Assembly (NCBI GenBank): GCA_963832165.1
Contig: CAWHTE010000007.1
Span: forward strand, 352,001 to 416,000
DNA length: 64,000 nt
DNA from: an uncultured delta proteobacterium
Lineage (GTDB): Bacteria > Myxococcota_A > UBA9160 > SMWR01
Direction: 5' to 3'
Below, piece by piece: positions 1-64,000 of this stretch. The stretch's first letter is position 1; the number at the start of each line of letters is the position of its first letter. The notes beneath the pieces were generated by a model that worked only from the letters and a program-made list of their open reading frames with translations, ran no database searches and was not told the origin of the DNA. The translations under genes and the position numbers were made by a program.

Positions 1-241
1 CTCGGGCGGGCAGATCTATGTGTCTGCGAACCACTGGCCGCGCGCATGGTATCGGCGCGCGTTGGCGAACCCGGACGTGCAGGCCACGATCGACGGCAAC
101 AAGGCCGACTATCGCGCCGTGCCCGTGACGGGCGAGGAGCACGATCGCGTCGACGCCGAGCATCCCCACTCGCCGTGGTTCCGGTTCATGACGGGCTACC
201 CGCCGAGACTCTTCGTGCGACTGGATCCGCGCCAGCCGTGA
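1..241 (+). CDS. 5'-truncated nitroreductase/deazaflavin(F420)-dependent reductase-like protein (DDN/DUF385-like)
   Basis: ORF open from the window edge; WYRRALANPDVQATI resembles the WYxNL.AnP.V motif of DDN-family split-barrel proteins. Confidence 0.5.
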   Translation, partial: SGGQIYVSANHWPRAWYRRALANPDVQATIDGNKADYRAVPVTGEEHDRVDAEHPHSPWFRFMTGYPPRLFVRLDPRQP

Positions 242-300
242 GCGCGGGTCCATCGGGCGCGGGAGATCTCGCGGTCCTGGGTTGATCGGAGTCGGGGCGG

Positions 301-1101
301 ATGCCGACGCTCTCCATCGATGAACGCCGCCTGAGCTACGAGGACTACGGGAGCGGCCGCGTCGCGCTGCTGATCCACGGATCGCCCGGGAATGCGCGCG
401 CGTGGACGCGAGTCGGTGAGCGACTCGCTGCGCGCTTTCGCGTCGTCGCGCCCGATCTGCCCGGCTACGGCGAGACCACGCCCCAGCCGCCCGAGCAGGA
501 GCCCGATGCGGGCTATGCGAGCGAGCTCGTCGAGGCGCTCGTGCGCGAGGTCGGCCCGCCCGCAGTGCTCGCGGGCCACTCGTACGGCGGCGTGGTCGCG
601 CTCTCGGTCGCGCTGCGCGGCAACGCGCCGATCCGCTCGCTCGCGCTGTTCGAGCCCGTCGCGCTGAAGATCCTGCCGCTCGCGGGCGCGTCCGACGCCT
701 TCGCGGCCGCGAAGGCCGTCTTCGACGACTACTTCGCGAGCTTCGCGGGCGGAGATCACAGGGCCGTGCGGAAGATGATCGATCTGTGGTTCGGCGACGG
801 TGCGTTCGCGAGCATGCCCGACTCGCTGACCTCGTACTTGATCAGCGACACGGCCTCGAACATCCGGGACGTTCGCGCGACGTTTCGCGAGAGCTACTCG
901 GTCGAGGCGTTCCGAAAGCTCGCGATGCCCGTGCTCTCGGTGGTCGGCGAACGGAGCCCGGAAGTCACGCATCGGATCGCGCGCGCGATCAGCGATTTCG
1001 CGCCGCACGGCGCGCTCGAGACGATGGCGGACGCCACGCACGCGCTCACCACTACACACGTGGAGGCCGTCGCCGACGCTATTTCGCGGGCCGCGCGTTA
1101 G
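301..1101 (+). CDS. alpha/beta fold hydrolase
   Basis: LLIHGSPG oxyanion motif, PDLPGYG, nucleophile elbow GHSYGG, C-terminal His. Confidence 0.9.
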   Translation: MPTLSIDERRLSYEDYGSGRVALLIHGSPGNARAWTRVGERLAARFRVVAPDLPGYGETTPQPPEQEPDAGYASELVEALVREVGPPAVLAGHSYGGVVALSVALRGNAPIRSLALFEPVALKILPLAGASDAFAAAKAVFDDYFASFAGGDHRAVRKMIDLWFGDGAFASMPDSLTSYLISDTASNIRDVRATFRESYSVEAFRKLAMPVLSVVGERSPEVTHRIARAISDFAPHGALETMADATHALTTTHVEAVADAISRAAR

Positions 1102-1738
1102 GACCGAAGCGCTCCCAGTGCAGGGATTCGTCGACGGGCCGACGCGGAGGGCGCCCGTACTTCCCGAGCGGCCAGCCGATCGGCAGCATCGCGCAGCTCG
1201 GCTGCTCCGGCGGCAGGCCAAGATAGGTGTCGATCTCGGCGTGGAATGCCAGGTGCAGCGTGGTGAGTGACGCGCCGAGCCCGACGGCGCGGCACGCGAG
1301 CAGCACGTTCTGGATGCACGGGAACAGCGCCTGGGTCTGCGGCTCGCCGCGGCGCTTCCAGCCCGCTACGAACAGCAGCACGGGCGCCTCGTGGAGGTGG
1401 TCCGCCAGGTATGTCGCGGCGCGCACGTTGCGGCGCTTCGCGTCGGGATAATCGGGCGACCGGGCCGCCTCGGCGGCCTGCTCGGCATAGCGGTGAAACG
1501 CGGTGCGATAGCGCTCCGCGATCCACGCGCGCCGCTCGCGCTCGGTCACCGCGACGAAGGTCCACGGCTGGCGGTTCCCGCCACTCGGCGCGAACGTGCC
1601 GGCCTCGCACACTTTGCGGATCAGCGCCGGCGGAACCGGATCGGGCCGCAGCCGGCGGATCGCGCGCGCGGTGCGGATCGCCTCGAACAGCCCCACGTCT
1701 TCGCCGAGTGCGTCGACGTCGATCGGGGCGTCGGTCAC
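1079..1738 (-). CDS. nitroreductase family protein
   Basis: RAIRRL, APSGGNRQPWTF, QNVLLACRAVGLGA motifs. Confidence 0.9.
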   Translation of the reverse strand: MTDAPIDVDALGEDVGLFEAIRTARAIRRLRPDPVPPALIRKVCEAGTFAPSGGNRQPWTFVAVTERERRAWIAERYRTAFHRYAEQAAEAARSPDYPDAKRRNVRAATYLADHLHEAPVLLFVAGWKRRGEPQTQALFPCIQNVLLACRAVGLGASLTTLHLAFHAEIDTYLGLPPEQPSCAMLPIGWPLGKYGRPPRRPVDESLHWERFGPNARPAK

Positions 1739-1747
1739 GGTTCGCTC

Positions 1748-2173
1748 CTAGAGCTTCGTCTTGCCGAGTGCGAGGATGCGCGCGAACGCGCGCGGCTCGA
1801 TCGGCATCACCGAGAGCCGACCCTGGCGCACGAGCGCGATCTGCGCGAGCGCGGCATCGCGCTTGATCTCCGCGAGCGTCACCGGCTCCCGCAGCGCCGC
1901 CACGGTCGCGAGGTCGACTACCACCCAGCGCTCGTCGTCCGTCGTGGGATCGGGATAGGCCGCCTTAACGACCTTCACGACGCCGACGATCTCCTTGTCC
2001 TCACCGCTGTGATAGAAGAGCGCGAGGTCGCCCGCGCGCATCGCCTGCAGGTTGTTGCGCGCCTGCGGGTTGCGCACGCCGTCCCAGCGCGTGCGGCCGT
2101 CCTTCACGAGCTCGTCCCAGCCGTAGGTGTCGGGATCGGACTTCACGAGCCAGTGCGAGAGTGCGCGCGGCAC
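1748..2173 (-). CDS. EVE domain-containing protein
   Basis: HWLVKSDPDTYGW, WDGVRNPQARNNL, LFYHS, RLSVMP; GTG start overlaps the upstream stop. Confidence 0.9.
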   Translation of the reverse strand: MPRALSHWLVKSDPDTYGWDELVKDGRTRWDGVRNPQARNNLQAMRAGDLALFYHSGEDKEIVGVVKVVKAAYPDPTTDDERWVVVDLATVAALREPVTLAEIKRDAALAQIALVRQGRLSVMPIEPRAFARILALGKTKL

Positions 2174-3378
2174 TACTGGAGGTCCTCGGGCGTGTGGCGG
2201 CGCGTGTACTCGTGCGCGAGATGGGCGACCAGCGAGCGCGGCGCGAGCCGCTGCGAAGCGTTCGCGCGCAGCCAGTTCCACCAGCCCGACACCACGGACG
2301 GCTGGCGTCCGAGCGCTTCGAGCGCGACTTCGACCACGGCCTCGGGCGACTCGCCCGCGTGCGGTAGCTCGCCGGCCACGCCGTGGAACTCGCTCTCCGT
2401 CGAGCCGGGCTCCACGACGAGCACGTCGACCCCGAAGCGGCGCTGCTCGACGTAGAGCGCCTCGCCTAGCAGCTGGTCGAATGCCTTCGTGGCCGCGTAC
2501 ACGTTGTGCAGCGGCAACGGCTGCCGGCCCGCGACCGATCCCGTGAAGATGATCGCGCCGCGGCCGCGCTCCTGCATGCGCGGCAAGAGCCTCCGCGCGA
2601 GCAGCATCGGCGCGACACAGTTGACGGTCACCATGTCGCGCAAGCGTTCGGCCTGGAGCTTGTCGAAGCGGCCCGCGGCGCCGAAGCCCGCGTTGTTCAC
2701 GAGCACTGCGATCGGGAGGTCCGACACCGCGCGTGCGACGCGCTCGGCGCCCTCGGCGTTGGCGAGGTCCTCCGCCACCACCCGTGTCTCCACCGAGAAG
2801 GCCTTCTCGAGGTCCGATGCGAGCGCGTCGAGCCGGTCGGCGCGCCGCGCCGAGAGCACCACCGACATCCCCTCGCGCGCGAGCGCGCGCGCGAACGCCT
2901 CGCCGATCCCGGCCGACGCGCCGGTCACGAGCGCCCAGTCGCCGTAGCGCTCGCGCATCGGCACGCGCTCTTCGCCGAACAGTTGCTCGGCCTCCCAGAG
3001 CGCGCGCGCGAGCAGCGCAAACGGCACGAATGCGATCATTCCGAGCAACAGGCCGAAGCTCTTCTCGTAGATCAGCGGCCACACGAGCATGCCGACCGCC
3101 ACAGAGCCCACGTACACGGCCGCCCACGGCCACAACCACGAGCGCATGCGGTAGAAGCCGTAGAAGCCCGCCGCATAGATCGCCCAGTGCAGCGGCTCGG
3201 TGAGCTTCGCGCCCCAGCCCGTGAACATGATCCCGACCCAGACCTCCTCGTCGCGCGAGACCGGCTTCCAGAGGAAGTCCCACGGCACGTACACGAACGC
3301 CATGTACGCGCAGAACACCATCAGCGCGTTGATCCAGGCCGGGCGCCCGGAGAAGACATCGGAAAGCCAATCGCGCAC
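2173..3378 (-). CDS. SDR family oxidoreductase with an N-terminal multi-pass membrane domain
   Basis: ALVTGASAGIG, NNAG and YAATK SDR motifs; about 140 aa hydrophobic N-terminus; GTG start inferred. Confidence 0.85.
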   Translation of the reverse strand: MRDWLSDVFSGRPAWINALMVFCAYMAFVYVPWDFLWKPVSRDEEVWVGIMFTGWGAKLTEPLHWAIYAAGFYGFYRMRSWLWPWAAVYVGSVAVGMLVWPLIYEKSFGLLLGMIAFVPFALLARALWEAEQLFGEERVPMRERYGDWALVTGASAGIGEAFARALAREGMSVVLSARRADRLDALASDLEKAFSVETRVVAEDLANAEGAERVARAVSDLPIAVLVNNAGFGAAGRFDKLQAERLRDMVTVNCVAPMLLARRLLPRMQERGRGAIIFTGSVAGRQPLPLHNVYAATKAFDQLLGEALYVEQRRFGVDVLVVEPGSTESEFHGVAGELPHAGESPEAVVEVALEALGRQPSVVSGWWNWLRANASQRLAPRSLVAHLAHEYTRRHTPEDLQ

Positions 3379-3441
3379 GGATCGACCTCGGGGGCCGGAG
3401 TAGAATGACGCAGCTACACGAAAGTGGGGAGGGAAAGAAGC

Positions 3442-4632
3442 GTGGGACCGCTCGACGGAATCCGGATCCTCGACCTCACCATCGCGCTCTCGGGACCGTG
3501 GGCGGTCGGGATCCTCGCGGATCAGGGCGCCGATGTGGTGAAGGTGGAGCCGCCCGGGATCGGCGACATCGGGCGCTGGGTGGGCCCTGCAATCGGCGGC
3601 GTCTCCGCGATGGCGCAGATCGCCAACCGCGGCAAGCGCTCGATCGCGATCAACCTTCACACCGAACCCGGCCGCGAGATCGCGCGCGCGCTCGCCGCGC
3701 GCGCGGACGTGTTCGTGCAGAACTTCCGCCCCGGCGTGATCGAGCGGCTCGGGCTGGGCTACGACGTGCTCTCGGCGTCGAATCCGGGCCTCGTGTACGT
3801 CTCGATCAGCGGCTTCGGCGCGTCGGGACCCTACGCGCACAAGAGCGCCTACGACCCGGTCGTGCAGGCCTACGGCGGCCTGGCCGCGGTACAAGCGGGC
3901 GCGAGCGGCGAGCCGCAGCTGATCCGCCACACCGCCGCCGACAAGATCACCTCGCTCACCGCCGCGCAGGCGATCACCGCAGCGCTGTTCGCGCGCGAGC
4001 GAAGTCGATCCGGCGCCGGTGGACAGCACCTCGAGCTCTCGATGCTCGAGAGCGTGATGAGCTTCGTGTGGGCCGACGCCGCGGGCAACGAGGTGCTGCT
4101 CGACTCCGACGGAAAGCAGCCGTCGAGCTTCTCGCGCGATCAGAAGCTCTGGCCGACCAAGGATGGCTACGTGATCGCGGCGCCGGTTTCCGACGACGAC
4201 GTCGCGGCGATCTGCCGCGGTGTCGGCGTGGACGGCTACGACGATCCGAAGGTCGCGACGATCATCGCGCGCCGGCAGAACACGGAGGCGTTCCAGGCGC
4301 TGTTGCGGCGCGTGTACGCCGCGGTGGGCAACATGACCACGGCCGAGGCGATCCGCGGCATGGAGCGCGAGCGCGCGCCGTGCGGTGCCGTGCTAGGCCC
4401 CGCCGAGCACCACCTCGACCCGCAGGTGGTCGCGCTCGGTGTGCTCGAAGACTCGCTCCACCCCGCTGCGGGGCGCCTGCGCCAGCCGCGCCCGCCCGCG
4501 CGCTTCGCGGCGACGCCCGCGAAGACGGGCGCGCCCGCGCCCACGATCGGCCAGCACACCGACGAGATTCTCGCCGAGCTCGGCATGCGCGAGCAGATCG
4601 CCGCACTGCGCGCGGCGGGATCGGTGGCCTGA
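3442..4632 (+). CDS. CoA transferase family III (CaiB/BaiF)
   Basis: LDGIRILDL, LADQGADVVKVEPP, NRGKRSI, NFRPG, GQHTDEIL. Confidence 0.92.
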   Translation: MGPLDGIRILDLTIALSGPWAVGILADQGADVVKVEPPGIGDIGRWVGPAIGGVSAMAQIANRGKRSIAINLHTEPGREIARALAARADVFVQNFRPGVIERLGLGYDVLSASNPGLVYVSISGFGASGPYAHKSAYDPVVQAYGGLAAVQAGASGEPQLIRHTAADKITSLTAAQAITAALFARERSRSGAGGQHLELSMLESVMSFVWADAAGNEVLLDSDGKQPSSFSRDQKLWPTKDGYVIAAPVSDDDVAAICRGVGVDGYDDPKVATIIARRQNTEAFQALLRRVYAAVGNMTTAEAIRGMERERAPCGAVLGPAEHHLDPQVVALGVLEDSLHPAAGRLRQPRPPARFAATPAKTGAPAPTIGQHTDEILAELGMREQIAALRAAGSVA

Positions 4633-4637
4633 GCTCG

Positions 4638-5159
4638 ATGTCGCGGTCCGCGAAGATCGTCGCGATCTGCGCGGGCCACCTGGCCTCGCTCGCAGCCGCT
4701 TGTGCGGCGGGCTGGGCATACAACGCACGCGTCTCGGCACTGCCCTACGACACGTCGGGCGGCATGTACGCCGGAGGCGAGGCGCTCACGGCGCTCGCTG
4801 CGTTCGCCGCCCTCGCGCTGCCGACGACGCTCGTCGCGCTCCTCTTCCTGCGCAGCCAGGAGCGGTTCTGGCACGGGGTCGCCGTGCTCTCGCTCGCGTT
4901 CGCGAGCGCGGGTCTGCTCGCGGTGCTGTCGCCACTCGTGATTCCCGGCGTGGAGGGCCACCCCGTCCTCTGGCCGCTCGGCCTGCTCTGGCTCGCCCAG
5001 CTGCTCGGTGTGCCGCTGTGGACGGTGGCCTTCGCGCTGCTCGCGGTGATCGCTCCGACGTGGCGGACACGCCGGCTGCTGCTCGCCGCGACCGGCATCG
5101 AGCTCGTGATCGCAGTCTGCGCCGCGATCCACTGGTTCGTGCCGTCGCCGCCGTTCTAG
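4638..5159 (+). CDS. hypothetical membrane protein
   Basis: ATG 6 nt after the upstream stop; several hydrophobic helices. Confidence 0.65.
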   Translation: MSRSAKIVAICAGHLASLAAACAAGWAYNARVSALPYDTSGGMYAGGEALTALAAFAALALPTTLVALLFLRSQERFWHGVAVLSLAFASAGLLAVLSPLVIPGVEGHPVLWPLGLLWLAQLLGVPLWTVAFALLAVIAPTWRTRRLLLAATGIELVIAVCAAIHWFVPSPPF

Positions 5160-5161
5160 CG

Positions 5162-5893
5162 CTAGTTCTGCTTCTCGCTCTCGCCGCGCAGCGGCACGAA
5201 GCGCACCGGCATCAGGCGTTTGCGCTCGATGCCGCGATCGGTCTTCGTATAGAGCCAGAGCTCCTGATCGAAGCTCGGGCCCACCGGGATCACGAGCCGG
5301 CCGCCCGGCGCGAGCTGCTCGAGCAGCGCGGGCGGCACGTGATCGGGCGCCGCGGTGACGAGGATCGCCTCGAACGGCGCCACCTCGGGCCAGCCGCGGT
5401 AGCCGTCGCCCGTGCGCGTGTGGACGTTGGTGCAGCCGAGCCGCTCGAGGTCGGCCTTCGCGCGCGCGGCGAGCGCGGCCTCGATCTCGATCGTGTAGAC
5501 CTCACGCGCGAGCTCCGAGAGCACCGCGGCCTGGTAGCCCGAACCCGTGCCCACTTCGAGCACGCGCTCGCTGCCCGTGAGCGCGGCGGCTTCGCTCATC
5601 GCCGCGACGATGTAGGGCTGCGAGATCGTCTGGCCCGCGCCGATCGGCAACGGATTGTCGTCGTACGCGTCGGCGCGCTCGCCGTCCGGCACCAGCTCGT
5701 GGCGCGGCACCCGGCCCATCGCCTCGAGCACGCGCGCGTCGCGGATCCCTCGCGCGGCGAGCTGCTCGCGCACCATGCGCGCGCGCGACTCGGCGTAGTC
5801 GTCGCTCATCGGCGCGGGCACCTCGCGCGAGCCTCCGCCACACCCGAGCCACCAGAGCGAGGCGAGCAGCATGCTGCGGATCCGGGGTTGCAC
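5162..5893 (-). CDS. pcm: protein-L-isoaspartate O-methyltransferase with a lipoprotein-like leader
   Basis: IGAGQTISQPY, VLEVGTGSGYQAA, APFEAILVTAA, GGRLVIPVG, VRFVPL. Confidence 0.93.
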   Translation of the reverse strand: MQPRIRSMLLASLWWLGCGGGSREVPAPMSDDYAESRARMVREQLAARGIRDARVLEAMGRVPRHELVPDGERADAYDDNPLPIGAGQTISQPYIVAAMSEAAALTGSERVLEVGTGSGYQAAVLSELAREVYTIEIEAALAARAKADLERLGCTNVHTRTGDGYRGWPEVAPFEAILVTAAPDHVPPALLEQLAPGGRLVIPVGPSFDQELWLYTKTDRGIERKRLMPVRFVPLRGESEKQN

Positions 5894-5897
5894 CGAC

Positions 5898-6662
5898 TCA
5901 CACCTCGAACACCACCTGACGCAGCCCCCAGGTGATCGGAGGCGCCGGCTCCTCGCCGTCGCGCAGCGCCGCGAGGGCTTCTCCGAGTTCGTCGCGCTCG
6001 GAGGCCGTCGTGCGCGCCGCCACGGCCGCGTGATCGCGCAGCGTCTCCCAGTTCAATGAGAACATACCGGCCGCATCGCGCGGGTCGACCGCGAGCTCGC
6101 GCACGCGGCTCTCGCGCACGCGCGCGTCGCGCACTGCGAGCGCGCCGATCCGCGCGCCCACGTAGAGACACTGCGACTGCGCCGCGAGCACCGCCTCGAC
6201 CAGCGCGAGATAGCGCCGGAACGGTTCGCCGTCGCTGCGGATCCACTCGACCTCGTCGAGGAGCAGGCGACCGCCGCGCGCGAGCTGCGACGCGAACAGG
6301 CCGATCGCGGCCTCGGGATCGGCGAGGTGCGAGACCAGGAAGCGCGCGAAGAGCGTGTCGGCGCGGCCGCAGGGGTAGGGCGCGGCGAGCGCGTCATGGC
6401 ACAAGAACTCGCAGCCCGCGGGCGCGCGCTCCTGCGCGAGCTCGACGTATGCGGGCGACGCGTCGAGTCCCACGCAGCGCTCGCTCGAGAGCACGCGCGC
6501 GAGCAGCTCGGTGGTGTGGCCGGGACCGCAGCCGAGGTCGACCGCGACTGCGCTGCCGCGCCGGCCCCAGGCCGCGATGAAGTCTTCCGATGCGGGCTCG
6601 AACACGCGCGCGACCAGCGCGAGGCGGCGCGCCGCGCGCTCGGAATCGCCGAACGCGTACAT
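5898..6662 (-). CDS. class I SAM-dependent methyltransferase
   Basis: VDLGCGPG motif I, GLDAS, GGRLLL; alternative start at ATG 6764 would add a repeat-encoded N-terminus. Confidence 0.8.
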   Translation of the reverse strand: MYAFGDSERAARRLALVARVFEPASEDFIAAWGRRGSAVAVDLGCGPGHTTELLARVLSSERCVGLDASPAYVELAQERAPAGCEFLCHDALAAPYPCGRADTLFARFLVSHLADPEAAIGLFASQLARGGRLLLDEVEWIRSDGEPFRRYLALVEAVLAAQSQCLYVGARIGALAVRDARVRESRVRELAVDPRDAAGMFSLNWETLRDHAAVAARTTASERDELGEALAALRDGEEPAPPITWGLRQVVFEV

Positions 6663-6705
6663 TGCCGGGCCTGCGCGCTCGCTGCTCGCTCGCGCTCGGG
6701 CTCCT

Positions 6706-6760
6706 GCCTTCGCTCGGCTCCGCCTCGCTGCGCGTCGGCCGACTTCGTCGGCCTCCTTGC
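6706..6760 (-). repeat. dispersed repeat, subtype B
   Basis: Minus strand gcaaggaggccgacgaagtcggccgacgcgcagcgaggcggagccgagcgaaggc; near-identical to 46373-46427 and 48016-48080. Confidence 0.9.
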
Positions 6761-7255
6761 TCATGCCCCGCCTGATGGTCTTCGCTCGCCTTCGGCTCGC
6801 TGCGCGAAACTTGCGGCCTCGATCACCTCGCGCGGCGCCTGCACGAGCTCGATCAGCACGCCCTCGCCACCGTTCTTCGGGTGGATGAAGCAGACGTCGT
6901 GCCCGGCCGCGCCCTTGCGGATGCCGCCCGGCGTGAAGCGGACGCCCTGGGCTTCGAGCCACGGCACCGCCGCGGCGAGGTCGTCCACCCAGAGTCCGAC
7001 ATGGTTCAGCGCGGGGTCGTGCACCTTCGGCTTGCCGTTCGGGTCGATCGGCTGCATCAGGTCGACCTCGACGCGGTGCGGACCCGCACCCGCCACCGCG
7101 ATGTCCTCGTCGACGTTCTCGCGCTCGCTGCGGAACTCGCCCTCGAGCGTGAGGCCCAGGAGATCGATCCAGAGCCGGCGCAGCGCGAGCTTGTCGGGCC
7201 CACCCACGGCGATCTGCTGCAATCCGAGCACCTTGAACGGTCGCGCCGCCATCAC
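6761..7255 (-). CDS. VOC/glyoxalase family protein (methylmalonyl-CoA epimerase-like)
   Basis: [35 protein letters not shown]-terminus encoded by the repeat. Confidence 0.85.
6777..6816 (-). repeat. dispersed repeat, subtype A (40 bp)
   Basis: ccgcaagtttcgcgcagcgagccgaaggcgagcgaagacc, identical to 11690-11729 and 51563-51602. Confidence 0.95.
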
Positions 7256-7863
7256 TCGCTTCCTCCATCGAAATCAGTCCCGATCCAGTAGCGCTCGGTC
7301 GTGCCCTTGCGGCTCGCGTCCGGGCGCAGCGAGCGCGCGCTCGCGAACCGAGCGCGCAGGCGCTGCTCCGCGGCCTGTGCCTCGGGACCCTCCATGAGCT
7401 TGAGCACGAGCGAACCCCCGCGCCGCAAAAGATCCGGCAGCGCGTCCTCGATCGCGGCGAGCAGCGACTCCTCGTGCGCGCGGTCCGTCGCGCGCACGCC
7501 CGTGAGCTTGGGCGCCGCGTCCGAGAGCAGCACGTCGGCCGGGCCGCCCGCTGCGGCGAGAACCGCTTCCCGGACCGCGGGTTGCGCGAGATCGCCCACT
7601 AAAGCGATCGCGTTCGCAAACTCGAGTGCGGGCTCGATCGCGGCCAGATCCACGCCCACCACGCGGCCCGTGGGCCCGACCTCGCGCGCGGCCACCTGCA
7701 TCCAGCCGCCCGGCCAGCAGCCGAGGTCGATCACGCGCTGGCCGTGCCGGAGCACCGACGTGCGGCGCTGGATCTCGATCAGCTTGTAGGCCGCGCGCGA
7801 GCGATAGCCCTCGCGCTTCGCGCGCTGGTGGAAGGAGTCCTTGCGCTGGTAGGGGCGGGCCAT
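7252..7863 (-). CDS. rlmE: 23S rRNA Um2552 2'-O-methyltransferase
   Basis: [39 protein letters not shown]. Confidence 0.92.
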
Positions 7864-7878
7864 GGCCGGCCCCGCGGC

Positions 7879-8523
7879 CTACCCGCGGGCCTTCACCGAG
7901 GCGCGAACGCGCACCACCCCGTCGTTGTGGCCGGGAACACCGCCGCGCACGAACAGCAGGCGCTTCTCGGGGTCGACGCGCACCACCTCGAGGTTCAGCG
8001 TGGTGACGCGCGCGTCGCCCATATGGCCCGGCATGCGCAGGCCCTTGATCACGCGGCCCGGGTACGAGCCGGGGCCGATCGAGCCGCCGTGGCGAAAGAC
8101 TTCGTGGGTGCCGTGGGTGCGCTTCTTGATCGAGAAATGGTGCCGCCTCACCACGCCCTGGTAGCCCTTGCCCTTCGAGGTGCCGATCACGTCTACGCGC
8201 TGGCCCGGGCTGAAGATGTCGACGGCGATCTCCCCGCCCACTTCGTACTTCTCGAGCTCCTCCGCGGGAACTCGGCTCTCGCGCAGCGCCTTGGGCGGCG
8301 GCACGTTGGCCTTCGCCGCGTGTCCCTGGAGCGGCTTGTTCGCGTGGCGCTGCGCGCGCTCGCCATAGCCGAGCTGGAGCGCGCTGTAGCCGTCGCGCTC
8401 GAGCGTCTTCTTCTGGACGATCCGATTGGGCTGCGCGTCCAGCACGGTGACGGGGATGCACTCCCCGGCCTCGTTGAAGAGCTGGGTCATGCCGATCTTG
8501 CGGCACATGAACTCGATCGCCAC
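7879..8523 (-). CDS. rplC: 50S ribosomal protein L3 (outside the S10 operon)
   Basis: RKIGMTQ, DGYSALQLG, SKGKGYQG, PGRVIKGLRMPGHMG, RGGVPG; GTG start inferred. Confidence 0.95.
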   Translation of the reverse strand: MAIEFMCRKIGMTQLFNEAGECIPVTVLDAQPNRIVQKKTLERDGYSALQLGYGERAQRHANKPLQGHAAKANVPPPKALRESRVPAEELEKYEVGGEIAVDIFSPGQRVDVIGTSKGKGYQGVVRRHHFSIKKRTHGTHEVFRHGGSIGPGSYPGRVIKGLRMPGHMGDARVTTLNLEVVRVDPEKRLLFVRGGVPGHNDGVVRVRASVKARG

Positions 8524-8640
8524 GGGATGCCTCGGAGGCCCGGAGGGTTGGGGCCTGGAAGGGGAAAGAAGGGCGCCCACTATAGAAAGTGACCCGGGGG
8601 CTGTCGAGCGGGTCCCGGCGGGGAAGGGATCGCTTCCCGG

Positions 8641-9282
8641 CTACGGGACCTCGCGCACGAGCAGCCCCGTCGTCGACACGCGCACCTCGTAGCTCGCGGC
8701 GCGGTCCGCGCGCGTGAACGTGCTCGAGCCGTACTCGGCGTCGACGAGCGGAGCCAGCCACGGCAGGCGCGCGCGCCACGCGAACAGATCGACGCGGTGC
8801 TCGGGCGAGAGCGGGAACACGGTGCGCGGGCGCTGCTGCTCGTCTTCGATCCGCGTGTAGCGCCCCGTGACGCGGTCGAGCTCGTACGCGGTGTGGAGTC
8901 CGAGCAGGTTCGCCCAGGGATGCCACTTCAGGATCCGCGCCTCGATCGCGAACTGATCGCCCGCGAGCACGTAGTTGGCCTCGCTGCCGTCGGGCAGCAC
9001 GATCCGCGCCTCGAACGCCTGCGGGCCGGTCGGCACGGTGTAGACGGTCGCCGCGAGCTCCTCGAACGTGAGCGCGCGATAGCCCGACAGGCCCGCGATC
9101 ACCACCGCACACAGCGCGCTCGCCGCGAGCAGCGCGAGCGCGAGCAGCAGCGAGAGCGCGCCCGCGCCGAGCCGCATGGCGCCGCGCGGCGAGCGGCGCA
9201 CCAGCGCGATCGCCACGACCGCGCACAGCGCGGCGCTCGCTGCGCACAGCGCTGCGGCGTAGAACAGCGGATCGAAGGTCAT
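8641..9282 (-). CDS. hypothetical membrane-anchored protein
   Basis: Two N-terminal TM segments, then a soluble domain (LAGDQF, LKWHPW, DAEYGS); start overlaps the upstream stop. Confidence 0.65.
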   Translation of the reverse strand: MTFDPLFYAAALCAASAALCAVVAIALVRRSPRGAMRLGAGALSLLLALALLAASALCAVVIAGLSGYRALTFEELAATVYTVPTGPQAFEARIVLPDGSEANYVLAGDQFAIEARILKWHPWANLLGLHTAYELDRVTGRYTRIEDEQQRPRTVFPLSPEHRVDLFAWRARLPWLAPLVDAEYGSSTFTRADRAASYEVRVSTTGLLVREVP

Positions 9283-9881
9283 GCGCGCGCCTCCCGAAGC
9301 ATGCGCCAGATTACGGGACCGCCCTGGATCGCGAGCTCGCCCAGCACTCGGAACCCGTGGCGCTCGTAGAAGGGCACGTTCGCGCGTTTCGACGACTCGA
9401 GATAGGCCGGAACGCGATCGGCGTCACAGCGCGCGAGGATCGGCGCGAGCAGCGCCGACCCGACGCCGCGGCCCTGGTGGCGCGGATCGGTGCCGAGCAC
9501 CGCGAGATACCAGTGCGGCTCGAGCGGATGCGCGCGCTCGATCCGCGCGAGCTGCTCGCCCACCGCGCGGGCGCGGCGCCCGAGCGCGGCGTACCAGCGC
9601 ACCGCCATCGCGAGCCGCTCCCCCAGCGAGGGAATCTGCGGGTAGGGCGGAACCCAGAACGACGCACCCTCGCGCGCCTCGGTCGTGAACACGCTCTCGT
9701 GTCGCAGCATGTCGCCCATCACCATCGCGAAGAACGCGTCGCTCGCGATCGCCCAGTCGAATTCGTTCGGCAGGATCCAGCGATGGACCGGATCGTCGCG
9801 AAACGCGCGCGCGAGTGCGAGCGACACCGCGCGCAGGTCGTCGGCGCGCGCGTTGCGCACGCACGGGGCCGGCAGGTTCAC
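9279..9881 (-). CDS. GNAT family N-acetyltransferase
   Basis: HWYLAVLGTDPRHQGRGVGSALL, AYLESS, NVPFYERHGF. Confidence 0.9.
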   Translation of the reverse strand: MNLPAPCVRNARADDLRAVSLALARAFRDDPVHRWILPNEFDWAIASDAFFAMVMGDMLRHESVFTTEAREGASFWVPPYPQIPSLGERLAMAVRWYAALGRRARAVGEQLARIERAHPLEPHWYLAVLGTDPRHQGRGVGSALLAPILARCDADRVPAYLESSKRANVPFYERHGFRVLGELAIQGGPVIWRMLREARA

Positions 9882-10372
9882 TGCGGCGCGCTCGCAGCGA
9901 ACGGCGCGTCGCAGCGGTGGGTGTCGCGGATGCGGCGCAGCGCTTCGAGCGAGCCGCCCCAGCTGCGCCAGCCCGCCTCGACCGCTTCCCAGCCGCGCGC
10001 CGCGACTACGCCGTCGCGGAACACCACGGGCACGTCGTCGACCTGGACGTCCGGGCAGCCCTCGGCGCTGCGCGCGGCCACCACGTAGACCTCGATCCGC
10101 AGCGAATCTCCGGTGGGCGTCTCGAGCGAGACCTGTCGCAGCGGGCTCGGAAACGGTTCCGCGGGGTGCCCGGGCCGGTGTACCGGATCGCGGCCCAGGA
10201 TCGCGTGGGCCTCCACCGCGCTCTGGCCGACCGCGACTCGCTCGACGCGCGCGCGCATCGCGAAATCCTGGATCGCGGCGGACTCGCGGGCACCCTCGCG
10301 CGCACTCCCGGACGCGCAGCCGAGCGCGGCGAGCGCGATCGCGGCCGCGCGCGCGTACCCTCTGCACCTCAT
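9878..10372 (-). CDS. putative lipoprotein (DUF3192-like)
   Basis: Lipobox ALGC; VPVVFRDGVVAARGW resembles the DUF3192 C-terminal motif. Confidence 0.55.
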   Translation of the reverse strand: MRCRGYARAAAIALAALGCASGSAREGARESAAIQDFAMRARVERVAVGQSAVEAHAILGRDPVHRPGHPAEPFPSPLRQVSLETPTGDSLRIEVYVVAARSAEGCPDVQVDDVPVVFRDGVVAARGWEAVEAGWRSWGGSLEALRRIRDTHRCDAPFAASAPQ

Positions 10373-10387
10373 CCCAGGAGACTAGCC

Positions 10388-10849
10388 ATGCGAAACCGCC
10401 GTGCGCTCCCGTGCGCACTCGCGATCTCTCTGCTCCTGCTCGCGGCCGCGCCCGCGAGCGACCCCGCGCCTACCGTGGACGCACTGCTCGGGGCGCAGCG
10501 CGTGCGCATACCGCTCGCCGCGCTCGCCGAACGCGCGCCGCTCGCGCCGCAAGAGGACTTCCGCGTCGTGGAGCTCGGGCGCGACACCGCCACGAGCCAC
10601 CACCTCGTCGCGATCCGCGGCGCGGAGAAGCCGCACCGCCACGATCGCCACGACCTGTTCGTGGTGGTCGTGCGCGGGCACGGCACGATGCGGATCGGCG
10701 ATGCCGCGCTGCCGGTCGGCGAGCACAGCGTCCTCTACGTGCCGCGCGGCACCGTGCACGCGTTCGCGAACGAGAGCGGCGGGCCCGCGCTCGCGTACGT
10801 GCTCTATACGCCGCCGTTCGACGGCGTGGACCGCGTCGACGCGCGCTAG
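10388..10849 (+). CDS. exported cupin domain protein
   Basis: Signal peptide; PHRHDRHD and VPRGTVHAF cupin motifs. Confidence 0.8.
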   Translation: MRNRRALPCALAISLLLLAAAPASDPAPTVDALLGAQRVRIPLAALAERAPLAPQEDFRVVELGRDTATSHHLVAIRGAEKPHRHDRHDLFVVVVRGHGTMRIGDAALPVGEHSVLYVPRGTVHAFANESGGPALAYVLYTPPFDGVDRVDAR

Positions 10850-11127
10850 ATCTCGTTTACGTGGACGATCGTCGGCGCTCCGGCGATCAGCGCGCCGAAC
10901 TGCGCGCCCACGCTCGCGAGGTTCTTGCCGTGGATCTTGAGGGCCTCGTCGCTCTCGTACTTCTCGTACAGGATGAACGTGGTCGGATCGTCCTTCCGCT
11001 GGTGCGGCAGATAGACGAGCGTGCCCTTCTCCTTGGCGAGCGTGTCGGCGGCCAGCTGCTTCAGGAAGCTCTTCGCCTCCTCGACCTTGTCTTCCTTCAC
11101 CTTGATCGTCGCGACGATGCTGGGCAT
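10846..11127 (-). CDS. antibiotic biosynthesis monooxygenase (ABM/YgiN-like) protein
   Basis: EKGTLVY, FILYEKYESDEALKIH; ribosome-binding site aggag upstream. Confidence 0.85.
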   Translation of the reverse strand: MPSIVATIKVKEDKVEEAKSFLKQLAADTLAKEKGTLVYLPHQRKDDPTTFILYEKYESDEALKIHGKNLASVGAQFGALIAGAPTIVHVNEI

Positions 11128-11301
11128 CGGGGGGTCTCCTGTGCTTTCGGGCGCGTGAGGGGAGCACGGTCGCAGGCTCGGTGACCCCGCGTCAAGCGCC
11201 GGGTACCCTCGGCCGAGAATCTCGAGAAGGACTCGCCTCGCACCCCCCACCCCCAGGTGGGCGGTGTCGGGGCTTTCGTGCGTGCGCGCACAGGAAGTTC
11301 G

Positions 11302-14949
<3,648 letters not shown>

Positions 14950-15016
14950 TCCGTACGCGATGTGCGGGCGCCGCAGTGAGGTGCTAACTCGGTACTCCCC
15001 TTTCCAGGAGAGCACG

Positions 15017-15553
15017 ATGAAATCCGATCAGCGGTCCGTAGCCGGCCTAGCGATTGTGATCCTGTCGATGGCCGTCGCGTGCGACCGGGCCTCGGCACCC
15101 GCGCTCGTCGAAGACACGCCGGAGAATCGCTCTGCTCAGATCGAGCGCTATTTCGCGGCCATGCCCCCCGAGGCCCTGGTCACGGACATGGTCGACAACA
15201 TCGCGACGCGCTTGCCCGATGATCAGCGCGCGCACTTCGTCGATCTGATGAAGAAGAACGTCGATGTGCCGAAGCTTCGTTCGATCATGCAGGAGGGAAT
15301 GGCGAAGAACTTTACCGCCGGCGAACTGAGCGCACTGGCCGACTTCTATGGATCGGAGCTCGGCAAGTCCGCGAACGAGAAGTTCGGAACCTACATGGCG
15401 GAAGTGATGCCTGCGGTCCAGGCGGAGATCGTGACGGCGGTGGGCAAGGTGCAGGGTGAGTTCGCAGCGAAGCAGGAGCCGTCGGCCCCGCCCGCCACGA
15501 AGACAGAGCCGGCGCCCGAGGCTGCCGCTCCAGCGCCGGCGGAGATGAATTAG
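15017..15553 (+). CDS. DUF2059-like lipoprotein
   Basis: Ribosome-binding site aggag; lipobox AVAC; FTAGELSALADFYGSELGK. Confidence 0.75.
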   Translation: MKSDQRSVAGLAIVILSMAVACDRASAPALVEDTPENRSAQIERYFAAMPPEALVTDMVDNIATRLPDDQRAHFVDLMKKNVDVPKLRSIMQEGMAKNFTAGELSALADFYGSELGKSANEKFGTYMAEVMPAVQAEIVTAVGKVQGEFAAKQEPSAPPATKTEPAPEAAAPAPAEMN

Positions 15554-16554
15554 TCGCGCGCTCCGAATCGCCGCCGGTACGCCGCGGGCGATAGACCCGT
15601 GTGGCGCTTGAACAGCCCGCGGAAGAACGCCGCGTCTCCGTAGCCGACCGACATGCCGACCTCCGACACGCCGCGGTGATCGTCCTCGAGCATGCGCTGC
15701 GCCGCGCGCACGCGCAGGCGCTGGAGATAGTCGAGCGGCGTGGTGCCCGTGGCGTCCTTGAACCGGCGCATGAAGTTGCGCGGGCTCATGCCGAGCTCGC
15801 GCGCGAGTGCGTCGAAGCGCACGTCTTCACGGCAGTGCCCTTGGATCCATCGCTCGGCGCGGCGCACCGACTCGTCGTCGTGGCGCGCGCCCACCGGCAG
15901 CACGGAGAAGCCGGCCTGGCACTCGCGCGGCATGTCGAGCACGAGCGCCTTGGCGCACTCGCGCGCGGTGTCGCGGCCCGCGAGCCGGTCGACGAGGTAG
16001 AGCGCCAGGTCGAGCGCCGCGTGTACACCGCCGCCGCAGTAGACGCCGTCTTCCTCCGTGACCAGGTCGTCGGGCTGCCAGCGCGCTCTCGGGAAGCGCG
16101 TGCGCATCTCGTCGACGAGCGCCCAGTGGGTGGTGGCGGCGCGGCCGTCGAGCAGCCCCGCGGCGCCGAGCAGCGAGACGCCCGAGCACACACCCGCGAC
16201 GCGCGCGCCGCGCGCGTGGACCTCGCGCAGAAAATCGACGATCGGCGCGTTGCGCGCGATCACCTCGCCGATCGGGAGCCCGCCCGAGGACACGAACACG
16301 AGGTCGCTGTGCGCCACCGCGTCGAGCGCGTCATCGGGCTGGATCCGGTACGGCGAGTTCGGGCACACGGGTGCGCCGTCGATCGACGCACTGCGCACGC
16401 GGAAGCACGGCGCGTGGGGCTGGCCGGCGAGCTCGTTCCAGAGCACGCCCGCATCGCGGAAGACCTCGAGCGGCCCGACCGCGGTGGAGGCGTGTCCGCC
16501 CTCGAGGAACAGCACGCTGACCTCGATCGAGTCGTTTGTCTGGATCACCACCAT
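15550..16554 (-). CDS. GlxA family AraC transcriptional regulator
   Basis: DJ-1/PfpI domain (GVCSG, LLDGRAATTHW) plus AraC HTH (MSPRNFMRRFK, VGYGD, FKRHTGLSP). Confidence 0.92.
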   Translation of the reverse strand: MVVIQTNDSIEVSVLFLEGGHASTAVGPLEVFRDAGVLWNELAGQPHAPCFRVRSASIDGAPVCPNSPYRIQPDDALDAVAHSDLVFVSSGGLPIGEVIARNAPIVDFLREVHARGARVAGVCSGVSLLGAAGLLDGRAATTHWALVDEMRTRFPRARWQPDDLVTEEDGVYCGGGVHAALDLALYLVDRLAGRDTARECAKALVLDMPRECQAGFSVLPVGARHDDESVRRAERWIQGHCREDVRFDALARELGMSPRNFMRRFKDATGTTPLDYLQRLRVRAAQRMLEDDHRGVSEVGMSVGYGDAAFFRGLFKRHTGLSPAAYRRRFGARD

Positions 16555-16626
16555 ACGTTGGCATATCAGCCATCTGGTAGCGAGGTCGGGCGAGGCGCAG
16601 ACTGGCGCCACACAAGGAGGACCGAC

Positions 16627-16902
16627 ATGCGTAAGTTCCTGATCGAGCGAAGGATCCCGGGCGTCGAACAGCTGGACTCGTGCGGGCTCGCCGACGCCGC
16701 GAAGAAGTCGAACGGCGTGCTGGCCGAGCTCTCGCCCCGGGCGCAGTGGATCGAGTCCTACGTCGTGGACGGGGGCACGGTGTGCGTCTACCTCGCCGAC
16801 GACGAGCAGGCGATCCGCGACCACGCCGCCAAGAGCGGCTTCCCGGCCAACAAGATCACCGAAGTGCTCCGGATGATCGATCCGACCACGGCCATCGGCT
16901 GA
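16627..16902 (+). CDS. DUF4242 domain protein
   Basis: QWIESYV, CVYLA, AIRDHA, GFPANKITEV; ribosome-binding site aaggagg; divergent from the GlxA regulator. Confidence 0.85.
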   Translation: MRKFLIERRIPGVEQLDSCGLADAAKKSNGVLAELSPRAQWIESYVVDGGTVCVYLADDEQAIRDHAAKSGFPANKITEVLRMIDPTTAIG

Positions 16903-16962
16903 CGACCGAGGCGTCACCCGATCTACACGGCCGCGGTCGGACCGCCGATCTACTCTGGTGGA

Positions 16963-19005
16963 ATGCGCCACTCCGCCGAGCGCTTCTTCAACCGCGAGCT
17001 GTCCTGGCTCGACTTCGACCGCCGCGTGCTCGAGCTCGCGCGCGACGCGGGTCGACCCGTGCTCGAGCGGGCGAAGTTCCTCGCGATCTTCTCGCGCAAT
17101 CTCGACGAGTTCTTCCAGGTGCGGGTGTCCGAGCTCCAGGACCTCGTGGCCGAGCGCGACGAGACGCCCGCGCCCGACGGACTCACGCCCGCGGCGCAGC
17201 TCGCCGCGATCCGCGAGCGCGTCCTCGAGCTGTTCGCGGCCGCGCACGAGACGTTCGAGCGCGAGCTGCGCCCCGCGCTGCGCGGCGCGGGCATCGACAT
17301 CGTGCGCTGGCAAGACCTCACCGACGAGGAGCGCGCGGGCACGCTCGCGCCGTTCGACGAGCAGATCTCGCCGGTGCTGATCCCGCTCGGCGTCGACCCG
17401 ACGCACCCGTTCCCGTTCGTCTCGGGTCTCTCGCTCTCGGTGGGCGCGTTCGTGCAGGCGCGCGGCGGCGGTCCGCGCCGGCTCGCGCGCGTGAAAGTGC
17501 CCGCCTTCCTGCCGCGCTGGTGGGAGGTCGGCCCGGGCCGCTACACGCCCGTCGAGGAGGTGATCCGCGCGCACTTCGGCCTCTTGTTTCCCGAAGACGA
17601 GATCGCGGGCGCGAGCTTCTTCCGCGTGACGCGCGACGCCGATCTCGAGCTCGACGAAGACCGCACCACGGGCGATCTCGTGAAGCAGGTGGAGGCGGGC
17701 CTGTACCGGCGCCGCCGCGCGAGCGATGCGGTGCGCCTCGAGGTGGCGGCCGGCTTCGATCCGCGGATCCGCGACCTGCTCCTGCGCGAGCTGCGTCTCG
17801 AGCGCGACGACCTGTACGAGGTGCCCGGGCTGCTCGATCTGGGCGGGCTGTCCGAGCTCCACGAGCGCGCGCCGTCCGAGCACAAAGACGCGCCGTGGAT
17901 TCCGGCCGAGGTGTTCCGCGGTCGACTCGGTGCAGAGCGCGTGGGCGAGGCCGTGTTCCGCACGCTGCGCGAGCGCGACGTGCTCGTGCACCATCCCTAC
18001 GAGAGCTTCGAGAGCTCGGTGGGCACGTTCCTCACCGCGGCCGCCGAGGATCCCGCGGTGCGCGTGATCATGACCACGCTCTACCGCACGGGCGGCTCGG
18101 AGAGCAGCATCGTGCAGGCGCTCCAGGGCGCGGCCGCGCGCGGCAAGCAGATCGTCGTGCTCGTCGAGCTCAAGGCGCGCTTCGACGAGGCGAGCAACCT
18201 CGAGCGCGCGCGATTCCTCGAGCGCGCAGGCGCGCACGTGGTGTATGGGGTGCTCGGCTTGAAGACCCACACCAAGCTCGCGTTCGTCGTGCGCGAGGAA
18301 GCGGGGCGGCTGCAGCGCTACTGCCACGTCGCGACGGGCAACTACAACCCGGTCACGGCCGCGCTCTACGAAGACGTCGGCCTGTTCACGAGCCGCGAGG
18401 ACGTCACGCGCGACGTCGCGGAGATGTTCCAGCGCCTCACGAGCGGAAGCGGCTGGCGATCCTACGAGAAGCTGCTCGTGGCGCCCGAGGGTCTGCGCGC
18501 GGGAATGCTCGAGCGGATCGCGCGCGAGGCGCGCCCGGGCGGCCGGATCATCGCGAAGCTGAACGGGCTCTCCGATCCGACCGTGATCGACGCGCTCTAC
18601 GACGCGTCGGCCGCGGGCGCGGAGATCGACCTGATCGTGCGCGGCATCTGCTGCCTGCGACCCGGCGTCGCGGGCCTGTCCGAGCGGATCCGGGTGCGCT
18701 CGGTGCTCGGCCGTTATCTCGAGCACTCGCGCATCTTCCGCTTCGGCGCGCCGGGCCAGGGCGAGACCTGGATCGGCTCCGCCGACCTGATGCAGCGCAA
18801 CCTCGATCTGCGCGTCGAGGCGCTCGTGTCCGTGGAAGACTCCGCGCTCGTGGCGCGCATCGACGCGCTGCTCGCGATCTATCTCGACGCGGAGTCACGC
18901 GTGTTCTGTCTCGCGCCCGACGGCTCATGGAAGTGCACGGGCAGCGTCGACGTGCAGGAGCGGATCCGCGCGCTCACTCCGCCGTCGGGAGCTCCAGCGG
19001 TGTGA
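16963..19005 (+). CDS. ppk1: polyphosphate kinase 1
   Basis: NRELSWLDF, NLDEFF, HPFP, HHPYESF, ELKARFDE, LKTHTK, RYLEHSR, SADLMQRNL. Confidence 0.95.
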   Translation: MRHSAERFFNRELSWLDFDRRVLELARDAGRPVLERAKFLAIFSRNLDEFFQVRVSELQDLVAERDETPAPDGLTPAAQLAAIRERVLELFAAAHETFERELRPALRGAGIDIVRWQDLTDEERAGTLAPFDEQISPVLIPLGVDPTHPFPFVSGLSLSVGAFVQARGGGPRRLARVKVPAFLPRWWEVGPGRYTPVEEVIRAHFGLLFPEDEIAGASFFRVTRDADLELDEDRTTGDLVKQVEAGLYRRRRASDAVRLEVAAGFDPRIRDLLLRELRLERDDLYEVPGLLDLGGLSELHERAPSEHKDAPWIPAEVFRGRLGAERVGEAVFRTLRERDVLVHHPYESFESSVGTFLTAAAEDPAVRVIMTTLYRTGGSESSIVQALQGAAARGKQIVVLVELKARFDEASNLERARFLERAGAHVVYGVLGLKTHTKLAFVVREEAGRLQRYCHVATGNYNPVTAALYEDVGLFTSREDVTRDVAEMFQRLTSGSGWRSYEKLLVAPEGLRAGMLERIAREARPGGRIIAKLNGLSDPTVIDALYDASAAGAEIDLIVRGICCLRPGVAGLSERIRVRSVLGRYLEHSRIFRFGAPGQGETWIGSADLMQRNLDLRVEALVSVEDSALVARIDALLAIYLDAESRVFCLAPDGSWKCTGSVDVQERIRALTPPSGAPAV

Positions 19006-19837
19006 GCGCGCCCTCGGTCGCCCAGCCGTGGGCGACCGCCTCGGCCTCGAGCGCAGCGACGCGGTCCGCTGACAGCGGGTGCGTGCCGAGGTAGCCAGGG
19101 ATGCGGGGCAGCGCACCTGCAGAGCCGTCTTCGCGAGCCAGGCGCGCGAAGAAGTCGGAGGTGCCGGCGACGTGTCCATACTCCGCCTGGACCAGAGCGA
19201 GGCCGAACTCGTCGGCTGCAGTCTCCTGGCGGCGGTCGAAGCTGCGCTGCGCGAGCTGGCCCGCGAGGTTGCCGAGCCCCGAAACGAGCTCGTCGCCGTA
19301 ACCGAGCGCGTTGGCCACGACCCAGAGCCCGAGGCCGCGACCGAGGCCGCGCAGGTGGTCGCGCGCCTCGTAGTGGCCGATCTCGTGCGCGAGCACGAGC
19401 GCGAGCTCGTTCTCGCTCTGCACGGTCTCGAGAAGTCCCGAGGTCACGAGGACGACGCGGCCCGGCAGCGCAAGCGCGTTCGGCTCCGGCTCGTCGTCGA
19501 GCACCCCGACCCGGATGTACGGCGGATCGCCGCAGTGCGACGCGAGCCGGTCGACCAGTGCCTGTAGAGCCGGCCTGCGCGGGTCTTCCGCACCCGCGAG
19601 CGCCCAATCCGCGAACCAGCGCGCCTCGAACGCGGGCGGGGCGAGCAGCACGAGCCGATCGACCACGAGCGCCGCGATCACGACGAACACGACCACCGCA
19701 CCGACCAGGCCGACCACGAGCAGCGCGAACTCGCGCAGCGGGTGATCGTCGCTGGTGTTGATGCCTTCGGCCGGGAGTTGGTCTAGAAGTCGCTCGTCGT
19801 CGGTCGCTGCGCGGCCGTCTGCGGCGCTTGCGATCAA
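18974..19837 (-). CDS. M48 family metallopeptidase
   Basis: PNALALPG, LAHEIGH, ETAAD, THP; TTG start overlapping the upstream stop is inferred. Confidence 0.85.
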   Translation of the reverse strand: MIASAADGRAATDDERLLDQLPAEGINTSDDHPLREFALLVVGLVGAVVVFVVIAALVVDRLVLLAPPAFEARWFADWALAGAEDPRRPALQALVDRLASHCGDPPYIRVGVLDDEPEPNALALPGRVVLVTSGLLETVQSENELALVLAHEIGHYEARDHLRGLGRGLGLWVVANALGYGDELVSGLGNLAGQLAQRSFDRRQETAADEFGLALVQAEYGHVAGTSDFFARLAREDGSAGALPRIPGYLGTHPLSADRVAALEAEAVAHGWATEGALTPLELPTAE

Positions 19838-20319
19838 CGCGGATCGCTGCGCAGCTCCAGCCCAGTGCCGAACGCGAGCACCTCGACGCCGGTGGTCGCC
19901 TTGCTGTTGCGGCTCGCGCGCGCGACGCGCGTGGTCTCGAGGCGCAGATTCACGATCGCCTGGAAGCCGCGCGCGCGCGCGTCCTCCTTGCAGCGCAGGA
20001 TCGCCTCGCGGCGCGCGCGGTCGAGCAGTGTCTCGTAGCTCTGGACGCGCCCGCCCACGATCGTGCGCAGACTGGCCAGGAAGCGCTTGAAGTGGTCGAC
20101 CGAGATCACGACGCTGCCCGAGACGATGCCGACGGCGTCCACGGCCCACGCGTTCGGGATCTGGCGGAACGTCACCGCGGGCAGCATGCGCAGCTCGTTC
20201 TCGCGCGTGCGGATGCTCGCGTAGTGCTGTCGCTCGACGCGCCGCCCCGTGAAGAACGCTGCGCCGAGCAGCGCGAGCGGCAGGACGATCTGGATCAGCC
20301 CCTCGATCGCGGCGCCCAC
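19834..20319 (-). CDS. YbjQ/UPF0145 family protein with an N-terminal TM helix
   Basis: GGRVQSYETLLDRARREA, VEVLAFGTG. Confidence 0.85.
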   Translation of the reverse strand: MGAAIEGLIQIVLPLALLGAAFFTGRRVERQHYASIRTRENELRMLPAVTFRQIPNAWAVDAVGIVSGSVVISVDHFKRFLASLRTIVGGRVQSYETLLDRARREAILRCKEDARARGFQAIVNLRLETTRVARASRNSKATTGVEVLAFGTGLELRSDPR

Positions 20320-20634
20320 CTAGTCCACCTGCACCGCAGTGCCGTATGCGAACAGCTCCGCCGCGCCCTGCGTGATCGAGCTGGTCGAGAAGCGCACGTT
20401 CACCACGGCGTTCGCACCGAGGCTCTCCGCCTCGTGGACCATGCGCTGGAGCGCGTCTTCGCGGCTCTCCTGGAGAAGCTCGGTATAGCCCTTGAGCTCG
20501 CCGCCGAAGATGTTCTTGATGCCGGCCATCAGGTCGCGCCCGATGTGCTTGGAGCGCACCGTGCTGCCGGATACGACGCCGAAGAAACGCTTGATCGTAC
20601 GGCCGGGAATACTCTCGGTCGTCGAGATGATCAT
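20320..20634 (-). CDS. YbjQ/UPF0145 family protein
   Basis: GGELKGYTELLQESRE, GANAVVNVRF, ELFAYGTAV. Confidence 0.92.
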   Translation of the reverse strand: MIISTTESIPGRTIKRFFGVVSGSTVRSKHIGRDLMAGIKNIFGGELKGYTELLQESREDALQRMVHEAESLGANAVVNVRFSTSSITQGAAELFAYGTAVQVD

Positions 20635-20739
20635 GGGGGGCCTCCGCTGGTCCACGGAACATCGGCCGGCCAGGGTTGTGGGCTTGAGCATCCGGCACCG
20701 CGCGCGAGGTTTTGTCATGCTCCGCGCGTGCCGCTCCGC

Positions 20740-21741
20740 ATGGGCAAAATCCTGTTGGCCGCCGCGCTCGCGCTGGCCCCGGTTGCGCCTGCGCGCGCGG
20801 TCGGCGACGCGACGCTGATCGACGGGATCGCCGCGCAGGTCGACGGCCGGATCGTGCTGGTGTCCGAGGTGCTGCGATCGGTGCGGCCCCAGGAAGAGGC
20901 GATGCGCCGCGCGGGCGCGCCCGAGCAGGAGATCGCCAAGCTGCGCGCCGACGGGCTCGAGCGGCTGATCGAGTCGCGCCTGGTCGAGAAGATCGTCGAG
21001 GACAGCAATCAGAAGGCCACCGACGAAGAGATCACGCGCACGATCGAGGGCATCGCGCAGGAGAACGGCCTCACGCTCGAGCAGCTCTACGCGAGCGTGG
21101 TGTTCCACGGGCTCACGGTCGAGGAGTACCGCCTCCAGATCAAGCGCGACTTCGAGCGGCGCAACATGATCCAGGGAATGCTCGGCCAGCGCGTCAAGGT
21201 CGAGGACGGCGAGATCGAGGAGCTCTACGCCGCCCGCTACGGCAAGCAGCGCGACACGGGAGACTCGGTGCACGTGCGCCAGATCCTGCGCGCGTACGGC
21301 GGCGCGTCCCAGCGCACGCAGGACGTCGCCTGCAACGAGGTGCGCCTCGCGCGCGATCGCGTCGCGGGCGGCGAGCCGTTCGAGAAGGTGGCCTCGCAGG
21401 TCTCCGAGGCCGCGCCGCGCGACGGCGGCGACATCGGTTGGCTGCCGCTCGCGAGCGTCGCGCCGTGGATGAGTCAGGCGCTCGAAGGCGTCCCCGACGG
21501 CGGCATGAGCGAGGTGCTCGTGCTGCCGTTCGGCTGCGCGGTGCTCCAGCTCGTCGAGCGCCGCGTGCTCGAGCCCGTCACCTACGAGCAGGCAAAGGAA
21601 TCGCTCTCGCGCGAGCTCTGGGAGCGCAAGCTCGAGCAGGAGTACCGCACCTGGATCGAGGAGATGCGCGGGAACAGCTACATCGAGCGACACGGCTACT
21701 TCGCCGACGCCGCCGCGCTCGGCGCATCCGACGTCGAGTAG
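20740..21741 (+). CDS. surA: SurA-like peptidyl-prolyl isomerase/chaperone
   Basis: Signal peptide; IDGIAAQVD SurA N-domain; parvulin motifs VHVRQIL, FEKVA, DGGDIGW. Confidence 0.8.
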   Translation: MGKILLAAALALAPVAPARAVGDATLIDGIAAQVDGRIVLVSEVLRSVRPQEEAMRRAGAPEQEIAKLRADGLERLIESRLVEKIVEDSNQKATDEEITRTIEGIAQENGLTLEQLYASVVFHGLTVEEYRLQIKRDFERRNMIQGMLGQRVKVEDGEIEELYAARYGKQRDTGDSVHVRQILRAYGGASQRTQDVACNEVRLARDRVAGGEPFEKVASQVSEAAPRDGGDIGWLPLASVAPWMSQALEGVPDGGMSEVLVLPFGCAVLQLVERRVLEPVTYEQAKESLSRELWERKLEQEYRTWIEEMRGNSYIERHGYFADAAALGASDVE

Positions 21742-21749
21742 CTCCCCCG

Positions 21750-22835
21750 TCAGGGCCGCACGACGTAGAACGCATTGACGGGATGCCCGAGGTCGAGCGG
21801 CTCGAAGCGCGCGAAGCCGGCCTCGGCAGCCATCTGGCGCAACAGATCCGCGTGCAGCCCGAGCGTGCCGAGCCCGAGCCCGCCCGGCTCGGAGAGCGCC
21901 GACGACATGCACGTGAGCACCGAGGTGCCGTACATCAGCGCGGCCATCGGGTTCTTGCGCACGTTCGCCTCGTAGCCGTCCTGCGCCTTGATGTCGGCGA
22001 CCAGCCAGGTGCCGTCGTCGCGCAGCGCGGCGCGGATCCCCTCGATCGCGCTCGCGGGATCCGTCATGTCGTGCAGGCAATCGAACGTGGTGATGAAGTG
22101 GAAGCTCGCGTCGCGCGGCAGAGGCTCGCGCCTGGCATCGTGGAATTCGACGTTGTCGAGACCCGCGGCGAGCCGGTTGGACTCGGCGCGCGAGAGCGCG
22201 TGGTGCGAGATGTCGTAGCCGTGGAAGTGTGAGTTCGGGAACGCGCTGGCCATCTCGAGCAGCGCGACGCCCGCGCCGCAGCCCACGTCGGCCACGCGCG
22301 CGCCGCGCTCGAGCGCAGGCACCACGCCCGCGATGCGCGGCAGCGCCATCGGCACGAGCAGCGCGCGATACCACGGCGCGAAGCCGCGCTCGATGCCCGC
22401 GGCCGCGCCGGGGCCGAGCGCGTCGTAGTCGAGACCCACGCCGCTCGCGAACGCCTCGGGCATGCGGTCGACGATCGCGATCGTCTCGGGCAGCGACGCG
22501 AACATCCCACAGCCGAACGCGGGATGGCGTTCGTCGGCGAGCACGGCGCGTCCCTCGGGCGAGAGCGCGAATCGCTCGTCGCCGCGGTGCTCGAGCACGC
22601 CGGCCGCTCCCTGCTGGTACAGCCACTCGCGCAGCCAGCGCTCGGAGAGCCCCGTGCGCCGCGCGAGCTCGGTGCTGTCGGCGGGCCCATCGTTCGCGAG
22701 CGAGCGGTACAGGCCGAGCCGGTCGCCCAGGCAGATCATCGCCGAGGTCATCGCGCCCCCGAGCGCGCCGAATACCTGCTTCGCGAATTCCTTGAGCCGC
22801 TCGGGATCGAGCGCGCGGTCATCGGGGGTGGACAT
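21750..22835 (-). CDS. class I SAM-dependent methyltransferase with an N-terminal wHTH (Rv2258c-like)
   Basis: GDRLGLY, ERWLREWL, VADVGCGAG, FDCLHDM. Confidence 0.85.
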   Translation of the reverse strand: MSTPDDRALDPERLKEFAKQVFGALGGAMTSAMICLGDRLGLYRSLANDGPADSTELARRTGLSERWLREWLYQQGAAGVLEHRGDERFALSPEGRAVLADERHPAFGCGMFASLPETIAIVDRMPEAFASGVGLDYDALGPGAAAGIERGFAPWYRALLVPMALPRIAGVVPALERGARVADVGCGAGVALLEMASAFPNSHFHGYDISHHALSRAESNRLAAGLDNVEFHDARREPLPRDASFHFITTFDCLHDMTDPASAIEGIRAALRDDGTWLVADIKAQDGYEANVRKNPMAALMYGTSVLTCMSSALSEPGGLGLGTLGLHADLLRQMAAEAGFARFEPLDLGHPVNAFYVVRP

Positions 22836-22850
22836 GGCTTCCTCCTGGGC

Positions 22851-23459
22851 TCAGTCGAGTCCGAATCGCTCCTGCAGCGCGCCGAGCGCGCGCGCGGTCA
22901 CGGCCTCCGCGCTGCCCGACGCGTCGACGCGCACGAGGTAGGGGCGCTCGATCGCCGCGAAGATCGCCGCGACCTGCGTCAGGTACTCGCCGTGCTCGAA
23001 GCGCGGATCGGCCGCACCGCGCGCGCGCGTTCGCGCGAGGCCCTCGGCGGCGGGCAACTCGAACAGCAGCGCGGCGTCGGGCGCGGGGAACTCGGCCTCG
23101 CTGTCGGCGAGGATCCTGCGCCAGTCGAGGCCGCGCGCGCCCTGATAGGCGACGGTCGAGAGGAAGTAGCGGTCGGTGAGCACCCAGCGGCCCGCCGCGA
23201 GCGCGGGCTCGATCGTGCGCGCCACGTGCTCGCGCCGATCTTCCACGAACAGCGCGAGCTCGCGCTCGACGGACAGGTGATCGCCCCCGCGCAGCAGCGC
23301 GCGCAGGCGTTGCCCGGTCGGGGCGTCGCTGGGCTCGCGCGTCTGCACGACATCGCGGCCGCGCTCGCGCAGCGCCTGCGCGAGCCGCACCGCCTGCGTC
23401 GACTTGCCGCAGCCGTCGAGCCCTTCGAGCGCGACGAGCGTCCCCCGGTTCACGGCCAT
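22851..23459 (-). CDS. tmk: thymidylate kinase
   Basis: LEGLDGCGKSTQ, TREP, DRYFLSTVAYQG. Confidence 0.95.
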   Translation of the reverse strand: MAVNRGTLVALEGLDGCGKSTQAVRLAQALRERGRDVVQTREPSDAPTGQRLRALLRGGDHLSVERELALFVEDRREHVARTIEPALAAGRWVLTDRYFLSTVAYQGARGLDWRRILADSEAEFPAPDAALLFELPAAEGLARTRARGAADPRFEHGEYLTQVAAIFAAIERPYLVRVDASGSAEAVTARALGALQERFGLD

Positions 23460-23526
23460 CGCGTGGCGATCCGTTCACGCCCGGGGCCGAGTCGAGGCTG
23501 CGGTGCAACGGCACATCGCCCCAGCG

Positions 23527-23542
23527 TGGCATGCCGCTTGCT
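23527..23542 (+). promoter_or_regulatory. sigma54-like -24/-12 motif with no + strand gene downstream
   Basis: tggcatgccgcttgct matches TGGCA-N6-TTGCW with correct GG/GC spacing. Confidence 0.35.
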
Positions 23543-23702
23543 CCCGAGAAAGGCGCGCCGCAAGGCGTGCCCGCCAGCACCCCTCTAACGGGACCGGGGG
23601 TCGGCGGGTTCTCGGACGCCGGGCGGGGGCATTGGCATGCCGCGGGAATTCAAACGGGGTGAGGCCCGTGGCTGGCTCCCGCCCGGCGTTCAACCGAGGT
23701 GG

Positions 23703-24020
23703 CTAGATCTTGCCCTGGAGCATGAACGCGATCACGAGCCCGTAGATCGCGATCGACTCGATCAGCACCATGCCGAGGATGAAGTTGACGAACATCGCGC
23801 CCGCAGCGCCCGGATTGCGCGCGATGCCCGCGGTCGTGTTGCCCGCGGTGAGACCCTGGCCGATGCCGCAGCCGAGCCCCGCGAGGCCGACCGCGAGGCC
23901 CGCGCCGAGCGCATAGCCCCAGCTCGAGCCGCCATCGCCCGCGCCTTCCTGGGCCATCGCTGCGAGCGGCGCGATTACGAACATCAGGGTCCACAGAACG
24001 GTCGATCGAAACTTGCGCAT
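23703..24020 (-). CDS. atpE: ATP synthase F0 subunit c
   Basis: GLAGLGCGIGQG, ARNP, IESIAIY. Confidence 0.95.
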   Translation of the reverse strand: MRKFRSTVLWTLMFVIAPLAAMAQEGAGDGGSSWGYALGAGLAVGLAGLGCGIGQGLTAGNTTAGIARNPGAAGAMFVNFILGMVLIESIAIYGLVIAFMLQGKI

Positions 24021-24063
24021 GGATCCAGTCACTCCTTTGGTGGGTTGTGCGCGCGAGTCGCCG

Positions 24064-24780
24064 CTAGTGCGGCTCGTCGAGCGCGAGTCGGATGTAGATC
24101 ATCGTGAGCAGGGCGAATACGAACGCCTGCAGGAACGCGACGACGAGCCCGAGCCCCATGAACACGGCCGGCACCGCGATCGGCACCAGCGAGATCCAGA
24201 CCGCGACCACGGTGTGGTCGGCGAACATGTTCGCGAGCAAGCGCACGGCCAGCGTGACGATGCGCGCGAGGTCGAGCGGGATCTCGAGCACGAAGAAGAG
24301 CGGGGCGAGCAGCCGGAAGTGGACGTGGCGGCCGAAGATCTCGCGCTCGAAGAAGCTCGGCCCGAGGAACTTCACGACGTACTTCTGCTTGTGCTCGAGG
24401 ATCCCGATCACCGTGTAGAACACCCACGCGATGACCGCCCACGCGGCGGTGGTGTTGACGTCGCTCGTCGCACCCGCGAGCCCCGGGACCAGGCCCATCA
24501 GGTTCGAGATCAGGATGAAGAAGAACATCGTCCCGACGAGCGGGAAGTAGGTGCGCCACTTGGGGCCCATGTGCTCGCGCGCCATGCCCGAGAGCCATTC
24601 GACGAGCACCTCGAGCAGGTTGCGCACCGTGACGCCTTCGTCCGGGAGCACTCCGCCGTCGGAGGTCGCGATGCGCCGCCGCACCAGCACACCACCGAGC
24701 AGCAGCAACACGGCCGCCATCACGGCGGCCTGGATCACCCAGGGCACGTGGATGAGGTGCTCGAAGTCGTGGAAGATCAT
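24064..24780 (-). CDS. atpB: ATP synthase F0 subunit a
   Basis: SNLMGLVPG, LAVRLLANMFADH, LQAFVFALLTMIY. Confidence 0.95.
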   Translation of the reverse strand: MIFHDFEHLIHVPWVIQAAVMAAVLLLLGGVLVRRRIATSDGGVLPDEGVTVRNLLEVLVEWLSGMAREHMGPKWRTYFPLVGTMFFFILISNLMGLVPGLAGATSDVNTTAAWAVIAWVFYTVIGILEHKQKYVVKFLGPSFFEREIFGRHVHFRLLAPLFFVLEIPLDLARIVTLAVRLLANMFADHTVVAVWISLVPIAVPAVFMGLGLVVAFLQAFVFALLTMIYIRLALDEPH

Positions 24781-25223
24781 TCGTCGTCCTCGTCACTCGC
24801 TTCTCGCTCGCGCGCGAGCCACGGGTTCCAGCTCTCCCAGGCGGGATCATCGAGCGGGAGCGCCGGGGCGTTCGGATCGATCGCGGGACGGCTGCGCCAC
24901 GCAGCCCAGATCGAAGCGGGCATGATCAGCGAGAGCCCGATCACGAGGCCGACCGGGTGCGCGCCGAGCGCGAGCGCTCCGCCGATCCCGATCACGAGCA
25001 GGCCGAAGCGCAGCGCATAGAGACCCGTCCAGCCGCCGCCGCTCTTGATCTCGCCAAAGAACAGGAGCTGCGCCTGCTGGTGCAGCCCGCGGAAGTTCAC
25101 GGCCTCGAGCAGCGCGCCGAAGCCCAGGCTCAGCGCGAACAGGGGCGACACGAGCCACCACGCGGCGGCGGTTGCGCCCGCGGACAGCGCGAAGTTCAGG
25201 CGTTCGATGGGCTGGATCGTCAC
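24777..25223 (-). CDS. atpI: ATP synthase subunit I
   Basis: 4-TM protein immediately upstream of atpB; NF and LRF motifs. Confidence 0.75.
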   Translation of the reverse strand: MTIQPIERLNFALSAGATAAAWWLVSPLFALSLGFGALLEAVNFRGLHQQAQLLFFGEIKSGGGWTGLYALRFGLLVIGIGGALALGAHPVGLVIGLSLIMPASIWAAWRSRPAIDPNAPALPLDDPAWESWNPWLAREREASDEDDE

Positions 25224-25501
25224 GGTTTGGGATCGTCGTCGAGTTGTCGCAGCTGTTGGCCCAGCCGCAAGAGGCGCAGCACGAACGCGCCGAAACCGAT
25301 CGCGGCGCCCACGAGCAGGAGGATGGGTGTTGTGTCGAAGCGGCCGTCCAACCAGTACCCGCCGCCGATCGCGATCGGGATCGCCAGCACCGCTTCGAAC
25401 GCGCCTTGATAAGCCGCGACCCCGCGCCGCTGGACTGTCTGCTCGGGCGACGCCGGATCTTCGTTCGGAGGATCGGTGGGGTCTGTCGGAACGCGGCGCA
25501 T
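25220..25501 (-). CDS. atpZ: AtpZ/AtpI family protein
   Basis: GGGYWLDGRFDTTP..LLVG...GF motif; position in the operon; start uncertain. Confidence 0.8.
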   Translation of the reverse strand: MRRVPTDPTDPPNEDPASPEQTVQRRGVAAYQGAFEAVLAIPIAIGGGYWLDGRFDTTPILLLVGAAIGFGAFVLRLLRLGQQLRQLDDDPKP

Positions 25502-25544
25502 GCTAGCCAACGCCTCCGCGAGCCTCAACGCACTGCGGCAAGTC

Positions 25545-26864
25545 TCATGGACTTCGCTCGCCTTCGGCTCGCTGCGCGAAACTTGCGGCCCGAAATGCCG
25601 CGCGCGCAGCGGAGATCGTGGCGGCGATCTGGGCCGGACGGTGAGCGAGCGAGACGAAGCCCGCCTCGAAGGCCGAGGGCGCGAGATAGACGCCCGCGTC
25701 GAGCATCGCGGCGAAGAATCGGCGGAAGGCCGCCGCGTCGGCCTTCTTCGCATCCGCGAAGTTGCGCACGGGCCCCGCGTGGAAGAAGAAGCCGAACATC
25801 CCACCGATCGCGGCGGACGTGAACGGAACCCCGGCTTCGGCCGCCGCGGCCGCGAGACCGTCCGCGAGTGCCCGGCTCGTCTGCTCGAGCTGCGCGTAGA
25901 CGCGCGGCTTTGCGAGCCGGTCGAGCGTCGCGCAGCCGGCCGCCATCGCGAGCGGGTTGCCCGAGAGCGTCCCGGCCTGATAGACGGGCCCGTCGGGCGC
26001 CATGCGGTCGAGCAGCTCGGCCGGACCGCCGTACGCGGCCGCGGGCAGGCCCCCGCCCACCACCTTGCCGAGGCAGGTCAGATCGGGTGCCACGCCGAAG
26101 CGCTCCTGCGCGCCGCCGCGCGCGACGCGGAAGCCCGTCATCACCTCGTCGAAGATCAGGAGCGCGCCCGCGCGCGTGCACAGCTCGCGCAGCCCGGCGA
26201 GGAAGCCCGGCTCCGGCAGCACGAGGCCCATGTTGCCCGCAACCGGCTCGACGATCACGCACGCGATCTCGCGTCCCCAGCGCGTCATCGCATCCGACAC
26301 CGCGCCGAGATCGTTGTAGGGTGCGGTCACGGTGAGCTCGGTGAACGCCTCGGGCACGCCGGGCGAGCCCGGGATCCCCAGCGTCGCGACACCGCTGCCT
26401 GCGCCGACCAGCAGCGCGTCGGCGTGGCCGTGGTAGCAGCCCTCGAACTTGAGGATCCGCGGCCGACCCGTCACCGCGCGCGCGAGCCGCAGCGCGCTCA
26501 TCGTCGCCTCGGTGCCCGAGGAGACGAAGCGCACGCGCTCGATTCCGGGCACCGCGGCCACCACGCGCTGCGCGAGCGCGGTCTCGAGCTCGGTCGGCGC
26601 GCCGAAGCTCGTGCCGTGGCGCAGCGCCGCGCGCACCGCGCGCAGCACGTCCGGATCCGCGTGCCCGAGGATCATCGGGCCCCACGACCCCACGTAGTCG
26701 ATATACACGTTGCCGTCGGCGTCCCAGATCCGCGCGCCGCGCGCGCGCGAGATGAAGCGCGGCGTCGCGCCGACCGCCCCGAACGCGCGCACGGGGCTGT
26801 TCACGCCGCCCGGGATCACGCGCCGCGCGCGCTCGAACAGGCGCCGCGAGCGTCCCGTCTTCAC
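25545..26864 (-). CDS. hemL: glutamate-1-semialdehyde 2,1-aminomutase
   Basis: [45 protein letters not shown]; repeat-encoded C-terminus. Confidence 0.96.
25549..25588 (-). repeat. dispersed repeat subtype A encoding the HemL C-terminus
   Basis: 39/40 identical to the consensus; encodes [14 protein letters not shown] before the stop. Confidence 0.95.
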
Positions 26865-29373
26865 GCGGTGCCGCTGCCCGGCTCCGGGACGTCCCGCTCG
26901 GCCAGGCGCGCCATCGACACGATCTTCTCGTCGTCCGCGAGGTTCATGATCCGCACGCCCTGGGTCGCGCGGCCCATCGTGGAGATGCCCGCGACGCGCG
27001 CGCGCAGCACCTTGCCACCGTCCGTGATCAGCATGACCTCGTCGTCGTCGACCACCTGCGCCACCGACACGACCGGCCCGTTTCGCGCGGAGGTGCGGAT
27101 CGTGATGATGCCCATGCCACCGCGCCGCTGGACCCGGTAGTCCTCGAGCGGCGTGCGCTTGCCGTAGCCGCGCTCGGTCACCGTGAGCACGGTCGCGACG
27201 GGCGAGAGGATCTCCATTCCCACCACGCGGTCGCCCTCGCGCAGCATCATGCCGCGCACGCCACCCGCAGCGCGTCCCATCGCGCGCACCTGCTCTTCGG
27301 GGAAGCGGATCGACTTGCCGTCGCTCGTCGCGATGATCACCTCGTGGTGGCCGTTGGTGCGGCACGCGGCGATCAGCTCGTCGTCGTCGTCGAGTGTGAT
27401 CGCGATGATCCCGCCGCGGCGCGGGTTCGAGTACGCGTCGAGGCGCGTCTTCTTGATCACGCCCTTGCGCGTGCACAGAAGCACGTAGGCCTCTTCGTCG
27501 AACGCCCGCACGGGCAGGGTCGCGCGCACGCGCTCGCCGTCGGCGAGCTGGAGCACGTTCGCGAGCGATTTGCCGCGCGCCGCGCGCCCGAGCTGCGGCA
27601 GCTCGTGAACCTTGAGCCAGTGCGCGCGTCCGCGCGTGGTGAAGAACAGGATGTAGGCGTGGGTCGAGGCGATGAACAGGCGCTCGACGAAGTCCTCCTC
27701 GCGCGCCTCCATGCCCTTCACGCCCTTGCCGCCGCGGTGCTGCGCGCGGTACTCGGTGAGCGCGTTGCGCTTGATGTATCCGTGGTGGGACACGGTCACG
27801 ACCATGTCCTCCTCGACGATCAGGTCCTCGGTGGTCAGCCCCTCGACCGCCGCGGCCAGCTCGGTGCGCCGCTCGTCGCCGTACTGCTCGCGGATCTCGG
27901 CGAGCTCCTCGACCACCACCTCGCGGATCTTCTCGTCGCTCGCGAGCAGGGCCTTCAATTCCTCAATCTTTGCGCGCACCTCCGCGAGCTCGTCCAGCAC
28001 GCGCTGGCGCTCCATCGCGGTGAGCGAACGCAGTCGCATTTCGAGGATCGCGTTGGCCTGGCGCTCGGAGAGCTCGAAGCGGGTGATCAGCGCCGTGCGC
28101 GCAGCGCCCGTGTCGTCGGCTCCGCGGATGATCGAGATCACCTCGTCGAGGTGGTCGAGCGCGATCGCGAAGCCCTCGAGCAGGTGCGCGCGCGACTCGG
28201 CCTGCGCGAGGTCGTAGGTGGCGCGCCGCACCACCACCTCGCGCCGGAAGTCGATGAAGTGCTGGAGCGCCTCCTTGAGCGGCAGCGTCTGGGGCCGGCC
28301 GTTCACGAGCGCGAGCAGGTTCACGCCGAAGGTGGTCTGCAGCGGCGTCTGCTTGTAGAGCTGGTTCAGCACCACGTCGCCGGGCGCGTCCTTCTTGAGC
28401 TCGATCACGACGCGCATGCCTTCGCGATTGCTCTCGTCGCGCAGGTCGCCGACGCCGTCGATCTTGCCCTCGCGCGCGAGCTCGGCGATCCGCTCGAGCA
28501 TCGACGACTTGTTGACCATGAAAGGGATCTCGGTCACGACGATCCGCTCGCCGCGCTTGGTCGTCTCCATCTCGGCGCGCGCGCGCACGGTGAGCAGACC
28601 GCGGCCCGTCGCGTAGGCGGAGCGAATCCCCTCGTGGCCGCAGATGATCGCGCCGGTCGGGAAATCGGGTCCGGGCATCTTCTCGAGCAGGTCGTCGAGC
28701 GTGCAACCGGGGTTGCGCACGACGAGCGTGATCGCGTCGATCAGCTCGCGCAGATTGTGCGGCGGCACGTTGGTGGCCATGCCCACCGCGATCCCCGAGG
28801 AGCCGTTCGCGAGCAGGTTCGGGAAGCGCGACGGCAGCACCACCGGCTCCATCATGCCGCCGTCGAAGTTCGGCACGAAGTCGACCGTCTCGCGGTCGAT
28901 GTCGCGCAGCATCTCCTCGGCGAGCCGCGTGAGGCGCGCCTCGGTGTAGCGGTAGGCGGCCGCCGGATCGCCGTCGATCGAGCCGTAGTTGCCCTGGCCG
29001 TCGACGAGCGGGTAGCGGAGCGAGAAGTCCTGGGCCATCCGCACCATCGAGTCGTAGACGGCGCTGTCTCCGTGCGGGTGGTAGTGCTTGAGCACCTCGC
29101 CGACCACGCCGGCCGACTTCGAGTAGCCGCGCGTCGAGAGCAGCCCTTCCTGCTGCATCGCGTACAGGATCCGCCGATGCACGGGCTTCAGGCCGTCGCG
29201 CACGTCGGGCAGCGCGCGGGAGACGATCACCGACATCGAGTAGTCGAGGAACGAGCGCCGGACCTCGTCCTCGATGTTCACGGGCGGCGAAAACGGCTCC
29301 GACGGCGCCCCCCGCCCGGCGGCGGGGGCTCGGGCGGCTGGGGCGGGGGCGTGATCTCGATCCCGTCACTCAT
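26861..29373 (-). CDS. gyrA: DNA gyrase subunit A (one-base frameshift near the 5' end, likely assembly error)
   Basis: [32 protein letters not shown], GyrA box QHRGGKG; one extra G in the G6 run at about 29308-29313 joins ATG 29373 to the main ORF. Confidence 0.96.
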
Positions 29374-29376
29374 GCT

Positions 29377-29416
29377 GGTCTTCGCTCGCCTTCGGCTCGC
29401 TGCGCGAGACTTGCGG
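29377..29416 (-). repeat. dispersed repeat subtype A filling the gyrB-gyrA spacer
   Basis: 39/40 identical to the consensus; abuts the gyrB stop and ends 3 nt before the gyrA ATG. Confidence 0.95.
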
Positions 29417-31857
<2,441 letters not shown>

Positions 31858-32012
31858 ATCGCGGAGTTCCCAGGGCTGCGGCGGCGGTGAGCCGCGCGGG
31901 GGAGCGGGGCGGCCCCGAAGTTCGTGGGCCGGCCGGAGAGTAACGGAAGCCTAACCCGGGGTAAAGGCTCTAACTATTCGAATTGACAGGGAGAATCAAG
32001 CGCGAGCCACGC

Positions 32013-33136
32013 TCAGAGCCGCATCGGCATTACGACCGCGAGCGCGTCGCGTCGTCGCTGGGCGAGAGCTCTGCGGGCGACAGCGCGTCGCGGAACCCGA
32101 AGCGGATTTCCTTGCTGCGCGCGGCCGAGACGGCGTCGATCAGATAGCGCGCGTTGAAGGCGATGCTCGTGGTCTCGCCCGCGTAGTCGACGTCGAGCTC
32201 CTCGCGCGCATCGCCGAGATCGGGATTGTTCGACGACAGCCGCATCTGGCCCTCGGAGAGTTCGAGCTTCACCGCTCTGCTGCGCTCGGCCGACAGCAGT
32301 GCGACGCGGCGCAGCGCGTGCGTGAACACCTCGGTCGGCAGCGTGAGCTGCTGACCGTGCTCACTCGGGATCACCTGGCGGTAGTTCGGGAACTCACCCT
32401 CGATCAGGCGCATCGTGAGCGTGACGGTGCCCTTGCGCGCGAGACCGTTGTTGCCCTCGAAGCCGATCTCGATCTCGTCGGCGTCTTCCTCGTCGACGAG
32501 CTTCTTGAGCTCGGCGAGGCCCTTGCGCGGGATGATCACGCCCGCGTCCGCGAGCGAAGTGAGGCTCTCGCCGAGTGCGCGGTCGACGTAGGCGAGGCGA
32601 TGACCATCCGTGGCCACCATGCGCAGCTTGCCGGTCTCGGCGATCCGCTCGACGAAGACGCCGTTCAGGTTGTAGCGGGTCTCGTCGGTCGAGGCCGCGT
32701 ACATCGTGCGCTCGATCATCTCGGACAGCACCGCCGCGGGAACCGTCGCGAGTGATTTGGGCGCGAAGTTCGGCAGGCTCGGGTATTCCTCGGCGGTGGT
32801 TCCCGCCAGCGTGAACTCGGCACGCGCACAGCGCAGCGTCAGATAGGCGTTGCTCGAGGCCTCGAGGTGCACCTTCTCGTCGGGAAGCTCGCGCACGATC
32901 TCGTGCAGCTTGCGCGCGGAGACCGTGAGGCGACCGGCTTTCGCGACCTCGCACGCATGCGAGCTGCGGATACCCACTTCGAGGTCGGTTGCGGCGAGCT
33001 CGAGCGAACCGTCCTTCTTGCCAGTCACCTCGAGCAACGCGTTGGCCAGGATCGGCATCGTGTTGCGCTTCTCGACGATCGACTGGATCCGGCCGAGGCC
33101 GCGCTGGAACTCGCTCTTCTCGATCGTGAACTTCAT
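32013..33136 (-). CDS. dnaN: DNA polymerase III beta clamp (frameshift near the 3' end)
   Basis: ATDLEV, STDETRYNLNG, VATDGHRL, LIEGEFPNY; canonical end VVMPMRL lies in another frame after about 32050. Confidence 0.95.
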
Positions 33137-33139
33137 GGC

Positions 33140-33310
33140 TGGTCTTTCCTTGCCAGAGAGCTGTGTTTCTTTCTTCTCTGGTGCTTTCTCGACCTTCAAC
33201 AGTAGTAGGAAGAAGGGTGCGCCGGAGGACAGAACTCAGTCAACGCACCGACGGCGCACGGACTTCTAGGCTCGCCGGGGAGCCCGAACGATCTGTGCAG
33301 AACCCCCCGA
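33140..33310. other. candidate oriC-like segment (A/T-richer stretch plus DnaA-trio-like run)
   Basis: caa cag tag tag gaa gaa at 33197-33214 followed by a GC-rich spacer; only degenerate DnaA boxes (e.g. tgtgcagaa at about 33294). Confidence 0.35.
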
Positions 33311-33521
33311 ACGGGAGTGATCCTCTGCGCAGATCACTCCGTCGAGGCGATGGTACCACGCGAGTCGTGCCGGAGATTCGATTTCGCGTCGCAGATTGCA
33401 TGCGAATCCGATCGGTTGACATGCACTCGGAGCCGCGGCAACGTTGCCGCCTCCCGCGTACCGGGCTCGCTGTGGCCGTAGGCCTCCAGCGCTTCACCGG
33501 CTGACTCCAAGGTCCGTACTC

Positions 33522-33678
33522 ATGAAGCGCACCTATCAACCGAGCCGGATCCGGCGCCGTCGTGTCCATGGCTTCCGCTGCGCGGATGAAGACACAGGGC
33601 GGCCGACTCGTGCTCAAACGTCGCCGCGCCAAGGGACGGAAGCGGCTCACTCCGTCGACTCCGTCGAAGCGAGGGTGA
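33522..33678 (+). CDS. rpmH: 50S ribosomal protein L34 (one-base frameshift)
   Basis: MKRTYQPSRIRRRRVHGFR, then ARMKTQGGRLVLKRRRAKGRKRL in the next frame after about 33579. Confidence 0.93.
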
Positions 33679-34025
33679 TCCCTCCGACCGGACCGTTCCC
33701 CCGGGAGGTACGGATCCGGCGATCGCGCGAGTTTCGGGAGATGAGCAATCAGGGACGGCGCCAGAGCTCGGCGGCGTTCGTGATGCTCGTGGGCGCCACG
33801 CGTGAAGACGCGCACGCCCGGCTCGGTGTCACGGTCGGGCGCAAGGTCGGGAACGCGGTGGTGAGAAACCGCGTGAAACGGCGAATTCGCGAGTGGTTCC
33901 GGCGCGAGGGCCAGGAGCTCCTGTCGGGACGCGACCTCGTGGTGATCGCGCGCGGTCAGTCGGCGAACCTCACGGGAAACGGGGTGTTCGCCGAGCTGAG
34001 CCGGGTCGCGCAGGGCGTCCGGTGA
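33675..34025 (+). CDS. rnpA: ribonuclease P protein component
   Basis: [28 protein letters not shown]. Confidence 0.93.
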
Positions 34026-34279
34026 GTGCAGAGGTCCATTTGCCCCACCCGAGCGCGCCGACGCATGGGCTGCGCCGGGCGATCGTCGCCGTGATCCGCA
34101 TCTATCAGCTCGTGCTGTCGCCCTTGATCGGGCCCGCGTGCCGTTTCGAGCCGAGCTGCTCGGCGTACGCGAGCGAGGCGATCGCGCGTCACGGCGTGAT
34201 CCGGGGCGTCCGGCTCGCTCTGACGCGCATCGGACGCTGCCATCCCTGGGGCGGCTTCGGCTACGACCCGGTGCCCTGA
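34022..34279 (+). CDS. yidD: membrane protein insertion efficiency factor
   Basis: [31 protein letters not shown]. Confidence 0.95.
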
Positions 34280-34287
34280 GGGACGAC

Positions 34288-35949
34288 GTGGACCGCAACC
34301 TGTTGCTCGCGTTCGCGCTTTCGTTCGTCGTGCTCTCGGTCTGGACGATGATGCAGCCGCCACGCCCCAAGCCGGAGACGGTGGCCGAGGCGCCCGCCGC
34401 CACCGAGGCGCCGGCCGCGCCCGCGCAGCGCTTCCCCGAGCTACCCGCACCCGAGGTCGCGCCCGCAGCGCCTGCCCCGCCTGCCGACGCACCGGCGGCC
34501 CCCGCGGAGTCGATCGCGATCGAGCGTCCGCTCTACCGCGCGGAGCTCTCGAACGAAGGCGCCTCGTTGCGCGATTGGGAGCTCTCGCAGTACCGCGACA
34601 GCCACGACGAGCCGATCCGGCTCGTCGACCGCGGCGATCGGCTCGCGACCGGCGCCACGCCGTTCGCGGAGCTCGCGCTCGGCGATCTGTCGCAGCAGAG
34701 GTGGCGCGTCGAGAGCCGGTCCGACACCGAAGTGCGTTTCGCGTGGGAAGCGCGCGGTGTTGCAGTGCGCAAGACCTACGCGTTCTCCGACGACGGCTAC
34801 GATTTCCGCCTACGCATAGATGTGTCGAACCGCAGTGCGGCGCCGATCGCGCCGATGTTCCTCGTCGAGTTGCCGCTCGTGGAGCGCGTGGGCAACGATT
34901 TCCGCGAGCTGAGCGCCAGCGCGCTCCACCTCGGATCGGTCGAGCACGTTGCGCTCGCGAGCCTCGGCAGCGCGGGCATGTTCGGCTGGCTCACGGGCAA
35001 GCAGGGCGGGGCGCCGGTCGAATTCGTCGGCGAGATCGACTGGGCCGGTGTGCAGACTCCCTACTTCCTCGCCGCGTTCTTTCCGGATCAGCCCGCGACC
35101 GCGCGCACGCGCGTCGTGACGCTGGAAGAGGGGAAGCACGGTGTCGTGCAGATCTACTTCGATCCCGTGACACTCGCGCCCGCGCAGAGCGCCACGCGCG
35201 AGTACCGCGCCTACTTCGGACCGAAGGAGATCGAGCGCCTCGAGGCGTTCGCTCCGGCGGCGGTGAGCTCGATCGATCTCGGCTGGTCGTTCGTCGAGCC
35301 CGTGACGCGCGCGTTCGGCTGGCTGCTCGCGGTGCTGCACTCGTTCGTGCCCAACTACGGCTGGGCGATCATCATTCTCACGATCCTCGTGCGTGTCGCG
35401 ATGGCGCCGCTCACGGTGAAGCAGATGCGCTCGATGGAGCGCATGCGACTGCTCCAGCCCAAGATCAAGGAGATCCAGGAGAAGTTCGCGGACGACCGCC
35501 CTAAGCAGTCCGAGGCGATGATGAGCCTCTACCGGCAGGAGAAGGTGAACCCGCTGGGCGGCTGCCTGCCGATGTTCCTGCAGCTGCCCGTGTTCATCGG
35601 GCTGTTCTACGCGCTGCGCAGCTCGATCCAGCTGCGCCAGGCGCCTTTCTTCGGCTGGATCGACGACCTCGCTGCGCCCGATCTCTTGTTCACGATCCCG
35701 GGCGCCGACTTCCCGGTGCGAGTGCTTCCGATCTTGATGGGCGCCTCGATGTTCGTCCAGCAGAAGATCACGCCGGTCCAGATGGATCCTGCACAGGCGC
35801 GCATGATGCTGATCATGATGCCCGGCATGATGACGGTGGTTTCCTACTCGTTTCCGTCGGGCTTGGTGCTCTACTGGATGATGAGTAATGTCCTCGCGAT
35901 CTCGCATCAGCTCTGGCTCGGTCGCCAGATGAAGCCCGCCGCGAGCTGA
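34288..35949 (+). CDS. yidC: membrane protein insertase
   Basis: NYGWAIIILT, NPLGGCLP, GLVLYW. Confidence 0.95.
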   Translation: MDRNLLLAFALSFVVLSVWTMMQPPRPKPETVAEAPAATEAPAAPAQRFPELPAPEVAPAAPAPPADAPAAPAESIAIERPLYRAELSNEGASLRDWELSQYRDSHDEPIRLVDRGDRLATGATPFAELALGDLSQQRWRVESRSDTEVRFAWEARGVAVRKTYAFSDDGYDFRLRIDVSNRSAAPIAPMFLVELPLVERVGNDFRELSASALHLGSVEHVALASLGSAGMFGWLTGKQGGAPVEFVGEIDWAGVQTPYFLAAFFPDQPATARTRVVTLEEGKHGVVQIYFDPVTLAPAQSATREYRAYFGPKEIERLEAFAPAAVSSIDLGWSFVEPVTRAFGWLLAVLHSFVPNYGWAIIILTILVRVAMAPLTVKQMRSMERMRLLQPKIKEIQEKFADDRPKQSEAMMSLYRQEKVNPLGGCLPMFLQLPVFIGLFYALRSSIQLRQAPFFGWIDDLAAPDLLFTIPGADFPVRVLPILMGASMFVQQKITPVQMDPAQARMMLIMMPGMMTVVSYSFPSGLVLYWMMSNVLAISHQLWLGRQMKPAAS

Positions 35950-35971
35950 CGAAGTCCGAGAGGAGTGTCCC

Positions 35972-36913
35972 GTGTACGACCCCAAGCAGGAGCCGCACGA
36001 GTTCGTCGCCGAGAATCGCGAGGCGGCGCTCGAGAAAGCGCGCTCGTTCTTTGGCCTCGCGGCTGACCAGCTCCTGGTATCGGAGCCCGCGCCCGGAGAG
36101 GTCTACGGGCTCTCGGGGCGCACCGTGGTCGTCGCGGTACCGCGCGATCGCAAGCCGCCGCAGCGCTCGGACCGCGGTGAAGGCGGCCGCGATCGGGATC
36201 GAGATCGAGGGCGTGGGGGTCGCGATCGCGACCGGGATCGGGGCCGCGGCGGACGCGACCGCGACGGACGCGGGGGCCGCGAGATGCGTGGGGGCTACGA
36301 GGGCCGCGAGATGCGCGGTGGCCACGAGGGCCGCGAGCGAGACCGCGGTCCGCGTGAGTTCGCGCCGGCCCCCCCAGTTTCGAACGAGCCTTCGATCGGC
36401 TCCGTCGAGGGCACGCTCGGTGAGATCGGCGAGTTCGTGAAGGGTGCGATCGAGCGGCTCGAGGTGGGCCCGTTCGCGATTCGCGAGAGCCAGGACGGGG
36501 CGAACACCGTCGTGGAGATCAAGGGCCCTGCGGCGGCGCTGCTCGCAGGGGGTGAAGCGCGCGGACTCGATGCGCTGCAGCTGCTCGCGAACCAGGTGCT
36601 GCTGCGCCGCGACGAGCAGGCGACGGGCCGCGTGGTGCTCGACGTGGAAGGCGGCTCGGATTCGCGCGAGGCGCATCTCGAGCGCCTGGCCGAGCGCGTG
36701 GTGAAGCGCGCGCTCGAGGGGGGACGCGCGATCGCGCTCGACCCCATGAACGGACGCGACCGCCGGACGATCCACATCAGCGTTCGCGAGTACGAGGACG
36801 TCGCCACGATGAGCATCGGCGAGGGTCGGTTCCGCCAGGTGGTCGTGGTGCCCAAGGGCGCTCCCGAGTACGAGGAAGCGCTGCGTCAGAGCCAGGCGAG
36901 CCCCAACGAGTAG
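35972..36913 (+). CDS. jag: Jag/EloR RNA-binding protein (Jag_N, KH-like, R3H)
   Basis: Position after yidC; LDALQLL KH remnant; R3H motif PMNGRDRRTIH. Confidence 0.85.
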   Translation: MYDPKQEPHEFVAENREAALEKARSFFGLAADQLLVSEPAPGEVYGLSGRTVVVAVPRDRKPPQRSDRGEGGRDRDRDRGRGGRDRDRDRGRGGRDRDGRGGREMRGGYEGREMRGGHEGRERDRGPREFAPAPPVSNEPSIGSVEGTLGEIGEFVKGAIERLEVGPFAIRESQDGANTVVEIKGPAAALLAGGEARGLDALQLLANQVLLRRDEQATGRVVLDVEGGSDSREAHLERLAERVVKRALEGGRAIALDPMNGRDRRTIHISVREYEDVATMSIGEGRFRQVVVVPKGAPEYEEALRQSQASPNE

Positions 36914-36988
36914 GGCGGATGTGATCCGCCTGTCCGGGTAGAGAGCCCGGGGGGTGCCTGCTCCCCCTCGTGCGTCGATGGCTGGACC

Positions 36989-37004
36989 TGTTCCACGTGG
37001 AACG
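36989..37004. promoter_or_regulatory. parS site 1
   Basis: tgttccacgtggaacg, with the palindromic parS core GTTCCACGTGGAAC. Confidence 0.9.
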
Positions 37005-37026
37005 GAATCCTCCGCCACCACTTCAG

Positions 37027-37042
37027 GGTTCCACGTGGAACA
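37027..37042. promoter_or_regulatory. parS site 2
   Basis: ggttccacgtggaaca; overlaps the probable GTG start of rsmG. Confidence 0.9.
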
Positions 37043-37673
37043 CACGAAAGACCTGCGCCGGGTGCTGGCAGAAGGGCTCGCGGAGCTCGGGCTCAGCGCC
37101 GACTCTGGCGCGCTGGATCGCTGGGAGAAGCTCGCGCGGCTCCTGGATCGGTGGAGTGAGCGGATCAATCTCACGGGTCACCGCGGAGCGATTGCGATCG
37201 CAGAGAGGTTGCTGCTCGAGTCCGCCGCGCTGGGCCAGGTGCTCCCGACGGCCGAGACGATCGCGGATCTAGGGTCGGGAGCCGGTATCCCGGGGCTACC
37301 ACTCGCGATTTCCCGCCCCGAATGCTCGGTTCGGCTCGTCGAATCGAGGGAGCGCCGCCATCATTTCCAACGCGCCGCGATCCGCGAGCTCGGCCTCGAC
37401 AACGCAGTCGCGCTACTCGGCCGGGCAGAAGAGATCGAGGTCCAGCCGAGTCAGGGAGTGGTCGCCCAGGCGATGGCTCATCCCGATCGGGCCCTGGGCT
37501 GGATGCGTCCCTGGGCGGGGCCCGGGGGCTGGCTCGCACTCGCGACCGTACCGGGCACCGAGCTCAGCCACCCGGATCTCCTGCCAGGACGGGCACTTCG
37601 CTACGCCGCGCCGCGCGGACCCGAGCGGTCGGTCTGGATCGCGTATTTGCGGCCACTCGATTCCAGCGCGTAA
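37035..37673 (+). CDS. rsmG: 16S rRNA m7G527 methyltransferase
   Basis: RINLT, DLGSGAGIPGLPLAI, LVES, RAEE; upstream of parA; start inferred. Confidence 0.88.
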   Translation: MEHTKDLRRVLAEGLAELGLSADSGALDRWEKLARLLDRWSERINLTGHRGAIAIAERLLLESAALGQVLPTAETIADLGSGAGIPGLPLAISRPECSVRLVESRERRHHFQRAAIRELGLDNAVALLGRAEEIEVQPSQGVVAQAMAHPDRALGWMRPWAGPGGWLALATVPGTELSHPDLLPGRALRYAAPRGPERSVWIAYLRPLDSSA

Positions 37674-37839
37674 CTCGTCGGAAATACGCTGGAAACTCGA
37701 GTTCCCGCGCACGGGCGCGAGCTCGTCGCTTGGATTCGCGCATCCACTTGTGTTATCAAGGGAAAAGAGACGCTATCCCCAGGGGGATCAAGCTGGGGTG
37801 ACTCTGGAGCCGAGCGCAGCGGGCGGGGGGTGAGTGGGG

Positions 37840-38670
37840 ATGACCCATCCGGGGCGGGTCTACGCCATCGTCAACCAGAAGGGCGGCGTCGGTAAGACGA
37901 CGACCGCCGTCAATCTGGCTGCGAGCCTCGCCGCGTCAGAGCGCTCCACGCTGCTGGTCGACTTCGATCCCCAGGCCAATGCGACGAGCGCATTCGGCCA
38001 GAGCGGCAGCCAGCCCCAGGTTTATGACGCTCTGAGCGGCGACTGCGTCATCAAGGCGATGACGCGCGCCACGGATCTGCGTTATCTGCATCTCGTGCCG
38101 TCGGGCCGCGACCTCTACGGCGCCGAGATCGAGCTGGTGTCCGCGATCAACCGCGAGCGCCGGCTCGAGCGCGCGCTGTCGGAGATCCGCGACGCGTACG
38201 AGATCGTGTTGATCGACTGCCCGCCCTCGCTCGGGCTCTTGACGCTCAACGCGCTGACTGCGGCCGACGCGGTGATCATCCCGCTGCAATGCGAGTACTA
38301 CGCGCTCGAAGGCCTCGCGGGCCTGCTCGAGACGATCGAGCTCGTGCGGCGCGAACTCAACCCGGGTCTCGCACTCGAGGGCGTCCTGCTCACGATGGCC
38401 GACGCGCGCAACAACCTGTCGCGCCAGGTCCAGGACGAGGTGCGCACGCACTTCGCAGCGCAGGCGTTCACGACGGTGATTCCGCGCAACGTGCGGCTGT
38501 CCGAGGCACCGAGCCACGCAATGCCCATCCTGCTCTACGACGTGCACTCGAAGGGCGCGATCGCCTATCTCGAGCTCGCCGCAGAGCTGATCCGCCGTCT
38601 TCCGCCGCCGCAGGTGCCGGTGGCGCCACCGTCGCCCGCATTCCCGGCGCCGTCAGGAGAATCGACATGA
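37840..38670 (+). CDS. parA: chromosome partitioning ATPase ParA/Soj
   Basis: NQKGGVGKTTT, DPQANAT, IDCPPSLG, PRNVRLSEAPS. Confidence 0.96.
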   Translation: MTHPGRVYAIVNQKGGVGKTTTAVNLAASLAASERSTLLVDFDPQANATSAFGQSGSQPQVYDALSGDCVIKAMTRATDLRYLHLVPSGRDLYGAEIELVSAINRERRLERALSEIRDAYEIVLIDCPPSLGLLTLNALTAADAVIIPLQCEYYALEGLAGLLETIELVRRELNPGLALEGVLLTMADARNNLSRQVQDEVRTHFAAQAFTTVIPRNVRLSEAPSHAMPILLYDVHSKGAIAYLELAAELIRRLPPPQVPVAPPSPAFPAPSGEST

Positions 38671-39542
38671 GCAATCCCCGCAACGCGCTCGGCCGCGGCA
38701 TCGGCGCACTGATTCCGGGCGCGCGTCCGGCCTCGCAAGCCCCGGCACCCGTCGAGCCGCGCGAGCGCGCGGGTGAGATCGCCGTCGCCGACATCGACCC
38801 GAACCCCGATCAGCCGCGCCGCACGTTCGAGCCCGGCGCGCTCGACGCGCTCGCCGAGTCGATCCGCGTGCACGGCGTGCTCCAGCCGGTCGTCGTGCGC
38901 CGCGCGGGCGACCGCTACGAGCTCGTCGTGGGCGAGCGGCGTTGGCGTGCGTCAAAACAGGCCGGCCTTGCGTCAATTCCCGCGGTCGTGCTCGAAATCG
39001 ACCCGCGCGACCGGCTCGAAGTCGCGCTGGTCGAGAATGTCCAGCGCCGCGACCTGAATCCGATCGAGCTCGCGGTCGCCTTCCGCGCGCTCGCCGACAC
39101 GGGGGCAACGCAAGAGGAAATCGGCCAACGCGTCGGCATGGACCGGTCCTCGATCGCGAACCATCTGCGCCTGCTCGAGCTCTCGCGCGAAATCCAGGCG
39201 GATGTCGAGGCGGGCCACGTCACGATCGGCCACGCGAAGGCGCTGCTCTCGCTCTCGAACCCGGAGCGCCGCCGCCACCTGCGCGATCGGATCGTCGCCG
39301 AGCAGCTCTCGGTGCGCGCCGCGGAGGAGATCGCTCGCCCGACGCCGCGCCCCGCGGCCGATCCCGAGCGGTCGCGCGGGCGCCAGGATCCGCACCTGCA
39401 GGGCGTCGCGGACGCGCTGCGCCAGCGCTTCCAGACGCGTGTGCGCGTCAAAGGCGGTGCCGAGCGCGGGCGCATCGAGATCGAGTACTTCGGCGCCGAG
39501 GATTTCGATCGCATCACCGGCGTGCTGCTCGGCGATGTCTGA
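38667..39542 (+). CDS. parB: chromosome partitioning protein ParB
   Basis: LGRGI, NPDQPR, GERRWRA, ENVQR, HTH SIANHLRLL. Confidence 0.96.
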   Translation: MSNPRNALGRGIGALIPGARPASQAPAPVEPRERAGEIAVADIDPNPDQPRRTFEPGALDALAESIRVHGVLQPVVVRRAGDRYELVVGERRWRASKQAGLASIPAVVLEIDPRDRLEVALVENVQRRDLNPIELAVAFRALADTGATQEEIGQRVGMDRSSIANHLRLLELSREIQADVEAGHVTIGHAKALLSLSNPERRRHLRDRIVAEQLSVRAAEEIARPTPRPAADPERSRGRQDPHLQGVADALRQRFQTRVRVKGGAERGRIEIEYFGAEDFDRITGVLLGDV

Positions 39543-39930
39543 GCCGGAGCTCGACGTCGCGCTCGGCCCCGACATGGACTTCGAGGGCCTGCTCGTGCTG
39601 CCGAAGCCGGCCCGGATCGACGGGCGCGTCCACGGAACCGTGATGGCCGGGTCGTCGGTGTGGGTCGGTGCTACCGGGATCGTCGAGGCGGACCTCGAGG
39701 CCGACGTGATCGTGGTCGAGGGCACCGTGCTCGGTGATATCCGCGCGCGCACCTCGATCGACCTGGGACCCGACGCGATCGTGAGCGGCGACATGACAGG
39801 GCCGCGCATGACCGTGGCCGAGGGCGCGACAGTGAACGGCCTCTGCCGCTGCGGAAACCCCGGGGTCGACGACGGCGTAACTCGCGTCGAGCTCGACCGC
39901 CGGCCCGCGACGACGGCGTCGGCGTCTTGA
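39535..39930 (+). CDS. bactofilin (polymer-forming cytoskeletal protein)
   Basis: FEG..RIDG, V.G.I beta-helix repeats, VAEGATVNG; typical position after parB. Confidence 0.85.
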   Translation: MSEPELDVALGPDMDFEGLLVLPKPARIDGRVHGTVMAGSSVWVGATGIVEADLEADVIVVEGTVLGDIRARTSIDLGPDAIVSGDMTGPRMTVAEGATVNGLCRCGNPGVDDGVTRVELDRRPATTASAS

Positions 39931-40096
39931 AGTTCGTCGCGGCTATGTAAGAATTCCGCCGCCCAAAGACCGGCGGTCTCCGCCGGTTCTCGTGTTTTAT
40001 AGCCCCACTTTCTCATCCACCACCTCATCGGGAAGCGGTGAAGCGGGCGCGGCCCTCGCGGCGCCTCCGTCGCCCATCGTGGGGGATCCCCGTTCC

Positions 40097-40645
40097 ATGA
40101 AGCGACTGCAAACGCCGCGAAGCGCCGAGGGCCGTCTGTCGATGCCGCACGCCGCTATCTGGATGGGCGCGCTGCTGCTCCTGCCCTCGCTCGCGGCCGC
40201 GTCCGAGGGCGGGCTCGTACTCGTGCCCGACCCGACCGTGATGCTCACGCTGATCGCGTTCTTCGTGCTGCTGATCGCGCCCGCGAACGCATTCGTGTTC
40301 AAGCCGCTCCTGCGCGTGCTCGACGAGCGCGAGGCGCGCACCGCAGGCACGCGCACCAAGGCGGAGCGGCTCGAGCAGGAGGCCGCGGCGATCCTGGCGC
40401 GTTACGAAGAGGCGGTGCGCGAAGCGCGCGAAGAGGGCGAGCGCGGGCGCCGCGCGCTGCTCACCGAGGTGCGCAGCGAGACGCAGCGCGAGATCGCGTC
40501 GGCGCGGCGCGCTGCCGAAGAGCGGCTCGAGAGCGCGCGCGCCGAGCTCGACGCATCGCTCGAGTCCGCGCGCGGCGCGCTGCGCGGCCAGGCGCAGGAG
40601 CTCGCGCGTCAGGCCGCATCACAGGTGCTCGGGAGGGCGCTGTGA
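40097..40645 (+). CDS. atpF: ATP synthase F0 subunit b' (start could be 40142)
   Basis: TM helix followed by FVFKPLLRVLDERE and a charged coiled coil. Confidence 0.85.
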   Translation: MKRLQTPRSAEGRLSMPHAAIWMGALLLLPSLAAASEGGLVLVPDPTVMLTLIAFFVLLIAPANAFVFKPLLRVLDEREARTAGTRTKAERLEQEAAAILARYEEAVREAREEGERGRRALLTEVRSETQREIASARRAAEERLESARAELDASLESARGALRGQAQELARQAASQVLGRAL

Positions 40646-41204
40646 TACGCGCTGCGATCTGGACGGTGCTGGCGATGATGGCTTCGGCGGCCCCCGCGAG
40701 CGCGGCCGACGAGGGGGGCCTGCTCTACCCCACGATCAACTTCGTCCTGCTGATCGCGGTGCTCATCTACTTCGCGCGCAAGCCGATCCAGGCCTTCTTC
40801 AGCGACCGCCGCACGGCGATCCGCAAGGACCTCGACGAGGCCGCCGCGATGAAGCGCCAGGCCGAAGAGCGCTATGCGCAGTGGCAGCGGAAGCTCGTGG
40901 ATCTCGAGCGCGAGCTCGCGGAGATCCGCGCCGGTTCGCAGGAGCGCGCCGAGGCCGAGCGCGCGAGCCTGCTCGAGGACGCGCGCGCCGCGGCCGAGCG
41001 GATCCGGTCCGATGCGGCGACGGCGGTCGAGCACGAGCTCCGCCGCGCGCGCACGCGGCTGCGTGAGGAGGCCTCGCAGCTCGCGATCGAGCTCGCGGCC
41101 GGGATCCTGGGCGAGCAGGTCACCGCGCAGGACCGCAACCGCCTGATCGACGAGTTCATCGAGCGCGTGGCGACGCGCGCCGCGAGCCGAGGCGAGCGAA
41201 GTAG
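40642..41204 (+). CDS. atpF: ATP synthase F0 subunit b (as assembled it reads through into atpH)
   Basis: INFVLLIAVLIYFARKPI...DRR; TAG at 41202-41204 is in frame only if one base is restored in the repeat copy. Confidence 0.8.
41177..41201 (+). repeat. degenerate core of the dispersed repeat at the atpF/atpH junction
   Basis: gcgccgcgagccga-ggcgagcgaag versus core gcgcagcgagccgaaggcgagcgaag (1 substitution, 1 deletion). Confidence 0.75.
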
Positions 41205-41217
41205 GAGGCGGAGTGCG

Positions 41218-41762
41218 ATGCGAAGCTCTGCCGCAGCCCGCCGCTATGCGCGAGCGTTGTTCATGCTCGCCGACGAGACGGGCGCAGTCGCGAAGATCCG
41301 CGCCGAGCTCGCCCAGATCTCCGGGTTGTTCGAGTCCGAGCCGCAGCTGCGCAATGCGTTGTTCCGGCCGCTGCATCCGGTGGCCGAGCGGCGCGCGGTG
41401 CTGCGCTCGCTGTGCGAGCGCCTCTCGCTCGAGACCACCCTGCGCAACTTCTTCGCGTACGCGATCGATCAGCGGCGCCTGGTCGACTTCGAAGCGATCC
41501 GCGCCGAGTTCGAGCGACTCGCCGATACGGCTGCGGGGCTCGTCAAGGCGCGCGTCACCGCCGCGGCGCCGCTCGACGACGCCCAGCGCCAGCGGCTCCA
41601 GAGCGCGCTCGCCGCGCGCACGGGCCAGCGCGTCGAGCTCGACGTCTCGGTCGATCCCTCACTGATCGCCGGCGCGGTAGCCGCGGTCGGCAACGTCGTG
41701 TTCGACGGCAGTCTTCGCACGCAGCTCTCCCAGCTGCGCGACACCCTCTCGAGAGGAAACTG

Positions 41763-41763
<1 letters not shown>
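41218..41763 (+). CDS. atpH: ATP synthase F1 subunit delta
   Basis: [25 protein letters not shown]; own ribosome-binding site aggagg at 41203-41208. Confidence 0.9.
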
Positions 41764-43310
<1,547 letters not shown>

Positions 43311-43311
43311 C

Positions 43312-45718
<2,407 letters not shown>

Positions 45719-45719
<1 letters not shown>

Positions 45720-46123
45720 TGCCGATCGATCTCACGATCGTGACGCCGTCGGGGCCCGCCTATCGCGGCGACGTCGACTCGGTGGTCCTGCCCGGCAGCG
45801 AGGGCGACTTCGGCGTGCTGCCCGGGCACGAGCGCTTCCTGACCGCGCTGCGCCCGGGCGAGATCCAGATCAAGACGGGCAACCAGACGATCTACGCCGC
45901 GTCGTCGCCGGGCTTCGCGGACGTCTCGGGCGAGCAGGTGACCGTGCTCGTCGACGCGTGCGAGCTCGCGGCCGACATCGATCCGGCGCGCGCCGAGCAG
46001 GCGCGCCAGCGCGCGGAGCAGGACCTGGCCGGATCCGGCAGCTCCGACCCCGCGCGCGCCGCGGAGCTCCAGGCGGCGCTCGAACGCGCGAACAATCGCA
46101 TCGCGGTGAGCCAGCGGAAGTAG
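45719..46123 (+). CDS. atpC: ATP synthase F1 subunit epsilon
   Basis: IVTP, GDFGVLPGH, C-terminal helical hairpin. Confidence 0.95.
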
Positions 46124-46157
46124 GCCCCGGGCCGCGGGCGTGCGATGCTGGGCGAGC

Positions 46158-47441
46158 ATGCATTCCGCGCCCCAACCCCTCCCCGAGCGATCCGGCGCGT
46201 TCGGCGGCTTCATCGGCCCGCGCACGCTCGTGTCGCTGGTCGAGAGTGCGTTGCCGTGGCTGCTCGCGCCCGCGTTCGCGCAGCGCGCGGGAGTCGCGGC
46301 GCCGAGCGGGGATGGGTCGCTGCACGAGCTCGCCGCGGGTCCGCTCGGCTGGTGGCGCGTGCTGCGCGCAGTGCAAGGAGGCCGACAGAGTCGGCCGACG
46401 CGCAGCGAGCCGGAGGCGAGCGAAGGCGCGCCCCTGCAAGATTGGCTCGCACCGAGCGAAGTGCCCACCCCGGAGCAGCGCACCGACTACTTCGCGCTCT
46501 GCTTGGCCGCGCACTTCGCGAGCGCGGCGAGCTTCGTGCCCACCGACGTCGATACCAAGATCCGCCGCGCGCTCTGGCGCGAGGCCGTGGGCACGCCCGA
46601 GCTCGCGCGCATGCGCGCGCTCGCGCTCGGGCTGTCGGCGTGGGACGTCTCGGCGGTGTCGGCGCGCCAGGTGCAGACTCCCGAGGGCGTCGTCTCGGGC
46701 CACGATGGCGAGCGGCTCTCGGTGCTATGCGGCGGGCTCATCGCATCGCTGCGTGCGCAAGAGAGCGAGGGCGCGGCCGAGCTCGAGGCCGCGATCGAGG
46801 ACGAGCTCGCGCGCGAGGCGCGCGCGTTCGCGGAGCTCGAGCGTGCGCGGGGGTCCGAGCTCGATCTGGTGCGGCTCGCCGGCGTGCTCACGCACAACGC
46901 GGGCGACGTGATGCAGGGTCTCGCGGGCGCGGGAAAGGCGAGCCTGCTCGTGGAGCGCTTCGGCGACCTCGCGCGCACGGGTGTCTCGCGCTACGGCGGG
47001 GCGTTCGGGCGCGCGGCCGCTCTCTACCGCGCGCTGCTCGCGAGCGAGGGCCACCGCAACTACCCGCTGCGCGGGCCGCGCGCGCTCCGGCGCGTTCCCG
47101 AGCTGTTGCTGCCGATCGCGCCGCTGCTCGACGACTGGGGCGAGCGGATCGCGCGCGTGCGCGAGCTCACCGCGCGCGAGCGCGCCGAGATCGTGGAGGC
47201 GCTCGCGCTGGGCTGCACGAAGCTTCCGGGCCAGCAGGGCTACTACCGCGCGCTCGCGGGCTACGCGCGCGCGAGCGCGCGCGGGCTCGAGGCGCCCGAG
47301 ATCGCCGAGCACGTCGCGGCGTCGACGCGCCGCCTGCTGCGCGCGAGCGACCTGCGCCAGAAGATCGCCGTGCCGCGCGCGTCGTTCGAGTCGCAGCTCG
47401 CCAAGCGCGCGCGCTCTCTCCTCGCTACGCGGACTTCTTGA
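46158..47441 (+). CDS. hypothetical protein with an in-frame repeat insertion
   Basis: Long ORF with host-like codon usage; motif-like segments FVPTDVDTKIR, SGHDGE, HNAGD, EGHRNYPLR; family not recognised. Confidence 0.7.
   Translation: MHSAPQPLPERSGAFGGFIGPRTLVSLVESALPWLLAPAFAQRAGVAAPSGDGSLHELAAGPLGWWRVLRAVQGGRQSRPTRSEPEASEGAPLQDWLAPSEVPTPEQRTDYFALCLAAHFASAASFVPTDVDTKIRRALWREAVGTPELARMRALALGLSAWDVSAVSARQVQTPEGVVSGHDGERLSVLCGGLIASLRAQESEGAAELEAAIEDELAREARAFAELERARGSELDLVRLAGVLTHNAGDVMQGLAGAGKASLLVERFGDLARTGVSRYGGAFGRAAALYRALLASEGHRNYPLRGPRALRRVPELLLPIAPLLDDWGERIARVRELTARERAEIVEALALGCTKLPGQQGYYRALAGYARASARGLEAPEIAEHVAASTRRLLRASDLRQKIAVPRASFESQLAKRARSLLATRTS
46373..46438 (+). repeat. dispersed repeat subtype B, in frame
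   Basis: gcaaggaggccgacagagtcggccgacgcgcagcgagccggaggcgagcgaaggcgcgcccctgca. Confidence 0.9.
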
Positions 47442-47991
47442 CGCGCGACGCCTTGAGCCGCGCCTTGCCGTCCTCGATCTGGACGCGGAACGAGAACTCG
47501 GCCGATTCGCCGAACTTGGTGCGCAGCGCGTCGCGCTGCTCGGCGATGATCGACTCGAGCTTCTCGCGCGTGAGGCCGCTCACGCTCTCGCCGCACGTGC
47601 GCCGCGCGTCGACGTAGCTCTGGTAGAGATCGCCGGGGGTGGGCGCTGACACGGGAGGCACGGCCGCCGACTCGCCGGGCGCTTGCTGCTCGTGCAGCCG
47701 GGCCTTGAAGCGGTGCCGCTCGTAGGTACCCGCCTCGATCTTGCGCAACGTCTCGTCCCATTGGCGGCGGTACGCCTGGTAGCGCGAGCAGATGCTCGTG
47801 AACTTGAAGCGCGCCCCGGTGTTCTTGATCGCGGTGCTCGTGAGCTCGATCACGGCCTTGTTGATCTCGCTGCGCAGCTGCACCGGCTCGCGCGGTCGGT
47901 TGCCGAGGAAGTACTGGTCGTAGTCGCGTTTGAGCTGCGCGAGCTTGAACTCGAGCATGCGCAGATCGTCGTCGATCGCCTCGGTGGACAC
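47425..47991 (-). CDS. MXAN_5187 C-terminal domain-like protein
   Basis: LKRDYDQYFLG, RPREP, RFKF, LYQSYVDARR, FRVQIEDGKARLKA. Confidence 0.65.
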   Translation of the reverse strand: MSTEAIDDDLRMLEFKLAQLKRDYDQYFLGNRPREPVQLRSEINKAVIELTSTAIKNTGARFKFTSICSRYQAYRRQWDETLRKIEAGTYERHRFKARLHEQQAPGESAAVPPVSAPTPGDLYQSYVDARRTCGESVSGLTREKLESIIAEQRDALRTKFGESAEFSFRVQIEDGKARLKASRVKKSA

Positions 47992-48015
47992 GCGCGGCTC
48001 TCCCCGGCCATCCCG

Positions 48016-49955
<1,940 letters not shown>

Positions 49956-49959
49956 CGTG

Positions 49960-51039
49960 CTAGGCGTCGCCGCGCGCGACTTCGGGGCGCAGCAGCGGAG
50001 CTGCGCCACGTAGCCGGAATGCGGCGGCCTCGGCTCCACCCGCCGTCTCGCCGGGCTGGAGCGGATTGCCGTCCACCTCGAAGCCGGCCTCGCGGATCAT
50101 GCGGTAGGTGTCGGCGAGCGAGTCGCCGCGCGTGGTGAGATAGCCCTCGACGAAGAGCGAGTTCGCGGGCCAGAGCGCGAACGCCTCCATGCCGCGCAGG
50201 TGCCCTTCGCGCCCGCCTGCGGCGCGGATCTCCGCGCGCGGGTTCACGAGCCGCATCAGGCACAGCGCGCGCAGGCAGCGCTCGGGCGTGAGCGAGCCGT
50301 CCGACTGCACGGGGTTGCCGTCGATCGGGATCAGGAAGTTCACGGGGATCGACGGCACCTCGAGCTCGCGCAGCTTGAAGCTCACCTCGACGACATCGGC
50401 GCTCTGCTCGCCCATGCCGAGGATCAGTCCGCTGCACGCCTCGATGCCGCACTTCTTCGCGGCGACCAGCGTGCGCACGCGGTCGGCGTAGGTATGGGTC
50501 GAGCAGATCTCGCCGTAGTGCGACTCGCTCGTGTTCAGGTTGTGGTTCAGGCGGTCGAGACCCGCGTCGGCGAGGATGCGCGCGTGCTCCTCCTCGAGCA
50601 GACCCACCGAGAGGCACACCCCGATCGGGTAGCGCTGCTTCACCTCGCGGATCAGTTCGGCGAGCCGGTGCGTCATCGCGAGCGTCGGACCGCGCCCCGA
50701 CATCACCATGCAGTAGCGCGTCGCCCCCGCGCGTGCGGCGGCCTCGGCGCCCGCGAGGATCTCCTCGCGATCCTTCATCGCGTACTTGCGGATCGCCGAC
50801 TTCGAGTCGCGCGACTGCGAGCAGTAGCCGCAGTCTTCGGGGCACAGCCCGTTCTGCACGTTGTTGAGCACGTGCACCATCACGCGGCGGCCGAAGTGCT
50901 GCTCGCGCGGCGCGAACGCGGCGTGCAGCAGCGGCAGCAGCGCGACGTCGGGCCCGTCCAGGATCCAGTGGGCCTCGCTCTCGGAGGGCGGCTCGTCCGC
51001 CAGCGCGCGCGCCGCGAGTCGTTCGTACTTCTCGAACAT
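49960..51039 (-). CDS. bioB: biotin synthase
   Basis: Radical SAM motif CPEDCGYCSQS, NHNLNT, CSGLILGMGE, IPVNFL, YLTT. Confidence 0.96.
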   Translation of the reverse strand: MFEKYERLAARALADEPPSESEAHWILDGPDVALLPLLHAAFAPREQHFGRRVMVHVLNNVQNGLCPEDCGYCSQSRDSKSAIRKYAMKDREEILAGAEAAARAGATRYCMVMSGRGPTLAMTHRLAELIREVKQRYPIGVCLSVGLLEEEHARILADAGLDRLNHNLNTSESHYGEICSTHTYADRVRTLVAAKKCGIEACSGLILGMGEQSADVVEVSFKLRELEVPSIPVNFLIPIDGNPVQSDGSLTPERCLRALCLMRLVNPRAEIRAAGGREGHLRGMEAFALWPANSLFVEGYLTTRGDSLADTYRMIREAGFEVDGNPLQPGETAGGAEAAAFRLRGAAPLLRPEVARGDA

Positions 51040-51065
51040 GGGGGGTCTCCTCGGGTGGCGGGCCA

Positions 51066-51095
51066 ACCCTAGAGAGGGCACCCGACCCCTGTCAA
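51066..51095 (-). promoter_or_regulatory. sigma70-type promoter of bioBFD
   Basis: TTGACA-N18-TAGGGT on the minus strand; the -35 lies inside the BirA operator. Confidence 0.65.
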
Positions 51096-51120
51096 CCGCA
51101 GTCCCGATCGCGGTTTACAG
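51089..51120. promoter_or_regulatory. BirA operator
   Basis: ctgtcaacc-N14-ggtttacag inverted repeat upstream of bioB, matching the TGT(A/C)AACC-N14..16-GGTT(T/G)ACA BirA signal. Confidence 0.85.
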
Positions 51121-51175
51121 CGCCGCATCGCGCATTGCGCGGCTACTCTCGCGCGCAAGCTGTCCGGCGCGCAGT

Positions 51176-51213
51176 GCAAGTTTCGCGCAGCGAGCCGAAG
51201 GCGAGCGAAGACC
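51176..51213 (+). repeat. dispersed repeat subtype A in the radA leader
   Basis: 38-bp exact match; ends 12 nt before the radA ATG. Confidence 0.95.
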
Positions 51214-51225
51214 GAAGGGCATTGA

Positions 51226-52653
51226 ATGGGGCGCAGCCGCAGCGTGTACGCGTGCACCGAATGCGGCGCTCAGCAGCCGCGCTGGCTGGGGCGCTGCCCC
51301 GAATGCGGTGCGTGGTCGACTCTCGTGGAGGAGCGCGCGGTCGCGCCCGCCGAGCCGCGTGAGCTGATCGCGCGCGAGCCGCAGAGCGCCAAGCCGCGCC
51401 GGCTCGCCGAGATCGATGCGGACGCCGTGCCGCGCCTCGCGACCGGGATCGCCGAGCTCGACCGCGTGCTCGGCGGCGGCATCGTGCCCGGATCGGTCGT
51501 GTTGCTCGCAGGCGAGCCCGGAGTCGGCAAGTCGACGCTCGCGCTGCAGCTCGCGGCGGGCGCCGCAAGTTTCGCGCAGCGAGCCGAAGGCGAGCGAAGA
51601 CCATCAGGTGGGAGCAGCCGGCCCGTGCTCTACGTCGCGGGCGAGGAGAGTCCGGAGCAGATCCGGCTGCGCGCGGATCGCCTCGCGTCGCTGCCCGAGG
51701 CGCTCGTCGTGCTGCCCGAGACCTGCGTCGAGGCGCTCGCGGATCCGTGGCGCGAGATGCAGCCCTCGCTCGTGATCGTCGACTCGGTGCAGACGCTGCG
51801 CAGCGAGCGCATCGAGTCGGCGCCGGGCTCGGTCGCGCAGGTGCGCGAGTGCGCGGCGCTGCTCGCGGCGACCGCGAAGGCGCACGGCACCGCGCTCGTG
51901 CTGGTCGGCCACGTCAACAAGGAGGGCGCGATCGCGGGACCGCGCGTGCTCGAGCATCTCGTCGACGTCGTGCTCCAGCTCGAGGGCGACGGCTTCCACG
52001 CGTTCCGCCTGCTGCGCGCGCACAAGAACCGCTTCGGCTCGACGCAGGAGATCGGCGTGTTCCACATGAGCGGCGTGGGACTCGAGGCCGTGCCGAACCC
52101 GAGCGAGCTGTTCCTCGCCGAGCGCCGCGCGGGCGCACCCGGGTCGTGCATCGTGCCGTGGCTCGAGGGCAGTCGTCCGATGCTCGTGGAGATCCAGGCG
52201 CTCGTGGCGCCCGCGGGCTACGGCACCGCGCGCCGCACCGCGATCGGCGTCGATGACGCGCGGCTCGCGCTGCTGCTCGCGGTGCTCGACCGGCGCGCGC
52301 ACGTCGACCTGCTCTCGCGCGACGTCTACGTGAACGCGGTCGGCGGTGTGCGGATCCGAGAGCCCGGCGCCGATCTCGCGCTTGCGCTCGCGCTCGCGTC
52401 GAGCCGGCTCGATCTCGCGCTGCCCGCCGACGTGGCCGCGTGCGGCGAGGTCGGTCTCGGCGGCGAGATCCGGCGCGTGGCGCGGCTCGATGCGCGCGTT
52501 GCCGAGGCGGCGCGGCTCGGCTTCCGGCGCCTGCTCGTACCGGCCGGAGCGCAGGCCGCGCTCGCGTCGCCGCCGGGCGCCCTGCTCGTGCCCGTGAACG
52601 ATCTCGCCGAGGCCGTGGCGTGGCTCTCGTCCACGGCCGTTCACACGTCGTGA
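51226..52653 (+). CDS. radA: DNA repair protein RadA/Sms
   Basis: C4 zinc finger, GEPGVGKST, DSVQT, KNRFG, Lon-like C-terminal domain. Confidence 0.97.
   Translation: MGRSRSVYACTECGAQQPRWLGRCPECGAWSTLVEERAVAPAEPRELIAREPQSAKPRRLAEIDADAVPRLATGIAELDRVLGGGIVPGSVVLLAGEPGVGKSTLALQLAAGAASFAQRAEGERRPSGGSSRPVLYVAGEESPEQIRLRADRLASLPEALVVLPETCVEALADPWREMQPSLVIVDSVQTLRSERIESAPGSVAQVRECAALLAATAKAHGTALVLVGHVNKEGAIAGPRVLEHLVDVVLQLEGDGFHAFRLLRAHKNRFGSTQEIGVFHMSGVGLEAVPNPSELFLAERRAGAPGSCIVPWLEGSRPMLVEIQALVAPAGYGTARRTAIGVDDARLALLLAVLDRRAHVDLLSRDVYVNAVGGVRIREPGADLALALALASSRLDLALPADVAACGEVGLGGEIRRVARLDARVAEAARLGFRRLLVPAGAQAALASPPGALLVPVNDLAEAVAWLSSTAVHTS
51563..51602 (+). repeat. dispersed repeat subtype A, in frame in radA
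   Basis: Exact 40-bp copy, plus the atcagg tail shared with the 6777 copy; encodes [14 protein letters not shown]. Confidence 0.95.
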
Positions 52654-52702
52654 GCCCGCTAGTTAACCATTCGAATTTGCTGATCTTTTCAGCATTTTCC
52701 CT

Positions 52703-52732
52703 TTGACAGCGCGAGGCGAGTCGGGCTAGGGT
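52703..52732 (+). promoter_or_regulatory. sigma70-type promoter of the polyprenyl synthetase gene
   Basis: TTGACA-N18-TAGGGT, 9 nt before the ATG. Confidence 0.6.
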
Positions 52733-52741
52733 TTCGCAGCG

Positions 52742-53767
52742 ATGACGAACCGCTCGCCCGCCGCCGGCCCGGCCGGCTATGCAGCCGCGCTCGAGCGGCT
52801 CACCGAAGATCTCGCGCTCGTCGAGAGCGCGATGCGCGAGCAGCTCGTGTCGGCGAGCGAGGTGCTCTCGGCGCTCGGCGATCACGTGCTCGCCTCGGGC
52901 GGCAAGCGCATGCGGCCCGCGCTGCTCCTGCTCGCGGCCGAGCTCTGCAACTACACGGGGCCCCGGCGCATCCAGATCGCCGCGGCGGTCGAGCTGCTCC
53001 ACACCGCGACGCTGCTGCACGACGACGTGGTCGATCTCTCCGTGCTGCGCCGCGGCCGCCCCTCCGCAAACGCGCTCTGGGGCAACCGGCGCGCCGTGCT
53101 CGCGGGCGACTTCTTCTACGCGCGCGCCTCGTCGATGATCGTCGAAGACGGCGACCTCGACATCCTGTGGATCTTCGCCGACACGATCCGCAGCATGGCG
53201 GAGGGCGAGCTGCTCCAGCTCCAGCGCAGCTTCGATCCCTCGGTCACCGAGGCGCACTACTTCCAGGTGATCGAGCGCAAGAGCGCGGTGCTCCTGTCTG
53301 CGGCCTGCGAGTCGGGCGGGATCCTCGGCGGGGTCACGCGCGCCGAGCGGCGCCGGCTCGCCGAGTACGGGCGCGAGCTCGGGCTCGCGTTCCAGCTGCG
53401 CGACGACGCGCTCGACTACGAGGATCGCGAGGCCGATCTCGGCAAGCGGCCCTACGACGATCTGCGCGAGGGCAAGGTGACGCTGCCGCTCCTGCTCGCG
53501 CTCAAGCGCTGCTCGGCCGCCGAGCGCGAGGCAGTGGCCTCGCTGCTCAAGGCGGTGTCGCTGGTCCCCGACCCGGACGCTGCGGTCGCGCTCGATCTCT
53601 CGCCCGCGATCGAAGTGGTGCAGCGCTACCGCGGCGTCGAAGACACCGTGCGCCGCGCCGAGGAGCACGCGCGCCGCGCGCGCAACGCGATCGCTCCCTT
53701 CCCCGATGGAGGCGCTCAGAGCGACCTGCTCGCCGCTGCCGACTTCGCCGTCGCGCGCGATCGCTAG
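52742..53767 (+). CDS. ispB: polyprenyl diphosphate synthase (IspB-like)
   Basis: GGKRMRP, LLHDDVVD, RRG, FQLRDDALD, DLREGKVTLP. Confidence 0.9.
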   Translation: MTNRSPAAGPAGYAAALERLTEDLALVESAMREQLVSASEVLSALGDHVLASGGKRMRPALLLLAAELCNYTGPRRIQIAAAVELLHTATLLHDDVVDLSVLRRGRPSANALWGNRRAVLAGDFFYARASSMIVEDGDLDILWIFADTIRSMAEGELLQLQRSFDPSVTEAHYFQVIERKSAVLLSAACESGGILGGVTRAERRRLAEYGRELGLAFQLRDDALDYEDREADLGKRPYDDLREGKVTLPLLLALKRCSAAEREAVASLLKAVSLVPDPDAAVALDLSPAIEVVQRYRGVEDTVRRAEEHARRARNAIAPFPDGGAQSDLLAAADFAVARDR

Positions 53768-53814
53768 CAAAGCGCCGCGAAGCGGCGCACGCAGCGAGCC
53801 GAAGGCGAGCGGAG
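53767..53814 (+). repeat. dispersed repeat, hairpin subtype C, directly after the stop codon
   Basis: gcaaagcgccgcgaagcggcgcacgcagcgagccgaaggcgagcggag. Confidence 0.88.
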
Positions 53815-53868
53815 ATCGAACAGGTGGATTCAACCTCTCATCCCCGATCGGTCCCGGGAGCTACTCCC

Positions 53869-54183
53869 ATGGTTCGATTCGCACAGGCCGCGGGCGCCGC
53901 GTTGGCGCTCGCCACTCTCCTCGTGTTCTCGGGCTCGCCCGCGTTCGCCGAGGAGAAGCTCTCCGGCGTCGTCAACGTCAACACCGCGAGCGCGGCGGAG
54001 CTCGAGATGCTGCCCGGCGTCGGCGCGTCGCGCGCCAAGGCGGTGATCGAGGCCCGCGAGGCGAAGGGCGGCTTCAAGAGCCTCGACGATCTGCTCGAGG
54101 TGAAGGGTATCGGCGAGGCGAGCCTCGCGAAGCTGCGCCCGCACCTCACGCTCGACGGCAAGACGACGGTCAAGGCGGAATAG
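53869..54183 (+). CDS. comEA: ComEA family helix-hairpin-helix DNA-binding protein
   Basis: Signal peptide; VNVNTAS, LPGVG, LLEVKGIG. Confidence 0.88.
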   Translation: MVRFAQAAGAALALATLLVFSGSPAFAEEKLSGVVNVNTASAAELEMLPGVGASRAKAVIEAREAKGGFKSLDDLLEVKGIGEASLAKLRPHLTLDGKTTVKAE

Positions 54184-54261
54184 CAGCGGACGCCGATGGG
54201 GCCGGCGGCCGTGCCTCCGGCCCCATCCTTCCCGATGGACTGCGCCCGCTACCTTGCCGCG

Positions 54262-55089
54262 GTGACTGCGCGGCGCCCGGCCGTCTACCTCCTGCTTGCG
54301 CTCGCGCTCGCCACGCGCGCGGACGCAGACACCCCGCGCGTGGTGTCGCTCTCGCCATCGCTCACGGCGATCCTGCTTGCGCTCCACGCGGGCGATGCGC
54401 TCGTGGGCGTCGACGAGAGTTCCGCGCAGTCCGATCACCGCGTGCGCGAGCTGCCGCGCGTCGGAGGGCTGTTCAATCCGAGCCTCGAGGCGATCGTTGC
54501 GCTGAAGCCGTCGGCCGTGGCGCTCGTGCCGAGTGCACAGCAGCGCGAGCTGCGCGAACGGCTCGAAGGCGCTCGGTATCGAGGTGCTCGCACTGCCCAA
54601 CATCAGCTTCCTGGATGTCCTGAGCTCGATCGCAGTCTCGGGAAGCCATGTCGGGCGCGACGCCGTCGCGCTAGCGCGCGTCGAGACGATCCAGCAAGGC
54701 CTGGGGCAAGGCATTGGCCGATGCCGCGAGCGGGCCGCGCGTGCGGACCGTGCTCGTGCTCCAGCGCGAGCCGCTCTACGTCGTAGGTCTCGGCAGCTTC
54801 CTCGACTCGATGCTCGAAGCGGCGGGCGCGGAGAATCTCGCGCGAAAGTTTGACGACCCCTACCCGCGCGTCTCGATCGAGTGGCTGATCGCCGCGGCGC
54901 CCGACCTGATCCTCGACGCCGCCGATCCGGCCACGGAGGCGCGGACCGCATTGGTCGCACTGGCCGTCGCTGCCCGCCGTGAAGCACGGGCGCGTGAAGA
55001 CGCTCGACCGCACGATCACGATCCCGGGTCCCTATCTCGACCGCTCGCTCGCGACGCTGTCCGCGGCCGTGCGCGGGCCCGAGCGATGA
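54262..55089 (+). CDS. cobalamin/siderophore ABC transporter substrate-binding protein (BtuF-like), three frameshifts
   Basis: RVVSLSPS, PSLEAIVALKP, YPRVSIEW, WPSLPAVKHGRV; frame shifts at about 54567, 54698 and 54946. Confidence 0.75.
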
Positions 55090-56108
55090 GAGTGCTCACG
55101 GCGCGCGCGGCGGCGCTGCGGCTCGCGCTGCTGGGCGCGCTGCTGCTCGGATCGCTCGTGGTGGGCCTGGCCGCGGGGCCCAGCTCGCTAGGCCCCGGCG
55201 AGGCGCTGCGCGCGATCTTCGCGGGCGACGACGCGGGCATCGCGGCTGACATCGCGCTGCGTGTGCGGCTGCCGCGCGTGCTGCTCGCGGCGGCGGTCGG
55301 TGCCGCGCTCGCGGTGGCCGGCGCGCTGTTCCAGGCGCTGCTGCGCAATCCGCTCGCGGATCCCTACGTGCTCGGCGTTTCGGGCGGCGCGGCGGTCGGC
55401 GGGATCCTCGCGCTCTCGCTGGGCTCGGCATTGGGCTGGGGCGCCGCGGCCGTGACGCCTGCAGCGTTCGCGGGGGCGCTCGTCACCACGGCCGCGCTCT
55501 ACGCGGTTGCCGCAGTGCGCGGGCGCGTGTCGGCCACTCACCTCCTGCTCACGGGCGTGGTGTTCAACGCGTTCGCGTCGGCGGCGATCGTGTTCGTCGC
55601 GTCGCTCGCGGGGCTCACCGAGGGCACGAGCCTGTTCCTGTGGCTGATCGGGAGCCTCTCCGCGGTGCGCGCGGACGCGGCTCCCGTGGTGGGCGCGTTC
55701 CTCGCGCTGGGTCTCGGCTGCGCGCTGCCGCTGCTGCGCGACCTCGACCTGCTCTCGCTCGGCGAGGAGTCCGCCGCGCAGCTCGGCGTGGACGTCGTCC
55801 GCCTTCAGCGCGTGCTCCTGCTCTCGACCTCGCTCATGGTGGGCGCGGCCGTGTCGGTTGCGGGGCTGATCGGCTTCGTGGGCCTGATCGTCCCGCACCT
55901 CCTGCGGCTGCGGCTGGGTCCCGACCACCGCCTGCTCGTGCCGGCCGCGGCGCTCGGCGGCGCCGCTTTCCTCGTGCTCTGCGACACCGCGGCGCGCACG
56001 CTGTTTGGCGGCCGCGAGCTGCCCGTGGGCGCGATCACCGCGCTCGCGGGCGGGCCGCTCTTCCTCTACCTGCTCCGGCGCCACCACCTCCGGAGCACGG
56101 CGCCGTGA
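55086..56108 (+). CDS. FecCD/BtuC family ABC permease
   Basis: RLPRVL, QALLRNPLADPYVLGVSGGA, GLIGFVGL, ELPVG. Confidence 0.92.
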   Translation: MRVLTARAAALRLALLGALLLGSLVVGLAAGPSSLGPGEALRAIFAGDDAGIAADIALRVRLPRVLLAAAVGAALAVAGALFQALLRNPLADPYVLGVSGGAAVGGILALSLGSALGWGAAAVTPAAFAGALVTTAALYAVAAVRGRVSATHLLLTGVVFNAFASAAIVFVASLAGLTEGTSLFLWLIGSLSAVRADAAPVVGAFLALGLGCALPLLRDLDLLSLGEESAAQLGVDVVRLQRVLLLSTSLMVGAAVSVAGLIGFVGLIVPHLLRLRLGPDHRLLVPAAALGGAAFLVLCDTAARTLFGGRELPVGAITALAGGPLFLYLLRRHHLRSTAP

Positions 56109-56902
56109 GCGCACCCGCGCTCGCATTCGAAGACGTGGCGGTGCGCTTCGGCGAGCGCACCGTGCTGCGCGGCGTTTCACTCGAGCTCTTCCCGGGCGAA
56201 GTGCTCGGGCTCGCCGGCCCCAACGGCGCCGGCAAGACCACGTTGTTCCGCGCCGCGACGCGCGTGCTGCGGCCCGACCGCGGCGAGGTGCGCGTCGCGG
56301 GAACGCCCGTGGCGTCGCTCGCGCGCCGCGAGCTCGCGCGCCGCGTGGCGGTCGTTCCGCAGGACGTCACGGTGCCGTTCCCGTTTCGCGCGGGCGAGGT
56401 GGTGTTGATGGGCCGGGCGCCGCACCGCACGGGCTTCGGCTTCGAGACCGCGGCGGACGTCGAGCGGGCGCGGGCGTGCCTCGCGCAGGTCGGGATCGAG
56501 TCGCTCGCCGACCGCCCGATGGCCGAGCTCTCGGGCGGGGAGCGCCAGCTCGTGCTCGTGGCGCGCGCGCTGGCCCAGGACCCCGACGTGCTGCTGCTCG
56601 ACGAGCCCACGGCCCACCTCGACCTGCGCCACCGCGCGGTCGTGCTCGAGCGGGTGCGCGAGTTCGCGCGCGCGGGAGGCGCCGCGCTGGTCGTCTCCCA
56701 CGACCTCACGCTCGCGGCGCGCAGCTGCGGCCGGCTCGCACTGCTCGCCGATGGGGCGCTGGCGGCCTGCGGCCCGCCTTCCGAGGTATTGCGCGCGCCG
56801 CTTCTCGCCCGTGTGTTCGGGGTCGAGGCCGAGGTGCTCGACGCACCCGACGGGGCGCCGCTCGTGATCCCGCGCCGCGCCTTCCCGGGGCCACCGGGTT
56901 AG
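56105..56902 (+). CDS. ABC transporter ATP-binding protein (BtuD/HmuV/FepC-like)
   Basis: GPNGAGKT, LSGGERQ, LLLDEPT, SHD. Confidence 0.92.
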   Translation: MSAPALAFEDVAVRFGERTVLRGVSLELFPGEVLGLAGPNGAGKTTLFRAATRVLRPDRGEVRVAGTPVASLARRELARRVAVVPQDVTVPFPFRAGEVVLMGRAPHRTGFGFETAADVERARACLAQVGIESLADRPMAELSGGERQLVLVARALAQDPDVLLLDEPTAHLDLRHRAVVLERVREFARAGGAALVVSHDLTLAARSCGRLALLADGALAACGPPSEVLRAPLLARVFGVEAEVLDAPDGAPLVIPRRAFPGPPG

Positions 56903-57096
56903 GCAAGTCCGACCGCCAACCCGGCGAATCCAAGCTCGTCCAGCGGTCTTCAAAATAAAACCCCGGTTTCCCCATTGCGCCCTTGATATAAAGGGCAATC
57001 CTCGTCCAACCGAATGTTTAGGGGTCCAGCCAGCTCGGCGGGGGGCGAGTAACGACGATCCCTGTCGAGGGCTCGGGGCCGCTTCCAAGGTCTCCA

Positions 57097-63067
<5,971 letters not shown>

Positions 63068-63098
63068 GAATCGGGGCCAGAAGAAATCGGGGTAGCGC

Positions 63099-64000
63099 GT
63101 GAGTGAAGACGAACGCATACAGATCCTGTTGGTCGATGATCAACCCGGAAAGCTGCTCTCCTACGAGGCGATGCTTTCCGACCTCGACGCGACGCTGATC
63201 CGCGCGACGTCGGCGAGCGAGGCGCTCGACCAGCTGCTGCGGGCGGACATCGCAGTCGTGCTGATCGACGTCTGCATGCCGGGCCTCGACGGCTTCGAGC
63301 TCGCGGCGATGATCCGCGGGCACCCGCGCTACCGGAACACCGCGATCATCCTGGTGTCGGCCGTGCTCGTGAACGACGTCTACCGCCTCAAGGGCTATCA
63401 CGCGGGCGCGATGGACTACGTCGGCGTTCCGGTCGTCCCCGAGATCCTGCGCGCGAAGGTGGGGGTGTTCGCGGACCTGTACCGCAAGAGCCGACGCCTC
63501 GAGCGCATGAACGAGGAGCTCGAGCGCCGCGTCGAGGAGCGCACCGCGGCGCTGCGCGCGAGCGATCGGCGCAAGGACGAGTTCCTCGCGATCCTCGCGC
63601 ACGAGCTGCGCAACCCGCTCGCGCCGATGCTCAACTCGATCCATCTGCTGCGATCCGAAGCAGAGCCCGTGCAGCGCAGCCATTCGGTCAACGTGATCGA
63701 TCGCCAGCTCGGCCACCTCGTGCGCCTCGTCGACGATCTGCTCGACGTCTCCCGGATCACGACCGGCAAGCTCGAGCTGCGCTCGGAGTCCGTGAAGCTG
63801 ATCGAGGCGCTCGAGCACGCGGTCGAGCGCGTCGAGCCCGAGATCAAGCACAAGAGTCAGCAGCTCTACGTCGAGGTGGAGGACGACGGACTCGTCGTCG
63901 AAGGCGACGAGATGCGGCTCACGCAGATCTTCTCGAACCTGCTCCAGAACGCGAGCAAGTTCACAGAGCGCGGCGGGAACATCGCGATTCGCGCGGGCCG
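63099..64000 (+). CDS. response regulator-histidine kinase hybrid (3'-truncated)
   Basis: ILLVDDQ, LIDVCMPGLDG, KDEFLAILAHELRNPL, QIFSNLLQNASKF; open to the window end. Confidence 0.9.
   Translation, partial: MSEDERIQILLVDDQPGKLLSYEAMLSDLDATLIRATSASEALDQLLRADIAVVLIDVCMPGLDGFELAAMIRGHPRYRNTAIILVSAVLVNDVYRLKGYHAGAMDYVGVPVVPEILRAKVGVFADLYRKSRRLERMNEELERRVEERTAALRASDRRKDEFLAILAHELRNPLAPMLNSIHLLRSEAEPVQRSHSVNVIDRQLGHLVRLVDDLLDVSRITTGKLELRSESVKLIEALEHAVERVEPEIKHKSQQLYVEVEDDGLVVEGDEMRLTQIFSNLLQNASKFTERGGNIAIRAG

Follow-up and report, generated by a model that had tools for sequence, protein, structure and literature searches.

A short GCAAG-tagged hairpin repeat with nested and in-frame copies in an uncultured delta proteobacterium

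How does a short repeat come to lie in frame within conserved genes as unrelated as mfd, radA, atpG and hemL, and by what means does it spread? The question is raised by a 64,000-nt stretch of DNA from an uncultured delta proteobacterium (the window; all coordinates are positions in it). An initial annotation had reported 14 copies at 11 loci. All 12 intervals that it listed hold the motif, which makes the loci 12 in number; the 26-nt core is complete, with no more than two mismatches, in 11 of the 14 copies, the other three being two split outer halves (11661-11763 and 43907-44014) and one truncated remnant (41177-41201). That account did not note that the unit is built of hairpins, nor that copies favor the sense strand and nest within one another.

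The repeat family and its anatomy

The source genome of the window, G000, is an assembly of about 70% GC and 85% coding sequence, approximately 89% complete. Genes were called with our own gene caller, and the assembly carries frameshifts (gyrB lies in three frames). A search with the core pattern (at most two mismatches) returned 177 core copies at 171 loci, compared to none for the reversed pattern at the same tolerance. The repeat was found in 24 of 41 related genomes, with 70 copies in G003, 92 in G004, 33 in G005, 98 in G014, 119 in G017, none in G015 and a single one in G001, which is 95% complete. Two viral contigs hold one core each, the one of the two that was examined being uninformative. 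The family had not been recognized initially, and Rfam at the gathering score gave no match in the window; an miRNA match within 43800-53900 (E 0.1) is due to chance. The best plasmid or phage match by BLAST had an E value of 0.07, and those sampled among 3,067 matches to Klebsiella plasmids were a chance match of 26 nt inside ltrA. The family and its insertion mode appear not to be described in the literature searched, which was largely open-access and covered PMC3733652 in its text rather than in its REP consensus figures. Proteins entered by repeats are already known, and the basic phenomenon is not new.

The unit, of 45-110 nt, opens with a GCAAG tag, followed by a hairpin of variable but paired sequence or, in its place, by the short A module. 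Next come the core (GCGCAGC-GA-GSC-GNA-GSC-GA-GCGRAG) and a tail that is purine-rich, loosely conserved and ragged at its end. Conservation begins at GCAAG, which stands at the 5' end of 152 of the 177 copies (about 10 expected). The mini-hairpins have G-N-A loops and show compensatory changes. The central pair is C-G in 127 of the G000 copies, G-C in 45 and otherwise in 5; among 163 GTDB loci the corresponding counts are 93, 69 and 1, and this variation reflects two lineages. Long 5' modules are perfect hairpins in 53 of 60 cases, with 18 different stems and with G-N-A loops in 36. ViennaRNA folding singled out neither the mini-hairpins nor either strand, and a hairpin in the subtype A tail showed no covariation. 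Terminal pairing occurs in subtype B alone, as a weak TGCA...TGCA; terminal inverted repeats, a hallmark of MITEs, are absent, as is a GTAG, GTGG or CGTC tetranucleotide at the hairpin foot or at the far end. Copies stand alone, in direct tandem or one inside another, and none of the seven pairs within 400 bp in G000 is an inverted dimer. A few opposed pairs are present in other genomes.

Subtype A, of approximately 48 nt, was responsible for the earlier impression of six near-identical copies, and these do match a 35-nt pattern without mismatch (0 of 100 shuffles match). The recent spread proposed for them is supported as a lineage-limited expansion: subtype A was found in none of 120 other genomes of the class sample. 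The claim that the A unit is free of stop codons in all six frames holds for the 40-bp unit but not for the true unit of about 48 nt, the tail of which gives TGA in one antisense frame. Among the A copies, 87 of 88 are unique over 47 nt, and the variable modules show no long-range linkage (block shuffle, P 0.46), a pattern that is not predicted by a simple master-copy model.

Insertion sites and residence in genes

Orthologous sites were empty in congeners at 19 of 19 comparisons in G001, 20 of 20 in G005, 7 of 7 in G002 and 19 of 25 in G004. Reciprocally, G000 was empty at 21 of 28 sites that are filled in congeners. The copies are therefore insertions, and the initial reading of a dispersed repeat that does not move itself is supported. 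Alignment of the Mfd, RadA, AtpG and HemL orthologs, as suggested at the outset, likewise revealed empty sites, with the inserts in frame.

Several copies in the window lie at gene ends or between genes. On the minus strand, a subtype B copy (6678..6760, tail end approximate) with a GCAAG tag, a 7-bp GAA-loop hairpin, the core and a long tail stands between a VOC-family gene and a methyltransferase. The ATG at 6764 overlaps the upstream TGA, so that the ATGA overlap is kept; the copy could be an in-frame N-terminal extension from this ATG, and is otherwise intergenic. The adjacent subtype A copy (6767..6814, minus) forms the in-frame C-terminus of the VOC-family protein (6761-7252), at a site that is empty in G001 and G004. 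Another (25544..25586, minus) forms the C-terminus of HemL, its tail supplying the TGA; the site holds a decayed copy in G004 and is empty in four other congeners. A third (29371..29414, minus) is intergenic, 2 nt beyond the stop of gyrB and immediately ahead of the likely start of gyrA. In atpF, the gene for ATP synthase subunit b, the C-terminus holds the truncated, degenerate copy (41177..41201, plus). A subtype B copy (48016..48080, minus) overlaps the 3' end of bioD and supplies its TAG, the remainder being intergenic, and a subtype C copy (53767..53826, plus) has as its first base the final one of the polyprenyl-synthase stop codon, a place at which G003 carries another subtype.

Others lie within genes. 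A subtype B copy (46373..46438, plus) adds 66 nt, relative to G004, to the gene for a 427-aa protein of no known family. Both split copies are nested composites on the plus strand. In mfd (11661..11763; net +75 to +90 nt, in frame) a subtype C outer copy is split at its central hairpin by subtype A (11692-11739), and this loop is occupied by another subtype in G003. In atpG (43907..44014; net +87 to +105 nt, in frame) a subtype A outer copy is split by subtype C in the loop between LLPF and YEIEP; this insert was found in 1 of 120 homologs, the window's own. The radA gene has two subtype A copies on the plus strand. The first (51176..51223) stands upstream, between the ATG and a conserved -10-like hexamer, which we infer to be a promoter, at a site that is empty in four congeners. 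The second (51565..51612) is an insert of 45 to 48 nt in the stretch that links the helix following Walker A to the next strand, its 3' end being fixed by loose metagenome-contig ends at 51608-51612. One RadA loop was filled in 10 of 120 homologs, in two sense frames and in antisense; a metagenome scan of RadA returned mostly distant loci, and a single-sequence fold prediction (pLDDT 39) was unusable. Recurrent insertion here shows where 15-35 additional residues are tolerated in core proteins.

Nesting is recurrent. Both outer halves flank 22 of 100 A-pattern copies, and approximately a fifth of subtype A copies are thus seated in the central hairpin loop of another copy. About five target bases are lost at the loop, and the two ends of the outer copy (5' module and 3' tail) match in all nine typed cases. 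Three more copies lie in GTAG-REP loops, and a fourth, degenerate, was also seen. Such nested copies give many junctions at a known target, with loop replacement in place of duplication, which BRE, MIRU, RPE (see below) and other repeats that have no known transposase lack. No target duplication was detected when 58 A copies outside nests were examined (180 direct comparisons, with a z of 2.7 at most), and flank pairing at insertion sites gave no signal. A C-GNA-G mini-hairpin was present in 6 of 40 empty sites, compared to 4% of controls (P 0.007, post hoc and one of four tests); with only these six, loop targeting is shown for the nested cases only. Metagenome contigs from relatives at 85-95% identity gave no clean joint at the element.

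Across the genome, 66 of the 171 loci (39%) are coding and 61% are intergenic. The initial view that coding sequence contains or overlaps the majority of copies is true of the window (8 of 12 loci, with a further ambiguous one) but not of the genome. The element does not mainly invade genes, most copies examined in other genomes being intergenic too, and its host genes are not mainly essential. Coding copies are placed in loops or at termini, and 61 of the 66 coding loci are sense to the host gene; a second method gave 86 sense versus 15 antisense, and other genomes gave 19 versus 4. The net length of gene-internal inserts was a multiple of three in 27 of 27 comparisons (nine sites). Reading frames were used 34, 25 and 5 times (n=64, P 3e-5), with the poly-basic frame avoided (5/64). 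That more than one sense frame is used in proteins, as first noticed, was thus confirmed for two frames, the second of which gives RSEPKASE or RSEAKPSE. Given the sense bias, the loop or terminus placement, the frame avoidance and the repeated RadA hits, in-frame residence is best read as survival under selection, and the predicted peptides are probably tolerated passengers. They inflate and confuse protein annotations across an uncultured class. The intergenic loci are also sense-biased (51 versus 21, P 5e-4), and this is not explained by selection on peptides.

The means of spread

On balance, the family is probably of the REP/BRE kind: a non-autonomous repeat of single-strand DNA hairpins, moved in trans and then filtered by selection. 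The enzyme would nick and transfer strands in trans on single-stranded DNA by recognizing structure; it would read the tag plus the hairpins, with G-N-A hairpin loops as preferred but not required targets. Selection would then keep inserts of net length 3n (mostly 45 nt for subtype A), read in two near-neutral, hydrophilic sense frames and placed in loops, at termini or just past stop codons. An HUH/Y1-type protein is our first guess for the enzyme, and a tentative one. No mobilizing enzyme was found in any candidate family tested; movement in trans, also proposed in the initial annotation, is therefore something we infer. None of the 12 Y1-transposase genes of G000, the RAYT/IS200-type candidates pointed to earlier, is flanked by the repeat (the nearest copy is 1.3 kb away), which is not proof of absence in a genome that is 89% complete. 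The Y1 protein at about 535 kb on C4 has GTAG REPs at its flanks. G000 gave no IS91 Y2 and no DUF559, and has two copies of IS110. No neighbor family recurred among 308 genes near copies, nor, by eye, in 19 stretches of other genomes. Other candidates were also rejected: a RAYT-like family (11 copies) was not found in G003, G004 and G005 (70, 92 and 33 repeats) and was present in G015 (no repeats), and GIY-YIG matched one long protein, probably UvrC.

Spread driven by the host, with no dedicated transposase, is unlikely but is the strongest competitor. Hairpin tips would be nicked or would stall the polymerase, and template-switch repair or short-tract conversion would paste in a copy taken from a different locus, deleting few target bases, shuffling modules and randomizing the tail. 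The lack of a linked transposase, the small target loss without duplication, the unlinked variable modules and the resemblance of some empty sites to element ends (GCAAG similarity, P 0.009) all agree with it. However, the sharp GCAAG 5' end, kept across a class, suggests sequence-specific recognition, and 34 of the 40 empty sites have no mini-hairpin. Ku was uncorrelated with the repeat, being present in G001 (one copy) and not found in G014 and G017 (98 and 119).

Still less probable is an RNA-mediated route, in which a piece of transcript spreads via reverse transcription or reverse splicing. It would explain the co-orientation with mRNA, including the intergenic sense bias, and the error-rich tail; the strand ratio also did not switch across the likely origin of replication on C7 (left 11+/8-, right 16+/8-). 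Against it, reverse transcriptase (RVT_1) had no match in G000, G003, G004, G005, G013 and G014, a group II intron match (E 6) was a chance match inside ltrA, and antisense copies exist, in RadA among others. Three-base G-N-A loops are, moreover, a stability motif of DNA rather than RNA.

We give slightly less weight again to a host-beneficial cis element (a protein-binding or mRNA-structure site, or a ribosome-binding helper) under per-copy selection, for which core identity would mean function and not recent spread. Fixed core columns differ by just 1.6% while the tails are 48-58% identical, 17 of 54 copies begin within 5 nt of a stop codon, and an SD-like hexamer is found in 53 of 177 tails compared to a 6% background. 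Yet the sites are not conserved among congeners, copies common to G000 and G004 decay in the core, G001 has a single copy, and subtype A is restricted as described above.

A sequencing or assembly artefact is scarcely credible, for all that the G000 frameshifts are typical of long-read assembly and that a search for same-strain runs for raw-read comparison gave at most 0.11 of words in any run (with no RNA run among those listed), given that the core is seen in dozens of independently assembled genomes and in contigs from four unrelated studies, the same RadA insert is in two other assemblies and the frame is kept throughout the gene-internal comparisons.

Relation to known repeats

The closest sequence relative of the non-autonomous repeat is the Betaproteobacterial repeat BRE, and its lifestyle is like that of RPE, intragenic REP and MIRU. 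The right half of BRE (Hot et al. 2011, PMC3110155) runs from GCAAG through a variable paired hairpin and GCGCAGCG to a tail of TGGGGG. When List S1 was compared by eye, the module up to GCGCAGCG was seen in the G000 repeat as well: a B. avium copy agrees with the start of subtype C at 19 of 20 bases, and, if one gap is allowed, a B. bronchiseptica copy agrees at 19 of 20 with the copy in atpG. Three G000 copies lack the central hairpin, as does BRE. BRE is further like the G000 repeat in forming direct tandem arrays, in its patchy loci, in having some copies that lie entirely inside genes, and in showing no known enzyme and no co-orientation with replication. BRE differs in its length (about 90 bp), in having T-rich ends and a left half, neither of which the G000 repeat shows, and in lacking the GSC-GNA-GSC-GAGCGRAG core; the available text of PMC3110155 reports neither nesting nor sense bias. 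To call the element unrelated to known ones, as was done initially, is too strong, since it shares a sequence module with BRE. The likeness, judged by eye, could also be convergence of GC-rich hairpins.

Repeat primers for M. intracellulare (PMC10117815, Table 1) share GCAAG, GC-GNA-GC and ACCATC with the G000 repeat. It is conceivable, if doubtful, that the repeat, BRE and a mycobacterial repeat form one cross-phylum superfamily of GCAAG-tagged mini-hairpin elements, moved by a non-RAYT, non-DDE enzyme or host pathway that opens a G-N-A loop and replaces about five bases, each new copy having its own tail. If so, the superfamily would give a substrate and a junction rule for the spread of REP-like repeats without a known transposase, and such repeats would add 13-35 residues to proteins.

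RPE, which the initial annotation took as the classic in-frame case, is read in frame in conserved but mutually unrelated genes, where it gives a recurring peptide (Ogata 2000, via the available text of PMC10969869 and PMC3733652); repeats of the in-frame kind are also known outside Rickettsia (PMC3733652, PMC3184786, PMC3110155). The G000 repeat resembles it in lying in frame in unrelated conserved genes with empty orthologous sites. The available descriptions of RPE (families of 105-150 bp, RPE-1 of about 150 bp, RPE-4 and RPE-6 CGTC-tagged; PMC10969869, PMC3733652) set it apart from a GCAAG-tagged unit of about 48-110 nt in a genome of 70% GC. No RPE-named NCBIfam model was among the matches listed for 10 host proteins, and the repeat peptides were not found in four supplements of PMC3733652. 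MIRU, as far as the available texts describe it, is of 40-100 bp, in direct arrays, with no known transposase (Supply 1997, via PMC12548453 and PMC3184786), with ends overlapping neighboring start and stop codons, 4-bp direct repeats and start-codon insertion with a coupled small ORF. Size, direct arrays and the lack of a known transposase are shared, as are ends that overlap start or stop codons, with the ATGA overlap at 6764 as the one clear junction of the MIRU type; the G000 repeat differs in having no duplication and many copies deep inside genes. It lacks the MITE hallmarks of terminal inverted repeats and target duplication.

REPs, REPINs and RAYTs (PMC3733652, PMC6006769, PMC8049555, in their available text) are, like the G000 repeat, mostly intergenic near stop codons, in 100-200 copies, with a minority of GTAG/CGTC REPs in frame in genes, including those for DNA repair. 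The G000 repeat is REP-like as a short hairpin repeat with compensatory changes that support the hairpin, and differs in having no such tag, inverted dimers, REPtron or full-unit master sequence. G000 also has GTAG REPs of its own, with similar GAA-loop tips, which are targets of the repeat; 6 of their 55 loci are coding, compared to 39% for the repeat.

Structure, variation and distribution of the repeat

The genome containing the window (G000; 5.5 Mb in 11 contigs, 89% complete) carries 187 cores of the GCAAG-tagged mini-hairpin repeat at up to three mismatches and 177 cores, corresponding to 171 loci, at up to two; the 10 cores with three mismatches are left out of the later counts. The reversed core pattern, used as a control in G000, gave 3 matches, each at three mismatches. 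The motif was present in all 12 intervals for which the initial annotation had claimed it, and the copies listed there comprise 11 with a complete 26-nt core, two split outer halves and one remnant. The six near-identical copies of subtype A all match a 35-nt pattern exactly, and no match was obtained in any of 100 shuffles. The repeat family is real and apparently undescribed.

The unit starts with GCAAG in 152/177 copies in G000 (approximately 10 expected) and in 129/163 of the GTDB loci. This tag is followed by a 4-nt module in subtype A and by a variable hairpin in subtypes B and C. Pairing is perfect in 53/60 of the long 5' modules, among which 18 different stems and 36 G-N-A loops occur. 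In single-stranded DNA, triloops of the G-N-A type have unusual stability; the folds computed for the repeat gave no sign of this stability. The central pair of the core is C-G or G-C in 172/177 copies and the middle base of the loop is unconstrained, evidence that is weaker than the 18 stems because a single pair reflects two lineages. The tail spans about 13 nt, NCCATCRGGYGG, with its end near window position 51612. Among non-nested subtype A copies, 58 were checked and showed no sign of target duplication, and inverted arrangements account for 0/7 close pairs in G000.

The fixed columns depart from the consensus by only 1.6%, yet over 47 nt 87 of 88 subtype A copies differ from every other copy. 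For the GTAG REP, a separate family in G000, 41 of 55 copies are identical over 33 nt. The variable modules exhibit no long-range linkage in a block shuffle (P 0.46), and plain column shuffles reveal slight structure (P 0.02 or less). The diversity of subtype A reflects either modules shuffled among copies or a tail remade at each insertion.

The exact core was found in 24 of 41 relatives, at 1 to 119 copies each, and in 18/38 genomes of the class and 2/163 other genomes of the phylum. A scan of GTDB with the core matched at least 128 stretches; among the 80 listed, the source records are mostly labelled as Myxococcota, Deltaproteobacteria or Spirochaetales MAGs. Contigs that pile up on the element come from four unrelated studies of soil and sediment. 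The 19-mer of subtype A occurs 68 times in G000 and in none of 120 other genomes sampled from the class; the congener G004, outside that sample, carries it.

Empty sites and nested insertion

For 30/187 cores, the sequences on either side could both be located in congeners. The initial annotation had proposed aligning orthologues to find empty sites, and such sites exist: the G000 sites are empty in G001 (19/19), G005 (20/20) and G002 (7/7), in G003 (5/7) and G006 (4/5), and in G004 at 19/25, with four filled and two decayed. Reciprocally, G000 is empty at 21/28 sites filled in congeners, some rows of this count being tandem neighbours. At nine gene-internal sites the length difference is a multiple of 3 in 27/27 comparisons, most commonly 45 nt. 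Exact junctions are unreadable from these congeners because their identity is only 75-93%. At window 3990-4010, G000 has no full copy and carries the last 12 core bases, and G004 (L046) is filled in frame; the site is either an element-like target or a deletion remnant.

Copies also reside within one another. The mfd (11661-11763) and atpG (43907-44014) loci are nested composites, and 22 of 100 A-pattern copies are each enclosed by the two halves, left and right, of a further copy. Three A-pattern copies, plus a fourth seen separately, lie inside GTAG-REP hairpin loops. In the 20 nests that were parsed the break falls at a single place, after GCGCAGCGAG and 1-2 bases, and the outer copy picks up again at GGC or GCC in most of them, which amounts to a loss of about 5 bases of the loop. 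The 5' module and 3' tail of the outer copy are of one type in 9/9 typed cases. The composites may have spread from a few founders by conversion. As the repeat covers roughly 1% of non-coding DNA by our estimate, 22% nesting at one position is not attainable by survival alone. What is new and testable about the family is the loop-replacing nested insertion, the excess of sense copies between genes and the lack of linkage of the tails. At non-nested empty sites a C-GNA-G mini-hairpin occurs in 6/40 vs 4% of 982 controls (P 0.007, post hoc), and hairpin loops are therefore preferred at most.

Gene context and host proteins

Coding sequences were counted with our own gene caller, some calls being wrong because the G000 assembly has frameshifts. 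Coding sequence holds 66/171 loci vs 85% expected, 61 of these 66 in the sense orientation; between co-oriented genes, 51 loci are sense and 21 antisense. A second method, which scores flanks, gave 86 sense vs 15 in G000 (70/171 loci mixed or unscored) and 19 sense vs 4 in the GTDB loci, the majority being unscored. The copies show no strand switch at the likely replication origin. The coding share is 50/107 for subtype A vs 19/70 for the other subtypes. The sense frames in use are AQRAEGER (25), RSEPKASE (34) and a poly-basic one (5), and the antisense frames are more hydrophobic. For the 27 gene-internal calls, 21 host proteins were scanned; among them are PurH, a biotin ligase, a Sua5-family protein, acyl-CoA enzymes and unknowns, and one host appears to be two pantothenate genes falsely fused. 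Survival under selection is the best explanation for the in-frame copies.

Other features of the window were also recorded. Gene gyrB (29417-31869) lies in three frames vs an intact gene in G003, probably through assembly indels, and a HAMP-domain gene near 57974-63102 also appears frameshifted. From dnaN to rpmH (33136-33520) there is no dnaA, and a gap of about 400 bp holds one DnaA-box-like word.

The RadA insert is positioned between the post-Walker A helix and the next strand, and an alignment-based model (mean pLDDT 63) shows it as a lengthened helix with a loop of low confidence. Repeat-derived peptides occupy this loop in 10/120 homologues: three carry the same insert, two have the other frame at a position three residues earlier, one has a tandem, two have further variants and two have antisense copies. 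From the differences among these inserts, we infer that they probably arose by independent insertions. Upstream of radA (window 51130-51228), a -10-like hexamer precedes the ATG by 7-9 nt in four congeners, which suggests from sequence that the mRNA may be leaderless in them; with the insertion in G000, hexamer and ATG are approximately 70 nt apart. The AtpG insert is confined to the window's protein among 120 homologues. The alignments of bacterial gamma chains are split in two around this site, and the chloroplast chain aligns in one piece; we take the site to be the chloroplast redox-loop position. In G003, other subtypes occupy the same Mfd loop and follow the same stop at window 53767.

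Known repeats and mobile DNA in G000

In the portions of the literature covered, in-frame repeats are already documented for RPE, intragenic REPs, BOX and BRE (PMC3733652, PMC3184786, PMC10969869, PMC3110155), and the lifestyle of the present family is already known. The right half of BRE, in the part of PMC3110155 covered (List S1), shares with the repeat the GCAAG tag, a paired hairpin and GCGCAGCG, but lacks its central core; within these sources BRE appears to be the only substantial sequence link. MIRU resembles the repeat in its operon-junction habit (PMC12548453, as covered), but differs in having 4-bp duplications (PMC3184786, as covered). The REP classes in the covered part of PMC6006769 include no GCAAG-tagged one, nothing relevant to the repeat came from PMC3599157, and no description of this family was found in the literature covered, the figures of PMC3733652 lying outside it.

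The initial annotation had envisaged a transposase flanked by the motif. This did not hold for the Y1 transposases: none of the 12 Y1 genes in G000 has the repeat within 1.2 kb. One Y1/RAYT gene (C4:535008-535983, L436) is flanked by the GTAG REP, which has 55 copies of one form (49 intergenic) and several related forms. The remaining 11 genes, C2:485168-485860 (L218) and 10 paralogues, form one RAYT-like family; their products, of roughly 230 aa, score under the NCBIfam cut-off, and the genes are devoid of REP flanks and have a common AT-rich upstream motif. This solo family has 6-22 matches in 7/40 relatives; it was not found in three copy-rich congeners (incomplete assemblies) and is present in one genome without the repeat. 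IS91, reverse transcriptase and DUF559 had no match in the 89% complete G000 assembly. GIY-YIG and Ku were rejected as mobilisers, neither following repeat copy number in incomplete assemblies. No mobiliser was found among the candidates searched in these incomplete assemblies.

Two further elements were observed in G000. An element of about 400 bp, with copies at C11:536548-536955, C3:443295-443716 and approximately 8 more places (91-97% identity), has an internal inverted repeat and no obvious ORF, and its sequence is MITE-like; one copy has a terminal GTAG REP. A pair of transposase genes, C1:234286-235533 and C11:96667-97915, is 99.8% identical and appears IS110-like.
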